Origin: Octopus sinensis
Taxonomy: Eukaryota
Direction of reading: 5' to 3'
DNA: 64,000 nucleotides
Assembly (NCBI RefSeq): GCF_006345805.1
Contig: NC_043023.1
Location: 6,324,001 to 6,388,000, forward strand
Positions 1 through 64,000 of this stretch are shown here, piece after piece (position 1 is the first letter of the stretch; every line of letters begins with the position of its first letter). Both the position numbers and the translations under genes were made by a program. The notes under the pieces are model-generated. The model worked only from the letters and a program-made list of their open reading frames with translations, was not told the origin of the DNA and did no database searches.

Positions 1-1221
1 CTTTTGCATCTCCTCCTGTCCATAGATCTTTTGTCCCTGTTCGTCAGTTAAAGCTGGCCATAGACACACTTTCTTGTGTCCCTGTTCGTCAGTCAAAGAT
101 TTGATTGAGGCTTTGTTGCCTCTCTGACTCTCCACACGACGGGCCCATCCGGCCACGTTAATACCTTCTCGTTTCCCAGCGCGTAGCTTAGCTCTGACTC
201 TGCAACCTTCGTGTTTGGAGTTAAGGTGACGGTACAATACCGTCCTTGCCGCCAACACTCCGGATGCAGAGCCAGCTTCCATTGCCTCGTCTAGATTCTT
301 AACTAAATCGCCCTCTAGACTAGCCCTATCTATACTTAGCTGATTGCTAAATCTAACGGACTCTGAACGAATGGCTCTTTTGAGGGAGTGCCACCATCTA
401 TTGTTAATGATGGTGCCACACAATGCCCTCTGTACTAATACCTTAATCCGGGTACGGAAGTCTTCACAATTCAAAATAGCCTTGTTCAGCTTCCAGTACC
501 CGGGTCCTTGTCTATGACACTTGTCCAACTGCATCTCACACGTCACAAATTTGTGATCTGAGTAAGGCACAATGTGGAACTGTGGACAACTAAACGTATC
601 CTTATCTCTTTTCTTAATAAATATCCTATCTAGATACGATCTGCGTGAGCCGTCGCTGTTACTCCACGTCCACTGTGGAACGCTCGGCTCATCCAGTCGG
701 TAACGGTCTACTAGATCAAAGCTCTCTAGTAGACCCTTGAGGCTAGGGTTCCCTTTCCTATTGGTTGAGCCAACACTGTCGACCCGCGCTTCAAGGACAG
801 TGTTAAAGTCCCCTACTAGGATTACCGTTTTCGACGTCGCTAAAAAGGGCTCCAGGTTCCGAAAAAAACCCGCCTGTCTACTCTCGTTCGGAGCGTAGAC
901 AGCTACCAACCTGAAGGACTGTTTACTTACGTGTGTCACATCCAGAACAACCAGCCTGCCTTCTGGGTCCAGAAAGACAGTACTTACCTGTAAGTCCAAG
1001 CTCTTCCTGATAAGGACTGCCACGCCTCTGCCTCTTCCTCGGCTAGGAGAAATAAATTTCTCGAAGCCATTTAGAAGAGGCGAGAACGCTTGGGCCCCGT
1101 TCATCTTGGACTCGGTTGCAATAGCTATATCAACACCATGTGTCGTGAGGTCGTGCAGGAAGCAAATTTGCTTCCATTTCAACCCCATTCCACGTACATT
1201 TATACAACCCAACTTAGCCAT
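1..1221 (-). CDS. Tx1/L1-clade LINE ORF2, APE endonuclease and linker (runs off the window edge; absent from the ORF track because it has no stop)
   Basis: Manual translation from ATG at 1221 stays open to base 1 (407 codons): MAKLGCINVRG...IATESK...VYAPN...VGDFN...SYLDRIF...YSDHKFV...GPGYWKLN. These are the canonical APE endonuclease motifs. Confidence 0.92.
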   Translation of the reverse strand, partial: MAKLGCINVRGMGLKWKQICFLHDLTTHGVDIAIATESKMNGAQAFSPLLNGFEKFISPSRGRGRGVAVLIRKSLDLQVSTVFLDPEGRLVVLDVTHVSKQSFRLVAVYAPNESRQAGFFRNLEPFLATSKTVILVGDFNTVLEARVDSVGSTNRKGNPSLKGLLESFDLVDRYRLDEPSVPQWTWSNSDGSRRSYLDRIFIKKRDKDTFSCPQFHIVPYSDHKFVTCEMQLDKCHRQGPGYWKLNKAILNCEDFRTRIKVLVQRALCGTIINNRWWHSLKRAIRSESVRFSNQLSIDRASLEGDLVKNLDEAMEAGSASGVLAARTVLYRHLNSKHEGCRVRAKLRAGKREGINVAGWARRVESQRGNKASIKSLTDEQGHKKVCLWPALTDEQGQKIYGQEEMQK

Positions 1222-1248
1222 TGTAGGTGAGAGAGAAAATAAATGTAC

Positions 1249-2685
1249 TCACGGTTGGGAAAGGGAGCATGACAGTTTAAATCTGCCTGCTTCCCCTTCT
1301 TCCTCCCTTGTAGTCGCTGCTGCAGGGCTCTTGACCGGCGTTGCCACCGGGCTCTGGGTGGGTGTGGTTGCCGGGGTTATTACAAGTTTGCCCTCCATTA
1401 CTTCTTTAGTCACGTCTCTGATCAGTCGGTTCTTTAGATGCTCTCGAAGAACTTCTTCCTTCCACTCGTCTTCCTTTATTTTCGTGAAGCGAGTGGTTGC
1501 TTTTATATCTGTAGCCTTACTATATAACATAAATTTTGAAAATTTATAATATTTATAAACTCTTTCATTTTTCTCATCGAAAGCAATGATCTTCTCATTT
1601 TTTTTTAACGACTTTTTTACGTCTTGTTTTATGGGGAGGGGCTTGGCAAACTGTTTCCCAATGAAAACAGTGCCATGGGGGTAGGGCTGGGGGATTTGCT
1701 TGGTGTGTGTGTCTGCTGTGCTTGCTGTTTTTTTCTTTGTTTGGGGAGGGGAGTCCGGGGTGTTGTCTTTTTTTCTTTTATGTGTGACTTGAGTGTAGTC
1801 CATTTGTTCGGTACAGTCCGTTTTTGTTTCAATACTTGTCTTCGTCTTGTTATTATCCTTTTCTGTCTTCTCCCCTTCAGTGTTGGGAACACTTTGAGGA
1901 GGCGCTTCATCTGTTTTCTTCTTTTTTATGCAGTTCGATCGGACGTGACCCTTCTCTCCACACTTAAAACATCTGGGTCTACGTCCCTCTACTGATACTC
2001 TCATTGATGTTCCGTCTTCATTGAATATCCTATCGGGCAGGTTTTCTAAAATTTTGTTTTCCGCCTGCACGAGGAGTTCCAGGGTCTGTCCCTTCCATCG
2101 TACCACCTCTTTCTTTCTCATCTGCAGTATCGAGATTTCCCGCTCAATATTGTGCAGGACCGCTGCTGCTACCCACATAATGTCGTACCCTCTGGGTATG
2201 TCTTCAACCAGCAGTTTTGCTGTACGTTTTCCCATGTACGAGGGTAGCAGCATGATGTCGTCGTTTTTCAGGGTCAATGACGACACCTCTCTCGCTACCT
2301 CGGCTGTGTCAAAATGTGCCTCAACCGTAGCACTACGCGCACCTCGGACGACATGACGAATTTTGTCCCACACCGGGGACAGGCACTTTTCGACCATTTC
2401 ATTTCTTACGTCCATTATTTTCTTCTCTTTGAAGCTGTATACTTTATATATGACTGTTTTCTCCTTAATCTCTTGTACCTTTGCCTGCGGCGGTACAAGC
2501 CTGATTTCGCCTCCTTCCACCTTCACCAGGTTCCTAAATTCGAACAGTTGTTCGATTTTGAACTCCACATCCATCATGGCACCGCCTACCGCGGCCGAAA
2601 ATGACTGTTTTGGTACTTCTGTTTCCTTTGTTTCACTTTTTCCCATCACGGGAAAATCCTCCTTCGACGTCAAGTCGAAATCCAT
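1249..2685 (-). CDS. Tx1/L1-clade ORF1 (gag-like, CCHC zinc knuckle)
   Basis: Open frame with VEGRRPRCFKCGEKGHVRSNC. The first ATG is at 2685 (the ORF track starts at a non-ATG codon). It stops 27 nt before the ORF2 ATG. Confidence 0.9.
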   Translation of the reverse strand: MDFDLTSKEDFPVMGKSETKETEVPKQSFSAAVGGAMMDVEFKIEQLFEFRNLVKVEGGEIRLVPPQAKVQEIKEKTVIYKVYSFKEKKIMDVRNEMVEKCLSPVWDKIRHVVRGARSATVEAHFDTAEVAREVSSLTLKNDDIMLLPSYMGKRTAKLLVEDIPRGYDIMWVAAAVLHNIEREISILQMRKKEVVRWKGQTLELLVQAENKILENLPDRIFNEDGTSMRVSVEGRRPRCFKCGEKGHVRSNCIKKKKTDEAPPQSVPNTEGEKTEKDNNKTKTSIETKTDCTEQMDYTQVTHKRKKDNTPDSPPQTKKKTASTADTHTKQIPQPYPHGTVFIGKQFAKPLPIKQDVKKSLKKNEKIIAFDEKNERVYKYYKFSKFMLYSKATDIKATTRFTKIKEDEWKEEVLREHLKNRLIRDVTKEVMEGKLVITPATTPTQSPVATPVKSPAAATTREEEGEAGRFKLSCSLSQP

Positions 2686-2880
2686 TACCTCGAAGGTAAT
2701 AACAATACAGGTAATACAATACAAAATTTTCTGCCCCGTAGGGCGAAAATTACCGTTATACAACGGGCACTGTTCAAAACAATCAACACAAACAACAATA
2801 GCACAAATACGAACTCTCTCAAATAAAGGCAGCTAATTCCTCAGAACGCAGATGAAAAGTAACTAGAGAATAGAATCGAG

Positions 2881-4141
2881 GCTTTTCCACAATAGTGACA
2901 GTTAGTGACGTAGTGTTGACTTAGTGCTTGAAACTTCGCGGGCTTTCTATCACTTCCGCCTTGCTCATTTTGATGTCTGGATTGCATATGTCGAGTTATT
3001 TGAGTTTTGGCGCCTTTTCTGTCGTGTTGACTATATACCCTCGAGATTTCGTTATCTCTTGTTTCGGATGTGGCATTCAGCATCCTTGATTGGTGTCGTG
3101 TTTGCTCTGCACTCTGACCTTTCTTGAATTGTTTTTTGTAAGTCTAAATTTGGTTCTCTCAATAATCTTTCTCTTAGTTTCATGTCTCTGATTCCACATA
3201 TCAGAATATCTCTGGTGAGACTGTCTGTGAGGTTGCCGAATTCGCACTGTTGTGCCTTTTGGCGCAACTCTACCCACATACTCATCAAATTTTTGATGTT
3301 CCGCTTGTCCACATGTGAAGAATTTGTGTCTCAGGAAAGTTATGTTTTTCCTGGGTTCACAATATGTATCGAATTTTTCGATTACTGTTTGAAGGTTCAT
3401 TTCTTTGTCAGGTGAATCTGTAACAGGATCTGGAATCGGTATCACTGGAGGGGTTTCCGATCCGATCCCGTCACCTTCAATTTAGTTAAATATAACAGAC
3501 GAAGTCAGGATATCTGGGAAAGACAGCTAATGTTGTTTATTACTCGTGATGATGTAGATCTGGTGTACGTATTTCTGAGGGGAACCGACAGCCGAATCTG
3601 TTGTACTGCTTCTTGTTGGTTGGTCGAAGTGATTCGATGTAGTTCGCTGCTAAGTTGGTGCGTAGTCCTCAGAGACTGCCAATACACGTCCGTTCACGAG
3701 GGCTGCCGAGGCCAGAGAGACTGAGTGAGCGAACCGCGCTTAGGGGTCAGTTTCCCGCACATGCGCAAGGGGAAGACTTCCGGTGGCCAACCGGAAGTAG
3801 TCCCATTCAGCGCATGCGTGCTGAACCTTACACAGCAGCATCACTACAAATCGAAATCCAGAGTGGAATGGATGTCTCGGCCTTTGGAACCGATGCAAGT
3901 TAAAAACATTGAAGTTTTTACTTTGTCTGGCTTTATGTTACTTTCTGTTGCTATCAAAAAGAGATTGAATTCTTTTTTCCACTTTTTCCATGCTGCGGCT
4001 AGATTTTCCTGATTAAAGTTTAGGTCTTTTGGATGCGGTAAATTTTCCATTTCGTCTTTGAAGTATGATTTCAACTTCTTTTTTCTTTTGGTTTCTGTAT
4101 TTTGGGTTCTTTTAGTACTCTGACACCATGTTGTTGTTATA
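2881..4141 (-). mobile_element. Ty3/Gypsy LTR-retrotransposon 5' remnant (PBS plus frameshifted gag)
   Basis: gag motifs LAAAWKKWKKEFNLFL, KFDTYCEPRKNITFLRHKFF, CEFGNLTDSLTRDILICGIRD..LRERLLRE and CHYCG. An LTR-end-like ..AACA is followed by PBS-like TGGTGTCAGAGT at 4117-4128 (minus). Confidence 0.85.
3638..3848. mobile_element. 211-bp insertion with TGTAGT...ACTACA termini (solo-LTR-like) interrupting gag
   Basis: 6-bp inverted termini. Flanks attcga / aatcga look like a 6-bp TSD with one mismatch. The gag frame stops exactly at its edge. Confidence 0.5.
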
Positions 4142-4217
4142 CATATATATATATATATATATATAAGTATAGGAAAGAATGGAGCTGAGCGAATATTTAA
4201 CAAAATTCCTTTATTTT

Positions 4218-4303
4218 ATTTTCGACATATGTTTCGAAGTCTGCAAAGTCTCTAATTCCGAATGAATAAGGAGTCCATTATGCAGCTTTCTCTTCAGGAA
4301 AAT
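4218..4303 (-). ncRNA. Type I hammerhead ribozyme motif (GUC cleavage triplet)
   Basis: Minus strand reads ATTTTC-CTGAAGA-stem II-GAAAC ATAT GTC-GAAAAT. Stem I is 6 bp, the CUGANGA/GAAA core is intact, and stem III is short with a palindromic sequence (ACATATGT). Confidence 0.8.
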
Positions 4304-4892
4304 CCAGGAACTTCTTTCGACAACAAATATAGATAACCCCTGGATTTCCTACAAAATTAATTTGTGATATCTCATCCCTTTCGTTTATAAGATTTTCTCA
4401 TAACTTCTAAGAGCTGCTACCAATTCAAGTAGTCCCCTCGTCTCTTGTCACTACTATTGTGGGCTCTCTCTGCCCACTCCCTCTTAAGTTGACACATTCG
4501 AACACACAGACACAGTCCTTTCACCTCTTGACTATTAATTTTCTGTCAGCCTTCTACACACACAATCACGCATTCACAGACACACACACACACACACACA
4601 CACACATTAAGACAATTATACACACTCACACATACGAGCACTCATTCATAAAACAAATCAAATATAAACACCAGTCAAACGGAATGCATTCCCTCACCTT
4701 AATATTCTTTTACCTTCCTCCTCCAACCTCGATTGAACCCTTGAACTATTTTAACTGCCAGTTTCTCCTACATTCAACCAATCTGACGTCACCCCCTATA
4801 AATAGACACTATTTATCATTATCGCTGTGGGCTCCTCGAGAGCAGTCATCTAAAAACTTGTTGTGCATTTTGTTGTCGAAAGAAGTTCCTGG

Positions 4893-4978
4893 ATTTTCCT
4901 GAAGAGAAAGCTGCATAATGGACTCCTTATTCACTCGGAATTAGGGACTTTGCAGACTTCGAAACATATGTTGAAAAT
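4893..4978 (+). ncRNA. Type I hammerhead ribozyme motif (GUU triplet)
   Basis: ATTTTC-CTGAAGA-GAAAGCTGCA...TGCAGACTTC-GAAAC ATAT GTT-GAAAAT. Confidence 0.75.
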
Positions 4979-5944
4979 AAAATAAAGGAATTTTGTTAAA
5001 TCTTTGCTCAGCTCCATTCTTTCCTATACTTATAATATTAAATTAAACTTCAAATTTCCGCACTAAGGCACGGAGTATATGCCCTATGGTCGTAACTTCA
5101 ACCGTGTTCTTTCTGTTGTGAGTTTGCTACCCAGGTATCGGTTATCTTTCGAATTATCCGTAATAAGATAATTCATTTATCTACTTAAATATATATATAT
5201 ATATATAAAATGTAACATACATAAGGGAAGGTGGTGTACATACGCCGCAATAATATAGGAATAAAATTTATATATAAAGAAACAAGAACGTGAAATACAC
5301 AAAGGGACGAACACAGAAAACAGACGGGTCATTCGAAGCCTTTAATCTTCGGTCAGAAGCCGGATCATCATAGCAAATTTCGGCTGATTAATTCTGATAT
5401 TTGCTCCAACACGGCCGGCCCCAAGGAAAAACTAAGCTGTGAGCATTAGATTTCTTGGTAAAGAGAATGAATGTAAACGCAACAGAGACGAATATAAATA
5501 CAAAAAACGAAAACAAAAATAAAAGCAAGAATGGTTAATAACAGGATAACAGCAGGTGTCTTACGACTTTAGACAAAACGAGACAAATATAACTTATCTA
5601 GCAGGCGTGTTTGGAAACAATTGCCTTTTCGGCAGAGGGGGAACGATGTTGAGCGGGCCGCGGTCACCAACGGAATGGCTGTATGAAAGGAAATAGTGAG
5701 TACTTAGTACGAAAGATTAAGAAAGTGAGAGAGACTGGATAAACGTGTTAACAATACGAGATACTTTATTAGACTGCTGCTTATACAAGGTATCTTCCGG
5801 AGCAGGAGATTTACTGATTGTCTCTGTATCAAGGGAGATAATGGGCGATGTTAATTGTTCATATTTGTTGTGATGATTACATTAACAACTACCACTTTTC
5901 TTGGGTGGCATTTTTTCATAACTTTCAATATGTGCATCTCTGGC

Positions 5945-7195
5945 AGATGGCAATCCCTCAAGGTCGAGGATGATGGTCTTTGCGCAAATTTACTGGTGAG
6001 TCCGTAGGTGACTGATAAGACCAATTCTTGCTTGAAAAGATCGGTCGTAGTGCGGACATCTAGTACCGGAAGGGAGAGTTGCACGTGGTTGTTGTTGGCG
6101 CTCCTTCCGTCGTCGTCTTTTCTCCTCCAGCTCTGCAGACCTTTTCGACTCGAAATTCGCCGTTCCCTCATGGATGGTGGTTTTCCAGAGTGGTCTGTTT
6201 TTTGCCGTTTCCTCCCAGTTAGTGAAGTCGATGTCACACTTTTTGAAGTTCGTTTTCAGGGAGTCCTTGTGGCGTTTCTTCTGGCCTCCTTTTGTACGCT
6301 TGCCGTCTTTGAGTTGGGAGTAGAAGATCTGTTTGGGAAGTCGTTCGTCAATCATTCTAACCATGTGGCCGCTCCATCTTAGTTGGCCTTTGATGACATA
6401 GGCTTCGATGCTGGTCATTTTTACTTCTTGTTGCATGCTGACGTTTGTTCTTCTGTCTTCCCAGCTGATGTTAAGGATCTTCCAAAGACAGCGCTGGTGA
6501 AATTTCTCGAGCGTTTTCAGGTGGTGACTATATGGGGTTCAGGTTTCGGATGCGTAAAGGAGGGTTGGAATAATGACTGCCCTGTGCACCATGAGTTTGG
6601 TTTCGGTTCGGATGTCCCGATCAGCAAAAACTCTTGTTCAGAGCTTGCCGAAAGCTGTTCCTGCACACTTCAGACGGTGTTGGATTTCATCGCTGAGGTC
6701 TACCTTTGCTGACAGATGGCTCCCAAGGTAGCAGAAATGGTTCACATTTTCCAGTGGAATTCCTTCGAGTTGAATCGATGGCGGGTTGTCAACACGGGCA
6801 TTGGGAGGAGGTTGGTAGAGTAAGTGAGTCTTCTTGATGTTGATGCTCAGTCCAAGTTTAGTATATGCATGATGAAAAGCATTTAGGATCTGTTGGAGGT
6901 GATCCTCTCTGTAAGCTGCTACGCTGTCGTCGGCATATTGGAACTCTAGCAAGTTTCACGCCATTGTCTTTGATGTACTTTTGAGGCGAGCGAGGTTGAA
7001 AAGCTTGCCGTCCATTCTGTACGAGATTTCGATGCCAGGTGGAAGGTATCTCGTATGATGTGCAACACTGTCGCGATAAAGATGGTAAAGAGAGTTGGCG
7101 CTATCACACAGCCTTGCTTCATTCCGGAGGTGACTTTAAAGGGCTCAGAACTGCCTCCGTCGGTCTGGACTCTGGCGTGCATATTGTCGTGTATC
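5945..7195 (-). mobile_element. RTE-clade LINE 3' half (RT and C-terminus), frameshifted
   Basis: GMKQGCVIAPTLF, QYADD, LRWSGHMVRM..ERLPKQIFY and RIGLISHLRTH, followed by an RTE-like 3' UTR (accatcatcctcgac..gagggattgcc). Confidence 0.9.
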
Positions 7196-7627
7196 CACGA
7201 CTGAGCAGCCCTGTTTAGGATCCACTCTGCTCAACTTGAATTGGGAAGGGGCTAGAAAAGGTGCCCTAAACATAGTCTGCTTCACCCCAATCCTGTCTGG
7301 AAAACCGCGTCCAGAGGGATCACCATCATGCGGTCGAAAATCAAGATCAAGGTACGCAACGCTGCAATTCGGGACCTGGAATGTCAGGACTCTCATAGAT
7401 AACACCAACTCAGACAGACCTGAAAGGCGAACTGCAATCATCGCCCGGGAACTCCATCGATTCAATTTTGACATCGTAGCTCTCAGTGAAACCCGGAGAG
7501 CCGGAGAAGGCCGGCTGAGAGAAGAAGGCGGTCAATACACCTTTTTCTGGAAAGGTTACGATCCCGACCATCAATGGATCCATGGTGTGGGTTTTGCAAT
7601 ACGAAACACCATCCTATCCAAACTGAT
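7196..7627 (+). mobile_element. RTE-clade LINE 5' UTR and endonuclease start, inverted relative to the adjacent RT half
   Basis: GTWNVRTL...RPERRTAIIAREL...DIVALSETRRAGEG...YTFFWKG...GVGFAI. Confidence 0.88.
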
Positions 7628-10015
7628 TGAAGTGTTGGTCAAGGGCCAACCTCGCCGCTAAGACGTCGGATGTGATGCCGCTTCTTATTGCCTCTTCTAA
7701 CTTCTTAACTAACTAACTCTCTACTCTATTTCTATCTACGGCTAGCGCCTTGCTATATCTAATTGCTTCCACTTTTACTGCTCTCTTGAGGGTGAACCAC
7801 CATTTGTTGTTGACAATGGCTCCCGTTAAAGCCCTTTTTACTAACGTGTTGATTCTGTCTCTGAAAACCTGTCTGGACGGGAAAGATGCGTTCAGTTTCC
7901 AGTAACCAGGACCCTGTCTATGTGCCTTATCTAAGTCTAGCGTACACGTCACGAATTTGTGATCCGTGTAGCAGACTGTGTTGAATTGTGGACATCCTAA
8001 GTTATCCCTGTCTACTGTCCTACACAGTATCCTATCTAGATACGATCTCGACGACCCACTGCGGTTGCTCCATGTCCACGTTGGTGCATTTGGGTGGTCG
8101 AGTTGGTACCTGTCAGACAGTTGGAATCGTCTGAGCAGGTCTCTGAGGCATTTGCATCCCCTTCTGTTTTTGTCTCTCCCCACATAGTCTAGATGCGTGT
8201 CCAAGGTAGCATTCCAATCCCCCACTAAAAGTAAAGGACGAGACGTTACCAGGAATACTTCTAGACGTCGAAAGAAATCCGGCCGACCTGTTAAAGGCGG
8301 TGCGTAGACTGATACAAGTCGAAAAGCGCACCCATTGCTGCCATCGACATCCAGAACGACCAGTCTACCCTCCGGGTCTACGAATATCGTCTTGACTTCG
8401 AGATCCAGGCTATTGTGAAAAAGTACCGCAATGCCACTACCACCCATCCTCGGCAGACAGGGAGCAAAATAAATGTTAAACTGTCCACCAAACATGGACT
8501 TTTGGGCCCGTGGCTCGTGGAGTCTGGTCTCACTTATGGCTATGATTCCCAAATCGTGTGACTTGATGTCATTTAGGAGGTATCCTTGTTTCCAAGGAGA
8601 CCCCAAGCCACGCGCATTCACACAACCAATCTTGACCATGATTCTATTGGGGTGTGTGCTTTAAAACACAAAAAGGAAAGTACAGAGAGTTACTTACTTG
8701 TGTCGAAAGTTTTGGCTTCCTCGTCCTTTGATGTGTCTTCGAGGAGGTTTTTATAAAGTTTTTGGGAGAGATATTTTTGGAAACCCCCTACAGCATTTGG
8801 GAAGAGGGCTTTGAGTTTGTGGTGTTGTTTGTGTGATGTGTAGTATTTTGATGTGTTTGGGTGGTGTAGTGCGTGGATGGTTGTTAGTTCTGAAGTCATC
8901 TTCACAGATGACTGTGATGTACTCCATTAGTTTGGAGTCTTTGGTGTCTATCGCTGATAGCATTGTGTGTGTTTTTGTGGTGTTGGTGCTTGTTTGGTTG
9001 TGTATGGAGCTTTCAGGTTTCAGGTATCTCCCTGCTTTGGTTGCATTTTCTTGTTTGGGTTTTTTTTCATTTTTTTCTTTTACCACCGGTGGCTATTTGC
9101 CATTCTGTCGAACTTTCATCGTCAGATGAAAAGTCTGACGAATCAGCAGGGGGCAAGGGTAAAGCATCTGGGTCCATTTGTGCGGGGTGGTTTGGTGTGG
9201 TGATTGTCTCTCCTACATCCTTGGTGCTTGTCTTCATTGTTGTTCTCGGTGTTGGAATTGGTTTAGTTGCTGGTGATGGTTCTGTTCTTGGTGCAGGTGG
9301 TGGTGGTGTTTGGTTGGGTTGGTCCGTTCTTTGTTGCTTTTCATGCATTTCTGCATATAGCTTCTTGATTAGCCGTCCATACTGTGGTGTGGGCAATAAT
9401 GCTGGCTTTTGTGGTTTTTTCCTGTGGCTGTGGTTGTTGTTGTTTCGCGGCAGATTTGCACTCCTTTTTGAGGTGTGTTTCACTGCCGCATGTATAGCAG
9501 CGTGGCCTTCTGCCCTCGACTACTACATACAACTTGCGGTCATCCGCAAGATGTACGTGGGTGGGTATGTTATTGATGTCGTCTTGACTTATGTGGAAGA
9601 GGAACTCCATTCTCTTTCCCAGCCAGTCCTTGCTTTTCGAAACACCGATATCTAGGATGTTTAAGTCCTCCATTTCGGATGTTAAGGCGGATGTTATCCA
9701 CAGTGTTGTTGTTACTTGGGGGACATTATTGATAATGACCTTTGTCACCTTCTGGCCAAGGTAACTGGGTGTCATTGTTAGTTCATCTGAATGAAGAGTT
9801 AGCGTTGGGAACTGCTTTGCCAACTCTTCATTCTGAAAAACCACCTGTACGTGGGCAAATTTGTTCGACCAAGTCACATACTCCTTGTATCCCCAGATGG
9901 GGCGTAGGCACTTTTCTATTTTGTCTGTGCTTGCCTTTTCTGGACTTTTAGTTGTTTTATTTGTTATTTAATAAACAATGGTTTTCTTTTTTTCCTCATT
10001 CAGTATGTGTTGTGG
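7628..10015 (-). mobile_element. Tx1-clade LINE (family B): ORF1 C-terminal half plus ORF2 endonuclease, 3'-truncated
   Basis: ORF 7713-8639 contains GCVNARG, SETR, VYAP, VGDWN, YLDRI, TDHKFV and GPGYWKLN. Upstream ORF1 pieces contain EGRRPRCYTCGSETHLKKEC. Confidence 0.9.
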
Positions 10016-10134
10016 ACGAGGACATTAATGAAATGAATGATAATGAAAGAAAGATGATGGGGACGGGAGAAGACAAAAAGCGCCCGCCGACTTCTGCCTC
10101 TCTAAAACATTGTTCTTTTAAAAACAAACACAAC

Positions 10135-10827
10135 ACGGAAACATTGCCAGGCCAGGGATTTCTGGTAATTATCCAGGTACCCCGGCCCGAACGTTAACAG
10201 AACGTTTTAGTATTTACAATATAATGTGTACAGTATTTACAATATAGAGTTTACAAATTTAATATTACACAGTAGGGCAAGGAACCCAACCATCTAGGTA
10301 GAACCTTTACTTCTTGATCCGGCCACACTTACCTGGTGCCAAATATACCCAGCTTGCAAGCTACAGACTTCCATCTTTACACAAACATATCTCGTGACAG
10401 ACACCTCTTCTCCAGCCTGATCTTAACCAACCCCTGGCCGTATACAAAGGTACCTGTCACTATACCTTTCGTACGTGTCTTCCATACTGTTTCTTTCAGT
10501 ATGGCTACTACGCAGGAAAAACAAGCCTTCCTTTCCCTGCTGAGGAAGGGAGGTGGCACAATCTCAATGATAGGCTCCGCTAATAGCTGTACTCTTCCAC
10601 TCACTGACAACAGTTGTTTGGCAAAAGCAATCAGTACCGATAACTCCGGGCACTCCACGAATGCGTGCTAGACGGTTTCCCTATCCTGCTCACATCGCGG
10701 ACATGTCAGCAAGACAGCACTTCCGTGCCTCGACAGCTTGTCGTGAACAGGTAAAGCCGCACGGAAACACTGCCAGGCCAGGGATTTCTGGTAATTATCC
10801 AGGTACCTCGGCCCGAATGTTCTCCGG
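10135..10827 (-). mobile_element. Tx1-clade ORF2 C-terminal (zf-RVT) segment plus 3' UTR; second copy at ~16223-16915
   Basis: FGPRYLDNYQKSLAWQCFRAALPVHDKLSRHG...CPRC...ETV*HAFVEC, then AILKETVWKTR. A ~60-bp direct repeat bounds it (10134-10195 / 10758-10820). Confidence 0.8.
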
Positions 10828-13634
10828 CACTACCGCCCATCCTCGGCAGACAGGGAGCAAAATAAATGTTAAACTGTCCGCCAAACAGGGAGTTTAGGGC
10901 CCGTGGCTCGTGGAGTCTGGTCTCACTTATGGCTATGATTCCCAAATCGTGTGACTTGATGTCATTTAGGAGGTATCCTTGTTTCCAAGGAGACCCCAAG
11001 CCATGCGCATTGACACAACCAATCTTGACCATGATTCTATTGGGGTGTGTGCTTTAAAATACAAAAGGGAAAGTACAGAGAGTTACTTGTGTCGAAAGTT
11101 TTGGCTTCCTCGTCCTTTGATGTGTCTTGGAGGAGGTTTTTATAGAGTTTTTGTGAAAGGTATATTTGGAACCCACCAACCGCATTTGGAAAGAGGGCTT
11201 CGTGTGTGTGGTGTTGTGTTTGTGTGATGTGTAGTATTTTGATGTGTTTGGGTGGTGTAGTGCGTGGATGGTTGTTAGTTCTGAAGTCATCTTCACAGAT
11301 GACTGTGATGTACTCCATTAGTTTGGAGTCTTTGGTGTCTATTGCTGATAGCATTGTGTGTGTTTTTGTGGTGTTGGTGCTTGTTTGGTTGTGTATGGAG
11401 CTTTCAGGGTTCAGATATCTCCCTGCTTTGGTTGCATTTTCTTGGTTGTTTTTCTTTTATCTTTTTCTTTTACCACCGGTGGCTATTTGCCATTCTGTCG
11501 AACTTTCATCGTCAGATGAAATGTCTGACGAATCAGCAGGGGGCAAGGGTGAAGCATCTGGGTCCGTTTGTGCGGGGTGGTTTGGTGTGGTGATTGTCTC
11601 TCCTACATCCTTGGTGCTTGTCTTCGTTGTTGTTCTCGGTGTTGGAATTGGTTTAGTTGTTGGTGGTGGTGATGGTTCTGTTCTTGGCGCAGGTGGTGGT
11701 GTTGTTTGGTTGGGTTGGTCCGTTCTTTGTTGCTTTTCATGCATTTCTGCATATAGCTTCTTGATTAGCCGTCCATACTGTGGTGTGGGCAATAATGCTG
11801 GCTTTTGTGGTTTTTTCCTGTGGCTGTGGTTGTTGTTTCGCGGCAGATTTGCTCTCCTTTTTGAGGTGTGTTTCACTGCCGCATGTATAGCAGCGTGGCC
11901 TTCTGCCCTCGACTACTACATACAACTTGCGGTCATCCGCAAGATGTACGTGGGTGGGAATTTTATTGATGTCGTCTTGACTTATGTGGAAGAGGAACTC
12001 CATTCTCTTTCCCAGCCAGTCCTTGTTTTTCGAAACACCGATATCTAGGATGTTTAAGTCCTCCATTTCGGATGTTAAGGCGGATGTTATCCACAGTGTT
12101 GTTGTTACTTCGGGGTCATTATTGATAATGACCTTTGTCACTTTCTGGCCAAGGTAACTGGGTGTCATTGTTAGCTCATCTGAATGAAGAGTTAGCGTTG
12201 GGAACTGCTTTGCCAACTCTTCATTCTGAAAAACCACTTGTACGTGGGCAAACTTGTTCGACCAAGTCACATACTCCTTGTATCCCCAGATGGGGCGTAG
12301 GCACTTTTCTATTTTGTCTGTGCTTGCCTTTTCTGGACTTTTAGTTGTTTTATTTGTTATTTTATAAACAATGGTTTTCTTTTTTTCCTCATTCAGTATG
12401 TGTTGTGGACGAGGACATTAATGAAATGAATGATAATGAAAGAAAGATGATGGGGATGGGAGAAGACAAAAAGCGCCCGCGACTTCTGCCTCTCTAAAAC
12501 ATTGTTCTTTTAAAAACAAACACAAAACGAGGTATTAAACCTCTTACAATTTTTACAACTTTTCAATTTTTGGACTTAACAGTCCATTACTAAGAACAAC
12601 AACATAGTTCAATAATTACATATGATATAAATACAATACAGAAAGCCCCTCCTCCCAGACCTGGCTTACATTTCCCTTAGGAAGTGGCCAGCTCTAGGTT
12701 GGTATCACAATTTATGACTCATCCTCAAAATAACAAACACAAATATTCCTTGTATCCCCAGATGGGGTGTAGGCACTTTTCTATTTTGTCCGTGCTTGCT
12801 TTTTCTGGACTTTTAGTTGTGTTGTTTGTTATTTTATAAATAATCGTTTTCTTTTTTTCCTCATTCAGTATGTGTTGTGGTATATGTAATTGTATTTTGC
12901 CGTTTTCTTTGGCGATTAGGGCTCTGGAGTCTTTTATCTGCTGTGCAGTAAACGATACTCTTGTTATTTTTTCTTTTATCGCCTCAGCGAAGTTTGTTGT
13001 TGTTTTGTTTGTGTTTTGTTTCTGTTCTTGGCGCAGGTGGTGGTGTTGTTTGGTTGGGTTGGTCCGTTCTTTGTTGCTTTTCATGCATTTCTTGATTAGC
13101 CGTCCATAATGTGGTGTGTATAGCAGCGTGGCCTTCTGCCCTCGACTACTACATACAATTTGCGGTCATCCGCAAGATGTACGTGGGTGGGAAGCTTATT
13201 GATGTCGTCTTGACTTATGTGGAAGAGAATCTCCATTCTCTTTCCCAGCCAGTCCTTGTTTTTCGAAACACCGATATCTAGGATGTTTAAGTCCTCCATT
13301 TCGGATGTTAAGGCGGATGTTATCCACAGTGTTGTTGTTACTTGGGGGACATTATTGATAATGACCTTTGTCACCTTCTGGCCAAGGTAACTGGGTGTCA
13401 TTGTTAGCTCATCTGAATGAAGAGTTAGCGTTGGGAACTGCTTTGCCAACTCTTCATTCTGAAAAACCACCTGTATGTGGGCAAATTTGTTCGACCAAGT
13501 CACATACTCCTTGTATCCCCAGATGGGGCATAGGCACTTTTCTATTTTGTCCGTGCTTGCCTTTTCTGGACTTTTAGTTGTTTTATTTGTTATTTTATAA
13601 ACAATGGTTTTCTTTTTTTCCTCAATCAGTATGT

Positions 13635-14676
13635 GTTGTGGACGAGGACATTAATGAAGTGAATGATAATGAAAGAAAGATGATGGGGATGGGAGAAGAC
13701 AAAAAGCACCCGCCGACTTCTGCCTCTCTAAAACATTGTTCTTTTAAAAACAAACACAAAACGAGGAATTAAACCTCTTACAATTTTTACAACTTTTCAA
13801 TTTTTGGACTTAACAGTCCATTACTAACAACAACATAGTTCAATAATTACATATGATATAAATACAATACAGAAAGCCCCTCCTCCCAGACTCGACTTCA
13901 AAATAACTTGTGCCCGCACCCTCCGCCATCCACCACGCCTCCCTCAGAATGTAATCGAGTTCCGTGTTAGCGTCACCCGGGACCAAGCTATAATCCTCAT
14001 TGAGCTCCTTCAGCCCAAGCGTCACGTCGAACGCCATGGCCTTCACAGCTACCTGCGGAGGCCATTCGGGGTCCTGTGTGAAGGCTAAAAGTGCTCCCTT
14101 ATGGTGCTTTTCCATCACCTTTTCAATCTCTCCGCTTCTATGGAAGAGGATCAATACATCGTTTTTCCTCAGGTGCGGGATATTCAATTCTTTCGTTGGC
14201 GGCACAGTCCCCGCCAATGGAATTTCTTCTCCTGTCGGTGGCACAACCCCAACTGACGTAGTTCCGGGACATTCCGGTACTATGTCACCGATTGCCGGTA
14301 ATGTCCCGTTTCTCTTCCTCTTTTTCTTTTTTTTCTTTTCAACTGAGGGAGGGTGCGTCTCCTCCGTGGCCGGAAGAGTCGCCTTTCCCTCCTCATCCCT
14401 AGTATCCTTTGGTGAGTACCCATTGTTGCTCACCTTCCTCTTTCGGCCTCTGTTTGAGGAGTCCTCCACTTCCTCGGCCGTTTTCATTCCCTTTTCTACA
14501 GGGGTTTCACTTAACTGCTCCGGGATCCTATTTTGTTCCTGGGGACAGTTTTTCTTTATATGGCCGGACTCCAAGCACCGATGACACCTGGGGGGGGGGG
14601 CGACCCTCAAGTATCACCGGGTACCTGCACCTGGCCATTTAAAAAAAATCTGGAAGAACCAGATTGGCTGATTGGG
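13635..14676 (-). mobile_element. ORF1-only Tx1-like family, 3' half (zinc knuckle, C-terminal domain, 3' UTR)
   Basis: PPRCHRCLESGHIKKNC...LAFTQDPEWPPQVAV...GAGTSYFE is homologous to ORF 32401-32808 and is followed directly by the same 3' UTR. Confidence 0.8.
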
Positions 14677-17600
14677 TCCAAAGAGACCCCAAGCCACGCG
14701 CATTCACACAACCAATCTTGACCATGATTCTATTGGGGTGTGTGCTTTAAAACACAAAAAGGAAAGTACAGAGAGTTACTTACTTGTGTCGAAAGTTTTG
14801 GCTTCCTCGTTCTTTGTGTCTTCGAGGAGGTTTTTATAAAGTTTTTGGGAGAGATATTTTTGGAAACCCCCAACCGCATTTGGAAAGAGGGCTTTGAGTT
14901 TGTGGTGTTGTTTGTGTGATGTGTAGTATTTTGATGTGTTTGGGTGGTGTAGTGCGTGGATGGTTGTTAGTTCTGAAGTCATCTTCACAGATGACTGTGA
15001 TGTACTCCATTAGTTTGGAGTCTTTGGTGTCTATTGCTGATAGCATTGTGTGTGTTTTTGTGGTGTTGGTGCTTGTTTGGTTGTGTATGGAGCTTTCAGG
15101 TTTCAGGTATCTCCCTGCTTTGGTTGCATTTTCTTGTTTGGGTTTTTTTTCATTTTTTTCTTTTACCACCGGTGGCTATTTGCCATTCTGTCGAACTTTC
15201 ATCGTCAGATGAAAAGTCTGACGAATCAGCAGGGGGCAAGGGTGAAGCATCTGGGTCCGTTTGTGCGGGGTGGTTTGGTGTGGTGATTGTCTCTCCTACA
15301 TCCTTGGTGCTTGTCTTCATTGTTGTTCTCGGTGTTGGAATTGGTTTAGTTGTTGTTGGTGGTGATGGTTCTGTTCTTGGCGCAGGTGGTGGTGTTGTTT
15401 GGTTGGGTTGGTCCGTTCTTTGTTGCTTTTCATGCATTTCTGCATATAGCTTCTTGATTAGCCGTCCATACTGTGGTGTGGGCAATAATGCTGGCTTTTG
15501 TGGTTTTTTCCTGTGGCTGTGGTTGTTGTTGTTTCGCGGCAGATTTGCACTCCTTTTTGAGGTGTGTTTCACTGCCGCATGTATAGCAGCGTGGCCTTCT
15601 GCCCTCGACTACTACATACAACTTGCGGTCATCCGCAAGATGTACGTGGGTGGGTATTTTATTGATGTCGTCTTGACTTATGTGGAAGAGGAACTCCATT
15701 CTCTTTCCCAGCCAGTCCTTGTTTTTCGAAACACCGATATCTAGGATGTTTAAGTCCTCCATTTCGGATGTTAAGGCGGATGTTATCCACAGTGTTGTTG
15801 TTACTTGGGGGACATTATTGATAATGACCTTTGTCACCTTCTGGCCAAGGTAACTGGGTGTCATTGTTAGCTCATCTGAATGAAGAGTTAGCGTTGGGAA
15901 CTGCTTTGCCAACTCTTCATTCTGAAAAACCACCTGTACGTGGGCAAATTTGTTCGACCAAGTCACATACTCCTTGTATCCCCAGATGGGGCGTAGGCAC
16001 TTTTCTATTTTGTCTGTGCTTGCCTTTTCTGGACTTTTAGTTGTTTTATTTGTTATTTAATAAACAATGGTTTTCTTTTTTTCCTCATTCAGTATGTGTT
16101 GTGGACGAGGACATTAATGAAATGAATGATAATGAAAGAAAGATGATGGGGACGGGAGAAGACAAAAAGCGCCCGCCGACTTCTGCCTCTCTAAAACATT
16201 GTTCTTTTAAAAACAAACACAACACGGAAACATTGCCAGGCCAGGGATTTCTGGTAATTATCCAGGTACCCCGGCCCGAACGTTAACAGAACGTTTTAGT
16301 ATTTACAATATAATGTGTACAGTATTTACAATATAGAGTTTACAAATTTAATATTACACAGTAGGGCAAGGAACCCAACCATCTAGGTAGAACCTTTACT
16401 TCTTGATCCGGCCACACTTACCTGGTGCCAAATATACCCAGCTTGCAAGCTACAGACTTCCATCTTTTCACAAACATATCTCGTGACAGACACCTCTTCT
16501 CCAGCCTGATCTTAACCAACCCCTGGCCGTATACAAAGGTACCTGTCACTATACCTTTCGTACGTGTCTTCCATACTGTTTCTTTCAGTATGGCTACTAC
16601 GCAGGAAAAACAAGCCTTCCTTTCCCTGCTGAGGAAGGGAGGTGGCACAATCTCAATGATAGTTCCGCTGATAGCTGTACTCTTCCACTCACTGACAACA
16701 GTTGTTTGGCAAAAGCAATCAGTCCCGATAACTCCGGGCACTCCACGAATGCGTGCTAGACGGTTTCCCTATCCTGCTCACATCGCGGACATGTCAGCAA
16801 GACAGCACTTCCGTGCCTCGACAGCTTGTCGTGAACAGGTAAAGCCGCACGGAAACACTGCCAGGCCAGGGATTTCTGGTAATTATCCAGGTACCTCGGC
16901 CCGAATGTTCTCCGGCACTACCGCCCATCCTCAGCAGACAGGGAGCAAAATAAATGTTAAACTGTCCGCCAAACAGGGAGTTTAGGGCCCGTGGCTCGTG
17001 GAGTCTGGTCTCACTTATGGCTATGATTCCCAAATCGTGTGACTTGGTGTCATTTAGGAGGTATCCTTGTTTCCAAGGAGACCCCAAGCCACGCGCATTC
17101 ACACAACCAATCTTGACCATGATTCTATTGGGGTGTGTGCTTTAAAACACAAAAGGGAAAGTACAGAGAGTTACTTGTGTCGAAAGTTTTGGCTTCCTCG
17201 TCCTTTGATGTGTCTTGGAGGAGGTTTTTATAGAGTTTTTGTGAAAGGTATATTTGGAACCCACCAACCGCATTTGGAAAGAGGGCTTCGTGTGTGTGGT
17301 GTTCTTTTAAAAACAAACACAAAACGAGGTATTAAACCTCTTACAATTTTTACAACTTTTCAATTTTTGGACTTAACAGTCCATTACTAAGAACAACAAC
17401 ATAGTTCAATAATTACATATGATATAAATACAATACACAAAGCCCCTCCTCCCAGACCTGGCTTACATTTCCCTTAGGAAGTGGCCAGCTCTAGGTTGGT
17501 ATCACAATTTATGACTCATCCTCAAAATAACAAACACAAATACTCCTTGTATCCCCAGATGGGGTGTAGGCACTTTTCTATTTTGTCCGTGCTTGCTTTT

Positions 17601-18744
17601 TCTGGACTTTTAGTTGTGTTGTTTGTTATTTTATAAATAATCGTTTTCTTTTTTTCCTCATTCAGTATGTGTTGTGGTATATGTAATTGTATTTTGCCGT
17701 TTTCTTTGGCGATTAGGGCTCTGGAGTCTTTTATCTGCTGTGCAGTAAACGATACTCTTGTTATTTTTTCTTTTATCGCCTCAGCGAAGTTTGTTGTTTT
17801 GTTTGTGTTTTGTTTCTGTTCTTGGCGCAGGTGGTGGTGTTGTTTGGTTGGGTTGGTCCGTTCTTTGTTGCTTTTCATGCATTTCTTGATTAGCCGTCCA
17901 TAATGTGGTGTGTATAGCAGCGTGGCCTTCTGCCCTCGACTACTACATACAATTTGCGGTCATCCGCAAGATGTACGTGGGTGGGAAGCTTATTGATGTC
18001 GTCTTGACTTATGTGGAAGAGAATCTCCATTCTCTTTCCCAGCCAGTCCTTGTTTTTCGAAACACCGATATCTAGGATGTTTAAGTCCTCCATTTCGGAT
18101 GTTAAGGCGGATGTTATCCACAGTGTTGTTGTTACTTGGGGGACATTATTGATAATGACCTTTGTCACCTTCTGGCCAAGGTAACTGGGTGTCATTGTTA
18201 GCTCATCTGAATGAAGAGTTAGCGTTGGAAACTGCTTTGCCAACTCTTCATTCTGAAAAACCACCTGTACGTGGGCAAACTTGTTCGACCAAGTCACATA
18301 CTCCTTGTATCCCCAGATGGGGCATAGGCACTTTTCTATTTTGTCCGTGCTTGCCTTTTCTGGACTTTTAGTTGTTTTATTTGTTATTTTATAAACAATG
18401 GTTTTCTTTTTTTCCTCAATCAGTATGTGTTGTGGACGAGGACATTAATGAAGTGAATGATAATGAAAGAAAGATGATGGGGATGGGAGAAGACAAAAAG
18501 CACCCGCCGACTTCTGCCTCTCTAAAACATTGTTCTTTTAAAAACAAACACAAAACGAGGAATTAAACCTCTTACAATTTTTACAACTTTTCAATTTTTG
18601 GACTTAACAGTCCATTACTAACAACAACATAGTTCAATAATTACATATGATATAAATACAATACAGAAAGCCCCTCCTCCCAGACTCGACTTCAAAATAA
18701 CTTGTGCCCGCACCCTCCGCCATCCACCACGCCTCCCTCAGAAT

Positions 18745-19012
18745 GTAATCTTCGATAAAAGATAGGGATTGACTTCCTGCTTTTCTTGTAGTTCACAAAA
18801 TGCATTCAATCATGACTGCTTTTGATTTTCTGTGAGCAAGTGAGGCATAAATTTTGCTGCAACACTTTTCATTTGCAATTCCTCGCTCAAGATTCGTTGA
18901 CAGGAGCTCCAGGACTCACCAGTCATATCAACAAGTTCGGTCAATTGTTCGGTGAATGCCTTCCAGAATCAGTTCATGAATTTTCATGATGTTTTCATTT
19001 GTTTGGGAGGGT
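18745..19012 (-). mobile_element. mariner transposase N-terminal remnant
   Basis: After one frameshift: TIDELVDMTGESWSSCQRILSEELQMKSVAAKFMPHLLTENQKQS, matching the mariner HTH / AAKFVPRLL region. Confidence 0.8.
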
Positions 19013-19014
19013 TC

Positions 19015-19106
19015 ACCCTGCTGCTTGGTGGGGCACCTGCCGGGTGCAGCCCCACCCTGCTGCATGGTGGGGCACCTGCCGGGTGCAGCCCCACCCTGCT
19101 GCATGA
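19015..19106. repeat. 39-bp GC-rich tandem repeat (~2.3 copies) at the R2/28S-mariner junction
   Basis: ccctgctgcatggtggggcacctgccgggtgcagcccca is repeated; it gives MQQGGAAPGRCPT twice in ORF 18928-19404. Confidence 0.9.
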
Positions 19107-19126
19107 TGAGGCATTTGGCTACCTTA
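19103..19126 (-). rRNA. 24-nt 28S rRNA fragment (downstream half of the R2 target), not a gene
   Basis: Minus strand TAAGGTAGCCAAATGCCTCATCAT versus conserved 28S TAAGGTAGCCAAATGCCTCGTCAT (23/24). Confidence 0.9.
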
Positions 19127-22100
19127 TTTACTGTGGGTGGTCCCACATGCACTTCATCGATAGCGACGTGCACGCTGTCCATCTGGTCTTTTTCCGTCGC
19201 GCTCTGCCATGGCCAGTGATTGAATTCACGGCGCCAGACTTCATATCGGCGGTTGTCGATTCCGGTGGTGTCCGTTTTCCCCTCCGGGTTGTCGCACCCC
19301 TCAGGTGGCATCATTGGTATGGCGGCCAGGTACTCGTGTTTTGCCGCACATAGCACTGTGAGGTGGCAATGCCAGCGGTGAAGCATCAGAGTTCGGCCGC
19401 TCACACTTGACGCTCATCGGGCGGGCATGGATCGTTATTCCTGTCCGGTGTTCTCCCGCTCCATGTGAATAACGCGGGATTATCGTTGTTTTCGGGAATG
19501 TCCCCGCAGGAGTCAGGGTGCTTCGGCTGCGGGGATGTCGTATCCGAGAATGTTTGTCTTCGTTTTCTGACTGGCTCACGTACTGGAAGGCGGGTCCAGT
19601 CGTCCCGAGCCCTCAGCCCTGCGATGGTTAGTGCAGGGTACTAAAAGCTCGATGCACGCCTTGCTTTGGGGAACCCATGGAGGGAAACCGGCGGGGTGGC
19701 CGACAAAATCGCGAGATGACGGTTGCGATAGGCTTCGGGAAATCGATACCGAGGGAGGCCGATGTAAGGATCGAACCTCATCTGCTGGTTCTGACGATAA
19801 CCTCTTAGTAGCAGCGCCCAAGTGTGGGCCACACTGTCTGATCCCCGCCCTTGGATCAACTCCTCAGCATATTAAACATGCAGAGCATCGCGGTTCTGCT
19901 CAGCAGCCTCATGAAACGCTTGTCATTGATGCGCAGCCAGCGCCTCCTTGGCCTCGGTGCACCATGCGCCGCAGGCCTCTATTGGACAACCGAACACTCT
20001 TACCGGTACATCCAGCTCCCTACGGAGAAGCGGGATCAGCGGCCGGTACTTCCTCTCCATCTTGCGCGCGGCGTCACGCAATGCTGTACCTTGCTTGTAC
20101 CTGACAGTTACGTCCACGATGACGACTTCGCTAGAGCTGCGGAATACTGGGTCGGGAATATACCTGGACCCCGATACTCGATAGATCGGTTCCCAGCCGG
20201 TCACCCAGCCATACCATTCAGCTTCCCTAGCCACCAGCCGGCATATTCGTGTGTGCCTGGCCAGCCTCTGCGTTTTGAAGCGTGAGCACTGGCCACTGAT
20301 GTGGGAGATCATTTCTGACGCGCTTCCGCACCTCCTGCAGGTGCTATCACCACTGCCTCCACGAGTGAGGCATTCGCGTGTGGGAAACGTATTGATCCGC
20401 ATCTTGAGTATCCCCAAGTAGCATTCCTCAGATATCCCACCCGGGCGCGTCAACCAGCTGCTTCCGATCGGGTCCGATTTAAAGGTAGCAGCACAAACAC
20501 CCTGGACCGGTTGGGATTCCCACCTCTTGGCGTGCATGAGGCGGAGGTCAGGGGTGTATGGGTTGCCATCATCTCGGACAGATGGTAGATCGAACAGGGC
20601 GGATAGCTCTTCGTTCTTATAGGCCAGGTCTGCTGCCCGAACTATTATTCGAACGGCGTCGTAATCGGAATTCAGTAGAAATAGATTCATACGAATCACG
20701 TTTTTCGGGATAGCGCGTGCCAACTGACAGAGGCTTACACCCAGTCCCTTCTTGCGCTATATAGGAAGCTTTTCGTAGTCGAATCGGGGAGATGGAGCAT
20801 CCTTCGCGCCCCGCCTCTTACAGCCATATCTAATCTCTCTAACGCTACTTTTGAGGGCATCGCCTGCGTTAGCCCGTTAAAACAGACTCGGCAGGGAGTA
20901 CTGCTGTAGCATCAGGAACTTCTGACGGGGCTTCAATGGAGCCCGGCATAGTTCATCTATACATCGTGTTACGGTCTTGACCGATGCATCTCTGATCTGT
21001 GTCGACCAGGGGCCAGCTCTTACCCCTAGGTACGGCATGCTTTCATCCGGTTCGACTCGAGGCAGCAAACATCCCTCGAGTTTCGGCGGCGGCGACACGT
21101 TTACAAGGAAAGACTTTCCCCAGTTTCGAATGGAGAACCATGCGCACTTGGCAACGTTAATGGAGAGTCCTACCGCGTGGTAGAACTCCGAGCAGCGATT
21201 TAAGAGGCTCTGTAGACCTCGGCTGGTGCCGGAGACTAGCACTAAGTCATCCGCGTATGCGAGGCCCGCCATGACCGCACCTCCGACCTGGAGACCCATA
21301 TCGTCGGGCAGGGTGTCCACCAGCGGGTCGGTCGCGATATTGAAAAGGAGCGGTGATAGGGGGTCTCCCTGTCGGACACCGCGCCTAATCTCGATAGGCG
21401 TGCTACTCTCGGTCCCAATCGTGAAGGTAGTGGTGCAGCCCTCATAGAGCTGCCCCACTAGTCGTATCAGGTGGCTATGATAGCCGAGCCTTCTCATGCC
21501 TGCAAAAATGAGGGAGTGTGAGACCGTATCGAAGGCTTTGGCGAGGTCAAGGAAGGCTATCTCTAGCCCCGGGAGCTTAGGTCGTGCGTGCGTTGCCCCC
21601 CGGGCGTGGTCCAGTAGCCGGCGGAGCAGAAAATTATTCCCTCCACATCCATCGGCCTTAACGAAACCGCGCTGGGCGGGGTTGAGGGCGTGGCCTGGAG
21701 CATCCTGGCAGCCAGCACCTTAGTGTATAAGCGGTACACCGCGGAGCAGATCGTGAGCAGCCGCCAGTTGGACAGGTCATTTGGGCTTCCTGCCTTCTTA
21801 CGAAGGAGGATTGACCTGCCACGCAACAGGACCCTCGGAACGCGTCCCGTTAGTAGTAGGCAATTGAATATGTTGGCGAGGGCCGCAGGGTCGACTGCCC
21901 TGACTTCGCAAGGTGTCAGGCCATCGGGGCTGGCGGCTGAGGCCGGATCCATGCGTCGGCGGGCGATCTTTATCTCCTCCAAGGTGAACGGACACAGAAT
22001 CGGGGTGTTGTCCACCATGGAGGAGGCCGGATAGGCGCCTAGATCGACCTCTGGCCCCGTTGAGAGCGAATAGTCGCTGGTATCGCGCGTATTGCTGTGC

Positions 22101-23450
22101 TTTTGCGCGTCTGCTCGATTTGTTAGACCCGAAGCCGAATCTAAGATTCAATAGCCCTGCCTTGGCACCAGGGGCGGACTTCCTAGTCCTTTCACGGGCA
22201 CCCACACGGCTCGATGCCATGTGGCCCACCCAATCCTCGACACGGTTCTCGAACTCGTTCCAGCTCGACTCTGAGCAGTCATCGCTGAGTGTCAGAAGGC
22301 TCTCAGCGAAAGACGATGCCCATGCGGAGTGACCTGACGATGCAGCTCCACTGAACGGCTCCCGCCAGTCTGAGCTGGCGGGCTGTGGCGGTGCCGTACT
22401 CCTCGCAGCTGTTATACCTCGCGCGGCAGCGGGGGCCTGTGGGACTTTCAGGCGATCTTTACGCAGATAGCAACGCTTGTCGCTGATCTGTTTTGCCGTT
22501 TTGTCCGGCAGCCAAGGGGCTATTCCAACATTGACTTGCTTACAACCCGCTTCAAGCAGCTCTTTTTCCTTTGTTAGGAGGATTTCTGTCTCCTCCTCCG
22601 TCCAGCACCCTCGCGGCGCTCTCCCTGTGGTGCGCGCGATTCGGGCGCGCTGTCCTCTCTTGCGCGCTATATCTTTCACGTAACTGGCGATCCTGTGCCT
22701 GTTCGCCTGCACAGGGTGCTTGTGCCGAAGGTGTTGTGACAGCCCCGGAGGCTTGGCTACACCAGTCACATCCGTGCGGGAGCTGGTTCGTAACTAGTGC
22801 CGTTGGAACCGCGTTCCCCTTGCACTTTGCCGCATGGCATCTAACTGAGTGGAGGTGGCCGCTCTCGAGGCCGCAGCGACTGCATCTGAAAACAGGCTTC
22901 GTATCGTGCCTGTTGAGAACGTGGAGCCCCCATTCGAAGGGGCCCGAGAAGTGTCGGGGGCAGAGTGGACACACAATAGAAATCGACGCGCATGGAATCT
23001 CCTTGACGAACGCCTCGGCTGGCGGTTGGCGGGTCATTTCGCCATCACCAGCCCTCCCCGCTTGCGTTCCGTCCTCAAGGGAGCGAGGGGGAACGGACAT
23101 GGGAAGGTCGGCGGGAGTTGTTCACCACGGAGAACCAACGTATAGGATGCGCATTCGAGGATTAAGCGTCCCGGTCTATCCCTGGAAACGGTAAGCGACC
23201 TAAAGCCGCTTCTAACTGACAAATTCTGTGGGTCTACCTGAATACACCGAGGAGGGCAAAACCCTGTACCTACCTCAGGGGGAAGTAACTTTTTGCTGCA
23301 CCGTGGTCGCATCCCACTTCGCAACAGTTCCTGTGGCCCTCCCCGGGACCTCGAGGCCGCTAGCTTATCGACGCCTAGCTTCCGTATGAGACTTACCTTT
23401 TGTACTGACATCTTAAGTTTTCGACAGTTCCTCCGTGAACCCGAGCCGAC
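19127..23450 (-). mobile_element. R2 non-LTR retrotransposon, near full length, frameshifted (R2-A-type N-terminus)
   Basis: N-terminal CCHH (CPLC..HVLNRH), CCHC (CSRC..HAAKC) and CCHH (CDWC..HLRHKH) fingers plus Myb-like WTEEETEIL. RT motifs DLAKAFDTVSH, GVRQGDPLSPLLFN and AYADD. C-terminal CRRC..HISGQC and RH..YIPD..VDV restriction-like endonuclease. 28S target pieces lie at both ends. Confidence 0.93.
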
Positions 23451-23492
23451 GAGTCATAGTTACTCCCGCCGTTTACCCTCGCTTGGTTGAAT
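23451..23492 (-). rRNA. 42-nt 28S rRNA fragment (upstream half of the R2 target), not a gene
   Basis: Minus strand ATTCAACCAAGCGAGGGTAAACGGCGGGAGTAACTATGACTC matches the conserved LSU stretch ...AAGCGCGGGTAAACGGCGGGAGTAACTATGACTC. Confidence 0.92.
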
Positions 23493-23739
23493 CCTGGTTC
23501 AAAGAAACTAATTTTTAGTCCTAGTCCTGTACGTTATTCTGAATGGCCGTTCTCTCTCTTTGTCTTCCAGTCAAATACGCATGCTCTTTATATCAACGTT
23601 ATTTGCATAACAAGTCCTCTTCCTCCATTTGTTCTCTTCATGTATAGGCAATCAATGTCACTATTTTCGCAGATAAGTTAAAATTCAAATTTGCTTTTTA
23701 TATTTTTTAATCTTTTTTTTTACACACACATACAATACA

Positions 23740-24107
23740 TACTCTTTTACTCTTTTACTTGTTTCAGTCATTTGACTGCGGCCATGCTGGAGCACCACCT
23801 TTAGTATTTATTCTATCGGTCTCTTTTTGCCGAACCGCTAAGTGACGGGGACGTAAACACACCAGCATCGGCTGTCAAGCAATGCTAGGGGGACAAACAC
23901 AGACACACAAACACACACACATATACATATATATATACATATATACGACAGGCTTCTTTCAGTTTCCGTCTACCAAATCCACTCACAAGGCATTGGTCGG
24001 CCCGGGGCTATAGTAGAAGACACTTGCCCAAGGTGCCACGCAGTGGGACTGAACCCGGAACCATGTAGTTGGTTAGCAAGCTACTTACCACACAGCCACT
24101 CCTGCGC
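23740..24107 (-). mobile_element. tRNA-derived SINE (family A), full length
   Basis: A-box TGGCTGTGTGGTAAG, B-box GGTTCAGTCCC, internal CA/TA microsatellite and (AAAAGAGT)n tail. Many homologous copies occur in the window. Confidence 0.85.
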
Positions 24108-24289
24108 ATATATCTACACACATACTCATACATGCATGCATGTACATACACACTCATACTCTATACATACATATATACATACATACATATCAATCTATAT
24201 ATGCTCATACGGTTATATATAAGTACATATATGTATTTGAGTATCATGCATCTCAGCATGTATGTATGAATTTCTACATGTAAATGAGA

Positions 24290-24769
24290 GAAAGGGTTGG
24301 TTATAGAGGGGTACTCCTGAGTTGAATCTGTGTGTTACCCCATTCGGATTTATGGTTGAGGGTGGGTTTGTCTTCTTGTATGCAGACAGCTTCCGTGACC
24401 TGTCTCAGCATTGCATCAGTGGGATGTGTGGATAAGATGTTTAACTCAAGTCTCCCTAAGGAGCCCTTGTGGCAGTCTACAGCATGCTGATAGAAGATGG
24501 AGTTTGGTTTCTTTTCAATGTAGTTGTCCAGGTGTTCTTTGAACATATCATTGATACTCCTAGAAGTCTCACCTATGTATGACGCTGGGTTAGTTGCGCA
24601 AGCTCCTTCTTGGCACTTAATTTGGTATACAGCGCTCTTGGTTTTGCAGTTCACATGTGGGTTTGTAGAACATACTGTACAATTATTTTGACACGTAATT
24701 CTATCAAATGGATATGATCGATATAATACAGATTTGATAGTCCTACCTGTCTTTTCTACAACTCTGATC
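24290..24769 (-). mobile_element. Penelope-like element, GIY-YIG endonuclease C-terminus
   Basis: VYQIKC...YIGETSRS...KEH...YQH...LRQVTEAVCI...TLNHKSEWG. Confidence 0.88.
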
Positions 24770-24773
24770 TTAA

Positions 24774-27700
24774 CCCTTTCGTTACTATATTTCTGACCAA
24801 AAAACACCGCTCATGAGTTTCAATTAAATTCTAAAATAATTATGAATTTAGACTAGTTTCATTAAACAACTCTAACTTTTTTACTTATCAACATATTAAT
24901 GTGATATTTAGAACATAATTGAAGAAAGAGTTCTTAATCAATTCCATTGCATAATTTTTGTCTCAAAGTGACTCTAATTACAGGTAAATCCAGGTAATTT
25001 GAGCAAAAAGTAAAAATATTAAAACTTTGTTTAAACATTACCATAGAAAATCAGTCCTCAGCTGATTTAATTGAGGTATGCAACAAAATTTTGATATAGA
25101 AGAATTGTGCACATCACTAGATTATCAGTTGAATTTAATGCACAGAAGAACAGGTGTACCATAAAGGTAAAATAAACTGAAATATTAGAATTTGTTTTTG
25201 AAGAAAACTAGAAAATTAAATACAACTGAATGAAATATACTCACACACATACATGAATACACAGGAACATGTATAATAAAGATTTACAATAGAAATTAAA
25301 TCAAAACTTGTCACTCACCTTACAGCAAATTAAAATTACAGGTAAATTAAAATAAAAAGTTAAAACTAAGTAAATTTGAAAAATATTTATACAATCTAAT
25401 TATACATATATACAAACAATATTTACACTATATTTCTATCATGGAAAGTTGTAAAACATCCCACTCTACATACTGCAACCTGGCAGAATGCACATTGGAA
25501 GGACGTTTCAACTGGCCATCCACTGGGAGTTTTTCTTTTTTGATGTAGACATTCACAGCACTGCCGTTTGCGACCCTCGATTTTTTCTAATTTATGTAGA
25601 TCCTGTTTTGCTGCCAGTTGCAGTAGACATCTGCCAAGACGTCTCCAAACAAGTCTGGCATATGAAAATAAAGTTCGTAGGGCAGACCATCCAAGCCTGG
25701 TAACTTGTCTCTCGCGCAGCCTACCATCGCATCCTGTACGTCCGCAGCTGTGATAGGCCTTTCACAAGACTCCACCTCTCTTGCTGAGAGTCGTGGCAAG
25801 GCATGCAGGTAGGCACTAAAGTCCACTCTGCGTTCTGACCCACCACTTGTCCCAAACAGTTGGGTGAAGTGTTGTTGAAAAGCCCCACACATCCTTTTAG
25901 GCTCGAGCAATTTGCGCCCCTGTTCATCTATAAGAGACTTGATGGTGGCTCTGTTGCCTCGTTGCGTCTCCACCACTCGGGCCTCTTGGGCGGCTCCAAC
26001 TCCTTCGTTCCTCAGAGCACGCATCCTAGCTCTGACAACGCATCCCTCGTGTTTGGCGTTGAGGTGTTGGTCGAGGGCCAATCTCGCCGCCAGCACGTTG
26101 GACGCGATGCCAGTTCTAAGTGCCTCTTCTAAAACCTTAACTAATTCTCCCTCTATTCTATTTTGGTCTAATGCTAGGGCTTTACTGTATCTGACTGATT
26201 CTGCTTTAATTGCTTTTTTTAGGGCATACCACCATCTGTTGTTGATGATGGTACCCGTCAAAGCTCTCTTAACTAATGTGTTGATCCGGTCCCTGTAAAC
26301 CTGTTGTGCTGTAAAAGACGCGTTCAGTTTCCAGTAACCAGGACCCTGCCTATGTGTCTTATCTAAGTCAAGTGTACAAGTCACAAACTTGTGATCTGTG
26401 TAACTGACTATATGAAATTGTGGACAACCTACACTATTTTTATCTATTGTCCTACAGAATACTCTATCTAAGTATGATCTGGACGACCCGATGCGGTTAC
26501 TCCATGTCCACATTGGCACATTCGGGTGGTCCAATCGGTACCTGTCAGACAGTTGGAAACGTCTGAGCAGGTCTTTGAGGCATTTGCATCCCCTTCTATT
26601 GCTATCTCTGCCCACGTAGTCTAGATGCGTGTCCAGGGTGGCATTCCAATCCCCCACTAAAAGTAAAGGACGAGACGTTCCCATGAAAGACTCTAGACGT
26701 CGAAAGAAATCCGGTCGGCCTGTTAAGGACGGAGCATAAACTGTTATCAGTCGAAAAGCACACTCATTGCTGCCATCGAAATCCAAAACGACCAGCCTAC
26801 CCTCCGGGTCTAGGAAAATTGCTCTTACTTTGAGATCCAGACTCTTCCGGAGAAGCACCGCGGTGCCACCTCCGCCCATTCTCGGTAGACACGGAGAAAA
26901 ATAAATGTTGAAATGTGTACCGAAACTGCTGGAGTGCCCGCAAGCTGTGGAGTCTGGTCTCACTGATGGCTATGATATTCAGATTTAGTGACTTGATGTC
27001 ATTTAACAGGTAGCCTTGTTTCCAAGGCGACCCCAAGCCACGTACATTTATACTACCTATTCTGAGCATGTTCCGATAAAAGTGCAAAAAAGGAAAAGGA
27101 GAGAGAAAAGGTTACTTGTTTTTCGAAAGTTCTTTGTCTTTCACCTCACGGTCTTCTTCTATGAGGCTTTTATACAGTTTTTTCGATGAGTACTTTTGAA
27201 ATCTCCCTACTGCATCAGGGTAAAGAGATTTCAGGGTGCTGTATGTGTTCTGTGTTACGTGTATTATTTTAATGTGTTGTGGTGGTGTTGTGCGTGGGTG
27301 GTTACTTGTTTTTATGTCGTTTTCAGTTATGTTGGTGTTTGACCTAATGTGTTCCATTAGGTCGTGGTTGTTTGTGTTTGTGGCTGTCAACATTGTTGGG
27401 GGGTTTGATGATGGGGGGTTTGTGTTGATGTGTTTGTTTTCTGTGGATGTTTTTGTTTCGGGAGTGGTGTATCTTCCTGCTTTGTTTGTTATTTTTTTTC
27501 TTTTTTTTCCCCTTTTTCTTCTCCCCCCTGTGGCTATTTGCCAATCTTCCGTGTCTTCTTCGTCTAATGACAAATCAGACGAATCAGAGCTTGGAAGAGG
27601 GAAAATATTGGGGTCTATTGTAGACTGTTAATTTTGTTGTTGTTGTTGGTTGGTGAGCGTTTGGTTGTGGTGTATGCGGTTTTGGAGGTGGGGTGTGGGT

Positions 27701-30700
27701 ATTTTGTGTTTGAGTGATTGTAGGTATTGTTGTGTTGTTTGGGGTCTCAATTTTGTGGGGATTTGGAGTTGTAATTGTTTCTTCATTTTCGCTGAGTGTC
27801 TTTTTGGCAGATGTCCTTGGTTTGGGAGTTGGTTTATTCTTGGTTGTTGTTGTTGGTGATGTTGCTTCTGTTCTTGGTGCTGCAGTTGGTGTGGTTGTTT
27901 GGTTGGTGAGGTTTGTTCGTGCAAAACGTGGTGTGGGTAGTAAACCTGGTTTAATTGTTTTTTCCGGCTGCTGTTGTTTTCTTGTGGCAGATTTGCAGTC
28001 TTTTTTTAGGTGTTGCTCACTGCCGCATATGTAGCAACGTGGTCTTCTGCCATCGACGACCACATACAACTTGTGGTCTTCTGATACACATATCTGGGTG
28101 GGTATTCCTTTTATGTCTTCTTGATTTACGTGTAGTAGAAATTCTACTTTTTTTCCCACCCAGTTTTTGTGCTCCATGACCGTGGTTTCCAAAATTGTGA
28201 AATTTGTCATTTTTACACATAAGGCCTTTACTAGCCATAGATTATTGGCTATTTTGGGGACATTGTTTAGAGTGATCTTAGTCACTTTCTGTCCCCGATA
28301 ACTTGGTGTTAGTGTAAGTTCATCTGAATGAAGAGTTAGCGTTGAGAAACGTCTTGCTAACTCTTCAGTGTGGAAAACCACTTTTATGTGGGCGAACTTG
28401 TTCCACCAAGTCACATAGTCTTTGTAGTTCCAGATGGGTTTCAAGCATTTTTCTATTTTGCTTGTGTTAGCCTTCTCTGGGCTTTTTGTTTTCTTATTAA
28501 TTATTTTATAAATAATTGTTCTTTTTTTTTCATCTTCTAATATTTCTTCTGGTATGTTTATCTTCACTATACCATCTAATTCTGTTATTGTAATGTTTGT
28601 GTCTTGTATTTGTTGAGCAGTAAAATATACTGTTGTTTTTTTTCTTTAATCGCCTCAGCGAAATTTGTTGTTGTTTTGTTATTGTTGTTGCTGGTGGTGA
28701 TGTTGTTGTTGACTGCAGTTTGTAAAATTGGTGTGTTTGGTTCAATTGTGCAAGTAGGAAGGGGTGGAAAATTATTTTCATAATTTATCCCTGTATTCGA
28801 GCAGCTTTTGTCAATTTGTTTGGTGGTTACAGTTTTTTGTTTATTCACTTCAGTTCTTGTTGTTGGAGTAAAACAGGTCTGAACAGAATTGTTGTTGTTG
28901 TTGTTTTTGTTGTTGGTGGTGGTGTCAGTGGCAGAAGAGACAGCCGAGGCAGCAAATGTCGAAATGGTGGCGCAATTTTTATATTTGTTGTCATTGTTAT
29001 TGTTGTTGCTGTTGGTAGTTGAGGTAGTGGATGAGGTGGTGGTGAAGGCGGTGGTGGTAACAGTAGAAGTCTCTATGTTGTTCTTGCTAGTGGCGGTGTT
29101 GGTGACAGGGCTGTTACTACACGTAGTAGTAGCGTTCATTGCAAATTCATTGATAATTTTACTTTGCGCGCAAAATTCTTTTTTTTCTCCTAGCGTTTCC
29201 AGTCTAGGAGAAAGCTGGTCGATAAAGGAACGTGACCATCGTTCTACAATACAATTTCTTGACATTTTGAAAATGTCTAGAAAGAAATTACATAAATTAA
29301 ATGGGGTTGAAACTGTCCCTAGGGGCGAATTCCTCCCTTGGAAAAGCACTCAAACGATAGTTGGGTGCCTTACACACCTTATTTACAAAAATGTACACAA
29401 AATATTGGCTATAAATAGTCAAAATAAACGATTACCTTCGGTGCTGAAGTGACAGCACGTCTGTAGATGGATAGATAGATAGAGAGGCAGGCAGATCTCT
29501 CTCTTGCAGGCTTTGCTTTTCCTTCCTGCAGTTATTTTTTTTTAGGAATATCCTGCCGTCAACTGCGTTGCTACATCTGCCCGGAACTGCAGATGGTCGC
29601 ACCGCTTGGAACCCCTCCTGATTTGGTATATAATATAAATGCATTTACAATGCTCATGTTTATTATATACCAAACCAGGTATCGCCACCATTTATTACCC
29701 GGTCTACCAACCGGATAATAACTCCTCATCTGGTTCAGCCGATCCACACCGCCCATGTACTTGTTATAATCAAGGTTCACAAACAGAGTGCCATTTTCAT
29801 CTACACATGGTTGTGCACTGGTAGATAGAAAATTTATCTGCCTCTTATCTCTGTATGCGGTCGCTAGCAGATTTCCTTTCTGCCTTTGGATTATTTCACC
29901 TCTTTTTTTTAATTTTGCTTTTTTTATATCCAATGGCAGCCCTTTTCTACCAGCAATTACTGTAGAACACGTATACGTTGCCACAGCTTCTAAATCCTCC
30001 GCAAGTTTGCCCGAACTGAAAAATCGGTCAAAAAATAATATTCGGCCCTGGTTTTGGTATGGAAGAGATAAATTCCAGACCACATCGTATCCTAGGCCGT
30101 GCTGACTAACATTATTGTCTCTTTTCCCTGTATAGAAGCTAAATCCACAGCAGTACCCACTTTTTGCTTCACATATTTTCCAAACTTTGATCCCCCTTTT
30201 TGTGGGCTTTCCTGGCATATACTGCCGAAAATGTACTTGGCCTTTATAGCCCACCATACCCTCATCGACAGATAAATACCTTCCAGGGTTGTAAAATTTG
30301 TTGTAGGCATTTTGAACACCGTCAATGAGGGGTCTTATTTTAAATAAGGGATCAAAGTTTGGTTCTCCACATACGGGGGTACTGCTAGTGTCTCTCACAT
30401 GTAAATACTGGCTCAGTTTCACAAATTGTATTCGGGTCATAATACTGGAAACATACTGATCTCCAAAAAGTTCCTGATTGCTCCAGTAATTCGTAATTCT
30501 GGGCAATTGCCTTATGCCCATAATAATAATATTTATGGCAAGAAAATGCCCGCATTTCTTCTATGGTTGTTGGGTACCACGAGCTATCTTTTTTTCGAGC
30601 TTGTTTACTTTCTGCGTAACGATTCGTCTCCGCAGTTATTGCTTCAAACAAGCATACAGGAAAAAAAAAAAAAAAGTCTATTGGTCTCGCTTCCTGAAAA

Positions 30701-31260
30701 AGACTATGGGTAGACCCTGTCTCCTCAGAAAAATCGTTAATCGACCCTTTTTTTAAATTGTTACTCCATTCTGGTGTAAATTTATCCTTGTTTGTGTTGC
30801 TGCTTTCACTTTCTGATGAATCGCTTTCATTCTCTGATAAATCGCTTTTGGATATTGAAACATCCGATTCAAATTCATCCACCACGTGCTTTTCTGCTTC
30901 ATACATTCTTCTCCCCTAAATCTCCATATCTTCTCTTGAAAAACCTTCAAATTCGGAGTCACTGCTTGATAGCATAAAACTGCTCTCCATTTTGAAAGTC
31001 GAAAAAAATTTCCGTTGATAAAAATGTGGAAAAAAATCTCCAAAAATTCACAGAGTTCAAATATCACGCCAAACAATGTTGGATACAATAACTCAACTGT
31101 TAGCAAAGTGAAATCACGTGTTTTAACGAGTGTACTAACGAGATTTGGGTTCAAATTTACATTTAAATAACAATAGCTTCTCTCGGCCAGGTATGGCCGG
31201 GTTAATAACATAAACCAAAAAATTTTACGGCTGGGTATGGCCGGCTTAGTAACGAAAGGG
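24774..31260 (-). mobile_element. piggyBac-like DNA transposon, full length, disrupted transposase, interrupted by a Tx1 LINE
   Basis: TTAA at 24770-24773 and 31261-31264; TIR CCCTTTCGTTACTA / TAGTAACGAAAGGG. Transposase from ATG ~30990 with VDEGMVGYKG, YMPGKPTKRGIK, FFDRFF and YNKYMGGVD. The Cys-rich tail CCEC..ETSFQCAFCQVAVC..CFTTFH ends at 25423. Confidence 0.93.
25602..29461 (-). mobile_element. Tx1-clade LINE (family C): intact 5' end, ORF1, endonuclease and linker, truncated at the start of RT, with 7-bp TSD
   Basis: ORF1 pieces 29349-27112 (DGRRPRCYICGSEQHLKKDC) and ORF2 from ATG 27069 (GSINVRG, SETR, PGLDGLPYE). TGTAGAT is at 25595-25601 and 29462-29468. Confidence 0.9.
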
Positions 31261-31264
31261 TTAA

Positions 31265-31393
31265 TAATGTGATTTGTTTATTTTTTTAGCGATTTCGTAG
31301 AGCGGTCGGATACGGCCGGATTTGGCCGGTTTGAACAAATAAAGGGGAATTAATTTTGGCCGGTTACGGCTGGTTTGAACACTAAAGGATTAA
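31265..31393. mobile_element. Orphan terminus of a second piggyBac-like family
   Basis: Ends CACTAAAGGA-TTAA with GGCCGG subterminal repeats, similar to the termini of the MITE at 47605-47823. Confidence 0.55.
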
Positions 31394-31394
31394 A

Positions 31395-31530
31395 CCTACT
31401 TTCTTCAGACCAAGTGTTGCGTCGAAGAATTTCCGCCTTGACAGACGCATAGGTGGCGTCTGGGCTAGGATCTGTAATTGCGATCTCCAGCAGATGTGGT
31501 GAGTTGTATTATAACAACATCTGATAATCT
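31395..31530 (-). mobile_element. Short Gypsy gag-like fragment
   Basis: AITDPSPDATYASVKAEILRRNTWSEEK resembles the gag PY..LK..I.R...SE motif. Confidence 0.4.
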
Positions 31531-31720
31531 GATTGATCATGCCATATTTCTTTGTGCATGAAGTCTGTCTGCTTCAAAGAAGGTTTTCCTATAAATCTTA
31601 CAATGATATTCTTTAACATTTCTGCATAATGGTCTTTGTTTAGTAAATGCTTCGCTGCATAAAGGTTTCTCACTGATGTATTTGCAGTTTCTAGTGAAAG
31701 GACTCCAATTTCTTATCCTA

Positions 31721-34159
31721 TACTCTTTTTTTACTCTTACTTGTTTCAGTCATGTGACTGTGGCCATGCTGGAGCACTGCCTTTAGTCAAGCAAATCAAC
31801 CCCAGGACTTTGTAAGCCTAGTACCTATTCTATCAGTCTCTTTTGCTGAACTGCTAAGTTACGGGGATGTAAACACACCAGCATCGGTTGTCAAGCGATG
31901 TTAGGGGGACAAACACAGACACAAACATATATACATATATACGACGGGCTTCTTTCAGTTTCTGTCTACCAAATCCACTCACAAGGCGTTGGTCGGTCCG
32001 AGGCTATAGTAGAAGACACTTGCCCAAGATACCATGCAGTGGGGATGAACCCAGAACCATGTGGTTGGTTAGCAAGCTACTTTATTTTAAAACATTTGCC
32101 ATAAAGGCAGTACACAGATTAAGTTAGCTTTGCGGGCTGGACGAGGACATTAATGAAGTGAATGATAATGAAAGACAGATGATAAGGATGGGAGAAGACA
32201 AAAAGCGCCCGCCGACTTTCGCTTCTCTAAAACATTGTTCTTTTTAAACACAAAATGAGGTAATAAACCTCTTACAATTTTTCCAATTTTTGGACTTAGC
32301 AGTCCATTATTAATAAAAATGCAAAACGAGGTATTAAACCTCTTTCAATTTTCCAATTTTTGGACTTAGCAGTCCATTATTAATACTAACAGTTCAATAA
32401 TTACATATCGTCCTCGAAATAGCTTGTGCCCGCGCCCTCCACCATCATACACGCCTCCCTCAGAACGTAATCAAGTTCCGAGTTCGCGTCGCCCGGGACC
32501 AAGCTATAATCTTCATTGAGCTCCTTTAGCCCAAGCGTCACGTCGAACGCCACGGCCTCCACAGCTATCTGCGGAGGCCATTCGGGGTCCTGTGTGAAGG
32601 CTAAAGGAGCTCCCTTGTGGTACTCTTCCATCATTTTTTTTTCAATTTCTCCTCCTCTATAGAAGAGGACCAATACGTTCAGGTCTTTCGTTGGCGGCAC
32701 AGTTCCCGCCGCCGTCTGCAGCTCATGGATATCAGCCGCCCGACCTTTCTTTTTCTCCTCCTTCTTTTGGGGGAGACTGCTGACCCAGGGGACTCCGTCA
32801 CCAGACACGGGGGATCGCTATCCCCCTCCACCACCTGAGCGTTCTTTGGCGAGCAGCTATTGTTGCTCGCCTGTCTCTTTCTTTTCGTGGAGGCAACCTC
32901 CTCCACGACTTCCACCGTCTCCCCCTCCAATGAGGGGGCGGCGGGCGCCTTTTCCCCTTCATGCTCCGTGGCACCACCACGGCCCCGGGACAATTCCTCT
33001 TGATATATCCGGGCTTCAGGCACAGGTGACACTTGGGGGGGGCGTCCCTCGAGTATCACCGGGTACCTGTGCCCAGCCATTCTCAGAAAGTCCGGGAATT
33101 TCATTTCTCCCACGGCCACCGGTGTCCACAGGGTCAAAGTTGCCTTTGACCCCTCCCAGGCGACTGCGGGAGCCATTTTCACACTCAGTAGCCTGGGTCC
33201 GCTATCCCCCAGGCCTCACCGGATGGTCTTCTCGATCCATTCCGCCTCCGTGCCCGGGGGCAGCCCACAAACCCAGGCTCTTTTTACTTTTCTGCCACAA
33301 TACGAGGGGAGGAACAAAATTTCCCTCCAGTGGCTCGCTAGCAAATCTGCTAGCTTCCTCAGGGGTACCAAACAGCAACCACACCGTTGCAAATTTACTC
33401 CCCCGAGAAATAAACTTTATCGTTGGTAGGTGGTCCCCCAACTCTTTCTCTATGGTGCTCCTGTCGAAGAGGGCGATAGCTCCACGCGACCTAGAATAGG
33501 TTCGTAGGACCACCGTCCTCTTCTCAAGACTTTCAATCCACTGCTTGGGTGGGACAACCTCCCATTCCAAAGCAGTGGTTTCTTTTGTTGCCATGATTTT
33601 GAAAAAAAGTTCAACTAAAAGTTCAAAGTCCAATAAGAAAAAAACACAATGACAGAACAGAAAGACAGAACAGAGAAAAGGACGAAGGAAGACAGTTCAA
33701 ATAATGGCAACACAGTTCTGCAACTGGTAATCCTCACGAAACAGGGTACTCCTAGTTGCAGCACACTTGGTTCTCCGTGGTAAATCCAAGCACAATTGGT
33801 TCTCCGTGGTAAATCCAAGCGAACAAATTAATTTTTGAGGAGGGACTATGCCTCTTCAAAATATACAATTCTCACTAAAAGGTGAGACAATAAATACGCC
33901 AACAGGCAGAACAAATACATCCGAAGCAAAGTGAAGCTTATTACGCGCAGAAAAGTGTTAACACTAATTAAGATTAATGCCAAAAAAGTATTAACGGCAA
34001 GCAATAAACCTCACTATGCTTCCAAAAATATCCAAAATGTCCTACCTGTTGCCGTAAAATGTTCAATAATTCACGTTAACACGTGACATTTGCCGGAGCA
34101 AAAAACAGCACGTCTGTCTGGTAAGAAGCTACTTACCACACAGCCACTCCTACGCCTAT
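31721..34159 (-). mobile_element. SINE family A split in its tRNA-like head (31721-32082 plus 34126-34159) by a LINE-type insertion
   Basis: Joining the halves at the duplicated AAGCTACTT restores the SINE head seen intact at 24070-24107. Confidence 0.9.
32083..34125 (-). mobile_element. Complete 2,043-bp ORF1-only (HAL1-like) Tx1-related element with 9-bp TSD
   Basis: TSD AAGCTACTT at 32074-32082 and 34126-34134. It has a 5' UTR, a frameshifted ORF1 (ATG ~33593, EKRTVVLRT, VILEGRPP, stop 32401), a 3' UTR and a short A-rich end. No endonuclease or RT coding is present. Confidence 0.85.
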
Positions 34160-34164
34160 GCATC

Positions 34165-34965
34165 TAAGCTTTGCAATGTCCACCTACAGATTGCAAATCA
34201 GATGTCCAGTCCAATATCCCAAAGGTTGGCACTTCAACCCACACCGCAAAAGCATTGTGAGATATCCTTCTTGATTTCTGTGTAAATTTGTCGGAGTCTA
34301 ATGCACCTAAAATAATGGGTACAAACAAGACTTTAATTTCAGGGTACAAGAGCTGTAAGTTCCACATTCTTCTTCTTAATCCTTTTTGCCCCTTGTGGAG
34401 CCTAGGGCCTCAACAGTTGTTTTCCACTTTTTGCGGTCATTGGTGTGTTTCTTGGCTGCTTTCCATGTCAGGCCAGTGGTCCTGATCTCGTCCAAAATGC
34501 TCCTCTTCCATGCCTGCTTTGGGCATCCTCACTTCCTTTTCCCCTGCGGGTTCCAGTCAAGTGCTTGTCGTGTCACATTTGAGGGTTCTTTCCGCAGTGT
34601 GTCCCCGATCCATCTCCATTTCCTTCGTCTAATCTGAACATGTATGGGCTCCTGGTTGGCCCTTTCCCACAGGTCAGTGTTTGGCACTCTGTCGAACCAC
34701 TTCAGATGGAGGATCTGCCGGAGACATTTGTTGATGAAGGTCTGGATCTTCTTGTAGTTGCTGCAGGTTTCAAGTTCTCCATGTTTCAAGTTCCACATTA
34801 ATTCACACTAAATATTTTCATCTTCCTGGACATTTGATTGTACATTCACATCCTCTGGGAAGCTGGCCTCTACAAGACTTTTCTTTTCTGTTCCATAGAG
34901 TAATATCCGGTCTTATATTTGCACCAAATGGATATTTTTATTGGGATGTTCCATCAGTATTTCTT
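34165..34965 (-). mobile_element. RLE-type LINE C-terminal fragment interrupted by an RTE insertion
   Basis: RPDI.LW...LVEASFPEDVN...ELMWNLQLLYPE..FVPIILGAL (PD..E-type endonuclease tail). Confidence 0.6.
34369..34787 (-). mobile_element. 5'-truncated RTE-like LINE 3' end with 12-bp TSD
   Basis: KKIQTFINKCLRQIL...IRRRKWRWIG.TLRK...ALDWNPQGKR with a (GAA)n tail. AAGTTCCACATT is at 34357-34368 and 34788-34799. Confidence 0.88.
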
Positions 34966-35671
34966 GATTTTAACCCCTTAATGGACCAATTATTTTGACA
35001 TGGTGTTTCATTTCAGAGCATATTTTTTTATTTCCTTTTTTAATTATATACACTGTGTTAATTACAAAAAAAAAAAAAGTTTTTTTATCTTGTTTCCTTT
35101 ATTTCTTATTATAGAAATTAAAATGTCCTTTTACTCATTTGGATTTAAACGAGTTAACTCAGACATTGAAAAAATACATATAACTCAACTATCTTCGAGC
35201 AGTTTTCTGCTAGCCACTTGATAATATTTTCACATGATATTCTACATCTAATTGTTTGTATAATAGTACTCAATTGCTTTTTGGATTTGGTTTGCAAGAT
35301 TCTTTATATGAATTCGTGTGTTGAAGCATATTCTGTTGTGTCTAGGAACAGTCATTTTCTTTTTGTGCCTTATAATTTAACACACTCACCGGTAAAATTT
35401 CCACTTATTTCTTTTTTCTTTTTCTAAAATTTTCGTTGCATCTTCAAACCTTTTCAATAGTTTTGACTCTGTCCGTTATTCACACTACGTTCTTTTTGTT
35501 TGTTTGTGCACATGTGTGTGGATCAGTGTGTGTGTGTGTGTGTGTGCATACACATGCATGTATGTATATATGCATACGTGTGTATGCATGTATACATGCA
35601 TGTATGTTGTATGTAAATTTGTATATATGTATTCTGCATATTCATCTGTTTGCATGTCTGTTGTTTCGTTT

Positions 35672-35882
35672 CGTTTAACGTCCCCTTTCCATGCTAGCAT
35701 GGGTTGGATGGTTCAACTGGGGTCTGGGAAGCCAGAAGGCTGCACCAGGCCCATTCTGATCTGGCAGTGTTTCTACAGCTGGATGCCCTTCTTAACGCCA
35801 ACCACTCCGAGAGTGTAGTGGGTGCTTTTTACGTGCCAGACGAGGCTGGCAACGGCCACGATCGGATGGTGCTTTTTACGTG
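35672..35882 (-). mobile_element. RTE-3'UTR-related SINE/LINE tail (family C); related pieces at ~46355-46900 (+), 46900-47060 (-), 45215-45265 and 60830-60870
   Basis: Shared cgtttaacgtcc..ttccatgctagcatgggttgga and ggcacgtaaaagcaccc motifs, also found in the 3' UTR of the RTE at 58932-59730. Confidence 0.7.
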
Positions 35883-36289
35883 CTTGTGTTTTTATGTATG
35901 TGTGTGTGTATCTCTGTCTCCTTGTGTGTGTGTATGTGTGTGTTTTGCAACTATGTACCATGTTTGTATGTATAGATGTGTTATCTCCATATGTGTGGAC
36001 ATGTGTCTCCATATGTGTCCTTGTGTGAAGTAAAGTGTATGTGTATATATGGTCATGTGTTTCAGTCTTCATTTGTGTATGTGTGCTTGTCTGTTCATAT
36101 AACATATATACCTATCCGTCTGTATGTCTATCTGTTTACTTTCGTATCCATATGCTTACATACACATGCATATACATAAACACACACACACATACATCTA
36201 TCTACATAACAGCCCACTAACTATTCTATTCTACCTGTGTAAACTGTAGGTATGGAGGTATGATATCTACTATGTATATTTCCTATTTA

Positions 36290-37975
36290 TTATTGGGAAG
36301 TTTCATTTATGAGGATGTACTCCTGTATTTGTCTGAGTGTTGGATCCTCTGGGTGCTTGGATAAGATGCGGGTGTCAAGTTTACCCAGGTTGCCTCTATG
36401 TTGGTCCTTGGCATGTTGGTAGAGTATGGAGGACTATTTTTTTGTCATCATTTAGTCTTTCTGCAATGCTCCTAGATGTCTCCCCTATGTATATCATGTT
36501 CATGTCTTTACAAGCACCTTCTATGCATCTTATGTTGTGATCTACACTTCTAGTTCTACAGTTAATGCCAGGGCTAATCCTACATACCATGCAGTTATCA
36601 TTGGTGCATATGGTATTCTTAACCCTTTCGTTACTATATTTCTGACCAAATTACACCCCTTATGTGTTTCAATTAATTTCTAACGTAATCATAAATTTAG
36701 TCTGGTTTCATTAAACAACTATAACTTTTTTATTTATCAATATATCAATCTGATTTTTGGAAGATAATTTAATGAAATATTCTCAACCAATTCTATACTA
36801 TAATTTTTGTTACAAAGTGACTCTAATTGCAGGTAGATACAGGTAAATTCCACAAAATATAAAATTATTAAAATTTTGTTCAAACATCGCTATAGAAAAT
36901 GGGTTATTAGCTAATATTCAATTGGGTATATAACAAAATTTTACGATAGAATTTGTTATTCTGGGTAACTTTCTGATACCCATAATAATATTTACGGCAA
37001 AATAGTCTTAATTTCATTTAAGGTTGAGGGAAACCACAAACTATCGTTTCTTTTGCTTTGTTTACGTTTAGCGTAACGGTTCGTCTCCGCTGTAATGATT
37101 TCAAATAGGCTCATTCGAAAAAGTAAAAAGAAATAGTCTAAGGCTTTACTCTTCTGGGAAAGTCTGTGGCTTGGTCCAGTTTCTTCAGAGAAATCACCGA
37201 AAGAAACAGTTTTAAAATTTTCACTCCATTCAGGTGCCAATTTGTTTTCTTTATCGCTGTTGGAGATCTCAGATTCACTGTTTTCACTTTCGGAAAATGA
37301 AACATCAGATTCATTATCAAATACCACATGCTTTTTTTTTTCAGTCATAGAGTTAGATTTATGAAGGTCTTCAGTAGAAAATCCTTCGAATTCTGACTCG
37401 CTGCTTGATATAATGAAATTCGTATCCATTTTTTGTCAGAATTACAAATTTTGAAAACACAATAGGAACAAATTTCGGGAAAAAATCTCCCAAAATTCAC
37501 GGAATTAAAATTACACTTCGATTATTGTACAAAACTGTAGTTGAACTGTTTACGAAGTATAATACGTGTTTTCACGAATGTACTGAAGAGATTTGCTCTG
37601 ATATTCTCATTTAAATATGAATAGGTAAATTCGGGCGGCTTTGGGCGGTTTGGTTTCATAAACCAAAATTTTGTTCGGGCGGCTTTGGGCGGTTTGGTAA
37701 CGAAAGGGTTAAAGGAGTACATCCTACATAGTTGTGATCTGACGGAGTTCCCTGGCTTTTCAACAATCTTAATGTTGAGTTTGGCCTCCTTCAGAGTTTT
37801 TCTAAATCTACAGGCTAGTTCTCCATGGGCTGTGGCCTCTACAAACATCACTTCTTGATATTTTTCAGTTTTATACCACGTGTTCGCCCTGTTTGTTTTG
37901 TCACAAGCTCTTTGTATTCTATTCCATTCTTTGTTTCTATATCTAGAAATGTCTGCAAATGTCTGTGGTTTTGCC
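36290..37975 (-). mobile_element. Penelope-like element fragment split by a piggyBac (36290-36618 plus 37713-37975)
   Basis: VMFVEAT..ELA...LNIKIVEKPG..SQLC continues after the insertion as CMVC...YIGETSRSIAERL. Confidence 0.85.
36623..37708 (-). mobile_element. Internally deleted piggyBac-like element
   Basis: TTAA at 36619-36622 and 37709-37712; TIR CCCTTTCGTTAC. The transposase N-terminus (36992-37429, SSSESEFEGFS..) is homologous to 30385-30990. Confidence 0.92.
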
Positions 37976-38240
37976 ACCTGTATGGCACAATACGTGGTTG
38001 TTCAGCTTTTGGAAATCTAATACTGGCCTGACTTTATGCTTCATTGGCTGCACCACTGCCATCAGGGGTAGTACTCCACTCTCCACTTTTTCCTTCCAAA
38101 GGATCAGAATTCCTTCTTTGATCCACCTCTCCCTTGAACTCGCTTCAGTCATGCCCTTTCAAGGTATGCTGATGCCGCCGTACCATCTAACACGCCTGCT
38201 CTATATGCTGTCCACCGCTAACTGACTGCTTGCACCTTGC
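37975..38240 (-). mobile_element. LTR-retrotransposon RT fragment
   Basis: WIKEGIL...LPLMAVVQP..KVRPVLDFQKLN resembles the RT domain-1/2 region (R..DYR.LN). Confidence 0.55.
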
Positions 38241-38452
38241 CAACCCCACATGCCCACCACGGCCCTTCTGGTGGGACCCGCAGGTCCCATGTCCAACATG
38301 CTTACTCCCTCACTTCCGGTCCTTCCCTTCAACACAGCCTGGCTCATAACACCACAATCATTTAAAACATTTTTTTACAAAAATTATACAAGTATAGGCA
38401 CAGGAATGGTGAGTAGCTTGTCTACCAACCACATGGCTCCGGATTCAGTCCC

Positions 38453-39060
38453 AGGAAGGAGCTGCAGGTCCTCCTGTGTTCCTTGAATTATTACATTAAT
38501 GTCTCGCCCAAGCCAATATTGAGGGGCAGAGCATGTTACTTGTAGTATTTTAATTTTGTCTGTCCTTTTATATAACAGGGCGGCCACTACCTCTACGGGA
38601 TCTACTTCCGGCGGTGCTTCTGCAATCCTGACCCGGGATGTCCTGCATCCCCTATAGGTTGGCAGAAGTACCACCTCCTTGGTTTTTAGGGGATTCACAG
38701 AATGCCCGCGGGCCACCTCTTCCCCCGAGAAGTGGACCTCCACAGTGCCATATGCCCGTCCCCTGGCGACGTACACAATGTCCTTCCAAATCGAGGACAG
38801 GCATTTCTCGATATTATTCTTTTCAAAGTGTTTGAACCTTCTGCTTTGTGGACAGATGGTTTTAAACACTACGGTCCGCTTCTCGGTCTCCACGATACTG
38901 GCAGAGGGTGATATTTTAACATCACCACCCTCCTCTTTCATTCTTTTAAATAGCTCGACGAGCTGATTGACATTGATGTCAATGTTCTCGGTTGCCACTG
39001 TGGCTACCGTCGAAAATTTTTTACTACAGTTATCAACATTGCTCTCCTCTAGAGCACTAT
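38453..39060 (-). mobile_element. Tx1-clade ORF1 N-terminal fragment (family D), next to a plus-strand SINE-A head (~38393-38452)
   Basis: MATENIDI...ETEKRTVVFKT...LLPTYRGCRTSRVRI is homologous to ORF1 at 41161-41935. Confidence 0.8.
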
Positions 39061-39252
39061 TTAGTCCCTGCAGGGTCGACAGTTGGCAGATGACTTCTTC
39101 AGTACCATGTATGCTCCTTATACCTCTTTCACCATTTGTTATCTGTAAGGGCTGTTATGTGTTTTGCACATGCGTCGTGGCTGCCTGCTGTGTTCCTTCC
39201 TGGCTTTTATGTTTAGCCCCGAGTCAATCCAAGCACAGGCATGATGGGTACG

Positions 39253-39470
39253 CTACATACTCCCTTGGGCAGGGTGGATGGGTATTTGGTGATAGGTCTG
39301 GACAAGATCTGGTTTCGAAAATATAGTACTACCATGTAGCAAAGCTGTGAAATCCTGCAAGTTTATAATGGGATAGTGGTCTGGGACCGTGATGGTATTA
39401 AGGCATCTATAGTCCCTGCAGGGTCGACAGTTGGCAGATGACTTCTTCAGTACCATGTGTAATGGAGAAG
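39253..39470 (-). mobile_element. Gypsy RT fragment with a 49-bp duplication (39062-39110 / 39410-39458)
   Basis: RPCRDYRCLNTITVPDHYPI...GSTIFSKPDL..YHQIPIHP. Confidence 0.8.
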
Positions 39471-39864
39471 CTCAGCTCTTGGAAGCAGGATGTACAATTC
39501 TAAGCTGTAACATGTGTTTGAATTCCGCTTTTGTAACCTTAAGTTTTTCTGCTGACAAACGTCACTAGTGAGAAAAGACAGGTGGGCCCATGGTTGAAAT
39601 GTGGTGTTCTACAGTGTGAGAGTTATCTTTTCCATAGGACATGGGTTGCATTAACTCTGGGAATCACCACAACATTGCTTTCTTAAGCTGTTCTCCATCC
39701 TCAACTGTTTCATTTTCCTGTTCCTTGAGCCTTCTTTCCTTTTACTAATTGGGTCCCATATTTTTTCCCTCCAAAGGGTTCAATTCTTGTATCATATTCT
39801 GAGATTGCTAATTTCCCAGTTTCTCCTCTGTGGATCACGTCATTTTATATAGAGATTTGTGAAT

Positions 39865-40028
39865 GCGCATGGCTTAGTGGTTACGGTATTCAGCACATGA
39901 TCATAAAGTCGTGAGTTCAATTCCTGGCAACTCCTTGTGTCCTCGAGCAAGACACTCTATATCATGTTGCTCCAGTCCACTCAACAGACAAAAGTGAGTT
40001 CTACCTGTAATTCAAAAGGGCCAGCCTT
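39865..40028 (+). mobile_element. tRNA-derived SINE (family D)
   Basis: A-box TGGCTTAGTGG, B-box GAGTTCAATTCC, then gtcctcgagcaagacact. Confidence 0.7.
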
Positions 40029-40029
40029 A

Positions 40030-42646
40030 TTTGATGTTCGGATGGTCAAGTCTCTAACGAACCGCCAGCTGAAACCGCTTAAGCAGATCCACGAGATGTG
40101 AGTTCACTTTCCTATGGATCGAGCCAACACTATCGATGTGTACGTCAACGATAGCATTAAAGTCTCTTAATACTACTTAAGTCTTCGACGTCACGAGAAA
40201 GCCCTCTAGGTGCTGATAAAAATCAGTTTGGAAACCTCTAGCACAAGGTGCACAGAGTCCGATCAACCTGAAGGCCTTACTGCTGTATCTCACATCAAGG
40301 ACGACCAGCCCACCTTCAGGGTCCACATAGACTGTACTTGTCTGCATAGCCAAGCCTATACGGATCAGTACCACTACACCCCTCGCCCTCCAGTCTGACC
40401 AGGAGACATGAGTTTCTCGTAGCCATTCAGGAGAGGCGAGAAGGTTTGTAGACTGTCCAGCTTGGTCTCTGTAGCAACCATCACATGCATATCATGTGAT
40501 CTGAGATCGTCGAGGAAACACGCCTGCTTCCACTTCGAACTCAGACTACGCACATTCAAACAACCAAGGTTAAGAGACACCGTTACAATAAGTAAAGGTT
40601 CTACTTACATTTCTTTGGAGATTTGGGGGCTGACCTTACCACATGTGGATCCGTCCCCTTCTCGTCTCTCTTCGCGTAACCCGGTAAATCCACAATCTTC
40701 CATATGGCCATCTGGTTTCTGTCCTTTAGTTCCCGGTATAGGGATTCTTCTACCCTTGCATATCTGTTCTTCAAGTCATGGTGTTGGATGTGCAGCATAG
40801 TCTTTTTGTGTTTTACAATGGCGTCACTTGTATACGTGTCTGTCGTATCGTATTCCACCAACATAACATTTTTGTTTTCTTCCGGGACAGATGGGCAGGG
40901 TTTCTTTTTTGGTGTCTGTGGTGCGTTTTTTCTGTTTTGTGTGGGGGATATGGGTGGTGAAGGTCTACGGGAACGTTTCTTTCCCACTAGTGTGAATCCA
41001 CCCTCTGAAACCTCCATGGTGTTATCTGAGGGGTTGGTGGCAGTTTCTTTCGGCGCAGTGTTTTCCGTTGGTGCCGGGTCTTCCAAGAGGGTTGGGTCAT
41101 TTTGTTTATGTAGGGACTTGTGCGTGCCGGGGCTGGGTTTTTCTGTGCTTTGTTTGGGGACTAGCACCTCAACAATGGGGGTGGGAGTTTTTGTGTTTGT
41201 GGGGGTTGGTGTGTTTGCGGGGGCGGGTTTTTTTTGTTATTTGATGGGCCTGGTGTTTGCAACAACTTTTTTTTTTCTTCACAGTCAGCTCGAATGTGGC
41301 CCTTTTTTCCGCATTGGTAACAGGTGGGCTTACGGCCTTCCACCTGTACCCTAAGGGCCACATTCTCCCCAACGAGTACTCTCTCTGGTAGGGCCTGAAT
41401 GTCCTCCTGTTTGCCTTGTATTAAAACCGTTATGTTCCGCCCTAACCAATTCTGTGGGGCAGAACTTGTGGTCTGTAATATGTTAATCTGGTCCGTCCTG
41501 TTAAACAACAGGCTGGCCACCACTTCTTTCGGGTCTACTGTGGGTGGGATTTCGTTAATCCTTACACGGGATGTTCGTCGCCCCCTGTACGTTGGCAAAA
41601 GTACCACTTCCTTGGTCTTCAGGGATCACACGGCGTGCCCGCGAGCCACCTTTTCCTCTGAGGATTGAACCTCAACGGATCCGTATGCCTGCCCCTCGAG
41701 ATATACACTATATCTCTCCATATCGGGGCCAGGCATTTTTCAATGGTTTCCTTCCCAAAGTGCTTAAACCTTTTGTCTTGTGGGCAGAAGGTTTTAAACA
41801 CCACGGTCCTCTTTTCCGTTTCTAGCACGGTGGAGGAGGGCGATATCACAACATCGCCTCCCTCTTCCGTCATTCTCTTAAAATATCCCTGCAGCATCTG
41901 CAGAGATATCTATGTTTTCAGTTGCTACTTCTGCAACTACTGAAAACTTTCTCAGCGTTGGCGCAATTGCCAACATCAACATTACTCTCTTCAAGAGTAG
42001 ATTTTTCATGTATTATTTCAACCGACATGGTTGAAAAGTAATTGGTTTCCCACAAAACTGTGAGACCTTTCGAAAAAAGAAATTTTCCTCTCACAGAGGA
42101 CAAAAGAAATTAATTTTTTAAATGCTCGCAGTCCTAGGTTCAAATCCCACCCCCGCTGGGGGGGTGGGGGTGAGACGTAGCAACAAAGTCTACGACGATT
42201 TGAAATTAATTTTTCCACCACAATGAAATCCCCAAAAAGGGAAACCTATATTTTTTCCAAAACACGACGACAACAGTTCAAATCTCGCCCGTGTTACGGG
42301 TGGATGTCACAATAGAGCCTACAATGGCTAAAATTTAATTTTTTCACAACAACAATTTGCTATCCCAAAAACGGGAAGCCTATAATATTTTTTTTTCCCT
42401 CTTAATAAGGATAACAGTTCAATTGCAACCGGGGGGGGGGGCACAACAATAAAGCCTACAACGGCTTTAACAAGTTCAACAATATTAATAATTCAATATT
42501 AATTATTTTTTTTCCTTACAACAATTACTTTTCGGGAAGAAAGCACAAAAGTTCACAAAAATATTCAACAATAAACTAAACAGCAGAAAAATTATCTGTG
42601 TGACTCACCGCAAAAAAAACACGTCCGAACACGTCGAAGGTTAGGG
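40030..42646 (-). mobile_element. Tx1-clade LINE (family D): 5' UTR, frameshifted ORF1 and endonuclease start, 3'-truncated
   Basis: VEGRKPTCYQCGKKGHIRADC; LGCLNVRSL..ATETK..DPEGGLVVLDV. The 5' end abuts a SINE-A head (42647-42679). Confidence 0.88.
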
Positions 42647-43440
42647 AGCTACTTACCACGCAGCCACTCCTGCGCCTATATAAAGCTTTACATATTTTTC
42701 ACCAAACTTTTTATATTTTACTTTTTCTCTAGCAGCCAACTCCAGAACCCTCGGTTTCTTGTAAGCACGATCTGATGCATCAGTCTCCTCACCTGTAGTT
42801 TCCTGTTGGGAAGAGGCCTTTGCCGTACTGTTTGTTGGTTTGCTGAGGTTTGCATCTAAGGATCATGTGTTTTATGATCAAATGACCCACTGTTTGATTA
42901 CTGCAGCAATCTTGTTTCTTTGCATTCATTGATTCATTGAAAGGTCTTTTCTTTACTCTTTTATCGTTTACTTGTTTCAGTAATTAGATTGTGGCCATGC
43001 TGGGGCACCGCCTTAAGGAATTTTTTTACTAGAACGAATTGACCCCATCCTCAACTTTCATTCTCCTGTTCCTCCTGCTTGATCCACTCTTTCCTTTTAC
43101 CAATTGGGTCCCATATTTTTACCTTCCAAAGAGTATCTATTTTCTCTATTAAGCTTGGTTCTGATTCTATCAGTCTCTTTCTGCTGAACCACTAAGTTAT
43201 GGGGATGTAAACATACCAATACCAATAGTCAAGCAGTGGTGGGGGACCAAAACAGGCACGAAGACACACATCTATCTATCTGTATGTGTGTGTGTGTGTG
43301 TTTATTTTTTTAAAGTCACTACAAGGATATATAAATCACTTATGGTGGATGGTTTCATCCAAGTTACACTGGTTTCATACATTGTTGAGAAATATCTCTT
43401 CAATATAAAGATAGGTATGTTATAAATCCTCTTTTTTTTT

Positions 43441-43669
43441 TTACTTGTTTCAGTCATTTGACTGTGGCCATGCTGGAGCACCGCCTTCAGTCGAGCAAAT
43501 TAACCCCAGGACTTATTCTTTGTAAGCCTAGTATTTATTCTATCGGTCCCTTTTTGCTGAACCGCTAAGTTACGGCGACGTAAACACACCAGCATCAGTT
43601 GTCAAGCAATGTTGGGGGGACAAACAGACACACAAACATACACACACAAACATACACACGCATACATAT

Positions 43670-43735
<66 letters not shown>

Positions 43736-44118
43736 TTATAAATGAGGGTGAAAAATTGATATTAATTTAATAATACCATTAATTTAACACCGAGTGGCTT
43801 AGCACAAAAAACGAGGGAGAAAATACAAATTTATACATAAATTATTAGAGAGTTACCACTATGTGGATAGCTCTAGTGCTAAAAATAGCTCCGATAGTAT
43901 AGCCACAGAAATTATGTTTCCAACTAGAAATAACATTACATTTAACGGAAGGAAAGTGAACGAATAAATAGATTGACCCTGAACAATTGTTTCATTACTA
44001 ATATAATATGTAATTTTACTTACATAAACATCTATAAATCATCAGCAGAGGTTTGTCTTAAATACAATTTATTAGACCAACACGAACGTCAATTACACGT
44101 GGTAACTCTCTAATAATT

Positions 44119-44159
<41 letters not shown>

Positions 44160-44250
44160 ATATATATGACGGGCTTCTTTCAGTTTCCGTCTACCAAATT
44201 CACTCACAAGGTTTTGGTCAGCCTGAGGCTATAGTAGAAGACACTCGCAT
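43441..44250 (-). mobile_element. SINE family A with an insertion in its microsatellite; a further degenerate copy lies at ~42955-43290
   Basis: Homologous to 23740-24107 on both sides of the 43740-44126 insert. Confidence 0.75.
43832..44126. mobile_element. 295-bp element with 28-bp perfect inverted termini and an internal hammerhead-like motif (43977-44050, minus)
   Basis: TATACATAAATTATTAGAGAGTTACCAC at both ends. Minus strand reads CTCTG-CTGATGA...GAAAC AATT GTT-CAGGG. Confidence 0.75.
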
Positions 44251-44799
44251 AAACCTTTTATTTATTTTTACCATTGGTAAGCAAAAAATGTTGAAACCGG
44301 TTCGGTATTTGAATAAATCGAATAAAAAATGTTTAAATTACTACACGTTTTGAGATTCAGGTGCATTTTCAAACCCCAATACGAATTCTCCTATATTTTT
44401 TCTTGTGTAGGAATACACTTCTTCTTTCCATATATATACATACATACATACATTTATTGATATACATATGTACATTTATATATGTGAATATATATCTCTA
44501 CTTATCCATCCATCTGCCTGTGTGTGCGTGTGCGTGCGCGCGTGTGTGTATTTCTTTTACTTCCGCTTTTTCATGTTAGCAGAGGTTAGATGAGTACATA
44601 TTTACTCAGGTATTGTTTTTAAAGCTTCATTGCCTTCTCTAATTAACTCTAACCCACAACCAAACCTTGTAATTTAAAACAAAAAATGCAACATTTTTTT
44701 TATCAGTTTTTTTTTTTTTGTCAAATAAGGAATTTTTTGTATTTTCCCTGACTTTGAAAGCAGAGCTGTCAGGTCATCTGTTGGCAGGATTATGTCAAC

Positions 44800-44917
44800 A
44801 AACATCACCATTTTTTTTTTAGCATTCTGACTATCTCTCTCTCTGTCTTTCTCTAATACACTTACATATGTATACATGAACATGTGTGTGTGTGTATGTA
44901 TGTGTGTATGTATGTAA

Positions 44918-44959
<42 letters not shown>

Positions 44960-45166
44960 ATGCATACATACATTTACATATATATGTAAATACATTTACA
45001 TATATATGTAAATGTATGTATGTTATATATATATATAATATACATACATATATATAATATACATACATGTAAATATATATATATATATATATAATATACA
45101 TACATGTAAATATATATATATATGTATATAATATACATACATACATATATATAATATACATACATG

Positions 45167-45205
<39 letters not shown>

Positions 45206-45365
45206 CCATATCATCATCATCATCGTTTAATGTCCGTTTTCCATGCTAGCATGGGTTGGACTGCTAGCATATATATATATATAATATACATACATATATA
45301 TATATATGTATATATACACACACACATACATGCACGCACACACACACACATATATATACACACAC
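44800..45365. repeat. Compound TA/CA/TACA microsatellite
   Basis: Direct inspection. Confidence 0.95.
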
Positions 45366-45794
45366 ATATACACTGTTCAATGGGGTAATGTTTATGAAGT
45401 TGTCCAATCCTGGAATATTTATAAAAATTCCTACGGAAATTCCTGTAAACCCTTTCTGATGATGTTTTTGTTTTAATAAATATATTCTGTCAAAACTCTG
45501 CTTGTTGTGTTTTCCATATTTTAAAACCTCAATTGTTCTTTTGATGTATGTTTTGCTTGTTTAGTTCATGGGCTTACGGCCATGCTGGGGCACTGCCTTG
45601 ATGAGTTTTAGTCGAACAAATCAAACCTAGTGCTTATTCTTTTTAAAGTGTGGTACTTATTTTAACAGTTTCTTTTGCTGAACTGCCAAGTTATGGCAGC
45701 GTAAACAAACCAGAGCCAACTGTCAAGCAGTAGAAGGGTGGACAAATGCAGACGCAAATATAGACACACTCACTGATACATATATGTATATATG

Positions 45795-46266
45795 GGAAAG
45801 GTTCTACTCCCTGGAGAGAAGACGGGAGAGGTATGCAGTAATATATGTCTGGAAGATCCTGGAAGGAATTGTGCCAAATTTTGGCATTGTAAGCTACACC
45901 AATGCTAGAACGGGACGACACTGCATAGTGCCAAAGATCCCAGCAATGCCATCACGCTTCAGGACCAGCTTCTGCAACAGCCTGGGTTTCAAGGGCCCAC
46001 AGCTTTTTAATATTCTCCCAAAGAGTCTGAGGAACTTGCACAAAGTAGATGTAGCGGTTTTTAAATCAAAGCTGGACATCTTCCTGTTGAGAGTCCCAGA
46101 TGAACCTACCTCACGGCAAGAGGTGCAAATGAGGGTAGCTATGTCAAACTCCATTCTTCACCAAGTGCCACATATTAGAGGAGGCTCTTCGTAATAACAG
46201 TGTAGCACAAAACGGCGGTGCATCAGCATGGCCGCGGCTCTGAGCTGGAACAAGCGAAAAAAAAAA
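45795..46266 (+). mobile_element. CR1-group LINE 3' end with poly(A)
   Basis: YSLERRRERYAVIYVWKI...GPQLFNILP...FKSKLD.FL..VPDEP, followed by an A-tract. Confidence 0.8.
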
Positions 46267-47204
46267 TTGTGTACATATGTGTGTATGTGTGTGTGTGACC
46301 TTCAAAACGTTGGGCCTTCGAATGTTGGGCCTCACTGGCAATGACAAAATATGACGAAATATCTAGAGATATGCTGTGACTGCGAAGACCCGAGAAATAA
46401 AGAGAGTTCATGGCTGTATCCTACATCAGCTTCACACAACCACCCCCAGCCCATTCAAAGTACCTTGGATCGATTGCAGGACGGCCTGCTGTGCTTACCT
46501 TGGATCATGGGGTGACCTGCTCTGCTTGTGGAAACCTATTGAGTCAAGTACATCAAAATAAAATCAAATGGAAATTGTAGTTGTGATATCCATGCCAGTG
46601 GCACGTAAAAAGCACCATCAGAACATGGCTGATGCCAGCACCGCATTGACTGGCTTCTGTGCCGGTGGTACCAACCGATAGTGGCTGTTGCCAGCCTCCT
46701 CTGGCCCCTATGCCGATGGCACGTAAAAAGCACCCACTACACTCACAGAGTGGTTGGCGTTAGGAAGGGCATCCAGTTATAGAAATACTGTCAGATCAGA
46801 CTGGAGCCTGGTGCAGCCTCCTGGCTTCCCAGACCCTGGTCGAACTGTCCAACCCATGCTAGCATGGGAAACGGACCTTAAATGATGATGATGATGATAT
46901 ATAACATCCATTGTCCATGCTGGTCAGGGTTGGACAATTTAACAGGAGCTGGCAAAACCAGGAGAGCTACCCTTGGTTCCAGTCTGATTTGGCTTTGGTT
47001 TCTATGGCTGGATGTCCTTTCTAATGCCAACCGCTTTACAGAGTGTACTGGGTGCAGTTTACATGGCACCAGGATGTATACACTTTCAGTTTCCATCTAT
47101 CAAATTCACTTACAAAACATTAGTCAGGTAAGGGCTATAGTCAGGGTTATCCCCGAAGCTTAATTGACCCTTGACCAAATCAATAGTATAGTTTTTATTT
47201 GTTG

Positions 47205-48174
47205 GGATTGTTTCCTTTTGAACGGCACTTTGTAACATAATTTCTAGTTAACTAAACACTTTCAAACTTCGTATACTGGTCGAATGTGTTTATAAAACAT
47301 CATTTTCTCTTGGTTTTATTGAGAAAATTCTATAGTTTGTAAGATATTTCGTCTAAAAATCCAAGCATTTCGGCAATTTTAACCAATCGATTACCTCCAT
47401 TGAGCTAAAATCATTTGCTGCATCTAAAACTGAGACAACATCCTGTAACTAACCCTAAACCTCCCCCCTAACCCTAACCCTAATTTTTTCTTTCTTAATT
47501 GTTAAATTAATTTGTTACGCGTGTAAAAAAAAACGAAAGCAATGGAACATGATTTAAACAATTACCAATAAAATTATAGAATATTTTGTTTGTTAATTGT
47601 TTAACCCTTTAGTATTTAAACCGGCCATATCCGGCCAAAATATTTAATCTGTTTTATGTTCAAACTGACCAGATCCAGTCTCTCACACCTACCCTACTAT
47701 GTTATTCTACATTAAGTAATTACACCATCAAGATCTTGAAGATATGAGATAATGCATGATTAATTCAAATCAATGGGAATCAATAGGCATTATGTTTGAT
47801 AGAATAATCTGAGCACTAAAGGGTTAAATTATTTTCCATTGCTTTCGGGTTTTTTTTACATGTGTAACAATTAAATTAATTTAACAATTAAGAAAAAAAA
47901 AATTAGGGTTAGGGTTAGGGGGGGAGGTTTAGGGTTAGTTACAGGATGTTGTCTCAGTTTTAGACGCAGCAAATGATTTTAGCTCAAAAGAGGGCATAGG
48001 ATTGGTTAAAATTCGAAAAATTAAACTACATTAAACTTACAAATTACAATTTTCTCAAGAAAGCCAAGAGAAAAAAATGTTTTATTTTGACACATTCTAC
48101 CAGAATACGAATTTTTAAAGTGTTCAGTTAACTAGAAATTGTGCTGAAAAGTGCCGTTCAAAAGGAAAAGATCC
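47205..48174. mobile_element. MITE with long TIRs, GG...CC termini and 8-bp TSD (Merlin-like)
   Basis: ATTTGTTG at 47197-47204 and 48175-48182. The arms are imperfect inverted repeats containing CCCTAA / TTAGGG runs. Confidence 0.8.
47605..47823. mobile_element. piggyBac-type MITE nested in the centre of the Merlin-like MITE
   Basis: TTAA-CCCTTTAGT ... ACTAAAGGG-TTAA. Confidence 0.85.
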
Positions 48175-48384
48175 ATTTGTTGACAACAAGCCACCAGATA
48201 CATAGACTAGAATTGGACCTGTGAGGCCCTTGAGCAACTGTGCAGTCTGCTCATGCTTTGAGATGGTACTGGCTATAGTAGAAGACACTTGAGGTACTAC
48301 TAAGTGGGATTGAACCTTGCTTGCAAAACAAGCTTCTTATTTTGTCTTGTCTTTTTAACATTCACCCAACCTCTCTGTATATGC

Positions 48385-48790
48385 TAATAAAATAAAGTAG
48401 CAGTGAAATACTGGGGTAGATTTAATATTCCTTTTAAATATCCTGGATGTCAATGGAATTATAATAGAAGACTAACACTAACTTTACCTTTCATTCTTGT
48501 AGGGTTAAAATAAAGTAGCAGTGAAATACTGGAGTAGATTTGATAGTCTTGATGTGAATGGAATTATAATAGAAGACTAACACTAACTTTACCTTTTGTC
48601 CTTCTGGGGTTGATTTAATATTCCTATAAAACATACTGGATGTGAATGGAATTATAATAGAAGACTAACACTTTACGTTTCATCCTTCTGGGTTTGATAA
48701 AATAAAGTAGCAGTGAAATACTGGGGTAGATTTGATAGTCTAGACATCAATACACTAACTTTACCTTTCGTCCATCTGGGGGGTTAAAAA
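48385..48790 (+). repeat. Degenerate tandem array of a SINE-B-like body unit
   Basis: 3-4 copies of aataaagtagcagtgaaatactggggtagattt...actaactttacctttc, similar to units in 55700-56172. Confidence 0.65.
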
Positions 48791-48959
48791 AAAGTGTATC
48801 CTATAACAACTGCCAGAAAATATCAACAAAGCATTTACAGTGTTACAAAATGGTTTATTAAAATAATTAACAGTTGAGAAAATTGTTTTGTTTTTCTTCA
48901 CCACCCCCGTCTTCGTCATCGTCATCATCATCATTATTATCATCGTTATTACACTGCTA

Positions 48960-49600
48960 CGATGACAGTGACGCCGACCATGACCACCACTACCAACATC
49001 ACCAACACCACTAATATTACCACCAACAGCAACAACACACCACCTCACCATCACACTACCATCACACCTCCACTACCACTAACACCACCTACTAACACTA
49101 CCATCTCCACCACTGTCACCACTAACATCACCACCATCTCAACCACCACCACCACCAACAACACACCACCACACCACCACCACCACTAACACTACCATCT
49201 CACTAATACTACTACCATCTCCACCACTGCCACAACTAACACCACCACCATCACCACCATCTCAACCACCACCACCAACAACAACATACCACCACACCAC
49301 CACCACTAACACTACCATCTCACTAATACTACTACCATCTCCACCACTGCCACAACTAACACCACCACCATCACCACCATCTCAACCACCACCACCAACA
49401 ACAACATACCACCACACCACCACCACTAACACTACCATCTCACTAATACTACTACCATCACCACCACTGCCACCACTAACACCACCATCTCCACCACCAC
49501 AACCACCATCATCACCACCAACACCAGCTCCTGCAGCAGCAGCACCACCACCACAACCACCACAACCACCACCACCACCACCACCACCAATGTCAGCATC
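48960..49600. repeat. ACC-rich minisatellite including three 120-bp tandem units
   Basis: Lines starting at 49201 and 49321 are identical, and 49261 and 49381 are identical. Confidence 0.95.
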
Positions 49601-49662
49601 AGACATAGCGTTCATCACCATGGCAATATATCTTCCACTCTTAATGTCAGCATTCACAAGTC

Positions 49663-50155
49663 TTAATCCAGATTAGCCTGACTGCTGTCATTTCTTTCCT
49701 TACCATTGCCATGACCACCACCACCACCACCAACATGACCACCACCCTGGACTATTGGTGCATTGATTGTTATCTGTTCTCGGCCCCTATGGTTGTAACA
49801 AGGCCCTTTTCTTGGGTGGTGTGAGTTCGTGTCTGAATTTGGGTGCAAATTTCTGTTTGGGTTTGACGTCATCTCTGGTCTACGTCCGGCCGCAGGGTCC
49901 AGGGGCGTCTTGATCTGTGGGCCCTGCTGATCTCCCCCTCCTCCGACGTAGAGACCCACCAGAAGTAAGATGAAGAAAGACATCACCACACCGCTTACTG
50001 CCATAGCAACTGACCGCTTGGCCAGGGAGAAGGCACTACGCAGCTGGCCGCGCCTCGTGTGGCGCCGTGACTGGAAGTGAAGGTTGAGGGCGATGCCGCC
50101 GAGGAGAGGATTAGCCAGGAGACATACGGTGAGGAGCAGGATTCGGTAGAGAGAC
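49663..50155 (-). CDS. Terminal coding exon of a CD225/dispanin-like (PRRT/IFITM-type) membrane-protein gene
   Basis: Strong acceptor ctctctctcttccacag| at 50156. It encodes SLYRILLLTVCLLANPLLGGIALNLHFQSRRHTRRGQLRSAFSLAKRSVAMAVSGVVMSFFILLLVGLYV: two hydrophobic segments around a basic loop, as in CD225. Stop at 49663. The rest of ORF 49663-51099 is intronic microsatellite. Confidence 0.65.
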
Positions 50156-50159
50156 CTGT

Positions 50160-51290
50160 GGAAGAGAGAGAGGGAGAGGTGAGAGAATGTGTGTGTTTGA
50201 GGGAGGGAGAGAGAGAGAGATGAGTGTGTGTGGGAAAGTATGTGTGTATGTGTGAGAAAGTGTGTGTGTGTGTGAGAGAAAGTGTGTGTGTGTGAGAGAG
50301 AAAAAGTATGTGTGTGTGTGTGAGTAAGTACGTGTGTGTGTGTGTGTGCGAGAAAGTATGTGTGTGTGTGTGAGAGAGAAAAAGTATGTGTGCGTGTGTG
50401 AGTAAGTACGTGTGTGTGTGTGTGTGTGCGAGAAAGTATGTGTGTATGTGTGAGAGAAAGTGTGTATGTGTGTGAGACAAAGTATATGTGTGTGTGTGTG
50501 AGAAAGTATGTGTGTGAGAAGGTATGTGTGCGAGAAAGTGTGTATGTGTGTGTGTGAGACAAAGTATATGTGTGTGTGTGTGAGAAAGTATGTGTGTGTG
50601 TGTGAGTAAGTACGTGTGTGTGTGTGTGCGAGAAAGTATGTGTGTGTGTGTGTGAGAGAGAAAAAGTATGTGTGAGTAAGTACGTGTGTGTGTGTGTGTG
50701 CGAGAAAGTATGTGTGTATGTGTGAGAGAAAGTGTGTATGTGTGTGAGACAAAGTATATGTGTGTGTGTGTGAGAAAGTATATGTGTGCGAGAAAGTATA
50801 TGTGTATGTGTGAGAAAGTATGTGTGTGTGTGTGAGAGAAAGTGTGTGTGTGTGAGAGAGAAAAAGTATGTGTGCGTGTGTGAGTAAGTACGTGTGTGTG
50901 TGTGTGTGCAAGAAAGTATGTGTGTGTGTGAGAGAAAAAGTATGTGTGCGTGTGTGAGTAAGTACGTGTGTGTGTGTGTGTGCGAGAAAGTATATGTGTA
51001 TGTGTGAGAAAGTATGCATGTATGTGTAAGAAAGAGTGTGTGCATGTGTATGAGTGTGTGAGAGAGTGTACGTGAGTATGTGTGTGTGTATGAATGCATG
51101 TATGGGAGAGAGAGAGAGACAGTGTGTGTGGTTGTGAGAGTACGTATGTGTGTGTGAGAGAGAGAGCCTGTATATGAAAGGGAAAGTATGAGTGTGTGTG
51201 AGTAAGGGAGAGAGAGAGAGAGGAGAGTGTGTGTGTCTCTACGTGTATGAGAGAGAGCGTGTGTGTTTAGGCATGAGTGTCAGAGTGAGA
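50160..51290. repeat. Intronic GT/GA compound minisatellite with higher-order units
   Basis: Repeating gagaaagtatgtgtgtgt / gagtaagtacgtgtgtg units. Confidence 0.95.
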
Positions 51291-51494
51291 GCTGTTCAAG
51301 CAATGATTGTCCTATCTCTTATTCAGTGATAGAGTATCAAGGACTGCATTATCTAACATACGGTATAAATAGTAGTTATAATTGTGGTTGTTGTTGGTGT
51401 TGAGTCTTCTAAGAAGAATCTTCCTCAAGTTTTCCCCTCTGAAGATGGAATAGTCTGCCATTATGTGAAAAGATTTTCTTCATCTGCTGAGAAA

Positions 51495-51786
51495 TCTTTA
51501 TATTTTAAAGTGAAGTTGTGTGTCTGTCTCCTACGATTTAGATTCCTAACTACTCCCACATTTTGCGGTGCAGTTTAACCAAAAGCGGGTATCTTATAGT
51601 CGTCATTCATATCGAGCCCTTCTGGGTATTAGTGCGTGTCTAGGATGAGTCTACGATTTAAAAAAAAATTTACTATCATTTTTCCGCATTTTTAATGATT
51701 TTTGCTCGGGTTATATAAGGGAAGTAACTCTCTAAAAATGCTTATATAGTTATTTCCCTTACAGCAACGCCGGGCGATACTGCTAG
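51495..51786 (+). mobile_element. Non-autonomous Helitron
   Basis: A|TC start, CTAG|T end, partial subterminal hairpin; homologous to 61518-61913. Confidence 0.75.
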
Positions 51787-51810
51787 TACACTATATTCTA
51801 AAGTTCCCAG

Positions 51811-52407
51811 ACTAGTTCTTATTTCTTTATTGCCCACAAGGGGCTAAATATAGAGGGGACAAACAAGGATTAAGTCGATTACATCGACCCTAGTACGCAA
51901 CTGACACTTAATTTATCGACCCCGAATAGATGAAAGGCAAAGTCGACCTCGGCGGAATTTGAACTCAGAACGTAATGGCAGACAAAATACCTATTTCTTT
52001 ACTACCCACAAAGGGCTAAACACAGAGGGGACAAACAAGGATAGACAAACGGATTAAGTCGATTATATTGACCCCAGTGTGTAACTGGTACTTAATTTAT
52101 CGACCCCGAAAGGATGAAAGACAAACTCGACCTCGGCGGAATTTGAACACAGAACGTAATGGCAGACGAAATACCTATTTCTTTACTACCCACAAGGGGC
52201 TAAACATAGAGAAGACAAACAAGGACAGACAAACGGATTAAGTCGATTATATTGACCCCAGTGCGTAACTGGTACTTAATTTATCGACCCCGAAAGGATG
52301 AAAGGCAAAGTCGACCTCGGCGGAATTTGAATTCAGAATGTAACGGCAGACGAAATACTGCTAAGCATTTCGCCTGGCGTGCTAACATTTCTACCAGCTC
52401 GCCACCT
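51811..52407 (-). mobile_element. tRNA-derived SINE (family B) with three tandem 3' body units
   Basis: Head ggtggcgagctgg..B-box gagttcaaattcc; ~180-bp unit repeated three times. Confidence 0.8.
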
Positions 52408-52520
52408 AGTTCTGTAGCGCGCCAACAGATGGCAGCACATGGCTGCGTGTGCTGCCATCTGTTAGCAGTCACCTTCATGAGGCAGTGTGCCGAGTGACAT
52501 CGCTGTGTTTACTTCGTAAG

Positions 52521-52933
52521 TTACTCTTTTACTTGTTTCAGTCATTTGACTGTGGCCATGCTGGAGCACCGCCTTTAGTCAAGCAAATCGACCCCAGGAT
52601 TTAAACTTTGTAAGCCTAGTACTTATTCTATCGGTCTCTCTTGCCGAACCGCTAAGTGACGGGGACGTAAACACACCAGCATCGGTTGTCAAGCAATGCT
52701 AGGGGGACAAACACAGACACAAACACATACACATGCACACACATACATATATATACACACATATATACGACGGGCTTCTTTCAGTTTCCGTCTACCAAAT
52801 CCACTCACAAGGTTTTGGTAGGCCTGAGGCTATAGTAGAAGACAATTACCCAAGGTGCCATGCAGTGGGAATGAACCCGGAACCATGTGGTTGGTAAGCA
52901 AGCTACTTACCACACAGCCACTCCTGTGCCTAT
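52521..52933 (-). mobile_element. SINE family A, full length
   Basis: Homologous to 23740-24107. Confidence 0.88.
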
Positions 52934-53284
52934 TGTGAAATTTGTGTTTCTCTGATCACATGTATACTGTAGTCTGGGATTTTATCATGTACAAAACAAA
53001 GAGCCAATGAGGAATTACAACCGTGTTTCGTGGTCTGCTACCACAACAGCTCCTTTATAGGATCCAGTTAGCACAAGACATCATCAGGAAGAACCACGTC
53101 CGGTTTCGGCCCCTACTCCTCTACCGTTTTGACGTGGTGGGCCCCCCCCCTTTCGGAGGTGTCTTCAGCTCTGGTGTTGGGTGCATGTCTTCTTTCTTCT
53201 TCTTTCTTCTGTTCCCTGGCCTCTTCGATGTATCGTCAGCGAGTGTCAGCCGGTGACTGACTGTCTTGTCAAATTTCTCCCTTT

Positions 53285-53930
53285 AAATTTTGCGTTAGAC
53301 ATGGGAACTCTGCAACAGAAGCATTAAGTATGCTTTGGCAAGCTTACAGCGATGAGGCAATGGGTTGTACGCAATGTTCCGAGCAGCACAGGCACTTCCA
53401 GAGTAGAAGTACATCTCTGGAAGGCAATGAGCGATCTGGAAGATCTGCCACAAATGTAACCCCGGAAATGGGGTATTGTGCATTGATAATTTGTCCCCCG
53501 GGGCCAGACTGCTAATCGAGAGTTCTACTATATTTTGAAGTGTTTGAGGAAGGATGTTCGATGAAAGCGACTGGATCTGTGGAGCGTGAAGAATTGGATG
53601 ACAATTCCCCCTGTCATTGAAATCTTCTCACTTGCGAGTTTCTCGCCAAAAACAAGGTACTGCTTCTGCACCTGCCCTATTTGCCAGATTTAGCACCTGC
53701 GGACTGCCATCTCTTCCCCAAGATGAAAATGCAGATCAGAGGTCACTGTTTTAATACTATTGTTGAGATCCAGAGCAAATCGCAGAAGATCCTTGACACG
53801 CTTATGAAAAACTTCCAGGCTGGATTCCAAAAGTGGCAAGAACACTGGGACCTGTGTATTACTGCATGAGTTGGCTATCTTAAATGCGAGGATGTTAAAA
53901 CTTAGGTAAATAAGTTATCTTTTATTAAGC
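53285..53930 (+). mobile_element. Internally deleted mariner remnant
   Basis: PY.PDLAPADCHLFPKMK...FQKWQEHWDLCI (YSPDLAP motif) plus degenerate N-terminal HTH coding. Confidence 0.8.
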
Positions 53931-54139
53931 ATAAGTAGTACATGCATACATACTTCTAAATTTTGTACGATTCTCTTATTTTTTCATTCTTTCCTTCTTT
54001 CTATCGGCCCCTTCACACTTCTTTCGTTCTTTCCCCCTCTCTCACATTTCCTGGCTTTCTCTTCATTCTCTCCTCTTTCATTTAACTCTGTCCCTTTACT
54101 TTTTTTCTCATCCCTCCCTAATTCTTTTGTCCATATTAT

Positions 54140-54193
<54 letters not shown>

Positions 54194-54715
54194 TATATAT
54201 ATATCATTATTATTAATTCAGACACTAAATTCAATAAACATTTTCTTAATCGACAATTCATTCACTCAAAATTTACTACCAAATACACCGATGTTAAATA
54301 AATGTATAAAGTTACGATTATTATAAAACCCTACCATTTCTTGCATAATAATGATAATATTCGTATATTGTAATTATGCCTTTTTATTTGTGGTATTCAA
54401 CTGATGTACCAGTGAAAATTGGGTGTTTTACATCCCTTTGAAGGAATTGATTTTTTCCTTCATTTGATTATAACGCCACGCATCCATTTCGAAGTAAGTT
54501 TTATCTTAATAATTCTGATGCGCACTCTACAACCTATCTCTATTCTATCTCCCTCTCTTGTTCTTCTCCCTTTCTGCTTTTCTCTCCCACTCTTTCTCTA
54601 ATTCTTCTCTTCTCCCCTTCACTGTTCCCTCTCTTTCCCTCGCTCTTCCTCCTTGGCTTTCTCGTTGCTCACACGTGACCAACGGCTATCTTTCTTTCTT
54701 TCTTCCACTTCCTTC

Positions 54716-54761
<46 letters not shown>

Positions 54762-55024
54762 ATATATATATACAGAGAAAAAGAGAGATAATAAGAAAGA
54801 TAGATACATAGATAGATAGATAAACAGACAGACATACACACACACACATATATATAGAGGGAGATAGATAGATAAATACATAGATATATACATACATATG
54901 AAAGTGGATACATAGATAGACAAATAGATGGAGAAATATATTAGGCAGATAGATAGACAGATAGCTATCAGACAGGTTGATAGATAGATAGATAGCTAGC
55001 TAGGTAGATAGATACATACATACA

Positions 55025-55055
<31 letters not shown>

Positions 55056-55139
55056 GAAGGTGGATATACAGATAGACAGACAGATATATTAGGTAGACAG
55101 ACATATTAGATAGACAGATAGATATATTAGACATATATT

Positions 55140-55188
<49 letters not shown>

Positions 55189-55274
55189 CCAGACCGATTG
55201 ATTGAAAGACAGACAGCTTGATAGAAGGATTTATGAGAGAGTGAGCAACGATGATATAAGGAGAGAAAACTCAC

Positions 55275-55430
55275 GTTTTATCTGAAAATTGGTTTATCCG
55301 AGTCATATTGCCAACAGTCCTTGGTCTTCTGTTCTGAAGAGTTGTTGAGCTGAGCTGGTATGGAGTGGTGCGGGATGGTGGGGGCTGACTGTCATTGTGT
55401 ATGGGAATGTGACAAAAATAGTCTGCCTGG
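55275..55430 (-). CDS. Probable internal coding exon of the same dispanin-like gene
   Basis: Acceptor tgtttgttaactgtcag| and donor AC|GTGAGT bound a 156-nt open exon (QADYFCHIPIHNDSQPPPSRTTPYQL...NQFSDK). Its phase-2 end joins in frame to the exon starting at 50155. Confidence 0.55.
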
Positions 55431-55699
55431 CTGACAGTTAACAAACACATGCATATACACCTTTACATATTCACGTTTGTATGCGTGTTTGTCAATCTCT
55501 CTCTCTCTCTCAATCTATCTGTCTGTCTGTCTGTCTTTCTGCCTCACTCTCTACCTCTACCTAATCTGTCTGTCAGTCTAGTTATCTACAAGGTGGCATC
55601 AAACAGTTCCCAGACTAATTTTGTAGCGCGCCAACAGATGGTGGCACATGGCTGCATGCTCACTGGGAGCTAGCAGTGACCTTCATGAAGCAGTGTGCT

Positions 55700-56172
55700 A
55701 AGGGTGGTGAGCTGGCAGAATCGTTAGCATGCCGGGCGAAATGCTTAGCGGTATTACGTTCTGAGTTCAAATTCCGCCGAGGTCGACTTTGCTTTTCATC
55801 CTTTTGGGGTCGATAAATTAAGTACCAGTTACGCACTGGGGTCGATGTAATCGACTTAATACCTATGTCTGTCCTTGTTTGTCCCCTCTGTGTTTAGCCC
55901 CTTGTGGGTAGTAAAGAAATAGGTATTTCGTCTGCTGTTATGTTCTGGGTTCAAATTCCGTCGAGGTCGAGTTGCCTTTCATCCTTTCGGGGTCGATAAA
56001 TTAAGTACCAGCTACTTACTGGGGTCGATATAATCGACTTAATCCGTTTGTCCTCTCTGTGTTTAGCCCCTTGTGGGTAGTAAAGAAATAGGTATTTCGT
56101 CTGCTGTTATGTTCTGAGTTCAAATTTCGTCGAGGTCGACTTTCATCCTTTCGGGGTCGATTAAATAAGTAC
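55700..56172 (+). mobile_element. SINE family B with three tandem body units
   Basis: Reverse complement of 51811-52407. Confidence 0.8.
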
Positions 56173-57531
56173 CAGTCTGTCAGTTGTGTTGGTTTGTTTT
56201 TCTCGATTTCAGCACGACGTGTATCTATAGTGATTATAAAAGGAAATGTGGAAATTGACGATTTAATGTCTGTTCTTAGTATATTGGCATGGAAATAATT
56301 TTTCTTTTGCCCTTGTTCATAAGTTGTTTATAATTTTAACCTTTAAAGGTATTTAATATGCTGCCACTTTTGATGGAATTCTTTTCGGAAAAAAATTTAT
56401 CCTATATTAGTAGTAGATTTATTACCATTCACTCAGGGACTGGTAACCACTATAAGCCGTGGTTCAGAATAGTTCACACATTTAGCAAGCTGAGGCTGGC
56501 TAAAGGATTTTACATTCAGATATAACTGGGGCGCCTAAATGTACTCATGACTCTTGCCTATATTTTTTTCCATGGGTGCTTGTAAGTATGTCATTTATGT
56601 CTTATCCTATTTTCTACTGAAGATGGAAGAGTCCGTAGGATTAATCCCGAAATTGATTCAATATAGAAATAACGAACTTTTTAAAAGAATTCTGTTGGCT
56701 AACTTTCCTCGATTTCAGCACGATGTGTATTTATAGTGAATGTATAACGAAATGTGGAAATCGACGATTTAAAGTCTCTTATCAGCATATTGGCATAGAA
56801 ATAATTTTTCTTTTGCCCTTGTTTATAAGTTGTTTATATATATATATATAGGGGGGAATTCACGAAAAAAAAAACCCAAGACGAAGACAGGCGGTGTAGA
56901 AAACAAGCAGATGTATTAGTATAACGCTCGTTTTTGAAGCGAGTTTTTTTGAAAATGAGTACAGAAAGGTTAATGGAACGCTGAAAGCAGTGGGAAGGAT
57001 ATATGCGGAGGTATTGTTTTAGGCGGTTGTGGAGAGTGAGGAGGAAGGATTTGTAGTCTGGCATTTGTAGCAGCAATACCCGTCGTCGATCGGGTAATAC
57101 TTTACTCTTTCTCAGGAGCAGCATTCAAAGTGTTATACATAACACTTTATGTATGCGTGTATTTTATAAGAAAAAAACATGTAATAATTGAAGTAGAAAA
57201 AAGATCAGTTTCATACAGGAACTTCTGTTTGTTTATTATATGACAATAACAAATGAGTTGTTTGAGTTATTTTATATATTAATACAGTAATGGCAATTAT
57301 ATAATAGAGAAGGCTTTGGTTGGCATGGAGCTGTAATGAAAGGGGATTACCCAATGTGCCACACAGTGGGAGTGAACTCAAACCGTCATGGCTGGAAGGT
57401 AAGATTCTCAACCACACAGCCACGCCTATAAAGGAGAGATACATTTTGGATAATATACTCCTTGATACAATATACTTAACAAAAATAGGGGCTGTTTACG
57501 GCGAGAAGACAACTAACAATACCACACCATA

Positions 57532-58001
57532 CAGGGTGTTACAGAAATAACTATCTGTTTTAATGAAACTGAGCAAATTTTTTAAAAAATGACAGAATTT
57601 TATGTTTATTACCAAAAGAAATCGATTTATAAATCTTACGTCAAACTTTTATTGAAAATTTTTAACATGTCTGTATCCCTGCATACTTCAAATCTCTCCT
57701 TAGCATTGTGAAACACATTTTGAAGCATTCCAGGAGTTCGCTCCTGCACTGCTAACTGAACAGCTAAACGATTGCTCCATCTTGGGGATGGAGGTAAGGA
57801 AAATTATTACTGCTAATTTGCCAAAAAAGCTGTCATGGACAAATAAGAGGGGTCCAACGGGAATGAAAATAAAATTAGAAACAAAATTCAAAATTTTTAC
57901 ACTTTTAACACATATTGAACATGATCAACATAAATAAAAGTGAGTTTTAGAAAAAATGCATCCGATTTCACTCAAATCATCATTAATTCTAGGACAGCCT
58001 G
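57532..58001. mobile_element. Degenerate Tc1/mariner-type non-autonomous element
   Basis: TA-CAGGGTGT ... ACAGCCTG-TA termini. Confidence 0.45.
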
Positions 58002-58797
58002 TATTTACTCATCCGATGAAACGGGGCAGGGAACACAGGGGGAGACTAATTGCAGGTGACGAATGTAGCTTCCAGAAGTGGCCACACGGTCAAACTCAAA
58101 TGGCAGTGAGTCACAGCAGTAGTTTGTTTTTCTATATGAACTATAGTTCAGACATGGAGGACATAGAAAGCAGACATGCTGTGGGGCCATGCTGGGTTGC
58201 ACAGGATTGGAAACGTGAAGCATCAACAGGGCACTTCTGGAGAATGGATGAATGAGTTTGTGGTGCCTTTACCCAGCTGCACACACATGCACATGGCCCG
58301 GTGGTGCGTGGGATGGTAACATGAAGCATCAATAGGGAACCTACAAAAATTTTAATGTTCTTCTCATTTCCTCTGCCAAATTGGACAAAAAGGTTTCCAT
58401 GAAATATGCGCGACTTAAAATTCATAGGTAGTGTCAATATTTTATCGTCGGAAAATGGCCTAAAACAAAGTATACTAAAATCTGATTAATCTGTATTTAT
58501 GGGGGCGGGGGGGGGGGCATAGTGGGCATCGGAAACTTTTCTAGTCAACAGCGATTCGAGGATCTTGATTAATGTTTGTTCCCAGTCTGGAGGAACGCGA
58601 CTGGATACTCTTCAAATTACGGACCTTAACGCTGTGAAAATGCCCCAGGGCCCGCATTAGGCAAGGAGTTGAACATTGTTTTGGTCCATGACACTCCATG
58701 GACCCTATGTAATGCATGTGTAAAATTTCATAAAAATCGGTTGGTTGGATCTCGAGTTTTAACGACATGATAAACACACAGACACCCACACATCCTG

Positions 58798-58874
<77 letters not shown>

Positions 58875-58931
58875 TATATATATAAATAAATATATATATA
58901 TATATAAATAAATATATATATATATATATAT

Positions 58932-59730
58932 ATGGATGAGGATAGCTGTGTGAAAAAGTGCCATACCCTAGCAGCTGAAGGAACATGTGGAAGAGGTAGA
59001 CCCAGGAAGACCTGGGATGAGGTGGTGAGGCACGACCTTCGAACATTAGGCCTCACCGAGGCAATGACTAATGACCGAGACCTTTGGAAATATGCTGTGC
59101 ATGAGAAGACCCAGCAAGCCAAATGAGACCATAACCACGTGGCCTATGCCAGGGGTGTAACCAGTCCACTTATGTGTACCTTTCCTTCATTGGACACTAA
59201 ACTCTGCTTGCGAAGATCTGTTGAGGCAAGTGAATTCGAAATCAAAATCGAAATCAAATTCGATGACAGCACCGTATGAATGGCATCCGTGCTAGTGGAG
59301 CGCTAAGAGCACCATCCGAACGTGATCGTTGCCAAGGCAGCCGACTGGCTTCTGTGCCGGTGGCACGTAAAAAGCATCATTCGAGCGTGATCGTTACCAG
59401 CGTCGCCCTACTGTCACTTGTGCCGGTGGCACGGGAAAAAAATATTTGAGCGAGGTCGTTACCAGTGCCGCTGAACTGGCTTCTGTGCAGGTGGCACGTA
59501 AAAAACACCATTTGAGCGTGCCCGTTGCCAGTACCGCCTAACTGGTCCTCGTGCCGGTGGCACGTAAAAGCACCCACCACACTCTCGGAGTGGTTGGCAT
59601 TAGGAAGTGCATCCAGCTGTAGAAACTCTGCCAGATCAAGATTGGAGCCTGGTGCAGCCTTCTGGTTTGCCAGTCCTCAGTCAAATCGTCCAACCCATGC
59701 CAGCATGGAAAGCGGACGTTAAACGATGAT
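58932..59730 (+). mobile_element. RTE LINE 3' end with a long repeat-containing 3' UTR
   Basis: [15 protein letters not shown]...DRDLW; tandem gccggtggcacgtaaaa units; (GAT) tail. Confidence 0.82.
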
Positions 59731-59734
59731 ATAC

Positions 59735-60036
59735 ATATATATATATATACTTTATTTAAAAGCAACCGAAATTCAACAAAACCTGTTACTCTGAGTTTCA
59801 TATGTATATATCACCAATATTTATATATATTATGTGTGTATATATGTATGTATGTATATATATATGTATATTATATATATGTATTTATATCGCATATATA
59901 TTTATATATTTCATGTATATATATATATATATATATATCACATATATATTTATATATATTATGTGTGTGTATATATATATATATATTTATATATATTATG
60001 TACACACACACAAGCACATATATATCACACATATAT

Positions 60037-60068
<32 letters not shown>

Positions 60069-60146
60069 TTATCGATCTATCTATCTATCTATTTATCGAT
60101 CTATCTATCTATCTATTTATCGATCTATCTATCTATCTATTTATCG

Positions 60147-60232
<86 letters not shown>

Positions 60233-60245
60233 ACACACATGCACA
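59735..60245. repeat. TA / TATC microsatellite block (another TA block at 58800-58931)
   Basis: Direct inspection. Confidence 0.95.
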
Positions 60246-60454
60246 TGTATGTATGTATGTGTGCACGTTCGTAGGTGACTGTTTCATGTCATCTCTTTGA
60301 CAAGTTTGTGTTTGATGGTGGAAATGCCTGATCAAAACATTTCTACAGTCTGACAGGAAGAATGTGCTTCCAGAATTTATTTATACACTCACCGGAATTT
60401 TATTGTTTTCCAACCTTTTTTTAATACTTTGATTGTTTAAATAGACTCACACGC

Positions 60455-60460
60455 TCATAT

Positions 60461-60491
<31 letters not shown>

Positions 60492-60537
60492 CCACCACCA
60501 TCACCACCGTCATCATCATCATCATCATCATCACCAT

Positions 60538-60569
<32 letters not shown>

Positions 60570-60593
60570 CCATCATCATCATCGTCATCGTCG

Positions 60594-60632
<39 letters not shown>

Positions 60633-60778
60633 CCACCACCATCATCGTCATCATCATCACCACCACCAACAACATCATCATCATCATCATCATCATCACA
60701 ATCATCACCACCACCACCACCATCATCATCATCCCCACCACCACCACCACCACCACCATCATCATCATCACCACCACT

Positions 60779-60834
<56 letters not shown>

Positions 60835-60835
60835 T
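60455..60835. repeat. (CAT/CAC)n trinucleotide array grown from a family-C element tail
   Basis: The array runs directly into catttaacgtctgttttccatgc. Confidence 0.9.
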
Positions 60836-60978
60836 TAACGTCTGTTTTCCATGCTCGCGTTGGTTAGATGGTTTGACGAACGAGGCAAGGTTTAGGTTAA
60901 GAGTTTCGTCCCTCCCGTATGTGGCGCTCTCACCGTGGCGGCCGGGGTTCGTTTCCTCGCTTGGGAAGAGCTTCTTCA

Positions 60979-61394
60979 TAGGCGCAGGAGTGGCTGTGTG
61001 GTAAGTAGCTTGTTTACCAACCACATGGTTCCGGGTTCAGTCCCACTGCGTGGCACCTTGCGCATGTGTCTTCTGCTATAGCCCCGGGCCGACCAATGCC
61101 TTGTGAGTGGATTTGGTAGACGGAAACTGAAAGAAGCCTGTCGAATATATGTATATATATATATATATAAGTGTGTATGTGTTTGTGAGTCTGTGTTTGT
61201 CCCCCCCAACATCGCTTGACAACCGATGCTGGTGTGTTTACGTCCCTGTAACTTAGCGGTTCGGCAAAAGAGACCGATAGAATAAGTACTGTGCTTACAA
61301 AGAATAAGACCCGGGTCGAGTTGCTCGATTAAAGGTGGTGCTCCAGCATGGCCGCAGTCAAATGACTGAAACAAGTAAAAGAGTAAAAGAGTAA
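60979..61394 (+). mobile_element. SINE family A, full length
   Basis: A/B boxes and AAAAGAGT tail. Confidence 0.88.
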
Positions 61395-61517
61395 ATAATC
61401 TTTCAGCTGTTTCTGGGATATTGTAGATATCCCTTCATCAGAGACGGTGTGAGAAAATTCGAATTATTGTAGAAAAGATGTGGAATTTTGAGGGAAATAT
61501 GAGAATGAAAGTAGATA

Positions 61518-61913
61518 TCTTTATATATAAAAGTCAAGTTGTGTGTCTGTCTCCTACGATTTAAATTCCTAACTACTCCCACATTTTGCGGTGCAGTTTA
61601 ACCAAAACCGGGTATCTTATAGTCGTGATTCATATCGAGCCCTTCTGGGTATTAGCGCGCGTCTACGATGAGTCTACGATTTAAAAGAAATTTACCATCA
61701 TTTTGTTCCATTTTAATACATTCTTCGCTATTATATAAGGGAAGTAACTCTCTAAAAATGTCTACGATGAGTCAACGGTTTAAAAAAAAATTTACCATAA
61801 TATTTTTTCCATTTTTAATGCATTTTTTTGCTATTTTTTGGCTATAACTCTCTAAAAATGCTTATATAGTTGTTTCCCTTACAAACCCGAGCAACGCCGG
61901 GCGATACTGCTAG
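61518..61913 (+). mobile_element. Non-autonomous Helitron
   Basis: A|TCTTTATATAT start; hairpin cccgagcaacgccggg; CTAG|T end; internal duplication. Confidence 0.82.
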
Positions 61914-62057
61914 TAAGATATATAAAGATATTGTAGTTGCAGTTCCAGGAAAATGGTGTATAGAAGTGGTAAAGAGGTTTCCTGTACATGGTGTGTAGGT
62001 TCGAATAGCAGTTCGTATTGAGTCATTTCAAAGCCTGGAGATGTGGAATCAGGGATC

Positions 62058-62214
62058 TCGACGACGACGACGACAACGACGATGATGATGATGCTGGTGG
62101 TGGTGTTAGGGATGATGATGATGATGAGGAGGAGGAGGATAGTGATGATGATGATGATGATGATGACGACGACGACGATGACGATGACGGTGATGATGAT
62201 GATGATGGTGATGG

Positions 62215-62250
<36 letters not shown>

Positions 62251-62298
62251 CGACGACGACGATGACGATGACGGTGATGATGATGATGATGGTGATGG

Positions 62299-62331
<33 letters not shown>

Positions 62332-62471
62332 CGACGACGATGACGATGATGGTGATGATGATGATGATGGTTATGGTGATGATGATGATGATGATGATGA
62401 TGATGACGACGACGACGATGACGATGACGGTGATGATGATGATGATGGTTATGGTGATGGTGATGATGTTA

Positions 62472-62502
<31 letters not shown>

Positions 62503-62547
62503 CGACGACGATGACGATGACGGTGATGATGATGGTTATGGTGATGG

Positions 62548-62591
<44 letters not shown>

Positions 62592-62594
62592 ATG

Positions 62595-62626
<32 letters not shown>

Positions 62627-62735
62627 GATGATGATGACGATGATGACGACGACGACGACGCCGATGACGACGATGATGTCAATGACGGGGATGATGATGA
62701 TGATGATGAGGAGGAGGAGGAGGAGGAGGAGGCGG
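62058..62735. repeat. (GAT/GAC/GGT)n array with ~80-bp higher-order repeats
   Basis: Direct inspection. It yields the poly-Asp ORF 62018-62743. Confidence 0.92.
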
Positions 62736-63087
62736 ATATATAGGTTTTACAATACAAACAGAGTAATTGGAGATCAAAACAAGAATTTATATATTTTCTG
62801 TTTATTTCATATTTTCATTTTCATTTTGCTGATAAAAAAATATAATATAACAAAACATAAGGCATGTGTGTGTTTGTGTGTGTATGTGTGTATGTGTGTG
62901 TGTGTGTGTTACAATGGTTGAATGTTTCCAATAAATTTCACGAATATTTCAAAAAATTTAATTGTGCTCAACATTTGTTTCAGCAGAGTGAAAACATCAT
63001 CATTTACATAATTATAAAACGAACACACATAATTAATTAATTTAGAAGTGAAGAGTTCTTCAGGAGAAAGAAAACAACAAATGAGTT

Positions 63088-63142
<55 letters not shown>

Positions 63143-63274
63143 ATATACATACATACAGACACACACACACAAGTTATGGGGACTTAAACACACCAACATC
63201 ACTTGTCAGACACACAACTACATACATACATACATACATACATACATACATACATACATACATACATACATACA

Positions 63275-63331
<57 letters not shown>

Positions 63332-63332
<1 letters not shown>

Positions 63333-63759
63333 ATTTTCAGAATGAGATAAAAATCATCCAAGGGTGTAAAAGATTTCAGAACAGTTATAAAGAGACGGTC
63401 TTACAGCTGTTTCCGGGATATTTTATATATCCCCTCATCGGAGACGGTGTTAGAGAATGGTTAAGCAATAGTTATTCTAGATAAGATATGAAATAGAGAG
63501 TGAAGTGGAGAGATGAAATAGATGTGAGATATGTAGGGATATTGGATCTGTAGATCCATTATTTTGGCTGAATGGTATACATAAACTATCCCTGCACTCT
63601 CTATATCATATATCTAAATTAAATATTGCTTAACCATCTTCTCACACCGTCTCCGATGAAGGGATATAATAAATATCCTTGAAACAGCTGTAAGACCTTC
63701 TATTTATATATGTTCTGATATCTTTCACAGCCTTCAATTTTTATCTCATTCTGAAAATT
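63332..63759. mobile_element. Palindromic element with ~150-bp inverted arms carrying minimal hammerhead-like motifs (63398-63445 minus, 63649-63696 plus); lone degenerate arm at ~61400-61455
   Basis: GTCT-CCGATGA-AGGGATA..TATCCTT-GAAAC AGCT GTA-AGAC. The 61400 copy has the canonical CTGATGA. Confidence 0.75.
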
Positions 63760-63911
63760 TTTTTATATATACACATGCTGATATATGACCTAAGTTGGGC
63801 TCCTCATTCGCATAATCACTAAACCTAGAGCTTAACTATGGTCTGCCCATAGCATTTACTCAGCATTACCTGACACCTTTCGGTCTTATTGACACCATTA
63901 CCTCTCATAAC

Positions 63912-63960
<49 letters not shown>

Positions 63961-64000
63961 ATAGAAATATTAAAATTACTAAGTCTCTCTAAAAGAGAAC

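What the first reader, a model, noticed from the sequence alone, without database searches (positions are those of the whole stretch)
1..44250. ~44-kb TE nest with extreme strand bias: candidate flamenco-like uni-strand piRNA cluster
Seen: by manual count about 27 of 30 independently orientable fragments in 1-44 kb read on the minus strand. They span Tx1, R2, RTE, RLE-LINE, Penelope, Gypsy, piggyBac, mariner and SINEs. The plus-strand exceptions are the inverted RTE piece, a SINE-A head and SINE-D. Beyond 45.7 kb the split is about 8 plus to 5 minus. Established: DNA transposons such as piggyBac and mariner have no intrinsic orientation preference, and uni-strand piRNA clusters such as Drosophila flamenco accumulate diverse, nested, truncated TEs antisense to one long transcript. 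Inference: a plus-strand transcript starting left of the window would be antisense to nearly everything, so this may be a cephalopod master piRNA locus.
Basis: partly seen in the sequence, partly recalled or inferred. Interest (0 to 1): 0.85.

Follow-up and report, generated by a model that had tools for sequence, protein, structure and literature searches.

The report
Co-oriented transposon nest, candidate piRNA cluster
A 44-kb stretch of an octopus-type genome is packed with broken transposons that nearly all point the same way; that is real and unlikely to be chance, and it fits a one-strand piRNA source locus, but part of the bias comes from transposon habits and nothing here shows that small RNAs are made.

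Summary
About 38.0 kb of annotated transposon sequence is minus-sense and 0.7 kb is plus-sense.

The fragments are not statistically independent:
- 7.6-18.75 kb is one Tx1-like LINE 5' part that was multiplied by recent tandem duplication.
- Several Tx1-like LINEs sit inside other transposons, which is a known habit of that clade.
- R2 sits in a remnant of its 28S target.
- piggyBac copies also cluster in one orientation at an Octopus sinensis control locus.

After correction I count 23:2 insertion events (p about 2e-5) and 10:1 transposon families (p about 0.012). The right part of the window, 44-64 kb, is 8 minus to 5 plus.

The piRNA-cluster reading is the best single explanation, at about 0.4. 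It remains untested: I had no small-RNA data, no transcript, no promoter and no genome-wide background. The rivals are transposon-intrinsic nesting plus chance, and an intron or long RNA of a plus-strand host gene. If true, it would be a new member of a known kind.

The parts
1..2860 (-). Tx1-like LINE 'A'. ORF1 with a CCHC knuckle lies at 2832-1252. The ORF2 endonuclease lies at 1248-1 and runs off the left edge. The element is inserted into the zinc knuckle of the gag-like element.
   Evidence: Pfam Exo_endo_phos E 1e-14 and zf-CCHC; tblastn P0002 E 2e-112; junction read.
2861..4156 (-). Gag-like ORFs of an LTR-type retroelement. The CHYCGK knuckle is cut by element A.
   Evidence: ORFs on the minus strand only. 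There is no Pfam hit. The classification is by motif reading and is weak.
4157..5038 (.). Foldback or MITE-like insert with 171-bp terminal inverted repeats that are 96.5% identical. It cannot be oriented.
   Evidence: Self-blastn inverted pair 4157-4327 / 5038-4869.
5854..7628 (-). RTE-type LINE. The RT and C-terminus lie at 7230-5854 on the minus strand. Its own 5' end and endonuclease N-terminus are inverted at 7231-7628 on the plus strand. The layout fits twin priming, so this is one event.
   Evidence: Pfam RVT_1; plus-strand Exo_endo_phos E 2e-7; tblastn P0167 E 4e-109.
7629..18750 (-). Tx1-like LINE 'B' complex. It is one 5' part (endonuclease N-terminus plus ORF1) multiplied in tandem, with a 2.4-kb subunit and a 6.09-kb higher-order duplicate (96-99.5% identity). 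It includes a 'C' ORF1 fragment at 13639-14676, part of which is duplicated at 18436-18750.
   Evidence: Self-blastn; mapping onto B2; Pfam endonuclease and CCHC.
18751..19000 (-). Probable mariner helix-turn-helix/linker fragment.
   Evidence: Translation read by eye. There is no Pfam or PDB support.
19102..23495 (-). R2 LINE (zinc-finger N-terminus, RT, C-terminal CCHC/restriction-like endonuclease region) inside a remnant of its 28S rDNA target of about 65 nt.
   Evidence: Pfam RVT_1 E 2e-24. An exact 28-nt 28S upstream flank lies at 23478-23451. The downstream flank TAGCCAAATGCCTCATCAT lies at 19121-19102.
23726..24121 (-). Full-length S1 SINE with a tRNA-derived head.
   Evidence: nhmmer E 5e-141; A- and B-box head read.
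24216..24775 (-). GIY-YIG-encoding element, copy 1 (Penelope-like?). It flanks the 3' end of piggyBac-1.
   Evidence: Weak Pfam GIY-YIG E 0.047; homologous to copy 2.
24776..31264 (-). piggyBac-1, with TTAA targets and terminal repeats CCCTTTCGTTAC...GTAACGAAAGGG. The DDE domain lies at 30545-29607 and the zinc finger at 25599-25426. It is interrupted by Tx1-like LINE 'B2' (29462-25606).
   Evidence: Pfam DDE_Tnp_1_7 E 4e-67; termini. P0042 aligns at residues 149-501 and 508-565 on either side of B2.
25606..29462 (-). Tx1-like LINE 'B2'. Its 5' end is complete, and ORF2 is cut at the start of the RT without a 3' tail. It is cleanly nested in piggyBac-1.
   Evidence: Pfam endonuclease and CCHC; tblastn P0001 E 8e-158; junctions.
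31310..31394 (-). Second piggyBac 5'-end fragment just outside piggyBac-1.
   Evidence: 67% identical to 37629-37713.
31707..34161 (-). S1 SINE split by Tx1-like LINE 'C'. Element C spans 34113-32083, is 2.03 kb long and carries ORF1 only. A target duplication of about 16 nt flanks it. The SINE and the LINE have the same orientation.
   Evidence: nhmmer: S1 model positions 12-60 at 34161-34114 and 39-443 at 32082-31707; junction sequences.
34167..34807 (-). C-terminal fragment of an RTE-type LINE ORF2.
   Evidence: tblastn P0182 E 7e-15.
35640..35890 (+). S3 SINE, a plus-strand exception. The two copies in the right part of the window are minus.
   Evidence: Alignment A1. Its orientation is inferred from box-like motifs and tail repeats.
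36399..38158 (-). GIY-YIG element copy 2, interrupted by piggyBac-2. piggyBac-2 spans 36626-37712, is 1087 bp long, non-autonomous and has intact ends. Its TTAA site lies 63 nt from the site used by piggyBac-1.
   Evidence: It is 95% identical to O. sinensis L003 5597-6679.
38391..38475 (+). S1 head fragment, a plus-strand exception.
   Evidence: nhmmer E 2e-12.
38476..39154 (-). Tx1-like 'D-prime' ORF1 fragment.
   Evidence: 73% identical to 41387-41882; 256-aa stop-to-stop reading frame on minus (204 aa from its first start codon).
39256..39471 (-). Short reverse-transcriptase fragment, possibly LTR-type.
   Evidence: Pfam RVT_1 E 1e-4, below the gathering score.
40000..42684 (-). Tx1-like LINE 'D' (ORF1 with CCHC, endonuclease to about residue 184). 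It joins an S1 head at the same S1 position as element C (42684-42630).
   Evidence: Pfam zf-CCHC; tblastn P0005 E 5e-20; junction.
42951..44249 (-). Two further S1 SINE copies. One lies at 43283-42951. The other lies at 43683-43422 plus 44249-44139 and is split by an insert of about 450 bp.
   Evidence: nhmmer; blastn.

Best explanation
The region from the left edge of the window to about 44-46 kb is a transposon nest lying in a long plus-strand transcription unit. Most likely it is a uni-strand piRNA precursor locus whose start lies left of the window.

Insertions antisense to that transcript would be kept, because they yield transposon-complementary small RNAs. Sense insertions would be lost, because they add nothing or terminate the transcript.

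On top of this base layer, transposon-intrinsic processes multiplied the co-oriented pieces:
- Tx1-like LINEs homed into resident transposons in a fixed relative orientation.
- R2 entered a 28S fragment.
- One LINE 5' part was tandemly duplicated.

Shown: the transposon content, the orientations, the nesting and the duplications. Inferred: the transcript, its strand, piRNA production and the selection.
For: - The bias survives every correction I could make: events 23:2 (p 1.9e-5), families 10:1 (p 0.012).
- Removing four Tx1-like elements (A, B2, C, D) that sit inside another transposon and may take their orientation from it leaves 19:2 (my calculation, p about 2e-4).
- The bias spans unrelated classes: APE-type LINEs, RTE, R2, piggyBac, a GIY-YIG element and five separate S1 SINE insertions.
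- About 87% of the 44 kb is annotated transposon sequence, 38.0 kb minus-sense and 0.7 kb plus-sense.
- Internal control: the adjacent 20 kb is 8:5, and direct and inverted repeats there are balanced.
- External control: at an O. sinensis locus, piggyBac pieces are co-oriented but other families are mixed.
- The bias decays to the right while S1 remains mostly minus to 57 kb. [quoted passage not shown]
- In Drosophila, strand-biased transposon content alone predicted clusters that small-RNA sequencing later confirmed (PMC10643416).
- PIWI genes and transposon-antisense piRNAs are ubiquitous in molluscs (PMC6128900).
Against: - I have no small-RNA data, no transcript and no promoter, and the window's protein sequences are not in the searchable collections.
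- At family level, significance is only about 0.01, and stage-1 scanning selects for extremes.
- Same-family co-oriented clusters occur elsewhere without any need for selection: Argonauta L001, the tandem LINE array L002 and the O. sinensis piggyBac cluster L003.
- AATAAA is not depleted on the plus strand: 28 observed against 13.3 +/- 3.9 expected.
- Gypsy-type endogenous retroviruses, the hallmark cargo of flamenco, are nearly absent.
- It is not known whether cephalopod piRNA clusters show antisense transposon bias.
Confidence: 0.4

Rival explanations
1. No transcription-linked selection is involved. The co-orientation comes from transposon-intrinsic mechanisms plus chance. These mechanisms are target-specific LINEs (Tx1-like, R2) that copy the orientation of their targets, local clustered piggyBac insertion, tandem duplication and deletions. 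The few truly independent base-layer elements happen to agree.
For: - 7.6-18.75 kb is one element multiplied at 96-99.5% identity.
- Elements C and D join S1 at the identical position, and C has a target duplication.
- B2 sits inside piggyBac and A inside the gag-like element.
- Tx1 families are known to prefer mariner or LTR elements as targets (PMC4494074).
- R2 lies in a 28S remnant.
- Co-oriented same-family clusters occur at all three control loci.
- The family-level p is only 0.012, and the finding was selected by scanning.
Against: - Five separate S1 SINE insertions, two GIY-YIG copies, RTE, the R2 target, the LINE C-terminal fragment and the RT fragment have no known reason to share orientation.
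- After dropping the four Tx1-like elements nested in another transposon, the count is still 19:2.
- The O. sinensis control shows mixed orientation across families, and the window's own right part is balanced.
Confidence: 0.3
2. The region is a large intron, or part of a long non-coding RNA, of a plus-strand host gene. Ordinary purifying selection against sense-oriented transposons (splice and poly(A) signals) leaves mostly antisense copies. No piRNA role is needed.
For: - Antisense enrichment of LINEs and LTR elements in introns is well established in animals (general knowledge).
- The S1 minus bias continues through 45-57 kb. That fits a transcription unit longer than the nest.
- Octopus genes have long, repeat-rich introns (general knowledge).
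Against: - The intronic biases known from other animals are moderate, and weak for SINEs and DNA transposons. Here these classes are 5:1 and 4:0.
- No exon-like or host-domain ORF was found on either strand.
- Several plus-sense LINE and mariner pieces sit in 45-59 kb.
- Plus-strand AATAAA is not depleted.
Confidence: 0.22
3. The locus is transcribed from the minus strand, from a promoter near 44-46 kb. The transposons would then be sense to the transcript, as in a read-through or transposon-driven long RNA or a sense-piRNA source.
For: The change in composition and orientation at 44-46 kb could mark a promoter as easily as a terminator.
Against: - No selective reason is known that would enrich sense insertions of many families.
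- Sense transposons carry their own termination signals.
Confidence: 0.03

Closest known systems
Drosophila flamenco and flam-like uni-strand piRNA clusters (PMC10643416)
   Same: - Tens of kilobases of dense, nested, truncated transposons, nearly all in one orientation.
- The bias is strongest on one side and relaxed towards the other.
- The locus is open-ended and may be much larger than the window.
   Different: - The cargo here is APE-type LINEs, RTE, R2, piggyBac, a GIY-YIG element and SINEs. It is not env-bearing Gypsy elements.
- No promoter, transcript or piRNA evidence exists.
- The host is a mollusc, where cluster architecture is not characterised for cephalopods.
proTRAC-type piRNA clusters of gastropods and bivalves (PMC6128900)
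   Same: The phylum is the same, PIWI/piRNA expression is ubiquitous there, and transposon-matching piRNAs are enriched for antisense.
   Different: Those clusters were defined from small-RNA mapping. This one is defined only from transposon orientation.
Composite nests built by target-specific Tx1-clade LINEs (Xenopus Tx1L in Tx1D; crocodilian Tx1-Mar, PMC4494074)
   Same: Tx1-like LINEs are inserted at defined sites inside other transposons (S1 SINE head, piggyBac, gag-like element) in a fixed relative orientation.
   Different: - The targets here include a tRNA-derived SINE head.
- Several copies are complete at the 5' end but lack the RT and 3' end.
- Clade membership was not tested by phylogeny.
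Antisense-biased transposon content of long introns
   Same: One-strand excess of LINE and LTR fragments along a transcription unit.
   Different: - The bias here is far stronger.
- It includes SINEs and DNA transposons.
- No exons were seen.

Membership tests
Uni-strand (flamenco-type) piRNA cluster | Dense, diverse, fragmented transposon content over tens of kilobases. | tested here: met
   About 87% of 1-44250 is annotated as transposon pieces from at least 11 families.
Uni-strand (flamenco-type) piRNA cluster | Strong excess of transposons in one orientation. | tested here: met
   Fragments 29:3, events 23:2, families 10:1. Direct against inverted self-matches: 76:3.
Uni-strand (flamenco-type) piRNA cluster | Abundant 24-32-nt, 1U-biased, phased small RNAs from one genomic strand. 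| not testable with these tools
   No small-RNA data are reachable. O. bimaculoides libraries exist (PMC12479628).
Uni-strand (flamenco-type) piRNA cluster | Discrete promoter and a long precursor transcript antisense to the transposons. | not testable with these tools
   The proposed start lies left of the window and no expression data are available. Plus-strand AATAAA is not depleted.
Uni-strand (flamenco-type) piRNA cluster | Enrichment of env-bearing Gypsy endogenous retroviruses (specific to flamenco itself). | tested here: not met
   Only a gag-like ORF set and one weak RT fragment were found. LINEs, DNA transposons and SINEs dominate.
Tx1-clade target-specific LINE | ORF1 with a CCHC knuckle and ORF2 with an APE-type endonuclease followed by RT. 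| tested here: inconclusive
   CCHC and Exo_endo_phos are found in A, B, B2 and D. No copy in the window keeps its RT. Homologues carry PF03372 plus PF00078.
Tx1-clade target-specific LINE | Insertion at one defined site of a repeated target. | tested here: met
   C and D join the S1 head after the same ...TAACC position. C has a target duplication of about 16 nt.
Tx1-clade target-specific LINE | Phylogenetic placement of the RT within the Tx1 clade. | not tested
   There is no RT in the window copies and no reference set was available.
R2 LINE | Insertion at the canonical 28S rDNA site, with an RT and a C-terminal endonuclease region. | tested here: met
   28S flanks lie on both sides. RVT_1 E 2e-24. 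zf-RVT is weak.
piggyBac | DDE_Tnp_1_7 transposase, C-terminal zinc finger, TTAA target and CCC...GGG terminal repeats. | tested here: met
Intron of a plus-strand host gene | Flanking exons or an annotated gene spanning the locus. | not testable with these tools
No host-domain ORF is present in the window.

The most novel reading that the evidence does not exclude
A cephalopod has a flamenco-like 'master' locus: a long one-strand piRNA precursor that traps LINEs, DNA transposons and SINEs in antisense orientation. It would have evolved independently of the Drosophila Gypsy trap and might act in soma or brain, where octopus LINEs are reported to be expressed.
Probability: 0.35. Interest if true: 0.65.

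Novelty: new member of a known kind. Interest (0 to 1): 0.45.

Why it matters
No piRNA cluster map for a cephalopod turned up in the searchable literature. Octopus genomes are transposon-rich, and LINE expression in the octopus brain has been reported (PMC9115989). A locus that can be predicted from sequence alone gives a concrete, cheap test with existing small-RNA libraries. If confirmed, it would show that antisense 'trap' architecture extends beyond arthropods and beyond retroviral cargo. If refuted, it shows how far target-specific LINEs and local duplication can mimic that signature. That matters for anyone who predicts clusters from transposon orientation.

Tried and rejected
I replaced it with pasted ORF concatenates.
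- Rfam and tRNA scans gave only microsatellite pseudo-miRNA hits below the gathering score, and no tRNA or rRNA call. The 28S remnants are too short for the models.
- I could not locate the window in a public assembly. Exact look-ups of 11 ORFs failed. The best protein relatives are only 62-69% identical.
- A genome background was therefore not obtainable. Only three control loci could be fetched (L001 Argonauta, L002 unknown organism, L003 O. sinensis).
- The RTE bait returned no Octopus proteins.
- Pfam and PDB gave no support for the mariner fragment at 18.75-19.0 kb or for the gag-like ORFs.
- I rejected a telomere-type head-to-tail LINE array, because the copies are truncated at the 3' end, not the 5' end.
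- I rejected a degenerate array of one repeated target, because no shared target remnant lies between the elements.
- I rejected a single giant composite element, because the nested junctions and target duplications differ from one element to the next.
- I tested for poly(A)-hexamer depletion on the plus strand and found none.
Full report
**What is there**

The window has no Ns. Over 1-42 kb the plus strand is markedly T-rich, with AT skew from -0.12 to -0.33 in most 2-kb bins. Beyond about 44 kb it is not.

I scanned stop-to-stop ORFs of at least 60 aa from both strands against Pfam, treating the strands alike.

Minus strand, below 44 kb (coordinates):
- APE-type endonuclease at 553-1149, 8016-8582 and 26406-26903.
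- CCHC ORF1s at about 1.95, 9.5, 28.0 and 41.3 kb.
- RVT_1 at 7042-7200 and 21021-21560, plus a weak hit at 39271-39447.
- piggyBac DDE at 29637-30545 (E 4e-67), and its zinc finger at 25438-25599.

Plus strand:
- A single hit, an endonuclease N-terminus at 7371-7628.

No Pfam hit on either strand lies beyond 42 kb.

tblastn with homologues from the large protein collection confirmed this. All six LINE ORF2 intervals, all three RTE-type intervals and all four piggyBac intervals are on the minus strand.

Self-comparison is equally lopsided. Within 1-44250 there are 76 direct pairs (27.6 kb) and 3 inverted pairs (273 bp). Within 44251-64000 there are 25 direct and 22 inverted pairs.

**SINEs**

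- S1 is about 400 bp long. Its tRNA-like head, with A and B boxes, lies at the right-hand end on the plus strand.
  - Minus copies: 24121-23726, 32082-31707 with 34161-34114, 42684-42630, 43283-42951, and 43683-43422 with 44249-44139.
  - Minus copies further right: 45794, 47141, 48339, 52944 and 57428.
  - Plus copies: only 38391-38475 and 60966-61403.
- S3 is plus at 35640-35890 and minus at 46.7 and 59.5 kb.
- S2 is minus at 51.8-52.4 kb and plus at 55.7-56.2 kb.

**Counts**

My table for 1-44250 gives:
- 29 minus and 3 plus fragments.
- 23:2 after merging duplicates and split elements into events (p 1.9e-5).
- 10:1 when each family counts once (p 0.012).
- 37,971 bp of annotated minus-sense sequence and 734 bp of plus-sense sequence.

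The right part of the window is 8 minus to 5 plus (p 0.58). Either way it is unbiased.

**Why the fragments are not independent**

1. 7629-18750 is one Tx1-like 5' part (endonuclease N-terminus plus ORF1) multiplied in tandem.
   - 8435-10137, 10828-12529 and 14677-16226 match at 96-97% identity.
   - 8591-11215 matches 14677-17303 at 98.7%.
   - 12503-13956 matches 17300-18750 at 99.5%.
2. Tx1-like LINE C (34113-32083) lies inside an S1 SINE with a target duplication of about 16 nt. LINE D joins an S1 head after exactly the same position.
3. B2 lies cleanly inside the piggyBac-1 reading frame. Homologue P0042 aligns at residues 149-501 on one side and 508-565 on the other.
4. Element A cuts the zinc knuckle of a gag-like ORF.
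5. Tx1-clade families are known to prefer other transposons as targets (PMC4494074). The orientation of these LINEs therefore copies that of their targets.
6. R2 (19122-23450) is flanked by remnants of its 28S target. An exact 28-mer lies at 23478-23451, and TAGCCAAATGCCTCATCAT lies at 19121-19102.
7. The plus-strand RTE piece is the element's own 5' end, inverted next to its RT. That is the layout twin priming gives, so it counts as one event.
8. piggyBac-1, a neighbouring 5'-end fragment and the 1087-bp non-autonomous piggyBac-2 all point the same way.
   - piggyBac-1 and piggyBac-2 sit in two copies of a GIY-YIG-encoding element, at TTAA sites 63 nt apart.

**Controls I could reach**

The window's proteins are not in the collections. 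Its transposon copies are 90-95% identical to copies in Octopus sinensis. The source is therefore Octopus or a close relative.

- O. sinensis locus L003: eight piggyBac pieces are co-oriented within 8 kb, and one junction is head-to-tail. S3 is found in both orientations and S2 is opposite to the piggyBac pieces.
- Argonauta locus L001: two Tx1-like copies and two to three fragments are co-oriented. A Penelope-like RT ORF, read by eye, lies on the other strand.
- L002, from an unknown organism: a head-to-tail array of a 6.43-kb LINE at 99-100% identity.

Same-family co-orientation is therefore ordinary in these genomes. Cross-family co-orientation like that in 1-44 kb was not seen in these few controls.

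**Interpretation**

Four Tx1-like elements (A, B2, C, D) sit inside another transposon and may take their orientation from it; only C and D show a defined target site. Dropping them leaves 19:2 (my calculation, p about 2e-4). The remaining base layer has no known mechanistic reason to agree. It consists of:
- five S1 insertions;
- two GIY-YIG copies;
- piggyBac;
- RTE;
- the R2 target;
- a LINE C-terminal fragment;
- an RT fragment;
- the gag-like and mariner-like pieces.

A long plus-strand transcription unit that retains antisense insertions explains this layer. It also explains the relaxation to the right. In Drosophila flam-like clusters, sense insertions are likewise tolerated towards the 3' end. 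There, strand-biased transposon content alone predicted clusters that small-RNA sequencing later confirmed (PMC10643416).

Molluscs express PIWI genes and transposon-antisense piRNAs broadly (PMC6128900). I found no published cluster map for a cephalopod.

Several points weigh against a confident call:
- I have no expression data of any kind.
- Significance at family level is about 0.01, and the finding was selected by scanning.
- There is no depletion of AATAAA on the plus strand (28 observed, 13.3 +/- 3.9 expected).
- The cargo is unlike flamenco's.

I put the piRNA-cluster reading at about 0.40, transposon-intrinsic nesting plus chance at 0.30, and an intron or long RNA of a plus-strand host gene at 0.22.

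**Verdict**

If true, this is a new member of a known kind. Interest 0.45.

Noticed in passing
window 31707-34161 and 42630-42684: Two Tx1-like LINEs (C and D) are inserted after the same position of the tRNA-like head of the S1 SINE, in the SINE's orientation. C is a 2.03-kb, ORF1-only element with a target duplication of about 16 nt. This looks like a SINE-head-specific LINE lineage with a 'half-LINE' derivative.
   Followed up: partly
window 19102-23495: An R2 element lies outside any rDNA array. It is flanked by only about 45 nt (upstream) and about 19 nt (downstream) of its 28S target. Eight nucleotides of the target are missing at the 5' junction.
   Followed up: partly
window 25606-29462; also 7629 and about 40000: Tx1-like copies are complete at the 5' end but truncated at the 3' end. 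Target-primed reverse transcription from the 3' end does not produce this. B2 ends at the start of its RT, yet it interrupts the piggyBac ORF with at most about 6 residues unaccounted for. Internal priming or capture during break repair is possible. This is unresolved.
   Followed up: partly
window 4157-5038: An AT-rich 0.88-kb insert with 171-bp terminal inverted repeats (96.5% identical). It looks like a foldback or MITE-type element.
   Followed up: no
L003 3888-11970 (O. sinensis CM016867.1:91463463-91485132): Four to six piggyBac copies or fragments of the same family lie in one orientation within 8 kb. One 3' end abuts the next 5' end. The cluster lies next to a gene whose product carries ATP synthase alpha/beta-family Pfam domains.
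   Followed up: partly
L002 1-22307 (ENA ERZ21867824 ctg108305l): A head-to-tail tandem array of a full-length 6.43-kb APE-type LINE (ORF1 643 aa, ORF2 1158 aa). The copies are 99-100% identical.
   Followed up: partly
window 5854-7230: The closest proteins to this RTE-type C-terminus come from Anolis carolinensis and the mantis shrimp Oratosquilla (52-73% identity), not from Octopus. That patchy distribution is what is usually seen with horizontally spreading RTE elements.
   Followed up: no
window 48988-51266 and 60461-62730: Long simple-sequence or satellite arrays. One is an ACC-rich 120-bp repeat, one is a GT/GAGAAAGTAT 22-24-bp repeat, and two are ATC/GAT triplet arrays in opposite orientation.
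   Followed up: no
window 51820-52358: The S2 SINE is present as 2.7 tandem units of 184 bp rather than as a single copy.
   Followed up: no
window 45549-57428: S1 SINE copies remain mostly minus (5 to 1) well beyond the 44-kb boundary of the nest.
   Followed up: partly
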